Program-made: the position numbers and the translations under genes | Notes under the pieces: model-generated | The model's input: the letters and a program-made list of their open reading frames with translations, nothing else | What the model was told of the DNA's origin: nothing | Databases searched by the model: none | Source of the DNA: an uncultured beta proteobacterium | GTDB taxonomy: Bacteria > Pseudomonadota > Gammaproteobacteria > Burkholderiales > Casimicrobiaceae | NCBI GenBank assembly: GCA_963734575.1 | Contig: CAVTHT010000007.1 | Span: 96,549 to 160,548 of the forward strand | Length of the DNA stretch: 64,000 bases | Reading direction: 5' to 3' | In this document: piece by piece, positions 1 through 64,000 of the stretch | Layout: every line of letters starts with the position of its first letter | Position numbering within the stretch: the stretch's first letter is position 1

Positions 1-475
1 AACGTGGCGGAGCGTGGCTTCCACGACAACCCGCTGCTCGACGCGGTCGAGGCGCACGCGCGCAAGGAGGGCGCACCGGTGGTGCCGGTGTGCGCGTCCC
101 TCGAGGCGGAGATCGCCGATCTCGAAGGCGACGACAAGCTCGCCTTCCTCGCCGACCTCGGGCCTGTCCGAGCCCGGCCTCGATCGCGTCATCCATGCGG
201 GCTACAAGCTGCTCGGCCTGCAGACGTACTTCACCGCCGGACCGAAGGAAGTGCGCGCCTGGACGATCCACGTCGGCGACACCGCGCCCCAGGCCGCCGG
301 CGTGATCCATACCGACTTCGAGAAGGGCTTCATCCGCGCCGAGGTGATCGCGTTCGACGATTATCTCGCCTGCAAGGGCGAGCACGGCGCGAAGGATGCC
401 GGCAAGATGCGCCTCGAAGGCAAGGAGTACGTGGTGCGCGACGGCGACGTGATGCACTTCCGCTTCAACGTGTGA
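1..475 (+). CDS. ychF: Ribosome-binding ATPase YchF, 3' part (5' end outside window); apparent 1-bp frameshift near 165
   Basis: Frame 1 reads ...[51 protein letters not shown]. It then continues in frame 2 as [62 protein letters not shown]...MHFRFNV* (YchF/Obg-like C-terminal TGS domain). The frame change is at ctcgggcctg. Confidence 0.85.
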
Positions 476-943
476 TGACCCGGCGACGCACGCTGCTCGC
501 GCTCGGCGCCGCTGCGCTCGTCGCAGCCTGCGCCGCGCTTGCTCCGCGACCGTTGCCGCCGAAAGTCGAGGTCGATGGCGTGCGCCTCGTCATCGGCCCC
601 GCCGGCGAGCCACGCCTCGGCGTGCGCCTTGCCGTGGACAATCCCAACGCCTACGCGATATCCATCCAGAGCATCGATGCGACGCTGCGCGTGGAGGACG
701 TGCCGGTCGCCGTCGCGTTCCTTCCTGCTCCCGTGACCCTCGTCGCATCGGGCAGGACCAGCGTCGACGTCGAGGCGCGGCCGGACCCTGCTGCGTTGCG
801 GCCGCTGATCGAGCGCATGCTGCGCAGCCTCCGTGCCAGCGTACGAAGTCACGGGCTCGGCCGTGATCCAGTCGGGATGCGCGCTCGATTTCCACCGCCG
901 CGGCGAGCTGCCTCTCGCCGACCTTCTGGGGCGACTGCGATGA
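475..943 (+). CDS. Putative lipoprotein (LEA_2/NDR1-like fold?), start overlaps ychF stop, stop (TGA 941-943) overlaps dapF ATG; apparent frameshift near 840
   Basis: Lipoprotein signal [22 protein letters not shown] with lipobox LVAAC, followed by VEVDGVRLVIGPAGEPRLGVRLAVDNPNAYAISIQSIDATLRVEDVPVA. The C-terminus is recovered in the +1 frame as [33 protein letters not shown]. Confidence 0.5.
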
Positions 944-1805
944 GAACGCTGCGCTTCACCAAGATGCAGGGACTCGGCAACGACTTCGTGGTGCTCGACG
1001 GCATCGCGCAGCGCATCGAGCTCGATGCCGCGCGAGCTGCGGCGCCTTGCCGATCGGCGCTTCGGCGTCGGTTGCGACCAGGTGCTCCTCGTCGAGCGCC
1101 CGACCATTCCGGACGCCGACTTCCGCTACCGCATCTTCAATGCCGACGGCGGCGAGGTCGAGCAATGCGGCAACGGCGCGCGCTGCTTCGTGAAGTTCGT
1201 GCGCGAGCGCGGGCTCACGGACAAGCGCACGATCCGCGTCGAGACGGCCGGCGGCGTCATCACGCCCTCGCTGGGCGACGACGGCCTCGTGTCGGTCGAC
1301 ATGGGCGTGCCCGCGCTTCGAGCCGCAGGACATCCCGTTCGCCGCCGCCGCCGAGCGCGTCACGCACGCGCTCGATCTCGATGGCGAGCGCCTGGAGATC
1401 GGCGTCGTGTCGATGGGCAATCCGCACGCGGTCCAGGTGGTGCCCGACGTCGAGCGGGCGCCGGTGACGACGCAGGGTCCGCGCCTCGAGCGCGATGCCC
1501 GCTTCCCGCAGCGCGTGAATGCGGGTTACATGCAGATCGTCGATCGCGCTACCATTCGGCTGCGCGTATGGGAACGCGGTGCGGGCGAGACGCTCGCGTG
1601 CGGCACCGGCGCGTGCGCAGCGGTCGTGACGGGCATTCGACGTGGACTCCTCGACGCGCACGTGACGGTGCATACGCGCGGCGGCGTGCTGGCGATCGAC
1701 TGGGCAGGTCCGGGACACGGGGTGCGGATGACGGGACCCGCCGAAACGGTGTTCGAAGGCGAGTGGCCCATCGCTGCGCAATCTGCCCACAACGGAAGAG
1801 GATAG
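940..1805 (+). CDS. dapF: Diaminopimelate epimerase, requires two frame changes (about 1030 and about 1330)
   Basis: [21 protein letters not shown] in frame 1, then [21 protein letters not shown]...[18 protein letters not shown]...[20 protein letters not shown] in frame 2, then [19 protein letters not shown]...[10 protein letters not shown]...[11 protein letters not shown] in frame 3. Catalytic Cys motifs are present. Confidence 0.85.
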
Positions 1806-1814
1806 GACCACCGG

Positions 1815-2469
1815 ATGGATGCCGCAGCGGTTGCCGAATACCTGAAGCAGCACCCGCAGTTCTTCGAAGAGTACGCCGACCTGATGGCCGAGGTCTTCAT
1901 CCCGCACCCGCACGGCGGCCACGCGATTCCCATCGCCGAACGGCAGATCATCACGCTGCGCGAGCGCAACCAGGAGCTCGATCACCGCCTGCGCGAGCTC
2001 ATCCGCTTCGGCGGCGAGAACGATTCGATCAGCGAGAAGCTGCATCGCTCGACCCTCGCGCTCTTCGCGGCGCCGGATCTCGAGACGACGCTCGCGGTGC
2101 TGTACCAGAGCCTCACCGAGGATTTCGGCGTGCCGCAGGTCGCCTGCGCGGCTGTGGGGGAAGGTGCCGGAGCAGTCCTATCTGCCCGAGCTTGCCGCGA
2201 CGAGCCACGAGCTGCGCCAGTACACGGACCAGCTCGGCGCACCTTATTGCGGGCCGAACCCGCCGTTCGAGGCGCGCGACTGGTTCGACGACGGCGGCGC
2301 CTGCCAGTCGTTCGCGTTCCTGCCGCTGCGCACCGCGCACACGTTCGGTCTCCTGGGCCTTGCGAGCGACGATCCCGATCGCTTCTACGCCGGGATGGGC
2401 ACGATGTACCTGACGCGCCTCGCCGAGCTCGCGAGCGTCGCGACGGCGCGCTACCTGCCTCCGGCGTGA
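1815..2469 (+). CDS. DUF484-family protein (commonly found upstream of xerC); one frame change near 2160
   Basis: [59 protein letters not shown]...[18 protein letters not shown], then [47 protein letters not shown]...[21 protein letters not shown]. Confidence 0.7.
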
Positions 2470-3421
2470 CGGATTTCGACTGAGCATGAAGGGTGTGCGA
2501 CGCGGCAGGATCGCACGATGCGCCGCCGCCCGCAAGCCCGCGCAACGCGGCGCACGTCGCCGCCTTCGAGCAGCATCTCGCGACGCGTCCGGTGCACACG
2601 CGCAATGCCTACGTGCGCGACGTGCGCGAGCCTCGCGGTACTCGCCGGCGACGACGACATCGCGCACCTGAGCGGCGCGCAGGTGCGGCGCCTGCTCGCC
2701 ACGCTGCATGGTCGCGGTCTCTCCGGACGAAGCCTCGCGCGCACGCTGTCGTCGTGGCGCGCGTTCTACCGGCACCTGATCGAGACCGATCCGGCGGTGC
2801 GCGAGAACCCGTGCACCGGACTCAAGGCCCCGAAGGCGCCGCGACGCCTGCCCTCGGCACTCTCACCCGACGAAGCGGTCCAGCTCGTCGCCATCACCGG
2901 CGACGATGCGCTGGATGTCCGCGATCGCGCGCTGTTCGAGCTCGCCTACTCGTCGGGGCTGCGGTTGTCCGAGCTCGCGGGCCTCGACGTCGACCGCATG
3001 GATCTCGTGACGGGCGAGGTGCGCGTATGGGGCAAGGGCGCCAAGGAGCGCATCGTGCCGGTGGGCGCGCCGGCGCGCGAAGCCATTGCCGCATGGCTCG
3101 ACGACGCGCGACGCGCTCGTTGCGCCGGGGGAGACCGCACTCTTCGTCGGCCGGCAGGGACGGCGCATCACGACGCGCAGCATCGAGCGGCGGCTTGCGG
3201 ACTGGGCGGTGCGGCAGGGAATCGATCGTCACGTGCATCCGCACATGCTGCGACATTCGTTCGCGTCGCACGTGCTGCAATCGTCGGGCGACCTGCGCGC
3301 GGTGCAGGAGATGCTCGGCCACGCGAGCATCGCCAGCACGCAGGTCTACACCCATCTCGATTTCCAGTACCTCGCGAAGGCTTACGACGCGGCGCATCCG
3401 CGCGCGAAGAAACGCAAGTAG
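2470..3421 (+). CDS. xerC: Tyrosine recombinase XerC (N-terminal start uncertain; frame changes near 2630 and 3115)
   Basis: AAFEQHLAT...NAYVRDVRE / [49 protein letters not shown]...[25 protein letters not shown]...[14 protein letters not shown] / [77 protein letters not shown]. The R-H-R-Y catalytic residues are in context. Confidence 0.8.
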
Positions 3422-3437
3422 CGCGGCAGGACCAAGT

Positions 3438-3965
3438 TCAGGCTGCAGGATCCTCGTCGAGGATGCGCAGCACGCCCGGAAGCCAGGGGAGGTCCGTCGG
3501 CCCCGGATCGATGCCGGCCTGCGACATCAAGGTCGTGAGCTGGCCGCGGTGATGCGTGCCGTGGTTGAAGAGATGGACCGCGGCGATGCTTGCGCGCACC
3601 TCACGCGTGCGGCCGTCGACCCGGCTGGTGTAGCGCAGCGACGAAGCCAGCCATTCGGGTGTGACGTTCGCCGCCCACTGCAGGATCGCCTGATCGGTGC
3701 TCGTGCGCTCCCGCGCGAGCGTGTCGAAGTCGTCGAACATGCCGCGGCCGAAATCGCCAACCAGGCACGGCTGTCCCATGAACCGGCCCAGCCACATGCG
3801 ATCGCCCCACAGCAGGTGATTCAGCGTGTCGTGCATCGAGCCGAAGAACGCGCCGCGATCGCGCTTGCGCTCCGCGTCGGGGAGCGCCGCGAGCGCCGCA
3901 TACAGCCGCTCGTTCATCCAGCGGTTGTACCGTGCCATGACGTGGCAGTACTCCGGCGCGATCAT
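3438..3965 (-). CDS. DinB-family (DinB_2 superfamily) protein, start codon overlaps gshA stop (ATGA)
   Basis: MIAPEYCHVMARYNRWMNERLYAALAALPDAERKRDRGAFFGSMHDTLNHLLWGDRMWLGRF...AAVHLFNHGTHHRGQLTTLMSQAG. The His-rich DinB_2 signature HLxxH...HHRGQ is present. Confidence 0.7.
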   Translation of the reverse strand: MIAPEYCHVMARYNRWMNERLYAALAALPDAERKRDRGAFFGSMHDTLNHLLWGDRMWLGRFMGQPCLVGDFGRGMFDDFDTLARERTSTDQAILQWAANVTPEWLASSLRYTSRVDGRTREVRASIAAVHLFNHGTHHRGQLTTLMSQAGIDPGPTDLPWLPGVLRILDEDPAA

Positions 3966-5236
3966 GCCGGGTTGGCGAGCTGCTCGACCTCGATGGCCGC
4001 GGCGAGCTGTGCCAGCCGGGCGATGACGCCGTACGCGTAGAAGCGGTTGGGCGGACATCCCGCGGGACCGGAGAGGTCGGGGATGCATGGCGTCTCGAAC
4101 GCGAGCGGCACGAACTGCGCACCCGGAGCGTTGAGGTTCTCGTCCTTGCCGCGCGACGTGTGCACGCGATAGAAGCCGCCCACGACGAACCGGTCGATCA
4201 TGTACACGACGGGCTCGGCGATCGCCTCGTTGATCGACTCGAACGTGGGCACGCCTTCCTGGATGATGACCGAGCTCACCTCGAGGCCTTCCTTCACGAC
4301 GGCCATCTTGTTGCGCTGCTTGCGGTTGAGCCCGGTCACTTCCGACGCATCGCGCACGGTCATGATGCCCATGCCGTACGTGCCGGCATCGGCCTTGACG
4401 ATCACGAACGGTTTCTCGCCGATGCCGTATTCCTTGTACTTCGCCTCGATGCGGTGGAGGAGCATCGCGACGTTGGACGCGAGGCATTCCTCGCCGGCGC
4501 GGTCCTGGAAGTTGATCTCCCCGCAGACGCCGAAGTACGGATCGATGAGCCAAGGATCGATGTCCAGGGTGTCGGCGAAGCGGCGCGCGACATCGCGATA
4601 GACGTGAAAGTGATGCGACTTCTTGCGGTTGTACCAGCCCGCCTCGAGCGGCGGCGCGATCGGCTGGTCGATGTCCTGCAGGATCGCCGGCGCACCCGAG
4701 GAGAGGTCGTTGTTGACCAGCACCATGCAGGGATCGAATCCCGCGGTGGCGACGCGGCGACCGTTGCGCACGATCGGTTCGAGCGTGATTGCGCTCCCGC
4801 CGTCGAGCTCGATGCGCGTGGGCTCCGTGATGTCCGGGATCAGCGTGCCGATGCGCACCCGCATGCCCGCCTGGCGCAGGATGCTCTCGAGCGTGGCGAC
4901 GTTGCGCAGGTAGAACATGTTGCGCGTGTGGTTCTCGGGAACGAGCAGCACGCCGCGCGCGTCGGCACAGACCCGCTCGACGGCCGCCTGCACGGCCTGC
5001 ACGCAGAGCGGCATGAACGCGCCGTTGAGATTGTTGAACCCGCCCGGGATACAGGTTGGTGTCGACCGGCGCCAGCTTGAACCCCGCATTGCGCAGATCC
5101 ACCGACGCATAGAAGGGGACCGCGTGCTCCTGCCATTGCGTGCGCAGCCAGCGCTCGATGTCGGGCATGCCGTCGAGAAAGCGCTGCTCGAGATCGAGCA
5201 GAGGCCCGGTGAGGGCAGTGGTGAGATGCGGAATCA
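3962..5236 (-). CDS. gshA: Glutamate--cysteine ligase (proteobacterial GshA type), one frame change near 5045 (cccggg run)
   Basis: MIPHLTTALTGPLLDLEQRFLDGMPDIERWLRTQWQEHAVPFYASVDLRNAGFKLAPVDTNLYPG / GFNNLNGAFMPLCVQAV...FVIVKADAGTYGMGIMTV...FYRVHTSRGKDENLNAPGAQFVPLAFE. Confidence 0.85.
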
Positions 5237-5740
5237 TGGCGCTCGGGAAAGCGTGGGATTGTAGCCGAAGCGAACATGCTCTCCGCGGCAGTGCGTGCTG
5301 CGCGACACTGCCCTGCTTGTTGATCCCGGCCGCCTGCGGGCAGTGCGACTCCCGCTTGCTCCGTTCGCCGCAACCATGCACTCCTGTGGGTGCCCGGCGC
5401 GCAGCAGGTCGTGACCCACCACTCCCTCTGCGCCGCGCCACCCACGACGGAGTGCGCGGCTCAAAGTCGCTGCGCGCGACTCGCTCCTGCCCGCATGCGC
5501 AGCGCTGTCGCTGCATCGTCGCTGGCGTTTGCGATGGGGCTGTGGCAATGGTGGACCTGACATCGATGCATCCGCGAGGCGATCGCTGCGGGGCAGGGCG
5601 ACGTTGGCGCAGTCGGTGCAGCGCGGGTGGCGAGCGCGCCGTCCGCTCGTGGGTTGAGCGGCGGTCCGCGAGCCGGGTACCCGCGCCACCGACACGGGTG
5701 CGCCACCCGGAGCCGGGCAACGCAGCGGTTGCCGAGCGCC

Positions 5741-5775
5741 CAACCACCAACCACCAACCAGCAACCGCCAACCCT
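5741..5775. repeat. Short tandem heptamer repeat (CCAACCA)x4-5; complementary strand is (TGGTTGG)n, a G-quadruplex-type motif
   Basis: The sequence ccaaccaccaaccaccaaccagcaaccgccaaccc is seen directly. It lies about 500 nt upstream of the gshA start and about 60 nt downstream of the amtB terminator. Confidence 0.8.
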
Positions 5776-5834
5776 ATCGTCACGCGCCCACGGCGTCTGT
5801 CAGCGGAGTCGCACGCAACTGACGCAAGATGACG

Positions 5835-5863
5835 AAAAAAGGGGACGCCTTGCGGGCGTCCCC
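5835..5863 (-). terminator. Rho-independent terminator of the porin-glnK-amtB transcript
   Basis: Minus-strand RNA GGGGACGCCCGCAAGGCGUCCCC followed by UUUUUU. The plus strand reads aaaaaaggggacgccttgcgggcgtcccc. A second GC hairpin (ccggggcgaaggccccgg, 5937-5954) lies between it and the amtB stop. Confidence 0.8.
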
Positions 5864-6002
5864 AATAGCCACTGAGGAGGAGACACGAGGCAGGAGCCTC
5901 GCTTGCTGCAGGGCAGAGGGAGTCCGCCCGAACTGCGCCGGGGCGAAGGCCCCGGCTCATGGAGGGTCGGTGAGTGGCCGACCCCCGCACGAGCTCTTGC
6001 TG

Positions 6003-7580
6003 CTACATCCGGTAGGCCGACTCGCCGTGCGAGCTGATGTCGAGACCTTCGCGTTCCTCTTCCTCGGCGACACGCAGGCCGATGGTGAGGTCCACGATCT
6101 TGTAGGCGATGAAGGCGACGACCCCCGACCAGACGACGGTGGTCAGCACGCCCTGCGCCTGGACCCACAGCTGGTGCGCCATGTCGTAATCGCCGACCTT
6201 GTTCGCGACGTAGTCGTAGATGCCCTGGCCGCCGAGACTCGGCGCGGCGAAGACGCCGGTGAGGAGCGCGCCCAGGATCCCGCCGACACCGTGCACGCCG
6301 AACACGTCCAGCGCGTCGTCGGCGCCGAGGATCCGCTTCAGGCCATTCACGCCCCACAGGCACACGAAGCCGGCCAGAAGCCCGAGCACGAGCGCACCGC
6401 TGGTGCCGACGAAGCCGCATGCGGGGGTGATCGCAACGAGACCCGCGACGGCACCCGACGCGGCACCCAGCATCGACGGCTTGCCCTTCGTCATCCATTC
6501 GCCTGCCATCCAGGAGAGGACGGCGGCGGCGGTGGCGATCAGCGTGTTGATGAAGGCGAGGCCCGCGACGTCACCGGCTTCCAGAGCGGATCCGGCATTG
6601 AAGCCGAACCAGCCGACCCACAGCATCGAGGCGCCAACCATGGTGAACGTCAGGTTGTGCGGTGCCATCGCCTCGCGGCCGTAGCCTACGCGCTTGCCGA
6701 TGACGTAGGCACCGACGAGACCCGCGACCCCCGCATTGATGTGCACGACGGTGCCCCCGGCGAAGTCGAGCGCGCCCTTCATCCACAGCCAGCCGCCCTT
6801 CGCGGTGGCGAGCTCGGCAGCCTTCGCGTCGGTGAACGCGTCCGGACCGGGCCAGAACCAGACCATGTGCGCGATCGGCAGGTAGGCGAACGTGAACCAC
6901 AGCACGGCGAAGAGCAGGACCGCGGAGAACTTCACGCGCTCGGCGAACGCGCCGACGATGAGGCCCACGGTGATCGCCGCGAACGTCGCCTGGAACGCGA
7001 CGTAGAGGTATTCCGGGATCACCACGCCCTTGCTGAACGTCGCTGCCGTCGAGAAGGCACCCACGCCATCCTTGAGAGTGAAGATGCCGTTCAGCAGCAG
7101 GCGATCGAACCCGCCGACGAAGGCGCTCCCTTCCGTGAACGCGAGGCTGTAGCCGTACACCACCCACAGCACGGTGATCAGCGAGAAGATCACGAACACC
7201 TGCATCAGCACCGACAGCATGTTCTTCGAGCGGACGAGTCCGCCGTAGAACAGCGCGAGGCCGGGGATCGACATCATGATCACCAGCAGCGTGGCGACGA
7301 TCATCCACGCGTTGTCGCCCTTGTTGGGTGTGGGCGTCGGGGTTGCGACCGGTGCCGCCGCCGCTGCCGCGACCGGCGCTGCAGCGGGTGCAGGCGCGGC
7401 GGTGGTTGCGGTGACCGGCGCGGCAGGTGTAGTCGCGGTCGGTGTGGGGGTGGTTGCCTGTGCGAGCAGCACGCGCTCGACCGCGGGTGCTACGGCAGTG
7501 CTCGCAAAATCGTTGGCGCCCGCCGGCGCCATGAGCGCGCAGCCGGCAGCCATCAGGATCGATGCAATCAGTCGTTTCAT
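6003..7580 (-). CDS. amtB: Ammonium transporter AmtB with unusually long Ala/Pro/Thr-rich N-terminal region
   Basis: A 525-aa intact ORF with an Amt signature (...DFAGGTVVHINAGVAGLVGAYVIGKR...GVHGVGGILGALLTGVFA...). It is preceded by the signal peptide MKRLIASILMAAGCALMAPAGA and a TTPTPTATTPAAPVTATTAAPAPAAAPVAAAAAAPVATPTPTP linker. Confidence 0.95.
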   Translation of the reverse strand: MKRLIASILMAAGCALMAPAGANDFASTAVAPAVERVLLAQATTPTPTATTPAAPVTATTAAPAPAAAPVAAAAAAPVATPTPTPNKGDNAWMIVATLLVIMMSIPGLALFYGGLVRSKNMLSVLMQVFVIFSLITVLWVVYGYSLAFTEGSAFVGGFDRLLLNGIFTLKDGVGAFSTAATFSKGVVIPEYLYVAFQATFAAITVGLIVGAFAERVKFSAVLLFAVLWFTFAYLPIAHMVWFWPGPDAFTDAKAAELATAKGGWLWMKGALDFAGGTVVHINAGVAGLVGAYVIGKRVGYGREAMAPHNLTFTMVGASMLWVGWFGFNAGSALEAGDVAGLAFINTLIATAAAVLSWMAGEWMTKGKPSMLGAASGAVAGLVAITPACGFVGTSGALVLGLLAGFVCLWGVNGLKRILGADDALDVFGVHGVGGILGALLTGVFAAPSLGGQGIYDYVANKVGDYDMAHQLWVQAQGVLTTVVWSGVVAFIAYKIVDLTIGLRVAEEEEREGLDISSHGESAYRM

Positions 7581-7590
7581 GTCGTTCCCC

Positions 7591-8761
<1,171 letters not shown>

Positions 8762-8805
8762 GAGGGAATCCTTTTCGGGTTGTTGGGCGTTGCTCGGTCT
8801 CCTTT

Positions 8806-8824
8806 CAGCATTTGGCGTGCCACG
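8806..8824 (-). promoter_or_regulatory. Candidate sigma54 (-24/-12) promoter for porin-glnK-amtB
   Basis: Minus strand reads cgTGGCACgccaaaTGCTg, a GG-N10-GC match about 45 nt upstream of the porin ATG. A small palindrome, TGCGaCAcGCA at 8908-8918, lies about 90 nt further upstream and is a possible activator site. Confidence 0.5.
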
Positions 8825-9030
8825 TTCGAAAGCATTGGTCGTTCAAGTACTTGCGACGCCCGTGAGAGTCCGGGCACGTTCGCCAGGCGGGGCGGCGCGC
8901 GATTTCGGTGCGACACGCAGTGCCGCCGCACGACGCTGGGGCGTTCGGCCGTCCGGTGGATCCGGAGCCCCGCTGAACTTTGCTAGACTCGGTTGCGTCT
9001 TTCGAAGATCGTCGTCAACCGGAGTACGCC

Positions 9031-9433
9031 ATGCTCAACACGCGTCCCCTCGATGAACTCGCTGCCCGCATCGGGCAGGCGTTCGAGAACAGCCCGGCCA
9101 AGGACATCGAGAAGAACATCAAGCAGCTCCTCAGCAATGGCCTCGCCCGGCTCGACGTCGTGCCCCGCTCGGAGTTCGACGTCCAGGCGCAGGTGCTCCT
9201 GCGCACGCGCGAAAAGCTCGAGGCGATGGAGCGCCGCCTCGCCGAGATGGAATCGCGGCTCGGCATGGGTGGCGGGCAATACATGAATGCGCAGGGCGGC
9301 ATGGGCCAGAGCTATGGCGGGCCCGCGGGCGGTGGTCCCATGGGCGGGGCCGGGATGAACGAGCCGCCGATGGGCGGGTCTCCTGGGCGGCGGCCCGGGC
9401 GGCCCGGGTTTCAATCCCGGCTCCGGCGGCTGA
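9031..9433 (+). CDS. ubiK: Ubiquinone biosynthesis accessory factor UbiK (BMFP/YqiC family) with Gly/Met-rich C-terminal tail; 1-bp frame change near 9378
   Basis: MLNTRPLDELAARIGQAFENSPAKDIEKNIKQLLSNGLARLDVVPRSEFDVQAQVLLRTREKLEAMERRLAEMESRL, then GMGGGQYMNAQGGMGQSYGGPAGGGPMGGAGMNEPPMGG. The tail completes in the +1 frame as GLLGGGPGGPGFNPGSGG*. Confidence 0.75.
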
Positions 9434-9479
9434 CCCGCGCACACCGAGCCATCTCATCCAATCGGCGGGCACCGGCGCC

Positions 9480-11006
9480 ATGGCGCTCGCCGTGCTGCAT
9501 TCGCGCGCCCTCGCGGGCGTGCACGCACCTCCGGTGGTCGTCGAGGTGCACCTCTCCGGTGGGCTGCCCGCCTTCAATCTCGTCGGCCTTCCCGATACCG
9601 AGGTGAAGGAGGCGCGCGACCGCGTCCGCGCCGCGCTGCACAACACGAACTTCGAATTCCCGGCGCGAAAAATCACCGTCAACCTCGCGCCGGCGGATCT
9701 TCCCAAGGAGTCCGGGCGGTTCGATCTGCCGATCGCACTGGGCATCCTGATCGCGACGGGACAGCTTCCTGCGCGCGGACTGGATGATTGCGAGTTCGCC
9801 GGGGAGCTCGCGCTGACGGGCGCATTGCGGGCGGTGCGCGGTGCGCTGCCGATGGCGATGGCCGCGCACCGTGCCGGACGCAGCTTCATCCTGCCGCTCG
9901 AGAGCGCGACGGAGGCAGGACTGGTGCGCGATGCCGCGGTGTTCGGTGCGCGTGACCTGCTGCAGGTGTGTGCGCACCTCGCCGGTGACGCACCGCTGCC
10001 GCCGCTCGAGCGCGCCGCCACCGCACCCGCAGCCGGTGCCGGTGAAGAGACCCGCGGCGACCTCGCGGACGTGCGCGGCCAGGCGCACGCGAAGCGCGCG
10101 CTGGTCATTGCCGCCGCCGGCGCGCACAGCCTGTTGATGATCGGTCCGCCCGGCACCGGCAAGACGATGCTTGCGCAGCGCCTGCCGGGAATCCTCCCGC
10201 CGCTTTCGGAGCACGAGTCGCTGGAGACCGCCGCGATCGCCTCGCTCGCGGGTCGATTCTCGCCTGCGCAATGGGGCGTGCCGCCGTACCGGGCGCCGCA
10301 TCACACCGCGAGCGCCGTCGCGCTGGTCGGTGGCGGTGGCGACCCGCGGCCGGGCGAGATCTCACTTGCGCATCACGGCGTGCTCTTCCTCGACGAGCTG
10401 CCGGAATGGGACCGTCGCGTGCTGGAGGTGTTGCGCGAACCCCTGGAGTCGGGCGAGATCCACATCTCGCGTGCCGCGCGCCAGAGCACGTTCCCTGCAC
10501 AGTTCCAGCTCGTCGCGACGATGAACCCGTGCCCGTGCGGCTGGCTCGGCCATCCGAGCGGTCGTTGCCATTGCACGCCGGACCAGGTGCATCGCTACCG
10601 TGCGCGCGTCTCCGGTGCGTTGCTCGACCGCGTCGACATGGGCGTCGAGGTGCCTGCCGTCGACGCGGACGTCCTCGCGGCCGCCGACGGTGATGCCGAC
10701 CGCGCGCTGACGTCAGAAGTCGCGCGCCGCGATGTCGGCTGCGCTCGCGCGGTCCAGCAGTCGCGACAGGGACGGCCCAATGCCCGCCTGCAGCCGCGCG
10801 ATGTGCAGCGCTGGTGTGCGCCCGACGCCGAGGCGAGCGTGGTGCTCGCCGCCGCGATGACGCGGCTGTCGCTGTCGGCGCGCAGCTACCATCGCGTGCT
10901 CAAGGTGGCGCGCACCATCGCGGACCTCGAAGCCAGCGGGACCGTTACGACGAGGCATGTCGCGGAAGCGCTGTCGTATCGCCGCTTCGAGCGCGCGGCA
11001 GCGTGA
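9480..11006 (+). CDS. comM: YifB/ComM family Mg-chelatase-like AAA+ ATPase
   Basis: MALAVLHSRALAGVHAPPVVVEVHLSGGLPAFNLVGLPDTEVKEARDRVRAALHN...DVRGQAHAKRALVIAAAGAHSLLMIGPPGTGKTMLAQRLPGILPPL...GVLFLDELPEW. The ORF is intact. Confidence 0.9.
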   Translation: MALAVLHSRALAGVHAPPVVVEVHLSGGLPAFNLVGLPDTEVKEARDRVRAALHNTNFEFPARKITVNLAPADLPKESGRFDLPIALGILIATGQLPARGLDDCEFAGELALTGALRAVRGALPMAMAAHRAGRSFILPLESATEAGLVRDAAVFGARDLLQVCAHLAGDAPLPPLERAATAPAAGAGEETRGDLADVRGQAHAKRALVIAAAGAHSLLMIGPPGTGKTMLAQRLPGILPPLSEHESLETAAIASLAGRFSPAQWGVPPYRAPHHTASAVALVGGGGDPRPGEISLAHHGVLFLDELPEWDRRVLEVLREPLESGEIHISRAARQSTFPAQFQLVATMNPCPCGWLGHPSGRCHCTPDQVHRYRARVSGALLDRVDMGVEVPAVDADVLAAADGDADRALTSEVARRDVGCARAVQQSRQGRPNARLQPRDVQRWCAPDAEASVVLAAAMTRLSLSARSYHRVLKVARTIADLEASGTVTTRHVAEALSYRRFERAAA

Positions 11007-11028
11007 TCACACGCCGCGCAGCGCCGGG

Positions 11029-12003
11029 TCAGTACACCCGAAACCTCGGCGCGTCGCCGTGCAGCAGCACGCGCTCGACGTTCTTCCAGGCCTCGCGAAA
11101 AAGGAATGCGGCGGACTGGCGCGTGACGCCCGCGATATGCGGCGTGAGCAGCAGACGATGCGCGGCCTCGCCGGTGAGTGAGAGCAAAGGGTTGTCGGCA
11201 GCTGGCGGCTCGGTGGCGTAGACGTCCACCGCGGCGCCGGAGAGTTTCCCTTCGGCCAGACGCGCCGCCAGGGCGCCCTCGTCGACGATGCCGCCGCGCG
11301 CCGCGTTGATCAGCACCGCGCCCGGTTTCATGCGCGACAGTGCCGCGCCATCGATCATGTTGCGCGTGTCCTCGAGCAGCGGCACGTGAAGCGACACGAT
11401 GTCCGCGGCGGCGAGGAGCGCGTCGAACGCCATGCGCTGCGCCCAGGCCGGGACGCTCTCGCCGGTCTCGCCTGCGGGGTCGTAGAACGCGATGCGACAC
11501 CCGGCACGATGGAACGCGTGCGCGACGGCCTTGCCGATGGTGCCCATCCCGACGATGCCCACGAGCAATCCTTCGAGGCCGCCCACGTTGTCGGTGATGA
11601 GGCGCGCGCGGAACGCGCTGTAGTTGCCGCTGCGGATCTCGTCGTTCGACCACGCAAAGCGGCGCAGGAGGGATGCCGCCGCCGTCACGGCGTACTCGGC
11701 GACGGCGTCGTTGCTGCCCCCGGGCACGTTGGCGACGGGTACGCCCTGCGCGACCAGCGCCGCGCGGTCGAGTCGATCGACCCCGGCGCCCGTGACCTGC
11801 ACCAGCGACAGTCGACCGCCCGCGAAGAGTTCCGCCCCAAGCTTCGGCCCGACGGCCGGCATCACGAGCGCCGCCACCTTGCGCATGAGCGCGGGCACGT
11901 CCGCATCGGCCGGCGCGCGGTAATGCACGTCGAGATCGAACGGTGGCGTGACGCCGACGCGAGCGAAGTCCGCGGCGGGACGCAGGCAAAGGACTTCCGG
12001 CAT
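11029..12003 (-). CDS. D-isomer-specific 2-hydroxyacid dehydrogenase (NAD-binding)
   Basis: GIVGMGTIGKAVAHAF (GxGxxG)...LLAAADIVSLHVPLLEDTRNMIDGAALSRMKPGAVLINAARGGIVDEGALAARL...TPHIAG. The catalytic R/E/H triad is in context. Confidence 0.8.
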   Translation of the reverse strand: MPEVLCLRPAADFARVGVTPPFDLDVHYRAPADADVPALMRKVAALVMPAVGPKLGAELFAGGRLSLVQVTGAGVDRLDRAALVAQGVPVANVPGGSNDAVAEYAVTAAASLLRRFAWSNDEIRSGNYSAFRARLITDNVGGLEGLLVGIVGMGTIGKAVAHAFHRAGCRIAFYDPAGETGESVPAWAQRMAFDALLAAADIVSLHVPLLEDTRNMIDGAALSRMKPGAVLINAARGGIVDEGALAARLAEGKLSGAAVDVYATEPPAADNPLLSLTGEAAHRLLLTPHIAGVTRQSAAFLFREAWKNVERVLLHGDAPRFRVY

Positions 12004-12392
12004 CACGATGCTTTCGTGGACGCGGGCCCCGGCTCTTCGGTGCCGGGCCGGATATCGCCGACGGGGAAGAAGCAGAGCAGCACCAGGGGCTCGTCGCCGA
12101 TGTTGCGCGTGGCGTGCCATTCGCCCGGCGGCACGAGGATGGTGTCGCCCGGGCCAACCGCGATGTCATTGCCGTCGAAGGAGGTCATGCCACGGCCGGA
12201 AAGCACGTGAATGCATTCCTCGAAGTCGGCGTGCCGGTGCGGCGCCCGTGCCGCGTCGGTGGACGTGGCGACCGGAATCTCCACCCGCCGCAGGGTGACA
12301 CCGGTGGCGCCCTGCGCCGCCGAGACGATCTCGTGCGACGTGCGACCGGGAAGCGCGACGCGCTTGGCTTCCGAGAGCCGGATGACGCGCAT
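12003..12392 (-). CDS. Cupin-domain protein
   Basis: MRVIRLSEAKRV...APHRHADFEECIHVLSGRGMTSFDGNDIAVGPGDTILVPPGEWHATRN, a two-His cupin motif. The start overlaps the downstream gene. Confidence 0.65.
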   Translation of the reverse strand: MRVIRLSEAKRVALPGRTSHEIVSAAQGATGVTLRRVEIPVATSTDAARAPHRHADFEECIHVLSGRGMTSFDGNDIAVGPGDTILVPPGEWHATRNIGDEPLVLLCFFPVGDIRPGTEEPGPASTKAS

Positions 12393-12393
12393 G

Positions 12394-13221
12394 TCACCCG
12401 ACCTGGCGCAACCGCGTGATCTCCGCCGTTCCGCCCTGCGCCTCGTCGAGGAGACGGAAGAGCTCGGCGGATTCCTGCGCGATCGCCCCGGCGATGTCGT
12501 TGAGCATGCGCACGCCCTTCTCGACCGTGGCGTGCTGCGGCGCGCCGTACCAGCCCGTGGGTGCAATGGTCCGGATGTCGCGCAGGACGGGCTGGTAGCT
12601 TCGCGTGCGCCGCAGCTTGTCCCACTTGCGGCCCTGCGCATGGTCGGACGAGTACTCGATGCGGTCGAGGTGAACGAGATCGGGACGATGTGCGAGGACC
12701 GCGAGCGCCTCGATCTCGCCACCGTGCGTGAGGCCTCCGCAGTCGTGCCCGTACAGCTCCGCCGCGACGTAGCAGGCCTGCACCGTGAGGACGCTCATGT
12801 GGTGCTCGCGGTGCAGCGCCTCGGCCGCGATCGCAAGGGAGGGGATGTTGCCTTCGTGCCAGTTGAGGATCAGCAGGTACTTCGCGCCGTGCTTCGCCGT
12901 GGAGGCGCAGGTTTCCACCACCACGCGCTGGTAGGTTTCGGGTGTGAGGGTGATCGTGCCCTCGAACGGCATGTGCATCGGCGTGACGCCGAGCGGCCCG
13001 CCGGGCAGCACGACGCCGTCCATGCGCTCGGCGACGGCATGCCCGATGACGTTCGAGGCAAAGATGTCGGTGCCGGTGGGCAGATGCGGCCCGTGCTGCT
13101 CCACGCTGCCGGCGGGCAGGATGACCAGCGGGTGGCGCCTGAACTGCGCCGCGATCTCGGGCTGCGTGAGCTCCCAGAAATAGCGGCTCGCCGGGACGGC
13201 GGTCGGTGCGTCGCCCATCAT
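12394..13221 (-). CDS. Creatininase-family amidohydrolase
   Basis: MMGDAPTAVPASRYFWELTQPEIAAQFRRHPLVILPAGSVEQHGPHLPTGTDIFASNVIGHAV...LILNWHEGN...GHDCGGLTHGGEIE. The start ATG overlaps the upstream stop (ATGA at 13218-13221). Confidence 0.75.
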   Translation of the reverse strand: MMGDAPTAVPASRYFWELTQPEIAAQFRRHPLVILPAGSVEQHGPHLPTGTDIFASNVIGHAVAERMDGVVLPGGPLGVTPMHMPFEGTITLTPETYQRVVVETCASTAKHGAKYLLILNWHEGNIPSLAIAAEALHREHHMSVLTVQACYVAAELYGHDCGGLTHGGEIEALAVLAHRPDLVHLDRIEYSSDHAQGRKWDKLRRTRSYQPVLRDIRTIAPTGWYGAPQHATVEKGVRMLNDIAGAIAQESAELFRLLDEAQGGTAEITRLRQVG

Positions 13222-14306
13222 GCAGCCACGGACTCGAGCCCGATCTTCGCCCGCGTTTCCTCGAGCACGTCCGCGACGCGCACGGCCTGACCCTTGCGGT
13301 CGATGGAGCGCAGGGCGGCGTTGACCACCGACACGGCGACGTTGCCGTTGTACGCGGTGAGCTCGTTCTCGCGGCCGGTCGTGCAGCTGCCGGCGAACAT
13401 CTCGAGCTCGGCGCGGAACATGTCGCTTTCGGGCAGCGCGATTTCCTCGCGCTTGGCATAGCCGTTCTTGCCGCGCTGCACGTACAGCGTCGAGCTCTGG
13501 TGCAATAGATGCGGTGTGTCCCAGGTTCCGAAGTCGATCTCGTAATGCACGAGCGCCTTCGAACCGAAGACGCGGACCGCGAACACCCCGGGCGAAGTCC
13601 AGCACGACCCGACGTAGCCGACCTTGCCGTCGGCGAACTTGAGCAGCGTCATCGACTGGTCGTCGACCTCCGCACCTACCGGCGAGAGCTTGGAGGCCAT
13701 CGACGACACCTCGGCGATCTCGCCGCCGAGAAGATGCAGCACGTCGAACTGGTGGATCGCGAGCTGTGACAGCGGCCCGCCGGGAGCGCGGCTCTTGTAC
13801 CAGCGCCAAGTGTTCGGCGTGAGCTCGAGTGCGCGCTCGTTGGAGAAGTTCGCCTCGATGAACGCCACGCGTCCGAGCTCGCCGCGCTCCGCCATGTCCT
13901 TGATGATCCGGATGCCGGCCATCAGGCGCGCGCTGTGGCCCACGGTGACGGTGATGCCGAACTGCTGCTGCAGCGCACCGAGCCTGAGACCGTCCTCGAG
14001 AGTGTGGGCGATCGGCTTCTCGGTGTAGACGTGCTTCCCGGCGCGCGCGACCTGCTCGGCGACGGGCAGGTGCTGCTCGTTGGGCACGGTGAGGATGACG
14101 CCCTTGATCTCGGGATCGGCGAGCATCTGCGCGAGCTCGGCCACCGCCGGCACGCCCATCTCGCTCGCGAAGGCCTGCCGCTTCTCCTCGGAGCGGCTGA
14201 AGGCCGACACCACCTGGATCCGGTCGGATTGCTTCGCGGCGCGCGTGAGCACCTTCGCCCAGCGGCCGAGCCCGACGATACCTACCTTCACTGGACCTGC
14301 AGCCAT
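13218..14306 (-). CDS. Gfo/Idh/MocA-family NAD(P)-dependent oxidoreductase
   Basis: MAAGPVKVGIVGLGRWAKVLTRAAKQSDRIQVVSAFSRSEEKRQAFASEMGV...HVYTEKPIAHTLEDG. This is an N-terminal Rossmann fold with the EKP motif. The ORF is intact at 362 aa. Confidence 0.85.
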   Translation of the reverse strand: MAAGPVKVGIVGLGRWAKVLTRAAKQSDRIQVVSAFSRSEEKRQAFASEMGVPAVAELAQMLADPEIKGVILTVPNEQHLPVAEQVARAGKHVYTEKPIAHTLEDGLRLGALQQQFGITVTVGHSARLMAGIRIIKDMAERGELGRVAFIEANFSNERALELTPNTWRWYKSRAPGGPLSQLAIHQFDVLHLLGGEIAEVSSMASKLSPVGAEVDDQSMTLLKFADGKVGYVGSCWTSPGVFAVRVFGSKALVHYEIDFGTWDTPHLLHQSSTLYVQRGKNGYAKREEIALPESDMFRAELEMFAGSCTTGRENELTAYNGNVAVSVVNAALRSIDRKGQAVRVADVLEETRAKIGLESVAA

Positions 14307-14363
14307 TCGATCTCCCCGGTTCGCGTCGGGCGCGCTGGACGTCCCGGCGCGCTCAGTTGTAAT

Positions 14364-14373
14364 ATCATATGAT
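14364..14373. promoter_or_regulatory. Perfect 10-bp palindrome ATCATATGAT in divergent promoter region (candidate GntR/FCD operator)
   Basis: ttgtaatATCATATGATcgtatgac lies between the minus-strand operon start (14306) and the gntR ATG (14377). It is AT-rich within 70% GC DNA. Confidence 0.45.
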
Positions 14374-14376
14374 CGT

Positions 14377-15138
14377 ATGACGAACCGGTCAAACCTGCTC
14401 CCCGACCCGCCGCCGCTTCCCGCCGTGCGCCGCTCGCTTGCGCCGCTGCGCGAGCAGGTGCTGGATCAGGTCCGCGAGGCCATCGTCGACGGCCGGCTGG
14501 CGCCGGGCGCGCGCCTCATCGAGCGCTCGCTCATCGACATGCTCGGCGTGTCGCGTACCGTGGTACGCGAGGCGCTGCGGCAGCTCGAATCCGAGGGGCT
14601 CGTCACGACGGACGCGAAGAAGGGCATGGTGGTGCGTGCGCTGACCACCGACGAGGCGCGCGACCTCTACGCCATTCGCGCCCTCCTCGAAGGGCTGGCG
14701 GCACGCCTCTTCGTCGAGCAGGCGACGTCGGCGCAGCGCAAGGCACTCGGCGACGCCCTGCAGGAGACGGTGCGAGCCTACGAAGACGGCGATCCCAATT
14801 CCGTGCTGCGGGCCAAGAACGAGTTCTATCGCCGCCTGTTCGATGGCGCGGGCAGCGAGACGCTCTCGTCGATGCTCGGCATGCTGCACGCGCGCATCTG
14901 GCGCTGGCGTGCGCTCGGCCTCGGCCATCCCAACCGTTCGCAGCGCCGGTCGCGCGAGAGCATCCGCGCGCTGCAGGCGCTCCTCGCGGCCGCGAAGGCC
15001 AACGATGCGGAACGTGCCGAAGCGGTCATGCGCGAGGAATCGACGCGGGCCGGCGCCGAAGTCATGCGCCTCCTCGAGCCGCAGGCCGAGTCACTGCGGC
15101 CGCGCGCTCCGGTGGCGGCCCGGAATTCGAAAAGTTAG
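14377..15138 (+). CDS. GntR-family transcriptional regulator (FadR/FCD subfamily)
   Basis: N-terminal wHTH region: VREAIVDGRLAPGARLIERSLIDMLGVSRTVVREALRQLESEGLV. The C-terminal domain is all-alpha. Confidence 0.85.
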   Translation: MTNRSNLLPDPPPLPAVRRSLAPLREQVLDQVREAIVDGRLAPGARLIERSLIDMLGVSRTVVREALRQLESEGLVTTDAKKGMVVRALTTDEARDLYAIRALLEGLAARLFVEQATSAQRKALGDALQETVRAYEDGDPNSVLRAKNEFYRRLFDGAGSETLSSMLGMLHARIWRWRALGLGHPNRSQRRSRESIRALQALLAAAKANDAERAEAVMREESTRAGAEVMRLLEPQAESLRPRAPVAARNSKS

Positions 15139-15181
15139 GTCGCCGCGTTCCCGACCACGCACTCAACGACGAGGAGAAGCG

Positions 15182-16162
15182 ATGCGCAAGGCAATGTTGT
15201 TGGCCGTCATGATCGCCGGCGTGCTGGCGGTCGGAGCCAGGGGGGCGGTGGGCGCGGAGGGCGACGATTACCCCAGGCGGGCGATCCGCCTGATCCTGCC
15301 CAACGGACCGGGAAGCGCGAACGACGTGCTCGGCCGCATCCTGGCGCTGAAGCTCTCGGAGACGCTCGGGCAGCCGGTCGTCGTCGAGAACCACGCGGGC
15401 GCGGGCGGCGTCGTGGGCATGGAGATCGCGAAGAATTCGGCACCCGACGGCTACACGATCGTGGCCGCCACCCCGGCGGCCACGTCGATCGCCACGAACC
15501 TCCACAAGAAGCTCCCGTACGACCCGCTGAACGATTTCGTCTACATCTCGACCTATGCCGTGCTGCCGAACATGCTCGTGGTCACGCCATCGCTGCCGGT
15601 GAAGAACCTGCAGGAGCTGATCGACTATGCGAAGAGCGCGAAGTCGGACGTGTTCATGGCGTCGGCGGGTCCGGGATCGCAAAGCCACCTCGCCGGCGCC
15701 ATGCTCACGCAGGCCGGCGCATTCCCTTCGGTGCACGTGCCGTACAAGGGCGGCGGCGCGTCGGTGCTCGCGGTGATCTCCGGCGAAGCGCAATGGACCA
15801 TCACGCCGGCGTCGTCGGTGGTGGGGCAGGCGAAGAGCGGAACGGTACGCGCGATCGCGCAAAGCCTGCCGCAGCGCACGCCTCTCCTGCCGGACATCCC
15901 CACGGTGGCGGAGACCGTTCCGGGTTACAGCTACAGCGCGTGGAATGGTCTGATCGTCCCCAAGGGCACCCCACCGGCCGTCGTTGCGAAACTCCGCGCG
16001 GCGCTCCTGAAGACCGTGAGCCTGCCCGAAGTCCGGGACGGTTTCGCGAAACAGGGAGCCGAGGTCGTCACGAGTACGGCGGACGATTTTCGCAAGCTCG
16101 TGCAGGACGAGATGGAGTCCACCGGGCGCGTCGTGAAGGCCACGGGGCTGAAGGTGGAATGA
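15182..16162 (+). CDS. Bug/TctC-family tripartite tricarboxylate transporter substrate-binding protein (no tctAB adjacent)
   Basis: MRKAMLLAVMIAGVLAVGARGAVGAEGDDYPRRAIRLILPNGPGSANDVLGRILALKLSETLGQPVVVENHAGAGG...GYTIVAATPAAT. The protein is 326 aa and carries a signal peptide. Confidence 0.85.
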   Translation: MRKAMLLAVMIAGVLAVGARGAVGAEGDDYPRRAIRLILPNGPGSANDVLGRILALKLSETLGQPVVVENHAGAGGVVGMEIAKNSAPDGYTIVAATPAATSIATNLHKKLPYDPLNDFVYISTYAVLPNMLVVTPSLPVKNLQELIDYAKSAKSDVFMASAGPGSQSHLAGAMLTQAGAFPSVHVPYKGGGASVLAVISGEAQWTITPASSVVGQAKSGTVRAIAQSLPQRTPLLPDIPTVAETVPGYSYSAWNGLIVPKGTPPAVVAKLRAALLKTVSLPEVRDGFAKQGAEVVTSTADDFRKLVQDEMESTGRVVKATGLKVE

Positions 16163-16246
16163 CGCGCTCGCTTGGCGCGCACGCGTAACCGCCGGCCGTC
16201 GCGGTTCGCGCGGCGCGCCGCGCTTTCGTGTGCCGGCGATGTACGG

Positions 16247-16275
16247 AATGGGCCTGCGGAGGGCCCATTTTTTCG
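16247..16275 (+). terminator. Rho-independent terminator after tctC-like gene
   Basis: aatgggcctgcggagggcccattttttcg: a GGGCC stem with a GCGGAG loop, followed by a T7 run. Confidence 0.75.
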
Positions 16276-16411
16276 GGACGAGGTTGAACCGCGGCCCGGA
16301 CGACGCCTCTAACGGGCTGCCAGGCGCGATCCTTACCGGCCACGTACCGGTTGCGTCCCCGGGCGCACTCTCCGGACGGGCGCGGGGCCTCCGCTATACT
16401 TCTTTGTTCCC

Positions 16412-19400
16412 ATGAACGCCATCACGGAACGCTTCCTGCAAGCCGGGCAAGCCGACGCACCGCGTCTGCGCGAGATCCCGTACAACTACACCTCGTTCTC
16501 CGATCGCGAGATCGTCATCCGCCTGCTCGGCGCCGACATGTGGCGCACGGTCGAGGAGCTGCGAGGCGAGCGGCGCACGGGCCGCTCTGCACGGATGCTG
16601 TTCGAGGTGCTCGGCGACATCTGGGTCGTCGAGCGCAATCCTTACCTGCAGGACGATCTCCTGCAGAACAGGAAACGCCAGCAGCTCCTCGTCGACGCGC
16701 TGCGCCACCGGCTGCGCGAGATCGACAGGCGCCGCGGCGAGTACGCGGAAGCCGATCCGGAGCGCGACGCCAAGGTGGGACGCCTCGTCGAGTCCGCACA
16801 TGGCGCCGTCGACCGCTTCGCCCGCTCGTTCGGCGAGATCACGCAGCTGCGGCGCAGGACCCGGCAGGTGCTGTCGCGCTACACCGCGCGGGACAACATC
16901 GCATTCGACGGCCTCGCGCGCGTCTCGCATGTCACCGATGCCACGGACTGGCGCGTGGAATACCCGTTCGTCGTGCTGCTGCCCGATACCGAGGCCGAGG
17001 TGCGCGGGATCGTCGAAGGCTGCATCGAGCTCGGCCTCACCATCATTCCGCGCGGCGGCGGCACCGGCTACACGGGCGGCGCGATTCCGCTGACCGCGCG
17101 CTCCGCGGTGATCAACGTGGAGAAGCTCGAGCGGCTGTCCGTCGTCGAGCGCGTGCCGTTGCGGGGGCATCCCAACCCGATACCGACCATCGAGGCCGGC
17201 GCGGGCGTGGTCACCAAGCGCGTGATGGACGTCGCCGAGCGCGAATCGCTCGTGTTCGCCGTCGATCCCACGTCGGCGGACGCCTCGTGCATCGGCGGCA
17301 ATGTCGCCATGAACGCGGGCGGCAAGAAGGCCGTGCTGTGGGGCACGGCGCTCGACAACCTGCTCTCGTGGAAGATGGTGACGCCCGACGCCGACTGGCT
17401 CGAAGTCACGCGCGTCGACCACAACCTCGGCAAGATCCACGACGCCGCTTCCGCCACGTTCGAGCTCGTGTGGTACGAGCGCGACGGCAAGACGGCGCGG
17501 CGGCGCGAGACGCTCGCCATCCCGGGGCCGGATTTCCGTCGCGTGGGTCTCGGCAAGGACGTCACGGACAAGTTCCTCGCGGGCCTGCCGGGCATCCAGA
17601 AGGAAGGCTGCGACGGCATCATCACGTCCGCACGGTTCGTCCTGCACCGGATGCCGCCGGCGATCCGCACCGTGTGCCTCGAGTTCTTCGGCCAGGTGCG
17701 CGATTCGACGCCCGCGATCGTGGAGATCAAGACCTTCCTCGACGCCCGGCCGCACGGCGCCATCCTCGCCGGCCTCGAGCACCTCGACGAGCGCTACGTG
17801 CGCGCGGTGGGCTATGCGACCAAGGCCAAGCGCCACGGCTGTCCGAAGATGGTGCTGCTGGGCGACATCGTGGGCGAGACCGAGGACGCCGTCGCGAAGG
17901 CAGCTTCGGAAGTCGTGCGGATCGCCAACGCGCGCGGCGGCGAGGGCTTCATCGCCGTGTCGCCGGAGACCCGCAAGCGCTTCTGGCTCGATCGCTCGCG
18001 CACGGCAGCGATCGCCAAGCACACCAACGCCTTCAAGATCAACGAGGACGTGGTCATTCCGCTCGAGCGCCTCGGCGACTACACGGACGGCGTGGAGCGC
18101 ATCAACATCGAGCTGTCGATCCAGAACAAGCTGCGGCTGTGCGACGCGCTCGCGGATTTCTTTCGCGGGCCGATGCCCGATGCGGGCGACGAAAAGCGCA
18201 TCGCGGAGGAGATCGTCAGTGCCAAGCTCGACGAGGCGCGCGCCCTGGTACAGACCACGCGCGAGCGCTGGCAGGACCTGCTGCAGCGCATGGACGAAAC
18301 GTTTCCCGCGCTGCAGGACCATTCGGTCGTCGTGTCGTGGAAGACCGAGCTCAAGGCGCAGCTCGACGAGATCTTCTCGGGCATCGCGTTCGTCGCGATC
18401 CGCAACCGATACACGGGGATCCACAAGGAGATCCTGCGCAGCCGCGTGTTCATCGCGCTGCACATGCATGCCGGCGATGGCAACGTGCACACCAACATCC
18501 CGGTCAACTCCGACGATTACGGGATGCTGCAGCAAGCGAATGCCGCGGTGGCGCGCATCATGCGCCTCGCGCGCGACCTCGATGGCGTGATCTCGGGCGA
18601 GCATGGCATCGGCGTGACCAAGATCGAATACCTCACGCCGGAAGAGATCGCGCCGTTCGCCGAGTACAAGCGGCGCGTCGATCCCGAAGGACGCTTCAAC
18701 GCCGGCAAGCTGCTGGCGGGCGCGGACCTGCGCAACGCATACACGCCGAGCTTCAGCCTGCTCGGCGCCGAGAGCCTGATCCTCGAGCAGTCCGAGACGG
18801 GCGACATCCTCGACTCGATCAAGGACTGCCTGCGCTGCGGCAAGTGCAAGCCCGTGTGCGCAACCCACGTGCCGCGCGCCAACCTGCTCTACAGCCCGCG
18901 CAACAAGATCCTGGGCACGTCGCTGCTCGTCGAGGCGTTCCTGTACGAGGAGCAGACGCGCCGTGGCGTGAGCCTGCGGCACTTCGACGAGTTCCGCGAC
19001 GTGGCGGAGCACTGCACCGTCTGCCACAAGTGCGAGCGGCCGTGTCCGGTGGACATCGATTTCGGCAACGTGTCGATCGCCATGCGCAATCTGCTGCGGC
19101 GCGAAGGCAAGCAGGAGACGAGCCTCGCCACCCGGGCGGCGATGTTCTTCCTCTCCGCCACGGATCCGACGACCATCAAGCTCACCAAGACGGCGATGAT
19201 CGACTTCGGTTATCGCGCACAGCGCCTCGCGCACGGCGTCGCGAAGCGGCTCGGCCTGACGCAGGCGCAGACGAAGCGCCCGCCATCGACAACCGGACGC
19301 GCTCCCGTCATTGCGCAGGTGATCCACTTCATCAACAAGCCGATGCCCGGCGGCCTGCCGAAGCGCACGTCGCGTGCGCTCCTCGACATCGAGGACGAGA

Positions 19401-20233
19401 CGATCGTGCCGATCATCCGCGACCCGAGGAAGGTGAGCGACGAATCGGACGCGGTGTTCTACTTCCCGGGCTGCGGGTCGGAGCGCCTGTTCTCGCAGGT
19501 CGGGCTCGCGACCCAGGCCATGCTCTATCACGTCGGAGCCCAGTGCGTGCTGCCGCCGGGATACCTCTGCTGCGGCTATCCCCAGACCGCCGCCGGCCAT
19601 CACGACAAGGGTCAGGAGATCATCACCGACAACCGCGTGCTGTTCCACCGCGTCGCGAACACGCTCAACTATCTCGACATCAAGACGGTCCTGGTGTCGT
19701 GCGGCACGTGCCTCGATCAGCTCGAGCGCTACGAGTTCGAGAAGGTCTTCCCGGGCTGCCGCCTGATCGACATCCACGAGTACCTGCTCGAGAAGGGTGT
19801 GAAGCTCGAGGGCATCGACGGCGTGCGCTACATGTATCACGACCCGTGTCATACCCCGATCAAGCAGTACCAGCCGCTCAAGGTTGTGAACGAGCTGATG
19901 GGCACGAAGGTGATCCTCAACGATCGCTGTTGCGGCGAGTCCGGCACGCTCGCGACGTCGCGGCCCGACGTCTCCACGCAGGTCCGCTTCCGCAAGGAGG
20001 AGGAGATGCGCAAGGGCGCCACCATGGTGCGCGAGGACGGCTTCGACGGCGAAGTGAAGGTGCTGACTTCGTGCCCGTCATGCCTGCAGGGACTGTCGCG
20101 CTTCGATGCGGATTCGGGCACGAAGGCCGACTACATCGTGGTCGAGATCGCGCGCCACCTGCTCGGCGAGAACTGGATGGCGGACTACGTGAAAGCAGCG
20201 ACCAACGGCGGCATCGAGCGCGTGCTGCTGTAA
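16412..20233 (+). CDS. Large FAD-linked oxidase / Fe-S (CCG-domain) oxidoreductase with N-terminal DUF3683-like region (YdiJ-like, 1273 aa)
   Basis: An intact 1273-aa ORF. It has an FAD-binding PCMH region ([16 protein letters not shown]), a C-terminal FAD-oxidase domain ([14 protein letters not shown]), two CxxCxxCxxxCP ferredoxin motifs ([23 protein letters not shown]) and Cys-rich CCG repeats (CCGYPQ..., SCPSC). Confidence 0.85.
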
Positions 20234-20662
20234 GCATTGCGCGTGCGAGGCCGCGCCGGGTGAGGAATGCCCGCGTCCGAGCCATGTCTCTTCCGGGCAG
20301 GCCGGCTTGGACGCAGATCACCCCGCCGCCTGACGACCAGCGTGTGACGGCAGGGCTTCGCCGATTCACGCGGTCCGCTGTGACCTACATCTTGTAGGCC
20401 TCGCCACAGCCGTCGAAAGCGCGAAAAAACCGCCGGCCAAGGCTGCGCCGGCGGATGGAGGTAACCGCATGCCTCCAGACTCGCTCGCCCGCGCTCTGCG
20501 CGCACGCGAGCATTCGGCAAATGCGTTGCAGAAAATTCACGCTCGGCGGATCCGCGCGACCGCTGCGGCGGCCGCCGCGGATTGCGCGCAATCCCTGTGC
20601 TATAAGCGCCCGATGCCGATAACTCAGCATGAGCCGGATGTCTGCATGAGAAGGCCGCGCGG

Positions 20663-22321
20663 ATGCACACGTTGACCCCAGAAGCCATGCCGCCCGAAGT
20701 GGCGGCGCCGGTGCGGGAAGTCCCGCACTCCGATCCCCCGGATTCCGATGTGCCGTTCGCCGATGTCGATGGCGCGGTGCGCTGGATCAAGTCCCTGCCG
20801 CTCACCAACGCGACACAGCTCGGCACGGCGCTGCTCGCGCAGTTGCGCGCCATGAGCCTGCTGGAGTTTCCGCCGCGCGAGCGCGCGCGCATCGCCGAGG
20901 TGATCCGCGAGCAGGTCGCGCACGTGCACACCGAGCTCGCCCGGCGCTACGCGGGCAAGCCGCAGCCAGCAGCGGAGCGCGAGCTCGACGCCGCGGACCA
21001 GGCGATCGCGCTGTGGCACGCGCTGTGGGAGCAATACTCGGCGTGCCTGAAGCCCCTGCTCGAGGCGGATCCGGAGCTGGAGGGCGTCAAGGCCAAGGTG
21101 CTGCAGCGCGGGCTCTACGTCGGCAAGCAGCTCGTGCTGGTCCACGGTCTCGCGCGCCGCGCGCCGCCGCCGCAGCTGTGGCAGGAGATCCACGCGTATT
21201 ACCGCCTCGCGGAGATGCTCGAATGCGCGGGCTCGGCGGTGTCCGACGAGCTCATGCCGAACGCCGTGGGCCTGTCGTGCTACTCCACGTACGTGCACGC
21301 GCTGCTGCTGGCACTCGCCGATCCGTGCGCGATGACGGTCAAGCAGATCGAGCTCACCGATCGCTGGCTGCAGATGTGGTCGCGCAAGGTCTTTCCGTAC
21401 GCCGAACAGCGCGCCGCCGAAGGTCCCGTGCTGCTGATCGATCTCAATGCAGGCTCGGGGGCGGCACTCGTCTCCGCTGCGCCGAGGCAGCCCCCGGATT
21501 CGATGCGGTTCGGTTATCCGCACAAGCTTTCCACGTCGGTGCGCGGCCGGCTCAAGCGCCTGCAATCGGGCGCCGATCCCGCCGAGCTGCAGCTCGGACG
21601 CGACTGCGGCATCGAGCAGTGCACGACGCTGCTCGGCCATCTCGATGCGAAGTGGTACCAGCTGCCGCGCAGCCTCGCCGGGGTGGCGACGGCGACCGTT
21701 TCGATGTGCGGCGGCGGCCTGCCGGCGGCGTTCTTCCGCGTGAGCGGCCGCACGTTCGAACGCAGCGACCCGCTGGGACGCAATGCCACGTACCAGGGCG
21801 GCACGCGCGGCCTGCACCTGCAGACCCTCGGCGCCGTCACCGACTACGATCGCGGGCGCGAGGAGGCCGAACGGAAGTGGGCGTGGGAACGCTGGGAAGG
21901 AACGTACGAGCACCGTGAAGGCCTGCTCGTGCGCACCGGCAACGTGCTGCATCGCTGGTTCCTCGAGCAGCTGGTCGTGCTGGAGGATCCCGACCGGCTG
22001 CGTCTCGGCTACGTGACCCGCGTTGCGCAGGGCGACGGCAGCAGCCTGCACGTCGCGGTGCGGCTGTTCTCCGGCAAGCCGCACGCTCTTGCGGTGCGGC
22101 CGATCTCCACGGCTCTGGGCGAGGATCCGCCGGTGCCGTGCCTCCTGCTGGCCGAGGCGCCCGACGACAAGCCGAGCCTCATCCTGCCACCGCGCACCTT
22201 TACGCCGAGCCGGGTCGTGCGCACCATGGACGGCGGCCCCGAGCGCACCTATCGCCTGACGCGCCTCCTGCAGCGCGGCGCGGACTTCGAGCGCGTCGCC
22301 TTCGACGTTCCCGAAGCGTAG
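20663..22321 (+). CDS. Hypothetical protein, 552 aa, no confidently recognisable domain (possible degenerate PilZ-like C-terminus)
   Basis: An intact ORF with high-GC codon usage and no internal frameshift. The C-terminal segment [52 protein letters not shown] is reminiscent of, but not matching, PilZ signatures. Confidence 0.6.
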
Positions 22322-22379
22322 CGCTCCCCCGGCGTGGGGAACCGCGCCGCGCCGGGATCGCTCGTACGGCCATTGCATC

Positions 22380-24428
22380 ATGGAGGCCGGCATGCCCAAT
22401 CGGCTCGCGAGCGAGACCAGTCCGTACCTGCAGCAGCACGCGGACAACCCTGTCGACTGGTACCCGTGGAGCGAGGAGGCGCTGGAGCGCGCCCGGCGCG
22501 AGGACAAGCCGATCCTGCTGTCGATCGGCTATTCGGCCTGCCACTGGTGTCACGTCATGGCGCACGAGTCGTTCGAGGATCCCGAGGTCGCGGCGATCAT
22601 GAACGAGCACTTCGTGAACGTGAAGGTCGACCGCGAGGAGCGTCCGGACCTCGACCAGGTCTATCAGCTCGCGCATGCGCTGCTCACCCGGCGCTCCGGC
22701 GGCTGGCCGCTGACGATGGCGCTGACCCCTGGCGGCGAGCCCTTTTTCGGCGGAACGTACTTTCCGAAGCAGGGCCGCTATGGCCTGCCGGGCTTCCGTG
22801 ACCTCCTGCCGAAGCTCGCGGCCGCATATCACGAGCAGGGTCCCGCCATCGCCGAGCAGAACGCGCGGCTGCAGGAAGCGCTCGCGAATCTCGCGCCGCA
22901 GCCCGCGAACACCGCGCTGCCGTCGGGCGCAGGCGCACTGGCGCTCAAGGGTTTGAAGAACAGCTTCGACGCCGTGCACGGGGGCTTCGGCGGCGCGCCG
23001 AAATTCCCGCACCCCGCCGAGCTTGCGTTCTGCCTGCGCGCCTTTGCGCGCGATGGCGATGCCGAGGCCCTGCACATGGTGCAGCGGACGCTTTCCGCCA
23101 TGGCCGACGGCGGCATCCACGACCAGCTCGGCGGCGGCTTCTGCCGGTATTCGGTGGACGCGGAGTGGAGCATTCCGCACTTCGAGAAGATGCTCTACGA
23201 CAACGGGCCGTTGCTCGGCCTGTATGCCGACCTTGCGCGCGTGACGCGGGACGAGACGCTGGCGCGCGTGGCGCGCGGCATCGTCGGCTGGATCGTGCGC
23301 GAGATGCGCGCGCCGGACGGCGCCTTCTGGTCGAGCCTCGATGCCGACAGCGAAGGCGAGGAGGGGAAGTTCTACGTATGGTCGCGCGATGAAGTGCGCG
23401 ACGTGCTCTCGGCGGACGAATTCGCCGTCGCGGCGCCGCACTTCGGGCTCGATGAGCCACCGAACTTCGAGAACGCCGCGTGGCATCTGCGCGTGGTGAT
23501 GCCCCTGGCGGACGTGGCGCGAACGCTCGGCATCGACCTCCCCGATGCGCAGACGCGTCTCGTGGCCGCGAAAGCCGCGCTGTTCGAGGCGCGGTCGAAG
23601 CGCGTGCGCCCGGGCCTCGACGACAAGATCCTCACCTCCTGGAATGCGCTGATGATCGCGGGCCTCGCGCGGGCCGGCCGGGCGCTCCGGGAACCCGCCT
23701 GGACGGACCTTGCGCTCGCCGCGACGGATTCGCTGCGTCGCACGCAGTGGGTCGGCGGTCGCCTCCTTGCCACGCGCCGAGCGTCGTGCGCGCATCTCAA
23801 CGCGTATCTCGACGACCACGCGTTCCTGCTCGCCGCGCTGCTCGAGGTCATGCAGGCGCGCTTCCGGCTCGAGGATTACACCTGGGCGCGGGAGATCGCG
23901 GACGTGCTGCTCGCGCAGTTCGAGGATCGCGATGCGGGTGGCTTCTGGTTCACGAGTCACGACCACGAGCAGCTCCTGCAGCGCCAGAAGCCGGGTCCGG
24001 ACAACGCGACGCCGTCCGGAAACGGTGTCGCGGCGCAGGCGCTGATCGCGCTCGGTCATCTCGCCGCCGAACCGCGCTACGTGGAGACGGCGGAGCGCGC
24101 GGTGCGCGCCTTCGGCGGATCGATCCGGGAGTCGCCAGGCGGCTTCTCCACGCTGCTCCAGGCGCTGGAGGACCTGGAGCAACCGCCGACGACCGTGCTG
24201 CTGCGGGGGGATCCGGCGACCACCGCGGCCTGGCACCAGGCCCTCGAGCGCACCGGGCGTCCGTCGGTAACCATCTTCGACCTCGGGACCACGGACGTGC
24301 CGCCGGAGCTTGCCAAGGGGACCCTGCCGGGCACGGGCGCAGCCGGCTGGATCTGCCGAGGAACCCAATGTCTGCCCGGCATGTCTTCGCTCGCAGAGAT
24401 CGAGGCGGCCCTGGGGCCGGCTGTCTGA
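22380..24428 (+). CDS. YyaL/DUF255 thioredoxin-domain protein with six-hairpin-glycosidase-like domain
   Basis: [86 protein letters not shown]. The ORF is intact at 682 aa. Confidence 0.85.
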
Positions 24429-24549
24429 CGGCCTCGGGGTCAACGCGCGCTAGAGCCGGACGTTATGTCCGCAACTGACGGGCGCGGCCGTGGCCGGCTC
24501 CTTTCCGGTACCATTCGCCCCGCAATTCGACCAGCCAACGGAGATTCCA

Positions 24550-24879
24550 ATGAAGACCGCTGCCATCCTGCTCGCCCTCGCGGGCCTCGCCGCCGCCACT
24601 GCGGCCAACGCCCAGTCCGGTGAAGACCTCCTCAAGAAGAACGGCTGCACGGCCTGCCACGCCATCGACAAGAAGGTCGTCGGCCCGGCGTACAAGGACG
24701 TCGCCGCCAAATACAAGGGCGATGCGGGCGCTGCCGCCCGCCTGATGGACAAGGTGAAGAAGGGTGGCTCGGGGGTGTGGGGACAAGTCCCGATGCCGCC
24801 GAATCCGCAGGTGAGCGACGCCGACCTCAAGACGATGATCACGTTCATCCTCAACCTGGGCGGCGCGGCCAAGAAGTAA
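24550..24879 (+). CDS. Class I c-type cytochrome (cytochrome c551/c552-like), periplasmic
   Basis: MKTAAILLALAGLAAATAANA signal peptide. Heme-binding CTACH; KKNGCTACHAIDKKVVGPAYKDVAAKY...VWGQVPMPPN; Met ligand context. Confidence 0.85.
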   Translation: MKTAAILLALAGLAAATAANAQSGEDLLKKNGCTACHAIDKKVVGPAYKDVAAKYKGDAGAAARLMDKVKKGGSGVWGQVPMPPNPQVSDADLKTMITFILNLGGAAKK

Positions 24880-24898
24880 GCGACCGCTCTCTACGGCG

Positions 24899-24930
24899 AC
24901 GGCTGCGGCAATGCTGCAGCCGTTTTCGTT
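24899..24930 (+). terminator. Rho-independent terminator after cytochrome c gene
   Basis: cggctgcggcaatgctgcagccg hairpin followed by ttttcgttt. Confidence 0.65.
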
Positions 24931-24984
24931 TCCGCGCGCCGGGGCCCGTGTTTTGACGCTGGCCGCGGGAGCCGGTAACCTGTC

Positions 24985-25235
24985 GTGGTCCGGGCAGGAG
25001 AGCGCGGCGCCGGGAAGCTCCGCCGCCGCCGCCGAAGGCGCAACTCCCGCAACCGCTCAGGCAAAAGGACTGCCGGACGTACAGCAACTCTGGAGAGAGG
25101 CCGCGCGGCTGCAATGGCGCCGGCCCACCGAAGGGGCACCGGCTGCACACCGACACGGTGTACCGCCGCAATCTCTCAGGTAAAAGGACAGACGGGCGAC
25201 GCGCATCGTGCGCTGTCGCCCTTTGTTTTTGCCGG
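24985..25235 (+). promoter_or_regulatory. Tandem glycine riboswitch (two aptamers + terminator-type expression platform) upstream of gcvTHP
   Basis: Aptamer 1: cgggcaGGAGAGcg...GCCGAAGGcGCAAct...CTCAGGCAAAAGGACtg. Aptamer 2: CTCTGGAGAGagg...CCACCGAAGGGGCAcc...CTCTCAGGTAAAAGGACag. This is followed by GGGCGACgcgcatcgtgcgctGTCGCCC TTTGTTTTT. Confidence 0.9.
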
Positions 25236-25245
25236 GGGAACACGC

Positions 25246-26349
25246 GTGCTCAGGAAAACGCCGCTCAACGCAACGCATCGCGCCGCCGGCGCGCGCATGG
25301 TCGATTTCGGTGGCTGGGACATGCCCGTGCACTACGGGTCGCAGATCGACGAGCACCATGCCGTGCGCCGCGGGGCCGGCATGTTCGATGTCTCGCACAT
25401 GCGCGTGCTCGATCTCGAGGGCCCCGGCGTGCGTGATTTCCTGCGCGGTGCGCTCGCCAACAACGTCGACAAGCTGCGGACGCCCGGCAAGGCGCTCTAC
25501 TCGTGCCTGCTGCGCCCGGACGGCTGCGTCATCGACGACCTCATCGTCTATTTCCTGCGCGAGGACTGGTTCCGGATCGTCGTCAACGCGGGCACCGCGG
25601 ACAAGGACGTGGCGTGGTTTCGCTCCCTGCTGGCGAAGGCCGCATCGCAGCTTCGCCTGCGCGAGCGCACCGACCTCGCCATGATCGCCGTGCAAGGGCC
25701 CGCCGCGCGCGAAGCCGTGTGGCGCGTGCTGCCCGGGACGCGCACGGCGACCGAGCCGCTGAAGCCGTTCACCGGTGTCGCGGTGGACGACGATCTTTTC
25801 GTCGCCCGCACCGGCTACACGGGCGAGGACGGCTTCGAAATCATGATGCCGAACGAACGCGCGGCACCGCTCTGGGATGCACTTGCCGCGGCGGGCGTCC
25901 GCCCGTGCGGTCTCGGCGCGCGCGACACCCTGCGCCTCGAGGCCGGCATGAACCTCTACGGGCAGGACATGGACGAAACCGTGTCGCCGCTCGAATCGGG
26001 TCTTGCCTGGACGGTCGATCTCGGCAGTCCGCGCGATTTCGTCGGCAAGTCCGCGCTTGCGAACGCGGACATTGCCCGCCAGCAGGTGGGACTCGTGCTC
26101 ATCGACAAGGGCGGCGTGCTGCGCGCGCACCAGCACGTGCAGACGGCGCACGGTCCGGGCGAGATCACCAGCGGCACGTTCAGTCCCACGCTCGACGTCT
26201 CGATCGCACTCGCGCGCGTGCCACGGGGCGTCGCAGTGGGCGACACCGTGCACGTCGCCGTGCGCGAGCGACTGCTCGCAGCGCGCGTCGTCAAGCCGCC
26301 TTTCGCGCGCCATGGCAAGAGCCTCATCCAACCCGAGGAGATTCGATGA
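25246..26349 (+). CDS. gcvT: Glycine cleavage system T protein (aminomethyltransferase), GTG start
   Basis: [52 protein letters not shown]...[13 protein letters not shown]...[29 protein letters not shown]. Confidence 0.9.
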
Positions 26350-26729
26350 ACATTCCCGCCGACCTGCAGTACACGACCTCGCACGAGTGGTTGCGGCGCG
26401 AGAGCGACGGCTCGGTCACCGTCGGCATCACCGATCACGCCCAGCAGGCGCTGGGCGACCTCGTCTATCTCGAGCTGCCGCAGGTCGGCCGCCGGCTGAA
26501 CGCGGGTGAGGCGTGCGCCGTCGTGGAATCGGTGAAGGCCGCCTCGGACGTGTACGCGCCGGTCACGGGCGAGGTCGTCGCGGTCAACGACGCGATCACG
26601 GCGACCCCGGAAGTGGTCAACGAGGACGCCTACGCGGCATGGTTCTTCCGCATCCGTCCGGACGCTTCCGCGGCGGCACCGTCGCTGCTCGACGCCAAGG
26701 CGTACGAGATGACCATCGGCGAGGACTGA
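26346..26729 (+). CDS. gcvH: Glycine cleavage system H protein
   Basis: [81 protein letters not shown]. The lipoyl-lysine is in the VESVKA motif. Confidence 0.9.
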
Positions 26730-26740
26730 GCCGACCTGCG

Positions 26741-29682
26741 ATGACGAACATGAGCGACCTGCAATCTCCCGCGTCGGACGCCACCCTCGACGCGCTCGAG
26801 GCGCGCGACGCGTTCGCCGCACGCCATATCGGCCCGGCGCCCGCCGACCAGGCCGAGATGCTGCGCACGCTGGGCTTCGACTCGCGCGAGGCGCTCGTCG
26901 ACGCCGTGGTGCCGCGCGCGATTCGACGCAAGGAGCCAATGACCTTGCCGGGGCCGATGACGGAAGCCGAGGCGCTCGCCCGCCTGCGCGCCATCGCCGC
27001 GCGCAACAAGGTGTTCCGCTCGCACATCGGACAGGGTTACTACGGCACGATCACGCCGCCCGTCATCGCGCGCAACATCCTCGAGAACCCCGCGTGGTAC
27101 ACGGCGTACACGCCGTACCAGCCGGAGATCTCGCAGGGCAGGCTGGAAGCGCTTATCAACTTCCAGACCATGGTGACGGACCTCACCGGCATGGCGATCG
27201 CGAATGCGTCCATGCTGGACGAGGCCACCGCGGCCGCGGAGGCGATGACCCTCTGCCATCGCATGACGAAGACCAGGAGCAATCTTTTCTTCGTCGCGTC
27301 CGACGTCTTCGCGCAGACCCTCGACGTCGTGCGCACGCGGGCACGACCGCTGGGATTCGAGGTTCGCGTGGGCCCCGCCACCGAGGCTGCGCAGAGCGGG
27401 GCGTTCGCGGTGCTGCTGCAGTACCCGGCCGCGGATGGCACCGTTGCCGACCACCGGGCACGGGTGGAGGCAGTGCATGCGGCAGGCGGACTGGTCATCG
27501 TCGCGGCCGACCTGCTGGCGCTGACGCTGCTGGCGCCACCCGGCGAATGGGGCGCGGACGTCGTGGTCGGCACGACGCAGCGGTTCGGCGTGCCGATGGG
27601 CTACGGCGGTCCGCACGCGGGGTATCTCGCAACGCGCGACGAATTCAAGCGCTCGATGCCGGGGCGCCTCGTCGGCGTCACGGTGGATGCAGCGGGCAAC
27701 CCTGCCTACCGCCTCGCGCTGCAGACGCGCGAGCAGCACATCCGACGCGAGAAGGCCACGTCCAACATCTGCACCGCGCAGGTCCTGCTCGCCGTCATGG
27801 CGAGCATGTACGCGGTGTACCACGGACCGCAGGGACTCGTCCGCATCGCGCGGCGCGTGCATCGACTGGCGGCGATCCTCGCGCGCGGCCTGTCGCGCCT
27901 CGGCAACGAGGTCCCCGCCGCGTTCTTCGATACGGTCACGATCGACACGGGCGACGCCACCGGCGCCATCGTCGCGCGCGCGCTCACTGCCGGGATCAAC
28001 TTCCATCGACCCGCCGCAAACGTGCTGTCGATCGCGCTCGACGAGACGACCACGCGCGAGGACGTGCAGGACATCTGGCGCATCGTCCACGGTCGCGACG
28101 CCGGCTTCACCGTCGCGCAGATCGATGCTGGAAGCGCAGGAGGCGCTGCCGCCGGTGCTGCGGCGCGCGTCGGCGTTCCTGACGCACCCGACCTTCCAGC
28201 GCTATCACTCCGAGACGGAGATGCTGCGCTACCTGCGCCGGCTCGCCGACCGCGACATCGCGCTCGACCGGTCGATGATTCCGCTCGGGTCCTGCACGAT
28301 GAAGCTCAACGCCACCGCGGAGATGCTGCCGATCACGTGGCCCGAGTTCGCCCACCTGCACCCGTTCGCGCCTGCCGACCAGGCGCAGGGTTACCATGAG
28401 CTCGTCGACGACCTCGAGCGGATGCTCTGCGCGATCACCGGCTATGCGGCGTTCTCGCTGCAGCCCAATGCCGGCTCGCAGGGCGAATACGCCGGCCTGC
28501 TCGCGATCCACGGCTATCACGCGAGTCGAGGCGAAGCGCACCGCAACGTCTGCCTGATTCCGGCATCGGCGCACGGCACGAATCCGGCGTCGGCCCAGAT
28601 GGCAGGCATGCGCGTCGTGGTGGTCGGCTGCGATCGCGAAGGCAATGTCGATCTCGCCGACCTCGAGGCCAAGGCGGTGCAGCATCGCGAGGCACTCGCG
28701 GCGATCATGGTCACCTACCCCTCGACGCACGGCGTGTTCGAGGAAGGCATCACGCGCCTGTGCGAGATCGTGCACGCGCATGGCGGACAGGTGTATGTCG
28801 ATGGCGCGAACCTCAACGCACTGGTCGGTCTCGCCGCGCCGGGCGCCTTCGGGGCGGACGTCTCGCACCTCAACCTGCACAAGACGTTCTGCATTCCGCA
28901 TGGCGGCGGCGGTCCCGGCGTGGGTCCCGTGGGCGTGCGTGCGCATCTCGCTCCGTTCCTGCCGCGCACGCGCGTCGAGGCGGCGGATGAGGGCGGCGTC
29001 GGACTCGTCAGCGGCGCGCCGTACGGCAGCGCATCGATCCTTCCGATCTCCTGGATGTACATCGCGATGATGGGCGCCGCGGGCCTCACCGCCGCGACCG
29101 AAAATGCGATCCTCGCCGCCAACTACGTCGCCCGGCGCCTCGCGGAGCACTATCCGGTCCTGTACGCAGGCCATGGCGGCCTCGTCGCACACGAGTGCAT
29201 CCTCGATCTGCGGCCGCTGAAGGACAGCGCCGACATCGCCGTCGACGACGTCGCCAAGCGGCTGATGGACTATGGATTCCATGCGCCGACGATGAGCTTT
29301 CCGGTACCGGGAACGCTGATGGTCGAGCCCACCGAAAGCGAATCGAAGGCGGAGCTCGACCGGTTCGTCGACGCGATGATCGCGATCCGCGCGGAGATCC
29401 GCGACGATCGAGGAGGGCAGTGCGAGCCGCGAGGACAATCCGCTCAAGCATGCGCCGCATACCGCGCACGCCGTCTGCGCGGACGCGTGGCCGCACGCCT
29501 ATGCGCGCGAGCTCGCGGCGTATCCGGTGCCGGGGCTGCGCGCGACCAAGTACTGGCCGCCCGTGGCGCGCGTCGACAACGCGTACGGCGATCGCCATCT
29601 CTTCTGCAGCTGCGTGCCGATGAGCGACTACGCGGCGACCGAGACGATGCAACCCGCTCCGGCGCCCGCGCTCGCGGCCTGA
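26741..29682 (+). CDS. gcvP: Glycine dehydrogenase (decarboxylating) P protein; at least two frame changes (about 28110, about 29440)
   Basis: [24 protein letters not shown]...[29 protein letters not shown]... / ...[17 protein letters not shown]...[21 protein letters not shown]... / ...[28 protein letters not shown]...[20 protein letters not shown]. Confidence 0.85.
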
Positions 29683-30936
29683 TGCGCGTCGCCGTGCTCG
29701 GCGCCGGCATCACCGGCGTCACGGCTGCCTGGTATCTCGCACGCGCCGGGCACGAGGTCACGGTCGTCGACCGTCAAGCCGGGCCCGGCACTCGAGACAT
29801 CCTTCGCCAACGGCGGGCAGATCTCGGCGTCGTACGCGGAGCCCTGGGCCAATCCGCAGGCGCCGGCGAAGATCCTCAAGTGGCTGGGACGAGAGGACGC
29901 GCCGCTGCTCTTCCGTCTGCGCGCCGATCCGCGGCAATGGCAATGGGGACTCTCGTTCCTGCTGGAGTGCCTCCCGCACCGCACGCGCCACAACACGGTC
30001 CAGTGCCTCAATCTCGCGCTCTACTCGCGCGATTGCCTGCGGGCGCTGCGCGCCGAGACCGGCATCGAGTATGACGGCCTGCAACGCGGCATCCTGCAGT
30101 TCTACACCGATGCCGCGGACTTCGAGCACGGCGTCGAGGCTGCAGGGCTGATGCGGGCGTACGGATGCGACCGCGTGGTGAAGACGCCGGACGAATGCGT
30201 CGCGATCGAGCCGGCGCTCGCGCATGCACGCCCACAGCTCGCCGGCGGCATCTTCACGGCCAGCGACGAATCGGGCGATGCCCACCGCTTCGCTGCGGGT
30301 CTCGCGGAACGGGCTGCGGCGCGCGGCGTGCGCTTTCGCTGGGGCCTGCGGGTGGAAGCGCTCGAGCGCGAGGGCGAGCGCATCACGGGCGTGCGCTGCA
30401 CCGGAGCGCAGGCGGCCGAGCGCATCGTCGCCGATGCGTACGTCGTCGCGCTCGGGAGCTACAGTCCCTTCGTGCTGCGGCCCATCGGCGTGCCCGCACC
30501 GATCTATCCGGCGAAGGGCTACTCCGCCACCATTCGCGTGAACGGACACACCGGCGCGCCGACGGTGTCGCTCACCGACCTCGCGTGGAAGATCGTGCTG
30601 ACACGCCTCGGCGATCGCCTGCGCGTCGCCGGGACCGCCGAGCTCTCGGGGTACGACACATCGCTCAATCCGGTGCGCGGCGCGTCGCTCGTCAGGCGCA
30701 CGTTCGATCTCTTCCCGGACGCGGGCGAGCGCGAAGGCGTCGAGATGTGGGCGGGCCTTCGTCCGGCCACGCCTTCCAACGTGCCGCTCGTGGGTGGCAC
30801 CCGCTACCGGAACCTCTTTCTCGACACGGGTCACGGCACGCTCGGCTGGACGATGTCCTGCGGTTCCGGCAGCGCGATCGCGGACCTCGTTTCCGGACGC
30901 ACGCCCGAAGTCGACTTCGCGTTCACGGGCGGCTGA
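29682..30936 (+). CDS. dadA: D-amino acid dehydrogenase small subunit; ATG overlaps gcvP TGA; one frame change near 29790
   Basis: [35 protein letters not shown] / [26 protein letters not shown]...[11 protein letters not shown]...[38 protein letters not shown]...[39 protein letters not shown]. Confidence 0.85.
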
Positions 30937-31164
30937 GGCGGGCGCCGGCGGCGCCCGGCGCGGTGCGCAGGAGAAGCTTCCGTCCGCCGACTGGAGCGTC
31001 GAGCGCTTGACAATAATCAAGTGCGCGCGGGGCGCATCCGCCGGCTGTTCACGCGGCGTGCGGGGCCGCACCCGTTGACGCGGCACGTCGCGTGTGCAAC
31101 GTTCGCGCATCTGCCCGCGTTACCGCGCCCGCATTCGCGGCGCAACTCGACCGCAAGTGGAGGC

Positions 31165-33510
31165 ATGGTGCCGGATCGCGCGCTCAGCGCTCGCAGCGTG
31201 TCCACGAAGACGATTCTCGCCTTCCTGCCGGTGGTCGTCGCGCTCGGCGTGGAGTGGCTGTTCGATGCCGCCCTGCACCCGTTCGTGTGGTTCCTCTTCT
31301 ACCCCGCGGTCTTCATCAGCGCGTGGATCGGCGGCAGAGGCATCGGCCTCGCGGCGACCGCGGTGTCCACGCTCCTCGTCTGGTGGTTCTTCGTGCCTCC
31401 CCAGCATGCGTTTCTCAAGGAGGACCTGCGCTACCTCCTGCCGGCGGGTGTCTTCGCCGCGACCGGCGTGCTGTTCAGTCTCTTCCACGATCGCCTGTGG
31501 CGCATCGAGCAGCGCTATCGCGCCCTCGTCGACCAGGCGCCCGAGGGCGTGTTCATCGCCGATCCGCAAGGCCGATACACCGACGTCAACGATGCCGCCT
31601 GCCGCCTCCTCGGCTGCAGTCGCGACGAGGTCGTCGGGCGCAGCATCCGCGACGTCATTCCGGCGCAGGACGTCGACCGCTTCTGGGGCGCGAAGGTGAT
31701 GCACGGTCGCACGACGGTCGGGGAATCGTCGCTGCTGCGCAACGACGGCACCTACCTCCCCGTCGAGATCAGCGCCACGCTGCTGCGTGATGGGCGCTGG
31801 CAGGCGTTCGTACGCGACATCGCGCGGCGCCGGCGTTCGGAAGCCGAGTTGCGCCAGGCGGCAATCGTGTTCCATGGCACCACCGAGGCGATTCTGATCA
31901 CGGATGCCGGCGCGCGCGTCGTCGCCGTGAACGCGGCCTTCACCGCGATCAGCGGCTACGCGCCGGAGGAAGTCATGGGCCGCAACCCGCGCTTCCAGAA
32001 ATCGGGCCGCCACGACGAGGCGTTCTATGCGGCGATGTGGGAATCGCTCAACGCGACGGGCAAGTGGCAGGGCGAGATCTGGAACCGGCGCAAGCGCGGG
32101 GACATCTACCCCGCTTGGATGAACGTCAGCGCCGTGAAGGACGCGCGCGGCACCGTCACGCACTACGTGTCGCTCCTGTCGGACATCAGCGCGATGAAGG
32201 AGGTGGTGGACCGGCTCGACCATCTCGCCCATCACGACCCCCTGACGGGCCTGCCGAACCGGCTGCTCTTCACCGCCACCCTCGGGCACGCGCTCGACCG
32301 GGCGCAGCGTCATCGCCAGATCGTGGCGCTCCTGTTCCTCGATCTCGACCGCTTCAAGCTGATCAACGACACGCTGGGGCATCCCGCCGGCGATCAGCTG
32401 CTGGTCGAAGTGAGCGGACGGCTGCGGCGCTGCATCCGCGCACAGGACATGGTCGCGCGCGTGGGCGGCGACGAATTCGTGATCGTGCTCGAGGATCTCG
32501 CGGCGCCACACGGGGCCGCGCAGCTCGCGAGGAAGGTCCTCGCGGCGGTCGCGGAGCCGCTCATGCTGGACGGCAAGGAGGTCGTCACGACCACGAGCAT
32601 CGGCATCGCGCTGTATCCCGACGACGGCGGGAATGCCGTGGAGCTCACGCGTGCGGCCGATGCCGCGATGTACGGCGCGAAGGAACGCGGCCGCCAGACG
32701 TTCGAGTTCTACACGGCCGAGATCACGGCGCGCTCGCGCGAGCGTCTGCGCGTTGAGAACGGGCTGCGCAACGCGCTGACGCAGAACGGCCTCGTGCTGC
32801 ACTACCAGCCGCAGTTCGACATCGACGGCCGCCGCATCATCGGCGTCGAGGCGCTCGTGCGCTGGCGCCAGGCCGATGGCAGCCTGATGCTTCCCGATGC
32901 GTTCATTCCCGTGGCCGAGGAGAGCAGGCTCATCAGTCTCGTGGGCACGTGGGTCATCCAGGGGGCGTGCCTGCAGACGCGTCGCTGGCTCGATGCCGGG
33001 GTGAAGCCGCAGCGGATGGCGATCAATCTGTCGGGCCGCCAGATCGCCCACGACCAGCTCGTGGAAACGATGCAGCAGGCGCTCGACGCGAACGGACTGC
33101 GTCCCGGGGACATCGTGATGGAGGTCGAGATCACGGAGACGGTGCTGCAGTCGATGGAGCACAGCGCCGAGGTCCTGCGCCGGCTGCACGCTTTGGGCGT
33201 GCGCATCGCGATCGACGACTTCGGCACGGGCTATTCGTCGCTCAGCCTCCTCAAGCACCTGCCGGTGGACACCCTCAAGATCGATCGCGTGTTCATCGGC
33301 AACCTACCCGAGGATCCCGACAGCAGCGCGATCACCGCCGGCATGATCGCGCTCGCGCATCGCCTCGGGCTGCGGGTCGTCGCCGAAGGCGTGGAGACCG
33401 AAGGTCAGCTCGCGTTCCTGCGCCAGCACGGGTGCGACTGCGTGCAGGGCTTCCTGCTGAGTGCGGTCCTGCCCCCCGAGGAGATCGAGCACCTCCTGCG
33501 ATCGCAGTGA
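31165..33510 (+). CDS. Membrane sensor (DUF4118-like)-PAS-PAS-GGDEF-EAL signalling protein
   Basis: N-terminal region FLFYPAVFISAWIGGRGIGLAATAVSTLLVWWFFVPP. The GGDEF motif is intact (RVGGDEFVIVL) and the EAL motif is intact (GVEALVRW...DDFGTGYSSLSLLKHLPVDTLKIDRVF). Confidence 0.85.
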   Translation: MVPDRALSARSVSTKTILAFLPVVVALGVEWLFDAALHPFVWFLFYPAVFISAWIGGRGIGLAATAVSTLLVWWFFVPPQHAFLKEDLRYLLPAGVFAATGVLFSLFHDRLWRIEQRYRALVDQAPEGVFIADPQGRYTDVNDAACRLLGCSRDEVVGRSIRDVIPAQDVDRFWGAKVMHGRTTVGESSLLRNDGTYLPVEISATLLRDGRWQAFVRDIARRRRSEAELRQAAIVFHGTTEAILITDAGARVVAVNAAFTAISGYAPEEVMGRNPRFQKSGRHDEAFYAAMWESLNATGKWQGEIWNRRKRGDIYPAWMNVSAVKDARGTVTHYVSLLSDISAMKEVVDRLDHLAHHDPLTGLPNRLLFTATLGHALDRAQRHRQIVALLFLDLDRFKLINDTLGHPAGDQLLVEVSGRLRRCIRAQDMVARVGGDEFVIVLEDLAAPHGAAQLARKVLAAVAEPLMLDGKEVVTTTSIGIALYPDDGGNAVELTRAADAAMYGAKERGRQTFEFYTAEITARSRERLRVENGLRNALTQNGLVLHYQPQFDIDGRRIIGVEALVRWRQADGSLMLPDAFIPVAEESRLISLVGTWVIQGACLQTRRWLDAGVKPQRMAINLSGRQIAHDQLVETMQQALDANGLRPGDIVMEVEITETVLQSMEHSAEVLRRLHALGVRIAIDDFGTGYSSLSLLKHLPVDTLKIDRVFIGNLPEDPDSSAITAGMIALAHRLGLRVVAEGVETEGQLAFLRQHGCDCVQGFLLSAVLPPEEIEHLLRSQ

Positions 33511-33633
33511 CCGCGCTGGGTGGCGCACGACAGCGCGCGCGATGTGATCGCAGGGCCGGCGTACCACGATTGCAGCGAGAGGCGCCGGAACGCGCGCGCT
33601 TATAATCCTTCCCTTTGCGTCATCGTCATCGCC

Positions 33634-34785
33634 GTGATCCGCTTCCTGCTCGCCGTCGTTCTCGCCCTTTCCGCGTCCTTCCCGTCCGCCCAGCCCGCAG
33701 TGCCGGCGTCCGGCGCGCCCGTGCCGCCCGCGCCAACCATCGCGGCCGGTGCCTACCTGCTGCTCGACGTGACCAGCGGCCAGGTGATCGCCGCCCAGAA
33801 TGCGGAGGAGCATCGCGAGCCCGCATCGCTCACGAAGCTCATGACCGCGTACCTCGCGTTCGCCGCGCTGCGCGACAAGACGATCACGCCGTCGCAGATG
33901 GTGAACGTCTCCACGGCCGCATGGAAAGCGGAAGGCTCGCGCATGTTCATCGAGCCGCGCAAGGCCGTGTCGGTGGACGAGCTGCTGCGCGGGGTCATCG
34001 TGCAATCGGGCAACGACGCGTCGATCGCGATCGCCGAGCTCGTCGCGGGCACCGAGGCGGCGTTCGCCGAGCGCATGAACGCCGAGGCGAAGCGGCTCGG
34101 GCTCGCCAACACGCACTTCGTGAATGCAACGGGACTCGCCCACGCGCAGCATTACTCGACCGCCACGGATCTCGCGCGTCTCGCGGCGGCGATCATCCGC
34201 GACTTCCCCGAGTACTACCCGCTGTATTCCATGAAGGAGTACCGCTACAACAACATCACGCAGCCGAACCGCAACCGGCTCCTGTGGACCGACCCCTACG
34301 TGGACGGCATGAAGACCGGCCACACCGACGCGGCCGGATGGTGCCTCATCGCCTCCGCGAAGCGCGGCCAGCGCCGGCTCCTGTCGGTGGTGCTGGGCGC
34401 GGCGTCCGACAATGCGCGCGCCAGCGAGAGCCAGAAGCTCCTCAACTACGGCTTTCAGGCGTTCGACACCGTGCAGCTCTACCAGACCGGACAGCCCATC
34501 TCGACCTTGCGCGTGTGGAAGGGCGCGGCGGACCAGGTGCCGGCGGGCTTCGTGGCCGAGCATTACATGACGCTGCCCAAGGGGCGCGCCGACAAGCTCG
34601 CGGTCTCGATGACCGCCGTGGAGCCGTTGACGGCACCGGTGACCAAGGGGCAGCGCGTGGGGGCGGTGAAGGTGGCCTTCGAGGGCCGCCAGGTCGCCGA
34701 ATTCCCGCTCGTCGCCCTGCAGGACGTCGCCCTCGGCAACATGGCGGGGCGCGCGTGGGACACGGTGCGACTGTGGTTCAAGTGA
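33634..34785 (+). CDS. dacC: D-alanyl-D-alanine carboxypeptidase (PBP5/6 class, serine-type), GTG start
   Basis: Signal peptide, SxxK (REPASLTKLMTAYLAF), SGN (VQSGNDASIA) and KTG (MKTGHTDAAGWC) motifs. A TATAAT box at 33599-33604 lies upstream. Confidence 0.85.
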   Translation: MIRFLLAVVLALSASFPSAQPAVPASGAPVPPAPTIAAGAYLLLDVTSGQVIAAQNAEEHREPASLTKLMTAYLAFAALRDKTITPSQMVNVSTAAWKAEGSRMFIEPRKAVSVDELLRGVIVQSGNDASIAIAELVAGTEAAFAERMNAEAKRLGLANTHFVNATGLAHAQHYSTATDLARLAAAIIRDFPEYYPLYSMKEYRYNNITQPNRNRLLWTDPYVDGMKTGHTDAAGWCLIASAKRGQRRLLSVVLGAASDNARASESQKLLNYGFQAFDTVQLYQTGQPISTLRVWKGAADQVPAGFVAEHYMTLPKGRADKLAVSMTAVEPLTAPVTKGQRVGAVKVAFEGRQVAEFPLVALQDVALGNMAGRAWDTVRLWFK

Positions 34786-34846
34786 CGCCCGCGCTGCACC
34801 TTCTCTCCATTTCGCCCGACGCAACGACCGTATCGGAGGACCGCTC

Positions 34847-35707
34847 ATGATCGTCTACCTGAACGGCGACTTCCTGCCTCTCGAGGATGCGAAGATCTCC
34901 GTGCTGGACCGCGGCTTCATCTACGGCGACGGCGTGTACGAGCTCGTGCCCGTGTATGGCCGCGAGCCGTTCCGTCTGGCGCACCATCTCGCGCGGCTCA
35001 AGAACAGTCTCGCCGGCATCGGTCTCGCGAATCCCCATGCCGACGCCGAGTGGGAGCGCATCATCCGGCGGCTGGTAGCCGAGCAGCCGTTCGACGACCA
35101 GGGCGTGTACTTCCAGATCACGCGCGGAGTGGCGAAGCGCGATCACGCGTTTCCCGCGGGCGTTGTGCCCACGGTGTTCATGATGAGCAACCCGCTGCCC
35201 ACACCTACTGCGGAACAGGTCGCGCACGGCGTCGCGGTGGTGACCGCGGAGGACAATCGCTGGAAGCGCTGCGACCTCAAGACCATCTCGCTGCTCGGCA
35301 ACGTGCTGATGCGCCAGCTCGCGGCAGAAGCGGGGGCCGCAGAAACGGTGATGTTCCGTGACGGCTATCTCACCGAAGCCTCCGCGTCGAACGTTCTGGT
35401 GGTGATCGACGGCACCATCATCGCGCCGCCCAAGGACAATCTCATCCTGCCGGGGATCACCTACGACGCGGCCATCGAGTTCGCGCGCGAGGGCGGCGTC
35501 CCGTTCCTCATCCGTCCCGTGCGGCGCGAGGAGGCGCTGGCGGCCGACGAGATGTGGCTGTCGTCGTCCACCAAGGAAGTGCTGGCAGTGACCACCGTGG
35601 ACGGCAAGCCGTTCGCCTCGGGGTTGCCGGGTCCCGTGTTCCGGCGCGTGCACGCGCTTTTCCAGGAAGCGAAGGCGAAGAGCCGCGCCGCCGTCACGCC
35701 CGCCTGA
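34847..35707 (+). CDS. dat: D-amino-acid aminotransferase (fold type IV PLP enzyme)
   Basis: MIVYLNGDFLPLEDAKISVLDRGFIYGDGVYELVPVYGREPFRLAHHLARLKNS...EASASNVLVV. The ORF is intact. Confidence 0.8.
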   Translation: MIVYLNGDFLPLEDAKISVLDRGFIYGDGVYELVPVYGREPFRLAHHLARLKNSLAGIGLANPHADAEWERIIRRLVAEQPFDDQGVYFQITRGVAKRDHAFPAGVVPTVFMMSNPLPTPTAEQVAHGVAVVTAEDNRWKRCDLKTISLLGNVLMRQLAAEAGAAETVMFRDGYLTEASASNVLVVIDGTIIAPPKDNLILPGITYDAAIEFAREGGVPFLIRPVRREEALAADEMWLSSSTKEVLAVTTVDGKPFASGLPGPVFRRVHALFQEAKAKSRAAVTPA

Positions 35708-35716
35708 TCGAGCCGG

Positions 35717-36298
35717 TCAGGGCAGCGGCAGGTCCTGCGGCATGGCGTAGCCGCCGTGCACGAACACGAGGCCCACGCCGGGGCGCCGCTCGCAGTGCTC
35801 CACTTCGCCGACGAACAGCATGTGGTCGCCCATGCGCTGCTGGGCGAAGCGGCGACATTCGAGCCACGCCACGCAGCCGTCGATGAGCGGCGCGTCGGCG
35901 ATGCCGAGGCGAAACGGCACGCCGGCGAAGCGGTCCTCATGCGGTTCCGAGAAGCGGCGCGCGAGCTCGATCTGGTCGTGCGCGAGGACGTTGACGGTGT
36001 AGCGCTCGGCCTGCTCGAACGCGGCCAAGGTGTTCGCGCGCTCGTGCAGGCTCCACAGGATGAGCGGCGGCACGAGGGACAGCGCGTTGAACGAGTTGGC
36101 CGTGAATCCGGCATAGCCGCCGTCGGCGGCGCGGGCGCAGATGACGGTCACGCCGGTCGCGAACTGAGCCAGGGCGTCGCGGAACTGGCGTTCGGTGAAC
36201 GGCGGCGATGGACGCGGGGCTGCGGCATCGGGGGGTGGACTGGACAAGGCTCGGGACGCGAAGGCGAAGGGGGGATGCCCGATGGTAGGCAGGCGCAT
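35717..36298 (-). CDS. Flavin reductase-like (HpaC/NADH:FMN oxidoreductase family) protein
   Basis: FRDALAQFATGVTVICARAADGGYAGFTANSFNALSLVPPLILWSLHERANTLAAFEQAERYTVNVLAHDQIELARRFS. Confidence 0.75.
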   Translation of the reverse strand: MRLPTIGHPPFAFASRALSSPPPDAAAPRPSPPFTERQFRDALAQFATGVTVICARAADGGYAGFTANSFNALSLVPPLILWSLHERANTLAAFEQAERYTVNVLAHDQIELARRFSEPHEDRFAGVPFRLGIADAPLIDGCVAWLECRRFAQQRMGDHMLFVGEVEHCERRPGVGLVFVHGGYAMPQDLPLP

Positions 36299-36448
36299 CC
36301 CCGGGTGTCAAAACGGCGCAGTCCGTCCCGCGTAGCGAGACAGCGCGCGGCGCCTGCCGGGGCCGGCCGTGCCGCGCCGGCGCGACGCTGCTAAACTCAT
36401 TCGCTCCGCTGGCCGCGGAGACCCCGTTCCCCAATCGATCCGTGTGAC

Positions 36449-37651
36449 ATGGCCGAGCCACTGCAGAAGATGATCGCGAGCCGGTACGCCGGCATGGACC
36501 TCCCCATCGCGCTGGTGCTGCCCGACGGCGGGCGCGTGCCCCTCTCGTCGAGCCCCGAGATCGAGGTGACGGCGCGCAGCTGGAGGGGATTGAAGGCGCT
36601 GGCGACGCCGGCGCTGGGCAGCCTCGCCAGGGCCTACGTGCACGGCGAGATCGACTTCTCCGGCAGCGCCCGGCGCATCCTCGGCATTGCCGAATCGATC
36701 GTCGGCAGCGTGACGCACGGCAAGGAGCCGGTGAGCGCGCGTTGGCGGCAGCTCGTCCACCAGCGGCGCAGCAACCGCAAGAACGTCCAGTTCCACTACG
36801 ACGTCTCCAATGCGTTCTATCGCCTGTGGCTCGATGCGCGGATGGTGTACTCGTGCGCGTACTTCCGCCGCGAGTCGGACACCCTCGACGCGGCGCAGGC
36901 GCAGAAGCTCGACCACATCTGCCGCAAGCTGCAGCTCGAGGAGGGCGAGACGTTCCTCGACATCGGCTGCGGCTGGGGCGGGCTCGTCTTCTGGGCCGCG
37001 GAGAACTACGGCGTGCGCGCCAAGGGCATCACCCTGTCGCAGAACCAGTTCGATCACGTCCGCCAGCAGATCGAGTCGCGCGGCCTCACGGGCAAGGTGG
37101 AGGTGCAGCTTCTCGACTACCTCGACCTGCCCGAGTCGCAGCTCTACGACAAGATCGCCAGCGTGGGCATGTTCGAGCACGTCGGCGTGGCGCGCTTCCC
37201 GCGCTACTTCGGCAAGATCCAGCGCGTGCTGAAGCCGGGCGGGCTCGTGCTGAACCACGGCATCACGCACAACTGGCCGGGCGGCAGCAGCCTGGGCAGC
37301 GGGATCGGCGACTTCGTCGAGCAGTACGTGTTCCCCGGCGGCGAGCTCACCCACGTGTCGCGCGTCATCGACGGCCTCGCGACGCAGGGACTGGAGCTCC
37401 TCGACGCGGAGCCGCTGCGCGAGCACTACGGACGCACGCTGTGGCACTGGGTCGATCGCCTCGAGGCCAACGCCGACACCGCGCGCGCCGAGGTCGGAGA
37501 GGAGAAGTTCCGCATCTGGCGGATCTACCTCGCGGGGTCGGCGCATGCCTTCGATCGCGGGTGGCTGAATCTCTTCCAGCTCCTCGCCGGGAAACCTTAT
37601 CCGGACGGTCGACTGCCCCATCCGCTGACGCGCGAGTACATCTACCGCTGA
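36449..37651 (+). CDS. Cyclopropane-fatty-acyl-phospholipid synthase family SAM-dependent methyltransferase
   Basis: HYDVSNAFYRLWLDARMVYSCAYF...LDIGCGWGGL...VGMFEHVG...YLAGSAHAF. The ORF is intact at 400 aa. Confidence 0.85.
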   Translation: MAEPLQKMIASRYAGMDLPIALVLPDGGRVPLSSSPEIEVTARSWRGLKALATPALGSLARAYVHGEIDFSGSARRILGIAESIVGSVTHGKEPVSARWRQLVHQRRSNRKNVQFHYDVSNAFYRLWLDARMVYSCAYFRRESDTLDAAQAQKLDHICRKLQLEEGETFLDIGCGWGGLVFWAAENYGVRAKGITLSQNQFDHVRQQIESRGLTGKVEVQLLDYLDLPESQLYDKIASVGMFEHVGVARFPRYFGKIQRVLKPGGLVLNHGITHNWPGGSSLGSGIGDFVEQYVFPGGELTHVSRVIDGLATQGLELLDAEPLREHYGRTLWHWVDRLEANADTARAEVGEEKFRIWRIYLAGSAHAFDRGWLNLFQLLAGKPYPDGRLPHPLTREYIYR

Positions 37652-37734
37652 AGCCGCACAGGCGGCGCGGCGGCGCCTCGGCACCGGCTGGATTTGGCGC
37701 GGTCCGACCCCATATCGGAGCTTTGGAGCCGCCC

Positions 37735-38025
37735 ATGCCTATCCTGCCCACCCTGCAAACCACTCCCGGCGAGTCCCTGCTCGTCTTTCCGTGCTCGTTC
37801 CCGATCAAGGTCATGGGACTCACGCAGGACGAGTTCGCACAGACCATCGTTGCCATCGTGCAGAAGCACGCGCCCGACTTCGATGCCCGGACGCTCGAGA
37901 TGCGCGCCTCGACGGCGGGCAAGTACCTGTCGCTGACCTGCACGGTCAACGCCACGTCGCGCGAGCAGCTCGACGACCTGTATCGCGAGCTCTCCTCGCA
38001 TCCGATGGTGACGATGGTGCTGTAA
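37735..38025 (+). CDS. ybeD: YbeD/UPF0250 (DUF493) protein
   Basis: LLVFPCSFPIKVMGLTQDEFAQTIVAIVQKHAPDFDARTLEMRASTAGKYLSLTCTVNATSREQLDDLYRELSSHPMV. The gene sits directly upstream of lipB. Confidence 0.8.
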   Translation: MPILPTLQTTPGESLLVFPCSFPIKVMGLTQDEFAQTIVAIVQKHAPDFDARTLEMRASTAGKYLSLTCTVNATSREQLDDLYRELSSHPMVTMVL

Positions 38026-38035
38026 CGGTGGCGCG

Positions 38036-38720
38036 ATGCCCGCCGCGATGATCGCGCCGGTCCGGGACGACGTCGCGGTGCCGCCGTCCGCAGCGCCCGT
38101 CGTGCGCCGGCTCGGCCGTACCGCCTACGAGCGCGACCTGGCGCGCGATGCAGGCCTTCACGTCCGCGCGCAGGCCCGGCGATGCCGACGAGCTCTGGAT
38201 CACGGAGCACGCGCCGATCTACACCCTCGGGCTCGCGGGCCGTCTCGAGCACGTGCGCGACGCGCAGGCCATCCCGGTGCTGAAGGTCGATCGCGGCGGC
38301 CAGGTGACCTATCACGGACCCGGCCAGCTCGTCCTGTACGTCCTGCACGACCTGCGCCGCTCGCGCACCGGCATTCGCGTGCTCGTCCGGGCGCTGGAGG
38401 GCGCGGTGATAGACTGGCTCGCGACGCATGACATCCCCGCGTACGGCAAGGAAAGCGCGCCGGGCGTGTACACCCACCTGCGCGGGAACGAAGCCAAGAT
38501 CGCCGCACTCGGCCTCCGGGTTGCCAACGGGTGCACGTATCACGGCCTCAGCGTCAACCTCGACATGGATCTCGCTCCCTTCCTCGGCATCGATCCCTGC
38601 GGCTATCCCGGCCTCGCGGTGACGCAGGTGGCGGACTTCGGCCGCGCCCCCGGCGTGGACGAGGCAGGGCAGGAGCTCGCGCCGCGGATCGCGGCCGCCA
38701 TTGCACGCCCGGGACGCTGA
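38036..38720 (+). CDS. lipB: Octanoyltransferase LipB; one frame change near 38150
   Basis: [11 protein letters not shown] / ...[22 protein letters not shown]...[28 protein letters not shown]...[37 protein letters not shown]. Confidence 0.85.
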
Positions 38721-39702
38721 TGGACGACGTCGCGGCAAAGGGACCCGTCGCGCCCGGCGTGAAGCAGAAGGGCGGGAGCAAGACCGCGCGCATTCCGGTG
38801 AAGATCGTCCCGGCGGAGCGCCTGCCCAAGCCGGAATGGATCCGCGCCCGGGCGCCCTCGTCGCCGCGGTTCACCGAGATCAAGCGCATCCTGCGCGAGA
38901 ACAGCCTGCACACCGTGTGCGAGGAAGCGTCGTGCCCGAACATCGGCGAATGCTTCAGCAAGGGCACGGCGACGTTCATGATCATGGGCGACATCTGCAC
39001 GCGCCGCTGCCCGTTCTGCGACGTGGGGCATGGACGGCCGCTGCCGCTCGACGCCGAAGAGCCCGCGAACCTCGCGCGCACGATCGCGGCGATGCGCCTG
39101 CGCTACGTCGTGATCACCAGCGTGGATCGTGATGACCTGCGCGACGGCGGCGCCGGTCATTTCGTCGAGTGCATTCGTGCCGTGCGGGCGCTCTCGCCGC
39201 AGACGCAGATCGAGGTGCTGGTACCGGATTTTCGCGGCCGCCTGGAGCGCGCGCTCGGCATCCTCGCCGCGGCGCCTCCGGACGTGATGAATCACAACCT
39301 CGAGACGGTGCCGCGCCTTTATCGCGAGGCGCGGCCGGGCTCGGACTACGCGCACTCGCTCGCGCTGCTGCGCGATTTCAAGCTCGCCTTCCCGCACGTG
39401 CCGACCAAGTCCGGGCTGATGGTCGGGCTCGGGCGAGACCGACGACGAGATCCTCGAGGTCATGGCCGACATGCGCCGCGCACGACATCGACATGCTCAC
39501 GCTCGGCCAGTATCTGCAGCCGACCGCGGGACACCTGCCCGTGCGCCGCTACGTGCATCCCGATATCTTCGCGATGTTCGAGCGCAAGGCGTACGAGCTC
39601 GGCTTCCGTCACGCCGCCTGCGGCGCGATGGTGCGCTCGTCGTATCACGCGGATCGGCAGGCGGAGGACGTGCTTGCGGGTCAGCGTCAGGCTGAAGCCT
39701 GA
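38720..39702 (+). CDS. lipA: Lipoyl synthase LipA; ATG overlaps lipB TGA; one frame change near 39430
   Basis: [37 protein letters not shown] (radical-SAM CxxxCxxC and N-terminal Cys cluster) / ...[69 protein letters not shown]. Confidence 0.85.
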
Positions 39703-39703
39703 C
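39686..39703. repeat. REP-like palindromic element copy 1 (GTCAGGCTGAAGCCTGAC + CCACAGC tail); contains lipA stop codon
   Basis: gtcaggctgaagcctgacccacagc is seen directly. It is a 7-bp stem with a 4-nt loop. Confidence 0.75.
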
Positions 39704-39723
39704 CCACAGCTTGGCGCATCTCG

Positions 39724-39741
39724 TCAGGCTGAAGCCTGACC
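39724..39741. repeat. REP-like element copy 2 (identical)
   Basis: gtcaggctgaagcctgacccacagcc. Confidence 0.75.
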
Positions 39742-39760
39742 CACAGCCTTGGCGCATCGC

Positions 39761-39778
39761 GTCAGGCCGAAGCCCGAC
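39761..39778. repeat. REP-like element copy 3 (variant GTCAGGCCGAAGCCCGAC)
   Basis: gtcaggccgaagcccgaccacag. Confidence 0.7.
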
Positions 39779-39837
39779 CACAGATGAGGAAGCGTCGGCA
39801 GCGGGTCGGAAGCGTGGCTTGCACGGGTGATCGACAG

Positions 39838-39861
39838 CTGTAGGTCGGGCTTCAGCCCGAC
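39838..39861. repeat. REP-like element copy 4, inverted orientation (CTGTAGGTCGGGCTTCAGCCCGAC)
   Basis: ctgtaggtcgggcttcagcccgac. Its reverse complement matches copies 1-3, including the CACAG/CTGTA tail. Confidence 0.7.
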
Positions 39862-39866
39862 GCGTT

Positions 39867-41123
39867 TCACATCTTCGCCTGGCAGCATCCGGGCAGCGGT
39901 GCACCCTTCGGCCACAGCACAAAGAGACGCCCGTCCTGGCGCATGCGGCCCGCTTCCTGGCCCGCCTCGCTGCCGAATCCCCAGAAGAAATCCGCTCGCA
40001 CCGCACCGCGGATCGCGCCGCCGGTGTCCTGCGCCATCACCAGGCGCGCGAGCGGCCGGCTGGTCGACGGATACGTCGTCGCGATGAACACCGGCGTGCC
40101 GAGCGGCACCGCGCGCACGTCGACGGCGATCGTGCGCTGCGGAAGCAGCGGCACGCCGAGGCTCCCGATGGGCCCGTCGATCCTCGCCTCGAGACTGCCC
40201 GCGGGAAACTGCGGCACCTCGCGGAAGAACACGTAGCTCGGATTGCTTTCCAGGATCTCGGGCAGCTTGTCCGGATTGCGGCGCCCCCATTCGCGGATGT
40301 TCTGCATCGACGTGCGCTCGAGCGTCAGGTAGCCGCGATCGGCGAGCACGCGGCCGATGGCGCGATACGGATGTCCGTTCTGGTCCGCGTACCCGAGGCG
40401 CACCACGTCGCCGTTCTCGAGCTGGATGCGTCCCGAACCCTGGATCTCGAGGAAGAACGCCTCCACCGGATCCTGCACGTACACGAGCTCGCGACCGGCG
40501 ACGGGGGCCATGCCGCCGTCGATGCCCGCGCGATCCCAGTACGGCACGACGCGCTTGCCGACGACACGTCCGCGCAGGCGCTTGCCGTTGAGCTCGGGAT
40601 AGAGTGCCGCGAGATCGATGGTGAGAAGGTCGTCGGGCGGCGCGTACAGCGGTACGGTGAACTGCCCGTTGCGCGTGCGGCTGCCGAGGAGGAGCGGCTC
40701 GTAGTAGCCGGTGACGAGGCCCGTCTCCTGCCCGTCCTGGCCCGTCACCTGGTATGGGCTAAAATGTTGCTCGAAAAACGCGCGCGCCGTCGCCGCATCG
40801 GGCGAAGGCATGGCAGCCGCTGCGGCGCACGGCTCCTGCCACGCGGGTGCCTTCGACGCATCGGCCAGCAGCGCCTTGCATCCGACGAGAAAGGCCGGCC
40901 ACGCGGCCTCGACGGCGTCGTCGCGCCAGCCGGGCAGGGCATCGAACGACACCGCGCGGTACTGCGCGGGCAGCGAAGGCACCGCCGGAACCGCGGGCGG
41001 CGGCTTGGGAGGCGGCGCCGGGGGTGTGACCGCGCAGGCCGCCAGCAGCGTCACCAGGAAGAGCGGCAGCCACGGCGCGTGCCGTCGCGAGCGCGCACCG
41101 CGCGATGACCGGAAGACCGTCAT
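39867..41123 (-). CDS. mltA: Membrane-bound lytic murein transglycosylase A (MltA), lipoprotein
   Basis: Lipobox LLAACAV. The MltA-specific 3D-domain region reads PLLGSRTRNGQFTVPLYAPPDDL...GYADQNGHPYRAIGRVLADRGYL...DTGGAIRGAVRADFFWGFG. Confidence 0.85.
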   Translation of the reverse strand: MTVFRSSRGARSRRHAPWLPLFLVTLLAACAVTPPAPPPKPPPAVPAVPSLPAQYRAVSFDALPGWRDDAVEAAWPAFLVGCKALLADASKAPAWQEPCAAAAAMPSPDAATARAFFEQHFSPYQVTGQDGQETGLVTGYYEPLLLGSRTRNGQFTVPLYAPPDDLLTIDLAALYPELNGKRLRGRVVGKRVVPYWDRAGIDGGMAPVAGRELVYVQDPVEAFFLEIQGSGRIQLENGDVVRLGYADQNGHPYRAIGRVLADRGYLTLERTSMQNIREWGRRNPDKLPEILESNPSYVFFREVPQFPAGSLEARIDGPIGSLGVPLLPQRTIAVDVRAVPLGTPVFIATTYPSTSRPLARLVMAQDTGGAIRGAVRADFFWGFGSEAGQEAGRMRQDGRLFVLWPKGAPLPGCCQAKM

Positions 41124-41265
41124 GGAATGGCTGTTCCTCGAATCACTCCTGGCACTCGCGATCGCCGGATTCATCGTCTGGTGGACCATGCGCGCTCCGC
41201 GCCGCCGCGATGCCACGCGCGAAGGCGCGAAGGGCGTTGCGGGCGACGATCGTCCGGACGCGTGA
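41122..41265 (+). CDS. Candidate small single-TM membrane protein (47 aa), unlisted in ORF track
   Basis: The sequence is MEWLFLESLLALAIAGFIVWWTMRAPRRRDATREGAKGVAGDDRPDA*. It has a hydrophobic helix then a basic tail, and GC3 is about 80%, consistent with coding. Its ATG (41122-41124) overlaps the mltA start codon on the other strand. Confidence 0.35.
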   Translation: MEWLFLESLLALAIAGFIVWWTMRAPRRRDATREGAKGVAGDDRPDA

Positions 41266-41653
41266 TCAGTGGAGCACGCGCGGAACGGAGAGGGTGAATT
41301 GCGGGATGGGCACCTCGAACGAGCGTCCGTCCTCGCCCACCATCTGGTAGGTGCCGTGCATCGTGCCGACGGCGGTCGCGAGCGTCGTCGCCGCTGGTGT
41401 ACTCGAAGCTCTCGCCGGGCTGCAGCAGCGGCTGCTGGCCGACGACGCCGAGGCCGCGCACTTCCTGCACGTTGTTCTCGCCGTCGGTGATCACCCAGTG
41501 GCGGCTGATGAGCTGCGCCGGCACGCTGCCTGCATTGGTGAGGGTGACGGTGTACGCGAAGACGAACTCGTTGCGCGAGGGCTCGCTGCGGTCGGCCAGG
41601 TAGGCCGTTTTGACGTCGACGCTGATCTCGTACCGATTGCCTTCGTCCATCAT
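41266..41653 (-). CDS. apaG: ApaG (DUF525) protein; one frame change near 41397
   Basis: MMDEGNRYEISVDVKTAYLADRSEPSRNEFVFAYTVTLTNAGSVPAQLISRHWVITDGENNVQEVRGLGVVGQQPLLQPGESFEYTSG. The sequence then continues in the +1 frame as TTLATAVGTMHGTYQMVGEDGRSFEVPIPQFTLSVPRVLH*. Confidence 0.8.
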
Positions 41654-41687
41654 TGAACCTGCATCATTCACGAGGAAATTATAAGCC

Positions 41688-42386
41688 ATGCCCGACTACC
41701 GAATCGCACCGTCGCTGCTCTCCGCGGACTTCGCGCGGCTCGGGGAAGAGGTGCGCAGCGTCGTCGACGCCGGTGCGGATCTCGTCCATTTCGACGTGAT
41801 GGACAACCATTACGTTCCCAACCTCACGGTCGGTCCGCTCGTCTGCGCCGCGATCAGGCCGCACGCGCGCGTGCCCATCGACGTGCATCTCATGGTGAAG
41901 CCGGTGGACCGCATCGTGCCGGACTTCGCGAAGGCGGGCGCGGACATCATCAGCTTCCATCCCGAGGCGTCGCGAGCACGTCGACCGCACGATCGCGCTG
42001 ATCCACGAATGCGGCTGCAAGGCGGGCCTCGTGCTCAACCCGGCGACGCCGCTCGCCTGGCTCGACCACACGCTCGCGAGCCTCGATCTCGTGCTGATCA
42101 TGTCGGTGAATCCCGGCTTCGGCGGCCAGTCGTTCATCCCGACTGCGCTCGACAAGATCACCGCCGTGCGCGCGCGCATCGACGACGTGCGCGCACGCAC
42201 CGGCCGCGCGATCATGCTCGAGGTGGACGGCGGCGTGAAGGTCGACAACATCGCCGCCATCGCACGCGCCGGCGCCGACACCTTCGTCGCGGGCAGCGCG
42301 ATCTTCTCGACGCCCGATTACCGCGCCACGATTGCAGGCATGCGCCGCGAGCTCGCGGGAGCCGGCGCGCGACCGGCCGGCCGTGA
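41688..42386 (+). CDS. rpe: Ribulose-phosphate 3-epimerase; frame change near 41970 (and probably one more near the 3' end)
   Basis: [95 protein letters not shown] / ...[49 protein letters not shown]...[48 protein letters not shown]. Confidence 0.85.
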
Positions 42387-43095
42387 CGCGCCCGGCGCGG
42401 GTGTTCGAGGTCGGCGCCATCGCCCTCGATCTCGACGGCACGCTCCTCGACACGGTGCACGATCTCGCCGCATCGGTGAACGCGGTGCTGGCCGACTGGG
42501 GATGCCGCACGCTGCCCACGGAGAGCGTGCAGGCGATGGTCGGCAAGGGCATGGCCAATCTCATCCGGCGCGCGCTCGCCGCATCGCGCGGGATCGCGCC
42601 GGAGACCATCGACGATGCGGAGGCGCGGCGGGCGCTCGCGGATTACCAGGCGCACTACCGACGCAATCCTCGGGCAGCACACGCGCATGTTCGACGGCGT
42701 GCGCGAGGGGCTCGCGCGCCTGGCGCGCCATGGATCTGCCGCTCGCCGTCGTCACCAACAAGGCGAGCCGCTTCGTGCGGCCTCACCTCGCGCAGGCGGG
42801 CATCGAGCACTATTTCCGCATCGTGATCGGCGCCGACGACCTTCCCACGAAGAAGCCGCATCCCGGGCCGCTGCTGCACGTCGCGGCGGCGTTCGACGTC
42901 GCGCCGAGGCATCTGCTCATGGTCGGCGACTCGATCAACGACGCGCAGGCCGCACGCGCGGCGGGGTGTCCGGTGCTCATGGTTCCGTACGGCTACAACG
43001 AGGGCGAGCCGGTGCAAAGCGTGGACGCCGATGGTATAGTCCCCTCGCTGGCGGCGGTCGCGGATTGCGTCCGCCCCATCCATGTCCCCCGATGA
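42383..43095 (+). CDS. gph: Phosphoglycolate phosphatase (HAD family); frame change near 42700
   Basis: [59 protein letters not shown] / ...[88 protein letters not shown]. Confidence 0.8.
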
Positions 43096-43256
43096 GCCTC
43101 GACCTGACCCTCTGCAACGACATCGCCGCTCTCTCGCGGTGGTGGCGGGCGAACGACTGGCGCCGCTGGCGCTCCTGATCGTTCGCGCGCGCGCCGCGCG
43201 CCAAGCAGGCGGCGCAATGCAGCATCCGTTGCAACACCGGTCGAAACGAGGGTCCC

Positions 43257-44734
43257 GTGACTGAAGCCGAATTCCGCGCGCTCGCGGCTCAGGGCTACAA
43301 CCGTATTCCGCTCGTGCTCGAGTCCTTCGCGGACCTCGACACGCCGCTTTCGCTGTATCTCAAGCTCGCCAATGCGCCGATGAGCTACCTGCTCGAATCG
43401 GTGGTCGGCGGCGAGCGCTTCGGCCGCTACTCCTTCATCGGACTCCCCGCCAACGTGCGGGTCCGCGCCCGGGGAACGGAGATCGAGGTCGGCGATCGCA
43501 GGCAGGTGCTCGAGCGGCACCGCGGTGATCCGCTGGAATTCATCCAGACCTTCATGCGCCGCTATCGGGCTGCACCGTGGCCGGGGCTGCCGCGTTTCTG
43601 CGGCGGCCTCGCCGGCCTCTTCGGCTACGACGTCGTGCGTCACATCGAGCCTCGCCTGGCGCCCGGTGCGAAAGACGGCGCCGAGCCCATCGATCGCCTG
43701 CCGGATCTGCTGCTGCTGCTCACCGAGGAGCTCGCGGTCGTCGACAATCTCGCCGGCAAGATCTCCCTGATCGTGTACGCCGATCCCGCGGAGCACGACG
43801 CCTATGCACGCGGTCACGCTCGTCTCGACGCGCTGCGCAGCCGCCTTCGCGCGCCCGTGGCCGTGCCGCTGCAGCCGGCCACGCGCGTCACGGAGGCGCA
43901 GAGCAGCACCGGGCAGGCGGCCTTCGAGGACGCGGTGCGCACGGCCAAGGAATACATCGCGGCCGGCGACGTGATGCAGGTCGTGCTCTCGCAGCGCCTG
44001 TCCCGTCCGTATCGGGGAGTCGCCGCTCTCGCTGTACCGCGCCCTGCGCTCGCTCAATCCCTCGCCGTACATGTTCTACTACGACTTCGGCGAATTCCAC
44101 GTCGTGGGTGCGTCGCCGGAGATCCTCGTGCGCAAGGAGGGAGCGACCGTCACGTTGCGTCCCATCGCGGGCACGCGCCCGCGCGGCGCGACGCGCGAGG
44201 CCGACGAGCGCAACGCCACCGAGCTCCTCGCCGATCCGAAGGAGATCGCCGAGCACGTGATGCTCGTCGATCTGGGCCGCAACGACGTCGGCCGCGTGGC
44301 GGAAATCGGCAGCGTCAGCGTCACCGACCGCATGGTGGTGGAGCGCTACTCCCACGTGATGCACATCGTGTCCAACGTCGAAGGGACGACTGCGCCCCGG
44401 GCTCGCAGCACTCGACGTGCTGCGCGCGGCGTTTCCCGCGGGCACCGTGAGTGGTGCGCCGAAGGTGCGCGCCATGGAGATCATCGACGAGCTCGAGACG
44501 AGCCGGCGCGCGGTGTACGCGGGCGCCGTCGGCTACCTGAGCTTCCAGGACGACCTCGACACCGCGATCGCGATCCGCACCGGCGTCATCGTCGACGGCA
44601 CGCTCTACGTGCAGGCGGGTGCAGGCATCGTGCACGATTCGGTGCCCGCGTCCGAATGGCAGGAGACCCTGAACAAGGCTCGCGCGGTGCTGCGTGCGGC
44701 CGACATGGTGCAGCGCGGGCTCGACCTCGAATGA
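43257..44734 (+). CDS. trpE: Anthranilate synthase component I; at least two frame changes (about 44030, about 44390)
   Basis: [65 protein letters not shown]... / [24 protein letters not shown]...[13 protein letters not shown]...[24 protein letters not shown] / ...[26 protein letters not shown]...[25 protein letters not shown]. Confidence 0.85.
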
Positions 44735-45983
44735 GCGAATCCCGACCGCCCGAAGACGCGGCGATGGCCGGATTGCGCGCGGTGCAGTCGGCCATCCAGC
44801 GCTTCCTGCTCCTCGAGTCCGCAGGCGGCATCCTGCTCGTCGGCGCCGCGGTGCTCGCGACGCTGCTGATGAACTCGCCGCTCGCCGGCGGCTACGCCGC
44901 GTTCCTGCAGCTGCCGGTCACGATGCAGTTCGGCGATCTCGGGGTCTCGAAGCCGCTCTTGCTGTGGATCAACGACGGCCTGATGGCGATCTTCTTCTTC
45001 CTGGTAGGACTGGAGCTCAAGCGCGAGCTCCTCGAAGGCGAGCTCTCCACGCGCAGCCAGGTACTGTTGCCCGCCGCAGCGGCCATCGGCGGCATGGCGG
45101 TACCGGCGATCGTGTACGTGCTGTTCAACGCCGGCGATCCCGTGGCGATCAAGGGCTGGGCGATTCCCGCGGCGACGGACATCGCGTTCGCGGTCGGGGT
45201 GCTCACGGTGCTCGGCACCCGGGTGCCCGCGTCGCTCAAGATCTTCCTGCTCGCGCTCGCGATCATCGACGATCTCGGGGCGATCATCATCATCGCGTTG
45301 TTCTACACCGGTGGGCTGTCCACGCTGGCGCTTCTCGTGGCCGCCGTCGCGATGGTCGTGCTGCTCGCCTTCAACCTCGGCGGCGTGATGCGTCCGACCG
45401 CCTATTACATCGTCGGTGTCGCGCTCTGGCTCGCCGTGCTCAAGTCCGGTGTGCATGCCACGCTGGCCGGGGTGCTCTGCGCGGCATTCGTTCCGCTCAA
45501 GGGCCGTCGCGGATCCGAGCCGTCGCCCCTGCGCACGCTCGAGGAGAGCCTGCATCCATGGGTCGTGTACGCGATCCTGCCGGTGTTCGCGCTCACCAAT
45601 GCCGGCATCGACTTCTCCGGCGTATCGCTCGAGGATCTCACCGGGCGCGTGCCGCTGGGGATCGCCGCGGGCCTGTTCATCGGCAAGCAGGCCGGCGTCT
45701 TCCTCACGGTCCTGCTGCTCGTGAAGACGGGCCTCGCGAGCAAGCCGGAAGGGGCGCGCTGGTCGCACATCTATGGCGTCGCCGTGCTCTGCGGCATCGG
45801 GTTCACGATGAGCCTCTTCATCGGCTCGCTCGCCGTGGAAACGCACGGCGAGCGGTACCAGACGAGCGTGCGCGTCGGTGTCATCGCGGGCTCGCTCCTC
45901 TCGGCGCTCGTCGGCTACCTGTTCCTGCGCTTCGTGGCACCGCCAGCCGTATGCGAAGCCGTCCCACCGGGACGAAGGCGTGA
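44731..45983 (+). CDS. nhaA: Na+/H+ antiporter NhaA inserted between trpE and trpG; 3' end unresolved (reads in frame into trpG)
   Basis: [28 protein letters not shown]...[23 protein letters not shown]...[15 protein letters not shown]...[21 protein letters not shown]. The ATG overlaps the trpE TGA. A TGA in another frame (45981-45983) sits immediately before the trpG ATG. Confidence 0.8.
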
Positions 45984-45984
45984 C

Positions 45985-46580
<596 letters not shown>

Positions 46581-46604
46581 ACCCAGCCCCCGCCAGAGGA
46601 CCAC

Positions 46605-47637
46605 ATGCCCATCACCATGCAGGAAGCCTTGCAGCGCACGATCGAGCACAGGGAGATCTTCCACGACGAGATGCTCGCGCTGATGCGCCGGATCATGAGC
46701 GGCGAAGCGACGCCGGTCATGATCGCGGCGCTCACCGTCGGACTGCGGGTCAAGAAGGAAACCGTCGGCGAGATCGCCGCGGCGGCGCAGGTCATGCGCG
46801 AGTTCGCGACGCGCGTCGAGGTCCCTGACCAGGAGCACCTGGTCGACATCGTCGGCACCGGCGGCGACTCCGCGCACACGTTCAACATCTCCACCGCGTC
46901 GATGTTCGTCGCCGCCGCCGCCGGCGCGCGCGTCGCGAAGCACGGCGGCCGGTCGGTGTCGTCGAAGTCCGGCAGCGCCGACGTGCTGGAGGCGCTCGGG
47001 CGCGAACATCATGCTGAGTCCCGCCCAGGTCGCGACGTGCATCGCGGAGACCGGGATCGGGTTCATGTTCGCACCGAGCCATCACACCGCGATGAAGCAT
47101 GCGGCACCGGTGCGGCGCGAGCTCGGCATACGCACGATCTTCAACATCCTCGGGCCGCTCACCAATCCGGCGGGCGCACCGAATCAGCTCCTCGGCGTGT
47201 TCCATCCCGACCTCGTCGGCATCCAGGTGCGCGTGCTGCAGCGCCTCGGCAGCCGCCACGTGATGGTGGTGTACGGCAAGGACGGCATGGACGAGGTCTC
47301 CCTCGGTGCGGCCACGATGGTCGGCGAGCTCAAGGACGGCGACGTGCGCGAGTACGAGATCCATCCCGAGGACTTCGGACTGCGCATGATCAGCAACCGC
47401 GGCCTCAAGGTCGCCGACGCGGTCGAGTCGAAGGACATGGTGCTCGAAGCGCTCTCCGCCGTGGAGGGCACGCCGCGCGAGATCGTGGTGCTGAATGCGG
47501 GGGTGGCGCTCTACACCGCCGACGTCGCGGCCACGATCGCCGAAGGCATCGAGCGCGCACGCGAGGCGGTGGCGAGCGGCCGGGCACGCCGCAAGCTCGA
47601 GCAGTTCGTCGAAGCCACGAAGAAGCTCGGCGGATGA
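46605..47637 (+). CDS. trpD: Anthranilate phosphoribosyltransferase; one frame change near 47000
   Basis: [68 protein letters not shown]...[53 protein letters not shown] / ...[16 protein letters not shown]... Confidence 0.85.
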
Positions 47638-47674
47638 CGCGCGGGATCCTCGCTCGCGTCGCGCCGGGGCGCAC

Positions 47675-48464
47675 ATGAGCGACATCCTCGCGCGCATTCT
47701 CGCGACCAAGGCGGAGGAGATCGCACGGGCGCGCGGCGAACGCCCGCTCGCCGCGGTCGACGCCATGGCGCGCAGCCGAACGGACGTGCGCGATTTCGTC
47801 GGCGCGCTCCGCGGCACGATCGCGGCGGGCCGCGCCGCGGTGATCGCGGAGGTCAAGAAGGCGAGCCCCAGCAAGGGCCTGCTGCGGCCCGACTTCGATC
47901 CCGCCGCGATCGGCAGGAGCTATGCGGACGGCGGCGCTGCTTGCCTCTCCGTGCTCACCGACCGGCAGTACTTCCAGGGCGCGCCGGAGTATCTCGACAT
48001 GGCACGCGCGGCGAGCGGCCTGCCGGCGTTGCGCAAGGACTTCATCGTCGACGAGTACCAGGTCGCGGAAGCGCGGGCCATCGGCGCGGACGCCGTGCTG
48101 CTCATCGTCGCCGCGCTCGACGATGCCCGCCTCGCATGCGCTCGAGGCGGCCGCCGAAGGCTACGGCCTCGCGGTGCTCGTGGAAGTGCACGACGCGCAC
48201 GAGCTCGACCGCGCGCTCGCGCTGCGCACGCCGCTCATCGGCATCAACAACCGCGACCTGCGCACCTTCGAGGTCCGCCTCGAGACCACGCTCGATCTCC
48301 TGCCGCGCATTCCGCGCGAGCGCCTCGTGATCACCGAAAGCGGCATCCACGCCGCGGCGGACGTCGCGCGCATGCGCTCACGCGGCGTCGATGCGTTCCT
48401 GGTCGGCGAGGCGTTCATGCGCGCGGCCGACCCCGGCGCCGCGTTGCGCGCGATGTTCGCCTGA
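47675..48464 (+). CDS. trpC: Indole-3-glycerol phosphate synthase; one frame change near 48125
   Basis: [20 protein letters not shown]...[53 protein letters not shown]...[30 protein letters not shown] / ...[20 protein letters not shown]...[14 protein letters not shown]...ESGI. Confidence 0.85.
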
Positions 48465-48596
48465 CGCACGCCCGGACGTGATCGCATCGCAAATGCGGTG
48501 CTATCATTCCTGCCGTTTGCTGATCCCGCGCGTACTCGCGCCCGGGCGTTGGTCACGGCGTTGACCAACTGCATCACGCCCCACCAGGAGCGCGTC

Positions 48597-49688
48597 TTGT
48601 CGGCCATCGTCGCCGAAAAACTCAGCAAGCACTGGACCACCGCCGAAGGGCAGGTACGCGCCGTGGACGCGGTGTCGTTCGCCTTCGACGAGGGCACGCT
48701 CAACGTCCTGCTCGGACCGTCGGGTTGCGGCAAGTCCACGACGCTGCGCCTGATCGCCGGTCTCGAGCAGGCCGACGGCGGACGCGTGCAGATCGCCGGA
48801 CGCGATGTCACGGGCCTGCCACCTGCGCAGCGCAACATCGCGATGGTGTTCCAGTCGTATGCGCTTTTCCCGCATCTCACCGTGGCCGAGAACATCGTGT
48901 TCGGCCTGCGCGTGCGCAAGGTCGACGCCGCCGAGCGCGGGCGCCGCCTCGACAAGGTCGCGGGCCTGCTCGGTCTCGGCAAGCTCCTCGACCGGAAACC
49001 GGGGCAGCTCTCCGGCGGACAGCAGCAGCGCGTGGCGCTGGGCCGCGCGATCATCGCCGAAGCGCCGGTGTGCCTCATGGACGAGCCGCTGTCGAATCTC
49101 GATGCGCAGCTGCGCCAGGAAATGCGGGCGGAGATCCGCAGCCTGCAGCGCACGCTGGGCATCACGATGGTGTACGTGACGCACGACCAGGTCGAGGCGA
49201 TGTCGATGGCCGACCGCGTCGTGCTGCTCAACGCAGGCCGCATCGAGCAGAACGGCGCGCCGGCTGACCTGTACGACATGCCCGCGAACACGTTCGTCGC
49301 GCGATTCATCGGCACGCCGCCGATGAACCTGCTCCCGCTCGTCGCGGGCAGCGACGGCGCGGTGATCGCCGGCACGACGGGCCCCTCGTTCGCGCCGGCG
49401 AGCGCCGCCGGCTGGACGCTCGGCGTGCGCCCGGAGCACGTCAGCCTCGCCTTCGAGCGCGGCGTGCGTGCCGAGGTCGTCGCCAGCGAATATCTCGGCG
49501 CCGACTCCCTGCTGAGCTGCCGGGTCGGCACCGCCGGCGTCACGGTGCGCAGCGCGGGACGCGTCGCACTCTCGGCAGGCGACACGGCGTGGCTCACGTG
49601 GTCGCCCGCCGCGCAGCATTTCTTCGGACCCGACGGGGTGCGCGTCGCCGAGCGCGATCATGCCCCGGCGGCAACCATGCTCGCGTAG
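48597..49688 (+). CDS. CUT1-family carbohydrate ABC transporter ATP-binding protein (MalK/UgpC-like), probable TTG start
   Basis: Walker A LLGPSGCGKSTTLR, Q-loop, signature LSGGQQQRVALGRA, Walker B CLMDEPLSNLD, H-loop YVTHDQ, and a C-terminal TOBE-like regulatory domain. Confidence 0.85.
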   Translation: MSAIVAEKLSKHWTTAEGQVRAVDAVSFAFDEGTLNVLLGPSGCGKSTTLRLIAGLEQADGGRVQIAGRDVTGLPPAQRNIAMVFQSYALFPHLTVAENIVFGLRVRKVDAAERGRRLDKVAGLLGLGKLLDRKPGQLSGGQQQRVALGRAIIAEAPVCLMDEPLSNLDAQLRQEMRAEIRSLQRTLGITMVYVTHDQVEAMSMADRVVLLNAGRIEQNGAPADLYDMPANTFVARFIGTPPMNLLPLVAGSDGAVIAGTTGPSFAPASAAGWTLGVRPEHVSLAFERGVRAEVVASEYLGADSLLSCRVGTAGVTVRSAGRVALSAGDTAWLTWSPAAQHFFGPDGVRVAERDHAPAATMLA

Positions 49689-49720
49689 CAACAACAACGT
49701 TTCATCACGGAGGAGAAGAC

Positions 49721-51014
49721 ATGTTCTCGAGCTTGTTGGCACGTGTGATCGCCGGCGTCGCGTTGCTGGTGGCGATGGATGACGCCGACGCTGGCGCAGG
49801 CCCCGGTGGAGGTTTCGTTCTACTACCCGGTCGCGGTCGGCGGCCCGATCACCAAGATCATCGACGGCTACGCCGCCGATTTCCAGAAGGAGAACCCGGG
49901 GATCCGGCTGCGCCCGATCTACTCGGGCAGCTACCAGGATTCGATCACCAAGGCGCTCACGGCGGTGAAGAGCGGCGAGCCGCCCGTGATGTCGATCCTC
50001 CTGTCCACCGACATGTTCACGCTGATCGACGAAGACGCGATCGTGCCGTTCGACGATCTCATCCGCACCAACGACGATCGCGCCTGGCTGAAGAGCTTCT
50101 ATCCGGCCTTCATGGAGAACAGCCAGACCGGCGGCAAGACGTGGGGCATCCCGTTCCAGCGCTCGACCATCGTGCTGTACTACAACAAGGAGCTGTTCAA
50201 GGAAGCGGGGCTCGATCCCAACCGTCCGCCGGGAACGTGGAAGGAGATGGCGGACTACGCGCAGAAGCTCACCAAGCACGACGGCTCCGGCAAGGTGACG
50301 CAATGGGGCATCCAGATCCCGTCGTCGGGGTTCCCGTACTGGCTCTTCCAGGCGCTCGCGATCGAGAACGGCGTGAACCTCATGAACGAGGCCGGCACGC
50401 AGACGTACTACGATCGTCCCGAGGTGATCGACGCGCTGCAGTACTGGGTCGACCTCGTGAAGAAGTACAAGGTGCACCCGGAAGGCATCGTCGACTGGGG
50501 CACCACGCCGAAGGACTTCTTCGAGCGCAAGGTCGCGATGGTGTGGACGACGACGGGCAATCTCACCAACGTCAAGAGCAACGCCAAGTTCGATTTCGGC
50601 GTGGCGATGCTTCCGGCCGGCAAGCAGCGGGGCAGCCCGACGGGCGGCGGCAACTTCTACCTTTTCAAGAAGAGCACGCCGCAGCAGCGCGAGGCCGCGC
50701 TCAAGTTCATCAAGTGGGTCACCTCGCCCGAGCGCGCAGCGCAGTGGGGCATCGACACGGGTTACGTGGCAGTGCGCGCGGATGCGTGGGACACGCCGGT
50801 CATGAAGCAGTACGTCGCGGGCTTTCCCGCCGCGGTGGTCGCGCGTGATCAACTGCCGTACGCCAAGGCGGAGCTTTCCACGCACGACAACCAGCGCGTG
50901 ACCAAGGCGCTCAACGACGGCCTGCAAGCGGCGCTCACGGGCACCAAGACGCCGGAGCAGGCGATGAAGGACGCGCAGCGCGAGGCCGAGCGGCTGCTGC
51001 GCTCGTATCGTTGA
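49721..51014 (+). CDS. ABC transporter periplasmic substrate-binding protein (family 1, UgpB-like); frame change near 49778 inside signal peptide
   Basis: MFSSLLARVIAGVALLVAM / ...TPTLAQAPVEVSFYYPVAVGGPITKIIDGYAADFQKENPGIRLRPIYSGSYQDSITKAL... Confidence 0.8.
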
Positions 51015-51098
51015 CGGCATGGAGCCCTGCGTGGCGCGCGCCGACGTCGCTGCGATGAAGCGGCGCGCGGTGATGCGCACGTCGCGCGCTTCCTGATC

Positions 51099-52020
51099 AT
51101 GGCCACGGTCGCGCCCGCCCTGCCGGCACCCCGGGTGGGCGTGGTCGTGCGCTCGCGCGAGTGGGTGCACGCGTGGCTGCTGCTCCTGCCGGCCGTGGCC
51201 CTGCTCGCGCTCTTCACGCACTATCCGGCGCTCGCCACGCTGTGGCACAGCTTCTTCACCACGCCCAAGGGCAGCCGGCCGTCGCGATTCGCCGGGCTCG
51301 ACAACTACCGTCAGCTCGGCGAAGACCCGATCTTCTGGCAGTCGCTCACCAACAATCTCATCTACGCGGCAGGGACCATCCCGCTCTCCATCGCGCTCGC
51401 CATGCTGATGGCGGTGTGGGTGAACAAGCGCATCGCGGGTCGCGGCTTCCTGCGTCTTGCGTACTTCACGCCGACCATCCTGCCGATGATCGCCGTGGCG
51501 AACATCTGGCTCTTCTTCTTCACGCCGGAGTACGGGCTGCTCGAAAAATGGCTGGGCGCGCTCGGCTTCGGCAGCCACAACTGGCTGGGCAGCAAGAACA
51601 CCGCGCTCGGCTGCCTGATGGTGGTCACGGTGTGGAAGGAGGCGGGCTTCTTCATGATCTTCTATCTCGCCGCCCTGCAATCGATGTCGCCGAATCTCGC
51701 CGAGGCCGCGGCGATCGAGGGTGCGTCGCGGTGGTACTTCTTCCGCCGGGTGACCTTCCCGCTGCTGATGCCCACCACGCTGTTCGTGCTTCGTGAACGC
51801 GGTGATCAACGCGTTCCGGCTGGTCGACCACGTGGTGGTGATGACCCGCGGCGGGCCCGACAACGCGACCGAGCTCCTCCTCTACTACGTGTACGAGATC
51901 GGCTTCCGCTTCTGGGATTCCGCCTATGCGGCCGCGCTGACCGTGGTGCTGCTCGCGATCCTCGGCGTGGTCGCCCTGCTGCAGTTCTTCTTCCTCGAGC
52001 GCAAGGTGCATTACCAGTGA
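51099..52020 (+). CDS. ABC transporter permease (UgpA/MalF-like); frame change near 51785
   Basis: Six-TM permease with an EAA-like loop: LAEAAAIEGASRWYFFRRVTFPLLMPTTLFVL / VNAVINAFRLVDHVVVMTRGGPDNATELLLYYVYEIGF. Confidence 0.8.
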
Positions 52021-52845
52021 CGCCGCTCGACGCCTCGCCGCGCTGGATGCAGGCGCTGGAGACGACCGGCGCGTGGACGCTCGGTCTCCTCTGGATCCTG
52101 CCGCTCGCGTATGCGTTCTGGACGGCGTTCCATCCCGGCGAGTTCTCGACGCGCTTCGTGATCGATGCGCCCGTCGACCCTCGCCAACTTCGTCGCGGCG
52201 TGGCATGCGGCGCCGTTCGCGCGCTACTTCCTGAACACCGTGCTCCTCGTGAGCATGGTGCTCGCAGCGCAGCTCGTGCTCGTGACGCTCGCCGCCTATG
52301 CGTTCGCGCGCTACACGTTCCCGGGACGCGGCGTGCTGTTCGCGCTGGTGCTCGTGCAGCTCATGGTCATGCCCGACGTGCTGATCGTGGAGAACTATCG
52401 CACCATGGCGGCACTGGGTCTCAAGGACACGATCCTCGCCATCGGATTGCCTTACATGGCGAGCGCCTTCGGCATCTTCCTCTTGCGCCAGACGTTCAAG
52501 ACGGTGCCGCGCGAGCTCGACGAGGCGGCGCGGATCGAGGGTTGCAGCGCGCTGCAGGTGCTGTGGAAGGTGTACGTTCCGCTGGCCCGCCCGACGTACC
52601 TCGCGTACGCACTCGTCAGCGTGTCGTACCACTGGAACAACTTCCTGTGGCCGCTCATCATCACGAACTCGGTCGAATCGCGTCCGGTCACCGTGGGCCT
52701 GCAGGTGTTCTCCGCGACGGACCAGGGGATCGACTGGGCGATCATCACGGCCGCGACCTTGCTGTCGGTGGCGCCGCTGCTGATTGCTTTCCTGCTGTTC
52801 CAGCGGCAGTTCGTGCAGTCCTTCATGCGCGCCGGCATCCGGTGA
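52017..52845 (+). CDS. ABC transporter permease (UgpE/MalG-like), GTG overlapping previous stop; frame change near 52160
   Basis: LDEAARIEGCSALQVLWKVYVPLARPTYLAYALVSVSYHWNNFLWPLIIT (EAA motif region), and a C-terminal TM segment. Confidence 0.8.
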
Positions 52846-53030
52846 CATTGCCGCGCTGGCCGGCGGATATGGGGCGCATGCTTCGTTGCTGCTCGATTTC
52901 GGTGCTCACGTACTTTGCGTGTACGTTCCGCTCGAAATCTCCGCTGCGCCTCGCCTGCGCCTCATCTCCGGGGCCATCATCGTCAATGTCGACGCGACGC
53001 TCCGCGAAGCGGCGCAATCTATCCATTCAT

Positions 53031-53054
53031 TCTGTAGGTCAGGCTTCAGCCTGA
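53031..53054. repeat. REP-like element copy 5 (CTGTAGGTCAGGCTTCAGCCTGAC), same family as the lipA-mltA cluster
   Basis: ctgtaggtcaggcttcagcctgac lies 30 nt upstream of the EEP gene ATG. Confidence 0.75.
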
Positions 53055-53084
53055 CACCGTGATGCATTCCCGAAAGGCCACGCC

Positions 53085-53942
53085 ATGATCCTCATCACCT
53101 GGAACGTGCAATGGTGCCGCGGCGTCGACGGCCGCGTGGATCCCGCCCGCATCGTCGCCGAAGCGAAGCGCCTCGCCGACTTCGACGTGCTGTGCCTGCA
53201 GGAGATCGCCGACAACTTTCCCGACCCCCGCCTGCCCGGCAGCGCGGGTGAAGACCAGTTCGCGATGCTGGCCTCGCTGTTGCCCGGCTTCACCGCCGTG
53301 CCCGGTCCTGCCGTGGACCACCCGGGTGATGACAACCAGCGCCGGCGCTTCGGCAACATGATCCTGTCGCGCCTGCCCGTGCGGCAGGCGTTCCGGCAGT
53401 TGCTCCCGTTTCCGGTGGATCCGGGCGTGAAGGGCATGCCGCGCATCGCCGTCGAGGCCGTCGTCGGCGCCGCGTTCGGCGACGTGCGGGTGATCACCAC
53501 GCATCTCGAGTACTACTCGCAGCGGCAGCGCAGCAGCCAGGTGGAGGGCCTGCGCTCGTTGTACGCCGAAGGTCATGCCCACGCCGTGCAGGGCTCGGTC
53601 ACGGACACGTCGGGGAATCCGTTCAACAGCTATCTCCGGCCCGAGGCAACCGTGATCTGCGGCGACTTCAATCTCGAGCCCGAAGATCCGCTCCACGGCC
53701 GGATGCTCGAGCCGTTCGGCGACGGCACGCCGCGCCTGCACGACGCATGGGAAGCAGCGCACCCCGGCGAGGCACACCCGTCCACGTTCAAGATCTACGA
53801 GAAGGTGGTGCCCGGCGAGCCCGAGCTGCACTGCGATTTCGTGTTCGTCAACGCGCCACTGGTGCGACGTCTGCAATCGGTGCGGATCGACCAGCAGACG
53901 CAGGCGTCCGACCACCAGCCCGTGATCGTCACGTTCTCCTGA
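53085..53942 (+). CDS. Endonuclease/exonuclease/phosphatase (EEP) family protein
   Basis: MILITWNVQWCRGVDGRVDPARIVAEAKRLADFDVLCLQEIADNF...ICGDFNLEPED...DHQPVIVTFS. The ORF is intact at 285 aa. Confidence 0.8.
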   Translation: MILITWNVQWCRGVDGRVDPARIVAEAKRLADFDVLCLQEIADNFPDPRLPGSAGEDQFAMLASLLPGFTAVPGPAVDHPGDDNQRRRFGNMILSRLPVRQAFRQLLPFPVDPGVKGMPRIAVEAVVGAAFGDVRVITTHLEYYSQRQRSSQVEGLRSLYAEGHAHAVQGSVTDTSGNPFNSYLRPEATVICGDFNLEPEDPLHGRMLEPFGDGTPRLHDAWEAAHPGEAHPSTFKIYEKVVPGEPELHCDFVFVNAPLVRRLQSVRIDQQTQASDHQPVIVTFS

Positions 53943-53948
53943 TGCGGC

Positions 53949-55003
53949 TCAGGACGACCTGCCCGTACGTGTAACACGACGGAGCAGGTGACGGAGCAGA
54001 CGGGGCAACCCGGAGCGTCCTCCGTCCGCCCTGAGCACCGAGATGTCGTCCTCGAGCTTGCACCGCCACGCTTCCGCTGCGGCGAGCGACTCCTCGCGGG
54101 CGGCGATGACCGCACGCATCTCCCCGATCTCGGCCTGCAATCCATCGCGCTGCCGTACCGCCTCGGCATGATGGCCCTGCCAGGCGGCGACTTCGCGATC
54201 CAGCGCGTTGCCACGCTCGTGCGCGGCATGCAGCGCGCTCGTCACCTTCTCGTAATCCCGGCGCACCCACTCCCCGGCATCGGCGAGCACGGACACCGTG
54301 CGTGGCACGTTCGGAGAGCGCAGCGGCGTCGTCGCTCGCCACCACGAGGAAGTACAGCGCACGGGCATGGCCGTCGCGACGTGTCGCAGCATCGTCCTCG
54401 CGCAACTCGAACAGCTCGCCGGCCGTCGCGTCCTGTTCCGGTGCGACCACGGAGAAGAAGCTCGCGTGCTGGCCGAACCATACGGCATGCGCGAAGCGTC
54501 GCGCGAGCATGGCTGCGAGCTCTTCGCGGTCGAGCTCGCGCACGTGAAAGGGATTGGCCGTGCCACGGGCCTCCGAGTATTCGCGCCGGTTGGGACACGA
54601 CAGGACGAGCAGGCCTCCCGGCCGGAGCACGCGGCGGATCTCGTCGAGGAACGCGTCCTGCGCCGCGATGTGCTCGAGGGTCTCGAACGACACGACGGCG
54701 TCGAACGCCTGATCGGGCAGGGGCAGGGCGCGCGCAGTCGCCGAGCTCGAAACGCAGGTTCGGCTGCGCGCCGTAGTGCGCGCGTGCATGCGCCACGGCG
54801 TCGGGCGCGATGTCCACGCCGGTGACGGATGCGGCATGGCGCGCGAGCAGCGCGCTGCCGTAGCCCGCGCCGCAGGCCACGTCGAGCACGTGGCGGCCGG
54901 CGACCAGCGCCGCAGCGAGGTGATAACGATGCCAGTGCTCGTACCAGATCTCGCCGGCAACGCCCGGCACGAACCGCTCGCCGGTGAACGGGAGATCCGT
55001 CAC
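53949..55003 (-). CDS. Class I SAM-dependent methyltransferase with C-terminal coiled-coil extension; GTG start overlapping upstream stop; at least two frame changes (about 54300, about 54730)
   Basis: VTDLPFTGERFVPGVAGEIWYEHWHRYHLAAALVAGRHVLDVACGAGYGSALLA...GVDIAPDAVAHARAHY / ...LPDQAFDAVVSFETLEHIAAQDAFLDEIRRVLRPGGLLVLSCPNRREY / ...DYEKVTSALHAAHERGNALDREVAAWQGHHAEAVRQRDGLQAEIGEMRAVIAAREESLAAAEAWRCKLEDDISVL. Confidence 0.7.
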
Positions 55004-56837
55004 GGCGTCGCGCGCCGCCCGGTCAGCAGGCGCCGCAACGGGCCGCGCCACGCCGCGACATGGGCGAGCCACGGCCGCAGCATCACGAACCGGCGCACGT
55101 CCTGGCGGCTCACCAGCACGAGCGACTGCGTGCGCATGTACGTCTCGGCCATGCGCGAGATGTCGTACGGCGACAGCGTGAGGCGCATCGCGCGCTGGCG
55201 CTCGACCGCGTCGCGGTAGGCGAGGTCGAGCAGCTCCTGCCGGCCGGCGGCTTCCTTGGCGCCCGCCGGGACGCGGTACTTGGACGTGGTCTTCTCGACC
55301 AGCACGAACTCGTGCTCGAGCGAGTAGCGGGTCCACAGGTTCCAGTCCTCGAGCTGGTCCATGTCCTCGGCGAAGCCGCCGTACGTCTCGTACAGGCTGC
55401 GATGGAACAGCACCGCCTGGATCGGCAGGTAGTTGTGATGCCACAGCGTCAGCCGGTCGAACGGCTGGCGGTGCTGCGTGATGTGCGCGATCTCCGCCAG
55501 CCGGCCGCTCGTCCCGTCGATCACATGGGTGTGCGTCTCCCACGAGAGGCCGTACGCGCCCTTGAGCCCGCGCTCGCGCACGGCGTCGAGCAGCACCTCG
55601 ACGTGATCGGCGAAGAGCACGTCGTCATCGTCGAGGAAGTTCAGCCATTCGCCGCGCGCCGCGGCGAGCGCGAGGTTGCCGGCGCGCGCGCGTCCCACGC
55701 GGTGGCCGGTCGCGCCGATAGTGGATGCGCAGGCGATCGCGGAAGCTGTCGACACCGCTTGCGAGCGCGGCGGTCCGTCCTCGATCACGACCGCCTCGAC
55801 GTCGCGGCCAGGTCTGGTTGGCGACGCGATTCGAGCGCCTGGCGCAGCGATGCGGTACGTCCGATGGTGCGGATCAGGATCGAGACGAGCGGTCCGTCGC
55901 GGCGCGGCTCCTCGCGACGCGAATGCATCGCGACGAAGGCGCCGTCGCGGCGCAACTCGTAGCTCCAACCGTTGAACACCGGGTGAAACGTCTCGGTCGG
56001 CCGCACCCTGGTCGACGCGAACTGCGGCCAGCTGCCGCACGAAGCGCAGACAGCGCCCGCAGCAATCCGCGCCGGCGGCGCGGAAATTCCGGCGGCGCGA
56101 GCGATCTCGGCGAGCACCATCGAGATGCCCTGCAGCGTGCGCCCGACGCCGCCGTAGCGCGCGCGCAGGCACAGGTTCGTTTCCACGCCGCCCAGGACCT
56201 GCAGCGGCTTGACTTCGCCCGCATGCCGATACGTGCGATGCACGACGGCGAAGCGCGGCACGTAGCGCAGCGCGGTGTCCCGCGGCGCGCAGTCGCCACG
56301 ACAGATCCACGTCCTCGCCGTACATGAAGATGCGCGGATCGAACCCGCCCACACCCTGGTACGCGCTGCGACGGAAGAGCACCGCGGCGCCGCTCACCCA
56401 CGGCGTGTCGAGCGTCACGGGGTCGTAGGCCTTCGGGTGCTCGTAGGGGATCTGGCGGAGCTCCCACGCGGCGACCTCGGGTGCGTCGCGCTCTGCGGTC
56501 GCGACGAGCTTCCGCGAGCACGGACGGCTCGAGGATGCAGTCCTGGTTGAGCACGAGGAGCCACGGCGAGGCGCCGCTCGCGGCGTTGGCGTTGTGGCCG
56601 CGGCCGAAGCCGATGTTGCTGGTGCGGCGGCCGCACCGTGACGCTGGCGAAGGCCTTCCCGTCGCGCAGTGCCGGCAGCGCCTCGATCCGCGCGACGGCC
56701 GCGCCTCTTCGGCGTGTTGTCGAGCACGTACAGGTGCACCTCAGGCCGCTGCTCTGCTCCGCGACGCTGCGCAGGAGCGCTTCGAGCAGCGCGTCGTCGG
56801 GGGCGAACGTGACGATGCTGACGTCAACGGCGGCCAC
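55000..56837 (-). CDS. Two-domain family-2 glycosyltransferase (tandem GT2), multiple frame changes
   Basis: GT2 domain 1: VDVSIVTFAPDDALLEALLRSVAEQ...HLYVLDNTP...YDPVTLDTPWVSGAAVLFRRSAYQGVGGFDPRIFMYGEDVDLSWRLRAAGH. GT2 domain 2: VSILIRTIGRTASLRQALES...WLNFLDDDDVLFADHVEVL...EDWNLWTRY. The segments lie in different frames. Confidence 0.65.
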
Positions 56838-58288
56838 GGCTCGCCCAGCGCCGCAATGCGCGGCGCACCAGCTGCGGGAGCTGCGCGAAGGCAGCCGTGT
56901 CCTGCGCCATCCGTTCGACCCTGCCGGCAAGCTCCGCGGTCGTGCGATCGCGCGCCTGCAGCTCGGCATTCAGCGCAGCGACGTCGCCTTCGAGCTTCGC
57001 CGCCCACTGTCTCCCCGCGTCGACATCGCCCTGCAGCTTCGCGGCCCATGCGTGGGATGCCGCCACGGTCGATTGCGCCGCTTGCAGCGCTTCGCAGAGC
57101 TGCACGAGCTCCTGCCGGAACGCAAACCCATCGAGGTTGGTGGCGAGCAGCCGCTGCAGGCGTAGCGTCGAGGACGTCAGCCGGCGCGCCCTGTGCCGAC
57201 TCGAGATCGAACTGCGCGTAGAGCGCGCCGATGGCATCGGCCATCGCGCCGAGCGGAGGAACGACGGAGGGATCGTCGGACACGATGGCCGATTCTACGC
57301 GGGCCCGCTCGCTGCGCCCGTCCGTCGAGCAGGTCGCCGATCAGGCGCGCGGCCGTTGCGCCGTCGAAGCCCGGGGGCAGCACCCAGCCACCGCCATGGG
57401 CGCGAACGCGTGCGCCAAGCGCGCCCTCGTCCGGCACGATGACCGGTATGCCGGCGGACCACACCTCCGACAGCGTGTAGCTGAAGCTCTCGGGGATGCG
57501 ATTCGGGAACAACGCGAGCGACGGTCGGTACGCTGCGAGCCATCCGGGAAGGTCGTCGTCCGCGTACGGGCCGTGCACGAAGAGCCCGCGCGCGAGCCAG
57601 CCCTGCAGCAGCCGCTCGTCGGTGTAACCGATCACGACGAGCGCCGCATCGTGCTCGGCAATGGCGGTCGGCGACACTGCGCAGCAACGTGCTGCCCTTG
57701 TGCGGGCCGACCGCACCCACGACGGCGATCACGTGCCGCGGGGCCTGCTCGACGAACGCCGCCGGCGCGTCGCGCGAATGCGGCGCCCGATGCGGCACGC
57801 CCGGCGCAATGACGGTCACGGGCACGTCCGGCATCCAGGCCCGCATCTCGGCGCGGATGTATTCCGATGGCGCGATCACCGTGCGTGCGCGCCGCAGCGT
57901 CCTCCGCACCTCACCGATCCACGCGACATCCGGCGTGCCGACCGAAGCACCGGCGAAGAGCGCCGGGTGCAGGAAACCGAGATCGTGCAGGGTCGCCACC
58001 ACGCCGACCGTGCCATCGTGGGCGAGGACGGCCTCGGCGCGTTCGCGCGCGCGCCGGTCGACGCTGTGGAGATGGACGAGGCGTGTGCCGGTGGCCGCCA
58101 GCTGCGGTCGCGGCGTTGCCCGGCGCGAGCGGCCAGTAGCGTCGCGCCGCGAGGTCTTCCAGCACGTCGATGTCCGCGCCGACGTGCAGCGCGAGGTGGC
58201 GTCCCGGGACCGCCGCCGCCACGTCGCGGATGTAGCGATCCACGCCGCCGCCGGGCGCGGACGTGATGTGCAGCACGGCGCCGGTCAT
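56824..58288 (-). CDS. GT4-like glycosyltransferase with C-terminal coiled-coil tail; multiple frame changes
   Basis: MTGAVLHITSAPGGGVDRYIRDVAAAVPGRHLALHVG... / HVIAVVGAVGPHKGSTLLRS / ALVVIGYTDERLLQGWLARGLFVHGPYADDDLPGWLAAYRPSLALFPNRIPESFSYTLSEVWSAGIPVIVPDEGALG / C-terminal LQRLLATNLDGFAFRQELVQLCEALQAAQSTVAASHAWAAKLQGDVDAGRQWAAKLEGDVAALNAELQARDRTTAELAGRVERMAQ. Confidence 0.6.
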
Positions 58289-58400
58289 GTTCTTGGGCGG
58301 GATGGGACGACGGGCCAGGCAAGTATATGCGTGCGCGGCCGCGCGCCGGCCGTTCGCCTAGAATGGCGGGGCCGCAGGGCTGCAGCGCGGCCAACTCCCC

Positions 58401-61400
58401 ATGCTTTCCGGATCCAAGCCCCCGAACGTCACCTTCGACGCCGCCTTGTGCACGGCGCGCCTGTCGCCGCGCACCCACGTGCTGTTCGTCAGCCACGGCT
58501 GGGGCGGCGGCGTGCAGCGGCACATGGACGATCTCGCTGCGCTGATCGCCGACGCTTGCGACGTGATCCGGCTGGTGCCGGGCCCCGGGGGCACCGTGCG
58601 CGTGGAGATCGGCGGCGCGCACGGCGCCGCGCGCGCCTATTTCGCGTTGCCGGCGGAGAGCGAGACGCTGCTCGCCCTGCTGCGCAGCGTCGGCATCGCA
58701 CGCGTCCACTTCCACCACGTGCACGGGTTGCCGCGCGCCGTGCTGGACCTGCCGCGCCAGCTCGGCGTCGCGTACGACGTCACGCTGCACGACTATTACG
58801 CGCTGGATCCGCGTCCCGTGCGCGACGGTGGCGCGCCGCGCGAGGACGACGCGGCCAGCCCCGACGACGACATGCCCTGGGAGCTGTCCCTCGAGGAATG
58901 GCGCACCGTCTTCGGCACGTTCCTGCGTGGCGCTGCGCGCGTGATCGCGCCGTCGCACGATGTCGAAGAGCGTTATCTGCGCGCATGGCCGGATCTCGCG
59001 TTGCAGGTCCGCGCCCACCCGGAGCCGGCCGCGTCGCCCATGCGGGCGATCGTCCGCGTGGTGGCGCCCGGCCGCATCTCGCCGGCGAAGGGGTTGCACG
59101 TCATCGTCGCCTGCGCGCTGCATGCGCGCGCCAACGACCTGCCGCTCTTCTTCCGCATCCTCGGCAGCACGACCGAGCCGGTGGTGCAGGCGCCGTCGGT
59201 GCCGCTGAGCGTGTCCGGCGAATATCCCGAAGACGCCCTGCACGCGCTGCTGGCGGCCGAACGGCCGGACGTGATCATGCTGCCGACGCAGGTGCCGGAA
59301 AGCTACGGCTATGTGCTCTCCGCGGCGATCGCGTCCGGCGTGCCGATCGTCGCCTCCGCGCTCGGCGCGTACATCGAGCGCCTGGCGGACGTCCCGGGTG
59401 CAACGATGCTGCCGCACGATGCGCCGCCCGCGGCATGGAACGAGGCTCTGCTTCGCGTCGCGGACATCCCGCGACGTGCGCCCGGGGAGCCAGTCCGGAC
59501 GGGATCGTCACCGGAGGACTACGGCGCGTGGTACCTGGAGCCGTTGGCGGGAACGACGGCCGAGCGCGGTCCCGAGATCACCCTCGACGCGCGTCATCTC
59601 GCCCTGCCGCGCGGCGACGTCGATCAGGAGCCGCTTTCGCTCGCGGAGCTGTATCGCTATGGGGTGGAATGCGGGCAGCTGGAAGCGCGCACCGAGCTCG
59701 TGCGGCGCCTCGACGACATCGAGACGGAGCGTGCCGAGCTCGTCGCGCTGCGCGAGGCGGCGCTCGCCGAGCACGAAGCTGCGCAGTCGCGCGTGGAGCA
59801 GGCCGAGCATGCATTGCGCGTGTCGCACGCGCGCATCCAGGAGTTCGAGCATTCGACGTCCTGGCGCCTCACCGCCCCCGTGCGCACCGTCGGACGCCGG
59901 TGGAAGCTGCTGCAGGCGCGGTTCCGCGCAACGTATGCGACGGCCCGGCACGTCCCGCGCCAGGCGGACATCGCGCGTACGATCCTGCGCGATCACGGTG
60001 CGGCTGCGCTGTGGACGCGCGTGCGGAACAAGCTCTCCGGCAAGCGCCGCTACCGGCCGCCGGTCGTGACGCGCTATGCGCAGGAGATCGCTGCCGGCCC
60101 GCTGACGTTTCCCCCGATGGCTCCCGCGGGCCTGCGGGCGTCGATCGTCATCCCGGCGTTCGGCGATCCGCTGCTCACGTTCACCTGCCTCAAGAGCATC
60201 GCCGCGCATACCCCGGCCGGCCGCTACGAGGTCGTCGTGGTGGACGATGCGTCGCCGCAGCCGGTGGCGGAGGCTCTGCGCGAAGTGCACGGCATCTGCG
60301 TCGAGCGCAACGCCGTCAACCTGGGCTTCATCGCGAGCTGCAATCGCGGCGCCGAGCTCGCGCGGGGCGAAGTCCTCGTATTCCTCAACAACGACACCAT
60401 CGTCACGGCCGGCTGGCTGCAGGCGATCCTGCAGACATTCGAGCGTCGCCCGCACACGGGCCTCGTCGGCGCGAAGCTCGTCTATCCGGACGGCCGCCTG
60501 CAGGAGGCCGGCGGCATCGTGTGGCGCGACGGCTCGGCGTGGAACTACGGACGCGACGAGGATCCGGAGCGGCCCGAGCACAACTACGTGCGCGAGGTCG
60601 ACTACTGCTCCGGCGCCTGCATCGCCATTCCCTGCTCGCGTGTTCCGCGCCGTCGGCGGCTTCGACGTGCGCTATGCGCCGGCGTACTACGAGGACACCG
60701 ACCTCGCCTTCGCCGTGCGCGCGGCCGGACGCAAGGTCGTGTACCAGCCGCGCGGCGACCATCGTGCATTTCGAGGGACAGACCGCGGGACCGATCTCGA
60801 TGCAGGCATGAAGCAGCACCAGGTGGTCAACCAGCGCCGCTTCGCCGAGAAATGGGGTGCGACGCTGGCCGCGCACCGCGCCAACGGCATCGAGCCGCAC
60901 GCTCGAGCACGATCGCTGGGCGCGGCACCGCGTGCTGGTCATCGACGCCTGCATGCTGACGCCGGACCAGGATTCCGGGCTCGGTGCGCATGCAGGCCGT
61001 GCTCGAGCTCGCTGATCGAGCTGCACTGCAAGGTCGACCTTCGTCGCCGACAGCCTCGAGCACCGCGAGCCCTACGTCGGCGACCTGCAGCAGCGCGGCG
61101 TCGAGGTTCTCTTCCATCCGTACGTGCGCAGCGTGCCGGCGCTGCTCGCCGAGCGCGGCGAGGAGTTCGACGTCGATCGTGCTGTCGCGCCACTACATCG
61201 CCAACAAGCACGTCGAGACCGTGCGCACGTTCGCACCGCAAGCCCTGCTCGTGTTCGACACCGTGGACCTGCATTTCCTGCGCGCGGAGCGCCTCGCGGA
61301 GCTCGAGGGCGGCGCGATGGCGAAGGCAGCCGCGCGGGCCAAGCGCGAGGAGGAGCTCGCCCTCATCCGCCGGGCCGACGTCACGCTGGTCGTGAGCGCC

Positions 61401-62072
61401 GATCGAGCGGGATCTCCTCGCGGAGCTCGCCCCCGAGGCGCGAGGTGCGCAGTCCTTTCGAACATCCACGAGCCGATGCCGATCGGCAAGCCGTTCGCGG
61501 ATCGCGAGGGCCTGGTGTTCATCGGCGGGTTCCAGCATCCGCCGAACACCGACGCCATGCTGTGGTACGCGCAGGACGTGCTGCCGCACGTGCGCCGGCT
61601 GCTGCCCGGCGTGCGGACGTACGTCATCGGCGCCGATGCGCCGGCCACGATTCGCGACCTCGCCGCCGAGGATTTCGTCGTGACCGGGCACGTGCCCGAC
61701 GTCGCGCCGTATTTCACCCGGGCGCGTGCGTCGATCTCGCCGCTGCGCTACGGCGCGGGCGTCAAGGGCAAGGTGAACCTGGCGCTGAGCTACGGCGTCC
61801 CGGTCGTGGCCACCACGCCGTCGATCGAGGGCATGCATCTCACGCCGGGAGCCGACGTGCTCGTCGCCGACACGGCGGAAGCGTTCGCCGACGCCATCGC
61901 GCAGGTGTATCGCGACGAGATGCTGTGGCACCGCATGTCCGATGGCGGCCGCGCCATCATCCGCCAGCACTTCTCGCGCGACGTCGCGCGTGCGGCACTG
62001 GCGGCGCTCCTCGCCCGGGCGCACCGCCGCGCACCGCCAGCACCCGCCGAAGGAGCTCGTCAGCGCCGAGTG
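58401..62072 (+). CDS. Very large multi-domain glycosyltransferase (GT4-like - coiled coil - GT2 - GT4), about 1200 aa; at least 5 frame changes between 60640 and 61450; 3' end approximate
   Basis: N-terminal domain: [16 protein letters not shown]...[22 protein letters not shown]. Coiled coil: [78 protein letters not shown]2 domain: [41 protein letters not shown]...VFLNNDTIV...[10 protein letters not shown]-terminal GT4 domain: [28 protein letters not shown]...[32 protein letters not shown]. Confidence 0.65.
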
Positions 62073-62717
62073 AAGAGCAGGTCGCGCACGCCGTGGCCCA
62101 GGCCCAGCCCGCGCTTCTCGAACTTCGTCAGGGGACGCCACGCCGGGCGCTCCGCAAAGTCGCTCGCGGTGTTGGCGAGCAGCGTCTCCGCGCTCAGCGT
62201 GACGAGGATTTCCTGCGCGTATTCCTCCCAGTCCGTGGCGACGTGCAGCACGCCTCCGGGTGCGAGTCGTCGCGCGAGCTCGTGCACGAAGCCCGGCTGC
62301 AGGAGACGCCGCTTGTGATGGCGCTTCTTCGGCCACGGGTCGGGAAAGAACACATGCACCCGGTGGAGGCTGCCGTCGGGGATCATCTGCGCGACGACCT
62401 CGACGGCGTCGTGCTGGATGACGCGCAGGTTGGTGAGATCGCGCGCCTGCGCGATGGCGCATAGCAACGCGCCCACGCCCGGCGCATGCACTTCGACGCC
62501 GAGGAAATCGGTGGCGGGCTGTTCGTGCGCGATGGCGACCGTCGTTTCGCCCATGCCGCAGCCGATCTCGAGCACGACCGGCGCACGCCGGCCGAACAGC
62601 TCGCCGAAGTCGAGCGGCCGCGGCGCGTAGTCGACGCCGAAGCGCGGCCAGAGCGCGGCCAGCGCATGCGCGCTGTGCGGGCGACATGCGACCCTGGCGC
62701 AGCACGAAGCTGCGCAC
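62060..62717 (-). CDS. trmB: tRNA (guanine-N7)-methyltransferase TrmB (N-terminal start uncertain; frame change near 62640)
   Basis: [14 protein letters not shown] / [87 protein letters not shown]...[23 protein letters not shown]...ATDWEEYA. Confidence 0.8.
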
Positions 62718-62780
62718 GGAGCGATGCGGCCGCGATCGTTGGTGGCGGCGCCGCCGCGGAATCGCGCAGCGTCGGGCGGA

Positions 62781-63453
62781 TCAGGGCTGCGCAACGCGGC
62801 CCCACCCGGGCTCGTCCAGGCGCCGCTCGAGCGTACGCCCCGAGCTCTCGGCCGCACGTGTGTACTCGAGCTCGAGCGTGTCGGCGGATTTCCACCGCAC
62901 GCTCGCGTCGCTCCACGGCTCGGGCGGCGTCCACAACGCCTCCTTGCGCACGCCGTCGCGCGTCACGCGCCAGACCGCGAGCTGGTTGCTGCAGTTCTGC
63001 GGAGCAGAAGTCGGCGGTGGCGATGCGCTGGCGGTCCGGTGCGAGCTTCGGTTCGGCCGGCACCTCGAAGCTGCGCCCGGTCGCGCGCTGCAGCAGCACG
63101 AATGACGCGTCGTCGCCCTGCGTCGCGTAGATGACGGCCATGTTCACGCTGTCGAGGTAATCCCACAGCGCGTACGAGCGGCCGCCGTCGGGCGCCATGC
63201 TGTCCTTGAAGGTCGCCTCGCCGCTCGGATAGAGCGTGACGCGGAGGGTGTCGCCGTCGCGCGTCGCGAGACTGGGCAGGCGCTTCAACTGCACTTCCTC
63301 GACCCGCCGGCCGCAATGCGCGAGGCCCTCGGCGCCGTCGCACGCGCTGGCGACCTCCTGCGGCGTGAGCGCCACGGCGCCCGCGGGCGCGACGTGCAAT
63401 GCGAGGAGAAGCGCCGCGACGGCGAAGCGCGCGGCGCGGTCGGGCGCGCGCAT
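62781..63453 (-). CDS. Secreted hypothetical protein (signal peptide); frame change near 62990
   Basis: [151 protein letters not shown] / ...[63 protein letters not shown]. Confidence 0.5.
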
Positions 63454-63455
63454 CC

Positions 63456-64000
63456 TCAGGAGCGGGCGATCAGCCCGGCCGTGGGGGAGCTGGGGCTGCC
63501 CTCGTAGAGCTTTCGCGGCATCCGGCCGGCGAGGAAGGCCTCGCGGCCGGCCTCGACGGCGAGACGCATCGCGCGCGCCATGCGCACCGGGTCTTTCGCC
63601 AGCGCGATCGCCGTGTTCATCAGCACGCCGGCGCAGCCGAGCTCCATGGCGATGGCCGCGTCCGAGGCCGTGCCCACGCCGGCGTCGACGAGCACCGGCA
63701 CCTTCGCCTGATCGATGATGAGGCGCAGGTTCCAGGGATTGAGGATGCCCATGCCCGAACCGATGAGCGAAGCGAGGGGCATGATGGCGACGCAGCCGAT
63801 CGCCTCGAGCTCGCGCGCGGCGATCGGATCGTCCGACGTGTACACCATCACGTCGAAGTCGTCGCGCACCAGCACCTCGGCGGCCTTCAGCGTCTCGCGC
63901 ACGTTCGGGAACAGCGTCTGCTGATCGCCGAGCACCTCGAGCTTCACCAGGCGATGTCCGTCCAGGAGCTCCCGCGCGAGCCGCAGCGTGCGAATGGCTT
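63456..64000 (-). CDS. thiG: Thiazole synthase ThiG, C-terminal part (5' end outside window)
   Basis: [114 protein letters not shown]. Confidence 0.85.

Follow-up and report, generated by a model that had tools for sequence, protein, structure and literature searches.

In bacterial prfB, programmed +1 frameshifting takes place at one site that is conserved across species and combines an in-frame stop with an upstream Shine-Dalgarno-like element. Frame changes of another kind were found in Trypanosoma brucei Lister 427: where a long-read assembly had collapsed allelic variants, it contained indel errors and, with them, "apparent frameshifts" (Cosentino et al. 2021, PMC8445201). These vanished after phasing, and recombination gave rise to regions of low heterozygosity in the same genome (PMC8445201). 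Assemblies of the metaFlye type represent a species-level consensus that suppresses SNPs between strains; along them, segments with collapsed strains take turns with segments in which the strains are resolved, and SNP densities are 0.015–0.99% per MAG (Strainy preprint, bioRxiv 10.1101/2023.01.31.526521). In PacBio CLR and Nanopore assemblies, 71–99% of such indel errors lie in runs, and in high-GC genomes they are G/C deletions (ARAMIS, PMC8574707; polishing benchmark, PMC11232133). A high-GC PacBio assembly of Thermus thermophilus, for example, showed 2,927 deletions versus 1 insertion (PMC8574707).

The sequence analyzed here, subsequently referred to as the window, is a 64,000-nucleotide part of a public metagenome contig (352,548 bp) that derives from a Casimicrobiaceae-like betaproteobacterium. 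An earlier note had reported that about 40 of its genes require frame changes. We placed the events by tblastn and frameshift-aware protein-to-DNA alignment, using intact orthologues from four related assemblies as queries. Repaired translations and alignments bore out the need for a frame change in all listed genes, but the number of genes is 27. The events lie near the junctions proposed before, and the earlier note was right that breaks are present; its tally of events was too low. The one-base changes are real in the deposited sequence, and their total of about 60 is a lower bound, made up of at least 57 insertions (+1) and three deletions (-1). The main count was 53 '+1' versus 2 '-1' events (p = 8.6e-14, or ~9e-14), and further alignment yielded four more '+1' and one more '-1', so that what had been described as an extra or missing base is nearly always an extra one. 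The "repaired" translations gave single full-length NCBIfam matches that span the junctions. When the window from 33 to 48.5 kb was aligned to the DNA of a sister assembly, each uncompensated gap within a gene proved to be a 1-bp insertion in the window.

The first affected genes lie on the plus strand (the positions of '+1' events and the bases found there follow each gene in brackets). They are the 3' part of ychF, in which the window starts (1–472; 157–160, CTCG, CTC/CTG, Leu), an LEA_2 lipoprotein gene (511–943; 835–838, GCCA, GCC/GCA, Ala), dapF (940–1805; 1030–1033, GCGC, and 1307–1313, GTGC / CCC[G]), a yigA-like DUF484 gene (1815–2469; 2145–2148, TGCG) and xerC (2486–3421; 2625–2628, CGCG, and 3097–3100, CTCG). 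A third aligner event in xerC, at 2501–2504, was discarded because an in-frame ATG removes the need for it. On the minus strand, gshA (3965–5237) has one '+1' event at 5043–5051 (TAT|C or CCC|G). The single event in ubiK (plus strand, 9031–9433) falls in the Gly-rich tail at ~9378 to 9400; counted from the ATG at 9031, the stop TGA (9431) and the conserved C-terminus PGF..GSGG both fall in frame +1. Further along the plus strand follow gcvP (26741–29682; 28127–28138, GCTG, and 29400–29404, CGCG), dadA (29682–30936, end approximate; 29775–29778, CAAG, CAA/CAG, Gln), lipB (38048–38720; 38129–38133, GAGC), lipA (38720–39702; 39428–39433, CTCG, and 39477–39480, CGCG), rpe (41688–42387; 41970–41973, TCGC, TCG/TCC, Ser) and gph (42383–43095; 42659–42662, CGAC, and 42723–42726, GCGC), with apaG (41269–41650; 41389–41392, GGCG) on the minus strand. 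lipA and gph thus carry two events apiece, and CGAC in gph is a second-position doublet (CGC/CAC).

The trp genes, all on the plus strand, are affected as well: trpE (43257–44734; 44011–44016, T[A]TC, and 44380–44385, GAAG, GAA/GAG, Glu), trpG (45985–46593; 46267–46271, CGCG, 46400–46403, GGAG, and 46458–46461, CGCG), trpD (46605–47637; 46995–47000, CTCG) and trpC (47675–48479; 48131–48134, CTCG). They are followed on the same strand by the genes for an ABC substrate-binding protein (49720–51014; one event at ~49790–49793), whose signal peptide (MFSSLLARVIAGVALLVAM...) and mature part are in different frames, and for ABC permeases 1 (51093–52020; 51789–51792, CTTC, CTT/CTC, Leu) and 2 (52047–52845; 52173–52176, GTCG). 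The glycan locus has the highest event load in the window. On its minus strand are a methyltransferase gene (53952–55015; 54297–54300 and 54726–54733), a GT2-GT2 glycosyltransferase gene (55003–56834; 608 aa in L083) and a GT4 glycosyltransferase gene with a coiled-coil tail (56803–58294; four '+1' events at 57163–57170, 57317–57320, 57669–57672 and 58084–58108). The GT2-GT2 gene holds the most events, 12, of which ten are '+1' (55714, 55801–5, 55826, 56031, 56051, 56102, 56271, 56512, 56630 and 56710) and two '-1' (55751 and 56743). It is followed, with 11 events, by a multidomain glycosyltransferase gene of ~1220 aa on the plus strand (58401–62072), which has one '-1' event (60785) and ten '+1' events (60627–39, 60751–5, 60895–901, 60974–80, 61008–11, 61033–36, 61172–76, 61395–402, 61438–41 and 61445–52). 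Between 58.4 and 60.6 kb this gene has no event; all of them are confined to 0.85 kb, with a sharp boundary inside the gene. The last two affected genes, trmB (62063–62687; 62666–62669, GCAT, GCA/GCT, Ala) and one for a secreted hypothetical protein (62784–63420, 212 aa in L082; 63000–63004, TCCG / TG[C]T), are on the minus strand.

Each of the 27 genes is encoded by one uninterrupted ORF in four assemblies of related Casimicrobiaceae, namely the sister assembly (ENA ERZ25039554, contig_27829; ~84% DNA identity, 27 of 27), GCA_039915505.1, GCA_030946875.1 and GCA_030155865.1. In the sister assembly itself, one gene, pth, is split. At none of the event sites do the orthologues have the extra base. 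We found no sequence from the same species in the protein collection, where the best matches reach 92% (TrpE), 90% (GshA) and 85% (EEP) identity.

Taken at face value, the extra bases, which do stand in the deposited sequence and truncate the public gene calls, could mark true pseudogenes of very recent origin, in a genome that is undergoing decay. This is hardly credible. About 60 frameshifts are present, yet the 5,259 aligned codons contain no in-frame stop, and amino acid identity downstream of the breaks is not reduced (87–98% in conserved genes). The broken genes include central ones for biosynthesis and housekeeping (dapF, lipA, lipB, trpEGDC, gcvP, rpe and ychF), while less conserved genes are spared. 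Insertions outnumber deletions ~19:1, whereas bacterial genome decay is biased towards deletions, and mutation is unable to target silent codon positions. The conclusion of the earlier note that the breaks are an artefact and not pseudogenes therefore holds, as does its prediction of a fragmented annotation: the public calls for the contig are already broken, with GshA shortened to 350 aa (5014–3965) versus 424 and GcvP to 552 aa versus 983 aa in the sister assembly. Gene calls on this contig look broken though the genes are intact; the artefact is of low biological interest and is useful as a diagnostic.

The events are tied to codon phase. In 52 of 55 events, the four-base "codon" has the form N1N2XY with X≠Y, and in 46 of 55 both ways of reading it give the same amino acid (null 43–52%, p = 1e-6 to 5e-10). 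The null was obtained by running random insertions through the same aligner; it is already this high because the aligner is free to place the 4-nt block, and the excess is thus strong, but not absolute. At the 24 sites that DNA identity alone fixes to one base, 22 events touch codon position 3 (p = 0.005) and 19 are synonymous doublets (38–47% expected, p = 0.001). Nine of the 55 events fail the pattern of a synonymous doublet. C/G doublets make up 39 of 52; they match the dominant substitution class between the window and its sister, but exceed the 45% for which C<->G accounts there (p = 1e-5). Transitions are scarce (6/52 vs 38%, p = 2e-5), and doublets of the A/G, C/T and A/C types are also present. 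Since a sequencer is blind to codon phase, these codon statistics indicate indirectly that the doublet positions are most likely genuine strain polymorphisms, for the most part silent.

The earlier note had located the shifts mostly at G/C homopolymer runs and had blamed homopolymer chemistry or random indels at low coverage. Ordinary stochastic errors of long-read or flow chemistry in a single-strain draft, from homopolymers counted wrongly or from noise at low coverage, with patchiness driven by coverage, would be a familiar cause: long-read assemblies are notorious for errors dominated by indels that fragment genes (PMC8574707, PMC11232133, PMC13543314), the split pth of the sister assembly fits in, and some events adjoin GG or CC runs. 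We nevertheless regard this as unlikely. Only 9 of 53 events (17%) can be taken as extending a run, compared with 37–46% of random insertions, and these nine also fit a doubled third codon position. The known bias of high-GC PacBio data, deletions in G/C runs (PMC8574707), is the reverse of the insertions seen here. Stochastic error also has no way to favour third codon positions or synonymous readings, or to mirror the C<->G substitution class. Events that are insertion-only and codon-phase-specific and rarely extend runs instead point to strain polymorphisms merged in one consensus rather than to random or chemistry errors.

Base modification would be another source of extra bases. A nanopore model whose training DNA was largely CpG-methylated might call a methylated C outside CpG as "CG", which would suit the inserted base (of the 31 unambiguous ones, 29 are G or C), the enrichment of new CpG steps (19/53 vs 12–16%) and the 9-mer ACCCTCGCC that two event sites have in common. 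We consider this very improbable, because no common recognition motif was found around the event sites, three further copies of the k-mer CACCCTCG within event-rich regions are unaffected, the A/G, C/T and A/C doublets are left unaccounted for, and methylation is independent of codon phase and synonymy.

The events are also unevenly spread, as had been noticed before (index of dispersion 4.0 per 4-kb bin; chi-square p = 2e-7). Alignment to the relatives revealed two event-free stretches. The first (9401–28126, 18.7 kb) contains comM, a minus-strand catabolic operon, gntR, tctC, the gene for a 1273-aa oxidase, a FimW-like gene, yyaL, a cytochrome c gene, gcvT, gcvH and the 5' half of gcvP. The second (29779–38128, 8.4 kb) contains the rest of dadA, a GGDEF-EAL gene, dacA, dat, a flavin reductase gene, cfa and a DUF493 gene. 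Profile matches and alignments agree with the earlier note that the 16.4–24.4 kb stretch, amtB, comM, the minus-strand operon and the GGDEF-EAL gene are intact. The pattern is unrelated to the importance or function of the genes: trpD (98% identical) is broken and yyaL (82%) is spared.

This distribution also bears on the idea that one organism truly has the extra bases in its DNA and corrects for them in dozens of essential genes, at doublets in the third codon position, either by general +1 ribosomal frameshifting or by excising the base from the transcript. In its favour, the events have a single direction (+1) throughout, and the frames after the breaks are fully conserved. However, the density reaches 6 events per kb in one gene while 27 kb of the same contig are free of events, the event sites have no shift-site sequence in common and contain neither a stop nor a rare codon, and the extra base is absent from the orthologues, with no site conserved. 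Of all explanations considered, this one appears the most far-fetched.

We therefore think that the frame breaks are an assembly artefact, probably produced by a consensus that merges at least two close, co-occurring strains and keeps both alleles in tandem. The contig may be a strain-collapsed long-read metagenome consensus with two read populations behind it; the one pointer to a long-read (Flye-style) origin is the name of the sister, contig_27829, in the ENA assembly. Where the strains differ by a one-base substitution, the consensus would keep both alleles as adjacent bases. Most merged sites would be C<->G transversions at silent third codon positions, and each would add one base and break a reading frame that is intact in the organisms. 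A maximum-likelihood long-read polisher might act in this way, as it would expect dropped bases far more often than C<->G substitutions. It would score "CG" higher because each read then needs one cheap deletion; with "C" or "G" alone, half of the reads would have to carry a rare substitution, which would be costlier. Stretches without breaks would arise where the strains are identical or where a single strain was assembled, and the glycan locus, with the most breaks, would be the most strain-variable part. If strain merging holds, the patchiness would show that the strains diverge from each other in patches, be it instead of or in addition to any differences in coverage. The three one-base deletions fall outside the doublet model and need a separate explanation. 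We found no paper, whether on bacterial MAGs or on a named polisher, that describes the exact signature of both alleles in tandem.

How does the window compare with the known systems? With prfB it shares one extra coding base and a conserved downstream frame, but it has ~60 unrelated sites, none of them present in orthologues. It resembles PacBio CLR and Nanopore error in that single-base indels shorten the predicted proteins of many genes in high-GC genomes, and it differs in that its events are insertions, depleted in runs and specific to codon phase. The likeness to T. brucei Lister 427 lies in allelic variants merged into one consensus and in the patchy pattern. That organism is a diploid eukaryote sequenced with PacBio, whereas the window belongs to a bacterial metagenome contig, presumably of mixed strains, and the silent third-position extra base and the C/G bias seen here are not described for it. 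The Strainy preprint, finally, treats collapse as lost variation and not as a source of frameshifts. The window may likewise represent a species-level consensus with collapsed and resolved segments. The contig might come from the same assembler, and the SNP densities reported there (0.015–0.99% per MAG) are compatible with the event densities in the window.

The window has a G+C content of 69% and is part of a 352,548-bp contig (NCBI, ENA). A search for homologous proteins, extended to the members of their clusters, identified Casimicrobiaceae (Burkholderiales) MAGs as the nearest relatives of its genes. For comparison we used three stretches of contig_27829 from ENA ERZ25039554 (the sister contig, 500,587 bp, ~84% DNA identity to the window), which are syntenic and jointly span window positions 1-48.5 kb. 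The region from 46 to 64 kb, including the glycan locus, was compared with three other MAG contigs. In a scan of genome contigs, the best YyaL match was only 63% identical and provided no useful relative.

The sister genome carries a gene for a 1023-aa Calx-beta protein between ychF and the LEA_2 gene (15180-18251 in the sister contig stretch L085), as well as ~6 kb that separate trpC from the ABC ATPase gene (15424-21074 in a second stretch, L081) and comprise three small ORFs, a MalT-like regulator and a Toluene_X porin. The window lacks both insertions (~472-511 and 48480-48597, respectively). An nhaA antiporter gene lies between trpE and trpG in the window (44731-45978) and likewise in the sister contig. 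In L083, a stretch of GCA_030946875.1, a DUF1003 gene and a histidine-kinase-like gene occupy the same slot, so the content of this slot seems to vary within the trp cluster.

Many frame switches were detected by a dynamic programme based on codon usage. A frame path drawn from composition only mistook gene boundaries for frameshifts and wrongly left the frame in amtB, which made homology necessary. Translations stitched along the frame path gave single full-length NCBIfam matches across the junctions (YchF, DapF, XerC, GshA, GcvP, DadA, LipB, LipA, ApaG, Rpe, Gph, TrpE, TrpG, TrpD, TrpC and the substrate-binding protein). All 27 genes named as broken in an earlier note are single ORFs in the sister contig and the three other MAG contigs, while their window copies step through frames 1>2>3>1 on the plus strand and -1>-2>-3>-1 on the minus strand in tblastn. 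A frameshift-aware protein-to-DNA aligner placed at least 57 events with one extra base and 3 with one base missing. The earlier note had spoken of about 40 affected genes; the breaks are real, but the number of genes is lower, with ~60 events in 27 genes. Those genes that it had considered intact had zero events by tblastn and by frameshift-aware alignment. The observation of frame breaks is thus real and was in fact understated.

A few entries proved on inspection to be something else. An event at residue 6 of xerC was dropped because an in-frame ATG is present, and an apparent missing base where the substrate-binding protein gene begins (against the L082 reference) was re-read as an extra base at ~49790 with the longer L084 protein, both references coming from relatives. 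One glycosyltransferase of GCA_030946875.1 (L083 11961-13787, minus strand) had been called as 371 aa because the gene caller took an internal start; the true ORF has 608 aa and contains two GT2 domains, and its greater length exposed five further window events at 56.1-56.85 kb. The three sites that are one base short (55751, 56743 and 60785; two-base codons TC, CT and GC versus ATC, CAG and TCG in relatives) are all found where events are densest in the glycan locus.

The affected genes show no sign of decay: there were 0 in-frame nonsense codons in 5,259 aligned codons, and conservation is undiminished downstream of the breaks. Real pseudogenes therefore fail as an explanation, all the more since the extra base is absent from the orthologues at every site. 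The same absence speaks against programmed frameshifting, which also fails because the sites share no common signal. The earlier note was right to regard the breaks as assembly error rather than biology; the window encodes nothing new; these are ordinary genes, and it is almost certain that they are intact. One gene is also split in the sister assembly, that for peptidyl-tRNA hydrolase (L085 19597-20191, minus strand; 92 aa and 110 aa, the second part offset by +1), which suggests that errors of this kind occur there too, though far more rarely (~1 in 65 kb).

The direction of the events is almost uniform. Since blastn with cheap gaps yields many compensating gap pairs, only uncompensated gaps were counted, and within genes at 33-48.5 kb all of these were 1-bp insertions in the window relative to sister contig DNA. 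In the main count, to which five events were added later, insertions outnumbered deletions 53 to 2 (p = 8.6e-14). The inserted base was G or C in 29 of 31 unambiguous cases. A strand bias of this base was unconvincing (G:C 19:10 on the plus strand, 16:13 on the sense strand). No more than 9 of the 53 events can be read as run extensions, versus 37-46% of simulated random insertions localised in the same way, which does not agree with the earlier description of the sites as homopolymers.

What the sites do share is their position in the codon. When listed by codon (CTCG, CGCG, GTCG, GCGC, TCGC, TATC, GAAG, CAAG, GGAG, CTTC, ATTC, GCCA etc.), they appear as ordinary codons in which the third position is doubled into two unlike bases. 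The two bases differ in 52 of 55 events, and both readings encode the same amino acid in 46 of 55, as against 43-52% when random insertions were run through this aligner (p = 1e-6 to 5e-10), a null rate that is high because the aligner can place the 4-nt block freely; the other 9 are not synonymous doublets. In an independent test, the extra base was placed by DNA identity alone at 24 sites, of which 22 touched codon position 3 (p = 0.005) and 19 gave synonymous doublets, with 38-47% expected (p = 0.001). An excess of new CpG steps is real, but it is accounted for by C/G doublets at codon position 3 and was abandoned as the primary signature. Random or homopolymer indel error thus fails on three counts, namely codon phase, direction and depletion of runs, and homopolymers or coverage, as proposed earlier, are probably not the cause.

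A systematic error tied to a methylation motif or to certain k-mers would find some support in two unrelated sites, 46461 and 52176, where the extra base is followed in both cases by the same nine bases (ACCCTCGCC). However, the k-mer before insertion, CACCCTCG, is unaffected at 38222, 59579 and 51723 (minus strand), which excludes a deterministic k-mer error. A common motif around the event sites was looked for and none was found; together with the codon phase, this contradicts a methylation artefact, and this explanation also fails.

To a sequencer, as to any mutational process, silent codon positions look like all others; it takes selection on real variation to tell them apart. The best explanation of the doubled positions, judging from the sequences, is therefore that co-occurring strains truly differ there, for the most part synonymously, and that the consensus took up both alleles side by side, giving one extra base. 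Such merging would account for the insertion-only direction, because both alleles are kept in tandem, and for the avoidance of runs, since one allele is never the same base as the other. It would also explain the excess of new CpG steps, the lack of nonsense codons, the undiminished downstream conservation and the patchiness of the events.

The types of doublet can be compared with the differences between window and sister contig. C<->G is the commonest of these (45% of substitutions; 71% of the C<->G differences lie at position 3), and with C/G doublets in 39 of 52 events it is still over-represented (p = 1e-5), while transitions are under-represented (6 of 52 versus 38%, p = 2e-5). A likelihood-based polisher tuned to deletion-prone reads may favour "CG" at the cost of one deletion per read, since picking one allele would require a rare C<->G substitution in half of the reads. 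Transition differences would resemble common read errors and be resolved to a single allele.

The events are unevenly spread (index of dispersion 4.0, p = 2e-7), ranging from none at 9.4-28.1 kb and 29.8-38.1 kb to 6.6 per kb in the GT2-GT2 gene. The best-conserved long gene of the event-free stretch (16412-20233) encodes an intact 1273-aa fusion of DUF3683, FAD-binding oxidase, Fe-S and CCG domains and DUF3400, 93% identical to its sister contig orthologue. In the gene for the ~1220-aa glycosyltransferase (58401-62072), the first 2.2 kb are free of events and all 11 fall within 60.6-61.45 kb; such a sharp tract boundary within one gene is what a mosaic formed by recombination between strains would show. 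Placement is independent of gene importance, as trpD (98% identical to its orthologue) is affected and yyaL (82%) is spared.

An annotation of the window would falsely report ~27 pseudogenes in 64 kb. A public protein collection already contains fragments that match its gene calls exactly, among them truncated GshA (P0256, 350 aa versus 424 aa in relatives) and GcvP (P0369, 552 aa versus 983 aa in the sister assembly); the 1273-aa oxidase was deposited intact. If the proposed mechanism is true, the same fault should be expected in other strain-collapsed long-read MAGs, especially those of high GC in which C<->G silent differences dominate, and polishing without short reads would leave it in place because the polymorphism is real. 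While the biological interest is low, the methodological value lies in a read-free test for merged-strain frameshifts: a four-base codon N1N2XY with two synonymous readings, X and Y being the doubled third position, tells such artefacts from homopolymer noise and real pseudogenes. The doublets also mark positions where the co-assembled strains differ.

Literature searches for an insertion-biased error mode of Nanopore R10.4.1, Medaka or Flye gave no description of the doublet signature. The name contig_27829 is consistent with Flye naming in large Nanopore soil surveys (PMC12313526), which bears on the sister contig and not on the window's own platform. Errors in high-GC PacBio data are G/C deletions in runs (PMC8574707), and those in Nanopore assemblies are mostly homopolymer indels (PMC11232133); the window events fit neither pattern. 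When alleles are collapsed in long-read assembly, allelic variants are known to give rise to indel errors and to frameshifts that are only apparent, with recombination producing tracts of low heterozygosity (PMC8445201), and metagenome assemblies of the metaFlye type are strain-collapsed consensuses in which resolved and collapsed segments alternate (bioRxiv 10.1101/2023.01.31.526521).

Follow-up and report, generated by a model that had tools for sequence, protein, structure and literature searches.

A putative two-module glycan-assembly island with predicted coiled coils in a variable chromosomal slot of a soil betaproteobacterium

Introduction

Glycan assembly of the ABC-transporter-dependent type can be recognised by a long coiled coil that the terminator carries; in WbdD and WbbB this coil acts as a molecular ruler, and the catalytic modules are spread flexibly among polypeptides (PMC11231755). 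Published coiled-coil terminator proteins of such systems include WbdD, WbbB and ORF6 of Klebsiella O7. In the window analysed here (a stretch of 64 kb from a Casimicrobiaceae-like soil betaproteobacterium), a variable chromosomal slot holds two sets of sugar-chain-building enzymes, among which a preliminary description had proposed three coiled-coil partners of one candidate ruler/terminator system with a novel architecture. The locus raises the question whether these enzymes form a single machine, and whether their coils set the length of a glycan chain at all.

Results and discussion

Layout of the locus

The slot is bounded by a ugp-like ABC importer (with an endonuclease/exonuclease/phosphatase, or EEP, family gene) on one side and by trmB, its conserved right-hand border, on the other. 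In between lie an overlapping minus-strand operon, encoding a GT4 glycosyltransferase with a coil (GT4-CC), a tandem GT2 protein and a methyltransferase with a coil (MT-CC), which will be referred to as the cassette, and a divergent gene for a glycosyltransferase of ~1220 aa, referred to as the giant. The features are as follows:

53037-53055, no strand: REP-like palindrome GGTCAGGCTTCAGCCTGAC, between the genes for the importer permease and the EEP protein
53085-53942, plus: EEP-family gene, intact (Pfam PF03372 Exo_endo_phos, E=7e-17)
53949-55003, minus: MT-CC, class I SAM methyltransferase with long C-terminal helix and basic tail (Pfam, frame map)
54024-54266, minus: predicted coiled coil of MT-CC (heptad score, AF2 helix in ortholog, motif count)
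55000-56837, minus: tandem GT2, two GT-A domains with NQD and DDDD motifs (Pfam, both on fragments and with the intact ortholog of L003)
56824-58288, minus: GT4-CC, GT4 (GT-B) domain with C-terminal coiled coil and basic amphipathic tail (Pfam, frame map)
56881-57117, minus: predicted coiled coil of GT4-CC (heptad score; two WAAKL[QE]GDV units 14 residues apart)
58289-58400, no strand: divergent intergenic region of 112 bp, flanked by the GT4-CC operon and the gene of the giant
58401-62072, plus: giant, with GT4 (GT-B), coil, SWR helix and linker, GT2 (GT-A) and GT4-like (GT-B) parts (Pfam, tblastn frame map)
59676-59858, plus: predicted coiled coil of the giant, aa 426-486 (heptad score)
59853-60062, plus: SWR motif (STSWRxTAPxR, itself at 59853-59885) and helical basic linker
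62060-62857, minus: trmB (Methyltransf_4 in syntenic loci; tblastn against the window)

Pfam matches and the reading of ORFs and frames agree with the gene content first proposed (EEP, methyltransferase, tandem GT2, GT4 and giant), and an intact ortholog locus (L003) has an arrangement identical to that of the window, with the domain order preserved in unbroken genes. The GTGA junction, proposed to couple the tandem GT2 translationally to the methyltransferase, is also real on direct reading, the TGA stop of the former overlapping the GTG start of MT-CC; the 3' end of GT4-CC overlaps the start of the tandem GT2 by ~14 nt, and the 112-bp intergenic region presumably holds promoters. The REP element reported near 53031 holds as well, because the palindrome recurs four times at 39685-39861 (five window copies, versus 0.01 expected by chance). 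The EEP gene, on the other hand, had been counted as part of the glycan system, but is more likely the last gene of the ugp-like importer operon, since in L002 and L004 its ortholog starts within the upstream permease gene, with a 4-bp overlap; it also adjoins the importer in loci without a giant (L004, L016, L058).

State of the reading frames

None of the four glycan genes in the window is an intact ORF (0/4). Compared with the intact L003 orthologs (tblastn frame map), they contain 14 frame changes (4+4+4+2): at least four in the giant (near 60639, 60755-61035, 61172 and 61985-62029), four each in GT4-CC and the tandem GT2, and two in MT-CC (near 54730 and 54310, also seen by three-frame reading), the Pfam Methyltransf_11/25 matches of which are split over two frames, with the C-terminal coil in the third. 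Most of these frameshifts are probably errors of long-read metagenome assembly, because the flanking genes are hit too: trpD, trpC, both permease genes and a conserved 219-aa ORF carry one frame change each. Alternatively, the island could be decaying, with real frameshifts and pseudogenes in this organism, in line with the roughly threefold higher density in the glycan genes (1.7/kb, 14 in 8.3 kb) than in the flanks (0.54/kb, 5 in 9.2 kb), owing to which some real decay is possible, and with the fact that the sites are not homopolymers. Wholesale decay nevertheless appears very unlikely, given that frameshifts also affect the importer genes and the trp genes, the latter being essential, that 53-85% amino acid identity to orthologs is found on either side of every shift, that the GC3 coding signal persists across every shift, and that all ortholog segments align without a large deletion. 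Genes are likewise split in other long-read MAG loci (L047, L051, L053, L058, L062, L065, L085), at differing positions, whereas short-read MAGs give single alignments.

Predicted coils and their surroundings

Coiled coils were called with a home-made heptad score, the threshold of which is passed by shuffled sequences in 0-8% of trials. Segments were found only in the giant, GT4-CC and the methyltransferase, the tandem GT2 and EEP proteins being free of them, and the signal recurs at the same position in 80/89 giants, 119/120 GT4-CC and 91/120 MT-CC proteins. The claim of coils on three enzymes therefore stands, long helices being supported, at the level of prediction, by AF2 models of orthologs plus the heptad score for the methyltransferase and the giant, and by the heptad score alone for GT4-CC.

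In the AF2 model of an MT-CC ortholog (P0241), a methyltransferase fold at 20-240 is followed by a single 115-residue helix (245-359), and the family varies in length (328-391 aa) owing to indels in the coil segment. The GT4-CC coil is composed of heptad-phased units of 14 or 28 residues each; the repeat unit is present in 113/120 family members at a spacing of 14 or 28 residues, and in one of them (P0160) the coil has expanded to seven tandem 28-aa repeats. The MT-CC coil in the window carries one unit (WRCKLEDDI) of this type. GT4-CC (ExxxxxxxE motif PESFSYTLSE) is a paralog of the N-terminal module of the giant, sharing 27-32% identity with its GT4.

For the giant, the AF2 model of an ortholog (P0021) has a mean pLDDT of 86, but only 50-72 in the helical region, where helices 404-457 (corresponding to the heptad-scored coil), 460-506 and 508-520 lie between the first GT-B and the GT-A domains; Foldseek gave generic GT4 and GT-A matches. 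The columns of the SWR motif that follows the coil are at least 90% conserved (48-sequence alignment A1), the distance from motif to GT2 start is near-constant (~93 aa), and no entry in Pfam, NCBIfam or the PDB covers the motif and linker. The coil-plus-SWR part precedes the GT2-GT4 pair in all cases; the N-terminal module differs, being a GT4 in giants and a methyltransferase in a 1226-aa protein (L082), and is absent in P0370, P0381 and P0390. The post-coil SWR motif is common to the giant and MT-CC families (79/119 giants, 72/120 MT-CC).

None of the glycan proteins contains a convincing transmembrane helix. Their tails have a high positive charge (+4 to +7); those of MT-CC and GT4-CC in the window are significantly amphipathic (for GT4-CC, a hydrophobic moment higher than in 97% of shuffles).

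Two modules rather than one machine

Next to trmB, the slot of relatives contains the giant, the cassette, or both. It is giant-only in L001, L002, L081 and L085, and cassette-only in L005, L006, L010, L013, L015, L050 and L058; overall, at least five loci have a giant and no cassette, and dozens have a cassette and no giant. Among the 80 loci compared, both are present in the window and L003 only, with two further mixed forms (L035, L036) that combine giant, tandem GT2 and methyltransferase and do not contain GT4-CC. Judged from these gene contents, the locus thus seems to be two modules of the same design, and the idea of one machine of three coiled-coil partners is not supported by the comparison. 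It could still be argued that the giant, GT4-CC and MT-CC co-assemble via coils and SWR-type helices around the tandem GT2, as a composite ruler for a single glycan: the window and L003 each have all four genes in a single divergent locus, the mixed forms fit a substitution of GT4-CC by the N-terminal module of the giant, the post-coil motif is common to giant and MT-CC, and a GT4-CC-type coil unit sits in the MT-CC of the window. We regard this as unlikely, however, considering how rarely the modules co-occur, how often each is found alone, and that over 14 loci the length of the GT4-CC coil extension does not follow that of the MT-CC extension (GT4-CC hardly varying there).

Rarity is not supported either: both protein families are widespread, with at least 435 and at least 495 (GT4-CC) database clusters passing the chosen E-value cut-offs. 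A relative of the tandem GT2 is encoded in 587/600 pattern-matched stretches of the genome collection.

Comparison with known systems

No WbdD-, WbbB- or WsaF-specific sequence or fold match was found, so that membership in the WbdD or WbbB families is not supported and the likeness is one of design. WbbB (Klebsiella pneumoniae O12/Raoultella terrigena) unites termination, ruler and polymerisation in a single polypeptide, and the giant resembles it in its order of parts, with one glycosyltransferase at the N-terminus and two glycosyltransferase modules at the C-terminus, separated by a coiled coil. However, its families are GT4/GT2/GT4-like instead of GT99/GT102/GT103, it has no sequence match to the solved WbbB chains, its coil is followed by the conserved SWR helix and the fixed 93-aa linker, and wzm/wzt are not nearby. 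MT-CC is built like WbdD (E. coli O9a/O8; Klebsiella O3/O5): its SAM methyltransferase is N-terminal, and a long helix leads to a basic C-terminal tail. In both systems a separate multi-domain polymerase is encoded alongside. Yet MT-CC is without the kinase domain and only 351-366 aa long, with undetectable homology to WbdD, while the cassette polymerase would be a tandem GT2 instead of the GT4-GT4 mannosyltransferase WbdA, and a second coiled-coil protein (GT4-CC) is present in the operon.

ORF6 of Klebsiella pneumoniae O7 (methyltransferase-kinase-CBM-coil-GT2-GT2), compared by description, has the methyltransferase, coil and two GT2 domains of the cassette, and some of its published orthologs stop after the coil, as MT-CC does. 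In the cassette, however, methyltransferase-coil and GT2s are separate genes (GT2GT2, then MT), without kinase or carbohydrate-binding module. Finally, WsaE consists of a methyltransferase and two GT2 domains (PMC2943079), as had been stated, and together with WsaF (Geobacillus stearothermophilus S-layer polyrhamnan) it matches the cassette in composition (methyltransferase, two GT2, one GT4) and in tight gene overlaps. It is, though, one polypeptide with the methyltransferase N-terminal, whereas the cassette splits these parts over genes; coiled coils are not described for WsaE or WsaF in PMC2943079, GT4-CC has no PDB sequence match to WsaF, and the window is without rml genes. Homologs of the tandem GT2 from Firmicutes (35-39% identity) do occur in wzm/wzt clusters, in Fontibacillus (L052) also with rml genes. 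By analogy with WsaF beside WsaE, GT4-CC could have the alternative role of a third polymerase glycosyltransferase.

Export and product

As described earlier, the 64-kb window is without homologs of wzm, wzt and rmlABC (tblastn), and it also lacks genes for an initiating transferase, a ligase or sugar-nucleotide synthesis. Elsewhere, the cassette directly adjoins wzm/wzt: in Rubrivivax (L044) the operon reads wzm-wzt-GT4CC-GT2GT2, L039 and L046 have the same neighbourhood, and at the same chromosomal slot the Casimicrobiaceae locus L004 encodes Wzm, Wzt (weak Wzt_C match) and a second MT-X-coil protein. A Wzm gene lies within 10 kb in 14 tandem-GT2 loci. Most loci of Casimicrobiaceae and Usitatibacter, however, have the cassette among housekeeping genes and, with no exporter in the window either, Wzm/Wzt export in this genome is only assumed. 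The product might instead stay in the cytoplasm as a polymethylated polysaccharide, or be a glycan passed to protein or lipid, e.g. via an EamA-type transporter. The missing exporter and the isolated Usitatibacter cassette would fit this, as would the EamA gene adjoining the cassette in several relatives, and methyltransferase plus GT4 resembles the enzymes of mycobacterial methylmannose polysaccharide (generic GT4 match to 7qsg). Still, the chances of such a product seem slim, because distant and close cassette homologs are found in wzm/wzt operons (including the same slot in L004), the basic tails suggest activity at the membrane, and the coil-terminator design is known from exported glycans only.

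Proposed mechanism and meaning of the coils

Taken together, we lean towards a variable two-module glycan-assembly island with coil-set capping distance, Wzm/Wzt export and frameshifts that are mostly assembly errors, a combination that we consider reasonably probable. A polyprenol-linked glycan would be elongated on the cytoplasmic face by soluble enzymes, peripherally membrane-bound via basic C-terminal or post-coil helices. In module 1 (the giant), the N-terminal GT4 would be held at the far end of the coil, followed by the Trp/Arg-rich SWR helix and the fixed-length linker, and the GT2 + GT4 pair would polymerise the repeat unit. Module 2 would follow the same design over three overlapping genes, with GT4-CC, the tandem GT2 as presumed polymerase, and MT-CC, by analogy an O-methyltransferase that caps the chain and sits on a helix of its own (~115 residues). 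The coil would act as a spacer of set length between the polymerase and the capping enzyme(s); a chain would have to reach a minimum length before it could receive its cap (a terminal sugar and/or methyl group), and its export would then fall to a Wzm/Wzt ABC transporter whose genes would lie outside the window. That the coils are rulers and the GT4 domains terminators is what we infer, as are coil orientation and oligomeric state; of the ruler/terminator reading initially put forward, the coil-on-terminator hallmark (PMC11231755) and the position of the cassette beside wzm/wzt elsewhere speak in favour, whereas the WbdD/WbbB family link does not.

Whether the coils measure anything can be questioned. 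The helices might simply be oligomerisation or membrane-tethering scaffolds, with chain length set otherwise or not at all, as coiled coils commonly serve oligomerisation, the giant has a short coil (~54-60 residues, with a GT4 motif-to-SWR distance of only 174-200 residues in 14 members), and the GT4-CC extension is near-constant (177-188 aa in 14 loci). We nonetheless doubt that scaffolding is their sole purpose: in every characterised case a coil between terminator-type and polymerase modules is a ruler, the GT4-CC and MT-CC coils vary in length across families by heptad-phased units and central indels, and the enzyme at the distal end is a methyltransferase, the classical cap-forming enzyme. 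The two modules are most likely interchangeable or combinable serotype-like cassettes, not an obligate three-partner complex, and together represent an uncharacterised but widespread form of a known kind of system.

Gene content and flanks

The preliminary description placed an EEP-family (endonuclease/exonuclease/phosphatase) gene and four glycan-assembly genes between a REP element and trmB, and this content was recovered from Pfam matches, reading frames and orthologs as five genes, i.e. the EEP gene, three overlapping genes on the minus strand and one very large divergent gene. The G+C content of the region is 66-74%, as a result of which long spurious ORFs are common; coding frames were placed by third-position G+C and comparison with orthologs.

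Genes of the block and its border
53085-53942 (+), EEP gene; intact, Pfam Exo_endo_phos at E=7e-17
58288-56824 (-), GT4-CC, a GT4 glycosyltransferase with C-terminal coil; operon gene 1
56837-55000 (-), tandem GT2 protein; operon gene 2
55003-53949 (-), MT-CC, a SAM methyltransferase with C-terminal coil; operon gene 3
58401 to ~62070 (+), giant, with GT4, coil, Trp/Arg-rich (SWR) motif, GT2 and GT4-like domain; divergent
62060-62857 (-), trmB; borders the giant

GT4-CC and tandem GT2 overlap by ~14 nt, the GTGA overlap described between tandem GT2 and MT-CC is genuine as judged from the junction sequence, and 112 bp separate the divergent starts of GT4-CC and the giant. The REP element at 53037 is a true repeated palindrome, GGTCAGGCTTCAGCCTGAC, with five copies in the window (53037-53055, and four within 180 bp at 39685-39861); an Rfam search of 52000-64000 gave no match.

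The order trp genes, ugp-like ABC importer, EEP, variable slot, trmB and thiG is kept in L002, L081 and L085 (L numbers denote compared loci from other genomes, P numbers database proteins). In the window, the trpE/G/D/C region lies upstream of the importer at 44071-48464 (+), and its reading frames are broken in trpD (near 47000) and trpC (near 48137). Between trmB and thiG, all syntenic loci encode a conserved protein of 219-224 aa without a Pfam match (~62796-63369 (-) in the window). Although EEP is present with all six giants seen at the slot, it was assigned to the importer operon, because in both L002 and L004 it shares 4 bp with the permease gene preceding it, and because it also occurs next to the importer without a giant (L004, L016, L058).

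Frameshifts

All four glycan genes are without an intact reading frame in the window. Relative to the intact orthologs of L003 (a betaproteobacterial MAG with the same arrangement and open frames, and with proteins 65-85% identical to their window counterparts), the giant, GT4-CC and tandem GT2 each carry four frame changes and the methyltransferase gene two; the public record contains the same broken 852-aa ORF (P0001), on a 352,548-bp contig. It is argued here that most frameshifts are probably assembly errors, because flanking genes are shifted as well (one frame change each in trpD, trpC, both importer permease genes and the conserved 219-aa ORF), because 53-85% identity to orthologs persists on either side of every shift, and because splits of a similar kind, at other positions, occur in long-read MAG loci (L047, L051, L053, L058, L062, L065, L085). 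Short-read MAGs gave single alignments.

Frameshifts are about three times as dense in the glycan genes (53949-62072; 14 in 8.3 kb) as in the flanks (45985-53942 and 62060-63998; 5 in 9.2 kb), an excess that possibly stems from strain micro-diversity in a variable island, from higher G+C, or from some real decay. The frameshift sites hold no homopolymers. TCGAG, found at 5 of 19 sites versus a background of 9.5%, was unconvincing as a sequence-motif cause, and a whole-window GC3 frame-switch count was dropped as a measure of frameshift rate since gene boundaries and frameshifts are inseparable by it.

Domain anatomy

In the intact L003 proteins, Pfam finds Glyco_transf_4 and Glyco_trans_1_4 (1-360), GT2 (580-800) and a second Glyco_trans_1_4 (1036-1171) in the giant, a GT4 domain in GT4-CC, two GT2 domains in the tandem GT2 protein and Methyltransf_11/25 in MT-CC, while none of these proteins exceeds a curated NCBIfam cut-off. 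The AlphaFold2 model of the giant ortholog P0021 (48-sequence alignment; mean pLDDT 86) has a GT-B fold at 1-335, GT-A at 545-800 and GT-B at 810-1180, with helices at 404-457, 460-506 and 508-520 for which the pLDDT is 50-72. The methyltransferase ortholog P0241 (MT-CC proteins measure 351-366 aa) is modelled as a Rossmann methyltransferase fold (20-240) followed by a single helix (245-359; pLDDT 82-98 over most of its length). In a hydropathy scan two windows exceeded the threshold, both within Rossmann cores, and no transmembrane helix was convincing.

Most of the giant family carries a four-Cys insert (ICPQYHL..GRYCGEPD..GC..CL) in the N-terminal GT4 domain (window ~58700-58830 (+)), possibly a metal site; in the same alignment (A1), the window and L003 giants have an acidic, Cys-free stretch instead. 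"Short giants" of 631-634 aa were considered as a separate architecture and rejected: at least one of them, P0109 (L085), is a piece of a full-length gene split by frameshift.

Coiled coils, post-coil motif and basic tails

The coiled coils described on three enzymes hold up when scored with a home-made heptad score: signal appears only in the three predicted segments, the threshold being reached in 0-8% of shuffling trials. Across the families the signal keeps its position in 80 of 89 giants, 119 of 120 GT4-CC and 91 of 120 MT-CC proteins. The GT4-CC coil is built from WxxKL[EDQ]x[DE][IVL] units spaced by 14 or 28 residues, two of which are present in the window (coil at 56881-57117 (-)), while P0160 (748 aa, on the contig of L007) contains seven exact 28-residue tandem repeats, i.e. 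a natural expansion of coil length. One unit of the GT4-CC type is also present in nine of 120 MT-CC proteins, including that of the window.

Behind the coil follows a conserved motif, [ST]x[SRT]W[RW]x[TASL]xPxR, found in 79 of 119 giants and in 72 of 120 MT-CC proteins; in the form S-x-S-W-R-x-T-x-P-x-R it lies at 59853-59885 (+) in the window. Its distance to the GT2 domain is 90-95 residues in the 10 measurable giants, and exactly 93 in seven of them. The motif also occurs in a 1073-aa X-coil-GT2-GT2 protein of Lysinibacillus (L055 6746-9967) and in an alphaproteobacterial methyltransferase-coil protein (L063 17279-18544) adjoining an RgpF-type rhamnan gene. No entry in Pfam, NCBIfam or PDB covers it, and a literature search on the motif strings returned false matches only (e.g. 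"miswritten"). The cassette proteins have conserved ends of their own, namely a basic helix in GT4-CC (LPxxVRKLLLKKAFRARR), AWRxPxxxxLRR in the tandem GT2 protein and a Trp/Arg tail in MT-CC (RWWLALPxRRL), with net charges of +4 to +7; the MT-CC and GT4-CC tails of the window are significantly amphipathic, the L003 MT-CC tail is not. In WbdD, this end of the protein is an amphipathic membrane anchor and recruits the polymerase.

The coil-SWR module is always followed by a GT2-GT4 pair, while the module in front of it varies, being GT4 in the giants, a methyltransferase in a 1226-aa protein of L082, and absent in other proteins. The L082 locus, a metagenomic rml/manC/GT9 cluster, has two genes of this kind (at 1339-5019 and 10001-13930), which between them encode this methyltransferase-led protein and a 1309-aa GT4-coil-GT2-GT4 giant, with GtrA and YfdI-like genes alongside. 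A single-sequence search with coil plus SWR against 1.84 billion cluster representatives found only 59 clusters, which indicates that the module diverges too fast for such a search.

Two modules at a variable slot

Relatives differ in what lies between the EEP-carrying importer and trmB, with the giant as one module and the three-gene cassette as the other.

Slot content in the window and relatives
Giant only: L001, L002, L081, L085
Giant plus cassette: window, L003
Cassette only: L005, L006, L010, L013, L015, L050, L058

In addition, L035 and L036 combine a giant with tandem GT2 and methyltransferase genes without GT4-CC, and in Usitatibacter the cassette has housekeeping neighbours, with smc, ligA, queF plus an EamA gene to one side and dapC, dapD, pilT and dapE to the other. 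The island thus appears to consist of two modules rather than one machine. The single three-partner coiled-coil machine that had been proposed is not supported by this comparison, since relatives mostly hold giant or cassette alone in the slot; one ruler (i.e. a coil setting glycan chain length) shared by all three partners is a minority reading at best, and an unlikely one. A co-variation test gave rho = -0.2 between GT4-CC and MT-CC coil lengths in 14 loci, which is uninformative on a shared ruler because the GT4-CC coil is almost constant in length there. The reading of the locus as an LPS core cluster that is conserved and well annotated was likewise rejected, because close relatives fill the slot differently.

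GT4-CC and the N-terminal GT4 domain of the giant share 27-32% identity, which suggests that the giant is a fused GT4-coil plus two glycosyltransferases; judged from sequence, it looks like a fused version of the separate GT4-coil, glycosyltransferase and methyltransferase-coil parts of the cassette. The families are not rare: among the 8000 candidates scored per search, the giant family comprises at least 435 clusters at E<=1e-10 and the GT4-CC family at least 495 at E<=1e-5, and the genes of the window are ordinary members of widespread families.

Association with wzm/wzt

In ABC-dependent assembly of chain-terminated glycans, the criterion is a coiled-coil protein with a terminator-type enzyme, which serves as a membrane-associated scaffold and molecular ruler, and polymerase modules either form part of the coil protein itself, as in WbbB and O7 ORF6, or are recruited, as WbdA is by WbdD (PMC11231755). 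MT-CC is a coiled-coil protein of this kind and the GT4-coil modules also fit; multi-domain glycosyltransferases without membrane-spanning segments are found here as well (hydropathy). As the preliminary description had it, wzm, wzt and rml are absent from the window, no homolog being detectable in 64 kb, but wzm/wzt do lie beside the cassette in L004, L039, L044 and L046.

Loci with wzm/wzt
L044, Rubrivivax: wzm-wzt-GT4CC-GT2GT2-acyltransferase, overlapping genes
L046, Pseudoteredinibacter, and L039, Comamonadaceae MAG: wzm/wzt beside a GT2-GT4CC fusion and tandem GT2
L052, Fontibacillus, and L055, Lysinibacillus: homologs in wzm/wzt clusters, with rml genes also in L052
L004, Casimicrobiaceae, same slot: GT4-CC, tandem GT2, a 472-aa methyltransferase-X-coil protein, Wzt and Wzm, then EEP and importer

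The most telling of these is L004. Its Wzm is 45% identical to that of Rubrivivax, and its Wzt has a weak Wzt_C match (27.1 bits, under the Pfam cut-off of 30.4); the Wzt proteins of other loci (402-477 aa) are long enough for a C-terminal carbohydrate-binding domain, the part of Wzt that reads the cap. In total, the tandem GT2 has a Wzm gene no more than 10 kb away in 14 loci. Distant homologs are accompanied by rml genes in L052, L066, L068, L076 and L082, and by an RgpF domain in L063.

An EamA/DMT-family transporter gene is located upstream of GT4-CC in Usitatibacter-type loci (L014, L018, L021, L023-L025, L033, L040) and directly upstream of the stand-alone giant in L086/L087 (L086 8950-9861); a role of this transporter in export is pure speculation.

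Comparison with known ruler systems

By design, the closest systems are WbbB, WbdD/WbdA, Klebsiella O7 ORF6 and WsaE/WsaF. MT-CC shares with WbdD the N-terminal SAM-dependent methyltransferase (Pfam Methyltransf_11/25; AlphaFold2 Rossmann fold) and the extended C-terminal coil (predicted single helix, positive heptad score), whereas it lacks the WbdD kinase of the O9a/O3 type, for which there is no Pfam or NCBIfam match and no room in the model. No WbdD chain is among its 47 PDB sequence matches (E<=1e-4) or its top 50 Foldseek matches. The giant has the WbbB order of glycosyltransferase, coiled coil and two further glycosyltransferases in one polypeptide (Pfam; AlphaFold2), but where WbbB has the GT99 beta-Kdo terminator and GT102/GT103 modules, it has GT4 (Glyco_transf_4, Glyco_trans_1_4) and GT2; BshA, MshA and ppGalNAc-T are its top Foldseek matches, and its PDB sequence matches are generic GT-A enzymes only. 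PDB sequence searches with the four intact orthologs and the coil-plus-SWR segment gave only generic GT-A or methyltransferase matches or noise, and Foldseek against PDB gave generic folds only for both models. Because there is no kinase, no GT99/GT102/GT103 and no PDB match specific to these proteins, membership in the WbbB, WbdD/WbdA, O7 ORF6 and WsaE/WsaF families fails both in sequence and in the domains that define them.

WsaE, a trifunctional rhamnosyltransferase/methyltransferase with dTDP-L-rhamnose as donor and rml genes in its cluster, is a single polypeptide in which an N-terminal methyltransferase precedes two GT2 domains, whereas the cassette distributes them over two genes, GT2-GT2 and then methyltransferase, joined at the GTGA. 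An alternative is that GT4-CC might act as a third polymerase glycosyltransferase, like WsaF beside WsaE (PMC2943079).

What sets the locus apart from these systems is that the ruler chassis carries different glycosyltransferase families, that a single operon encodes two coiled-coil proteins, that the post-coil motif is conserved and unannotated, and that modules are exchanged at a fixed chromosomal slot.

Proposed mechanism and implications

The published ruler paradigm appears to be the best-supported reading of the locus, and it takes in what is directly observed, namely the anatomy, its conservation, and the association with wzm/wzt in relatives. Under the ruler paradigm, the giant would be the fused and the cassette the split form of a ruler, with enzymes that are probably bound peripherally to the membrane. 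The GT4 domains would serve as terminators and the methyltransferase of MT-CC would cap the chain, while the coils would control glycan length and the product would be exported in the organism of the window. Bearing indirectly on a chain length set by the coil is the observation that the coil-GT2-GT4 core stays constant while its N-terminal module varies (GT4, a methyltransferase, or no module at all).

A more far-reaching proposal is that the Trp/Arg post-coil helix (S-x-S-W-R-x-T-x-P-x-R, with variants on MT-CC, GT4-CC and tandem GT2) would act as a shared dock, through which coiled-coil terminators (a capping GT4 or a capping methyltransferase) and polymerases would combine interchangeably. 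The slot at trmB would then be a plug-and-play site for serotype switching, tandem duplication would tune the coil in steps of 14 or 28 residues, and the two ruler modules of the window, drawing on one polymerase pool, would yield either two glycoforms, each with its cap, or a single chain with two caps. Taken as a whole (common docking helix, serotype slot, stepwise coil tuning and shared polymerase pool), this proposal is improbable.

To our knowledge, control of polysaccharide length by a molecular ruler has been worked out in a few enterobacterial O-antigens only. For specialists, the families described here are useful for testing the ruler model, while being unsurprising in themselves: the natural coil series, which starts at two units of 14 residues and reaches seven repeats of 28, is material for ruler tests and glycoengineering, as are the interchangeable N-terminal modules on the constant coil-GT2-GT4 core. 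The families would extend ruler control to a different set of enzymes (GT4, GT2 and GT4), would add an operon with two separate coiled-coil proteins to the ruler systems, and would bring this type of control to the abundant uncultured Burkholderiales of soil.
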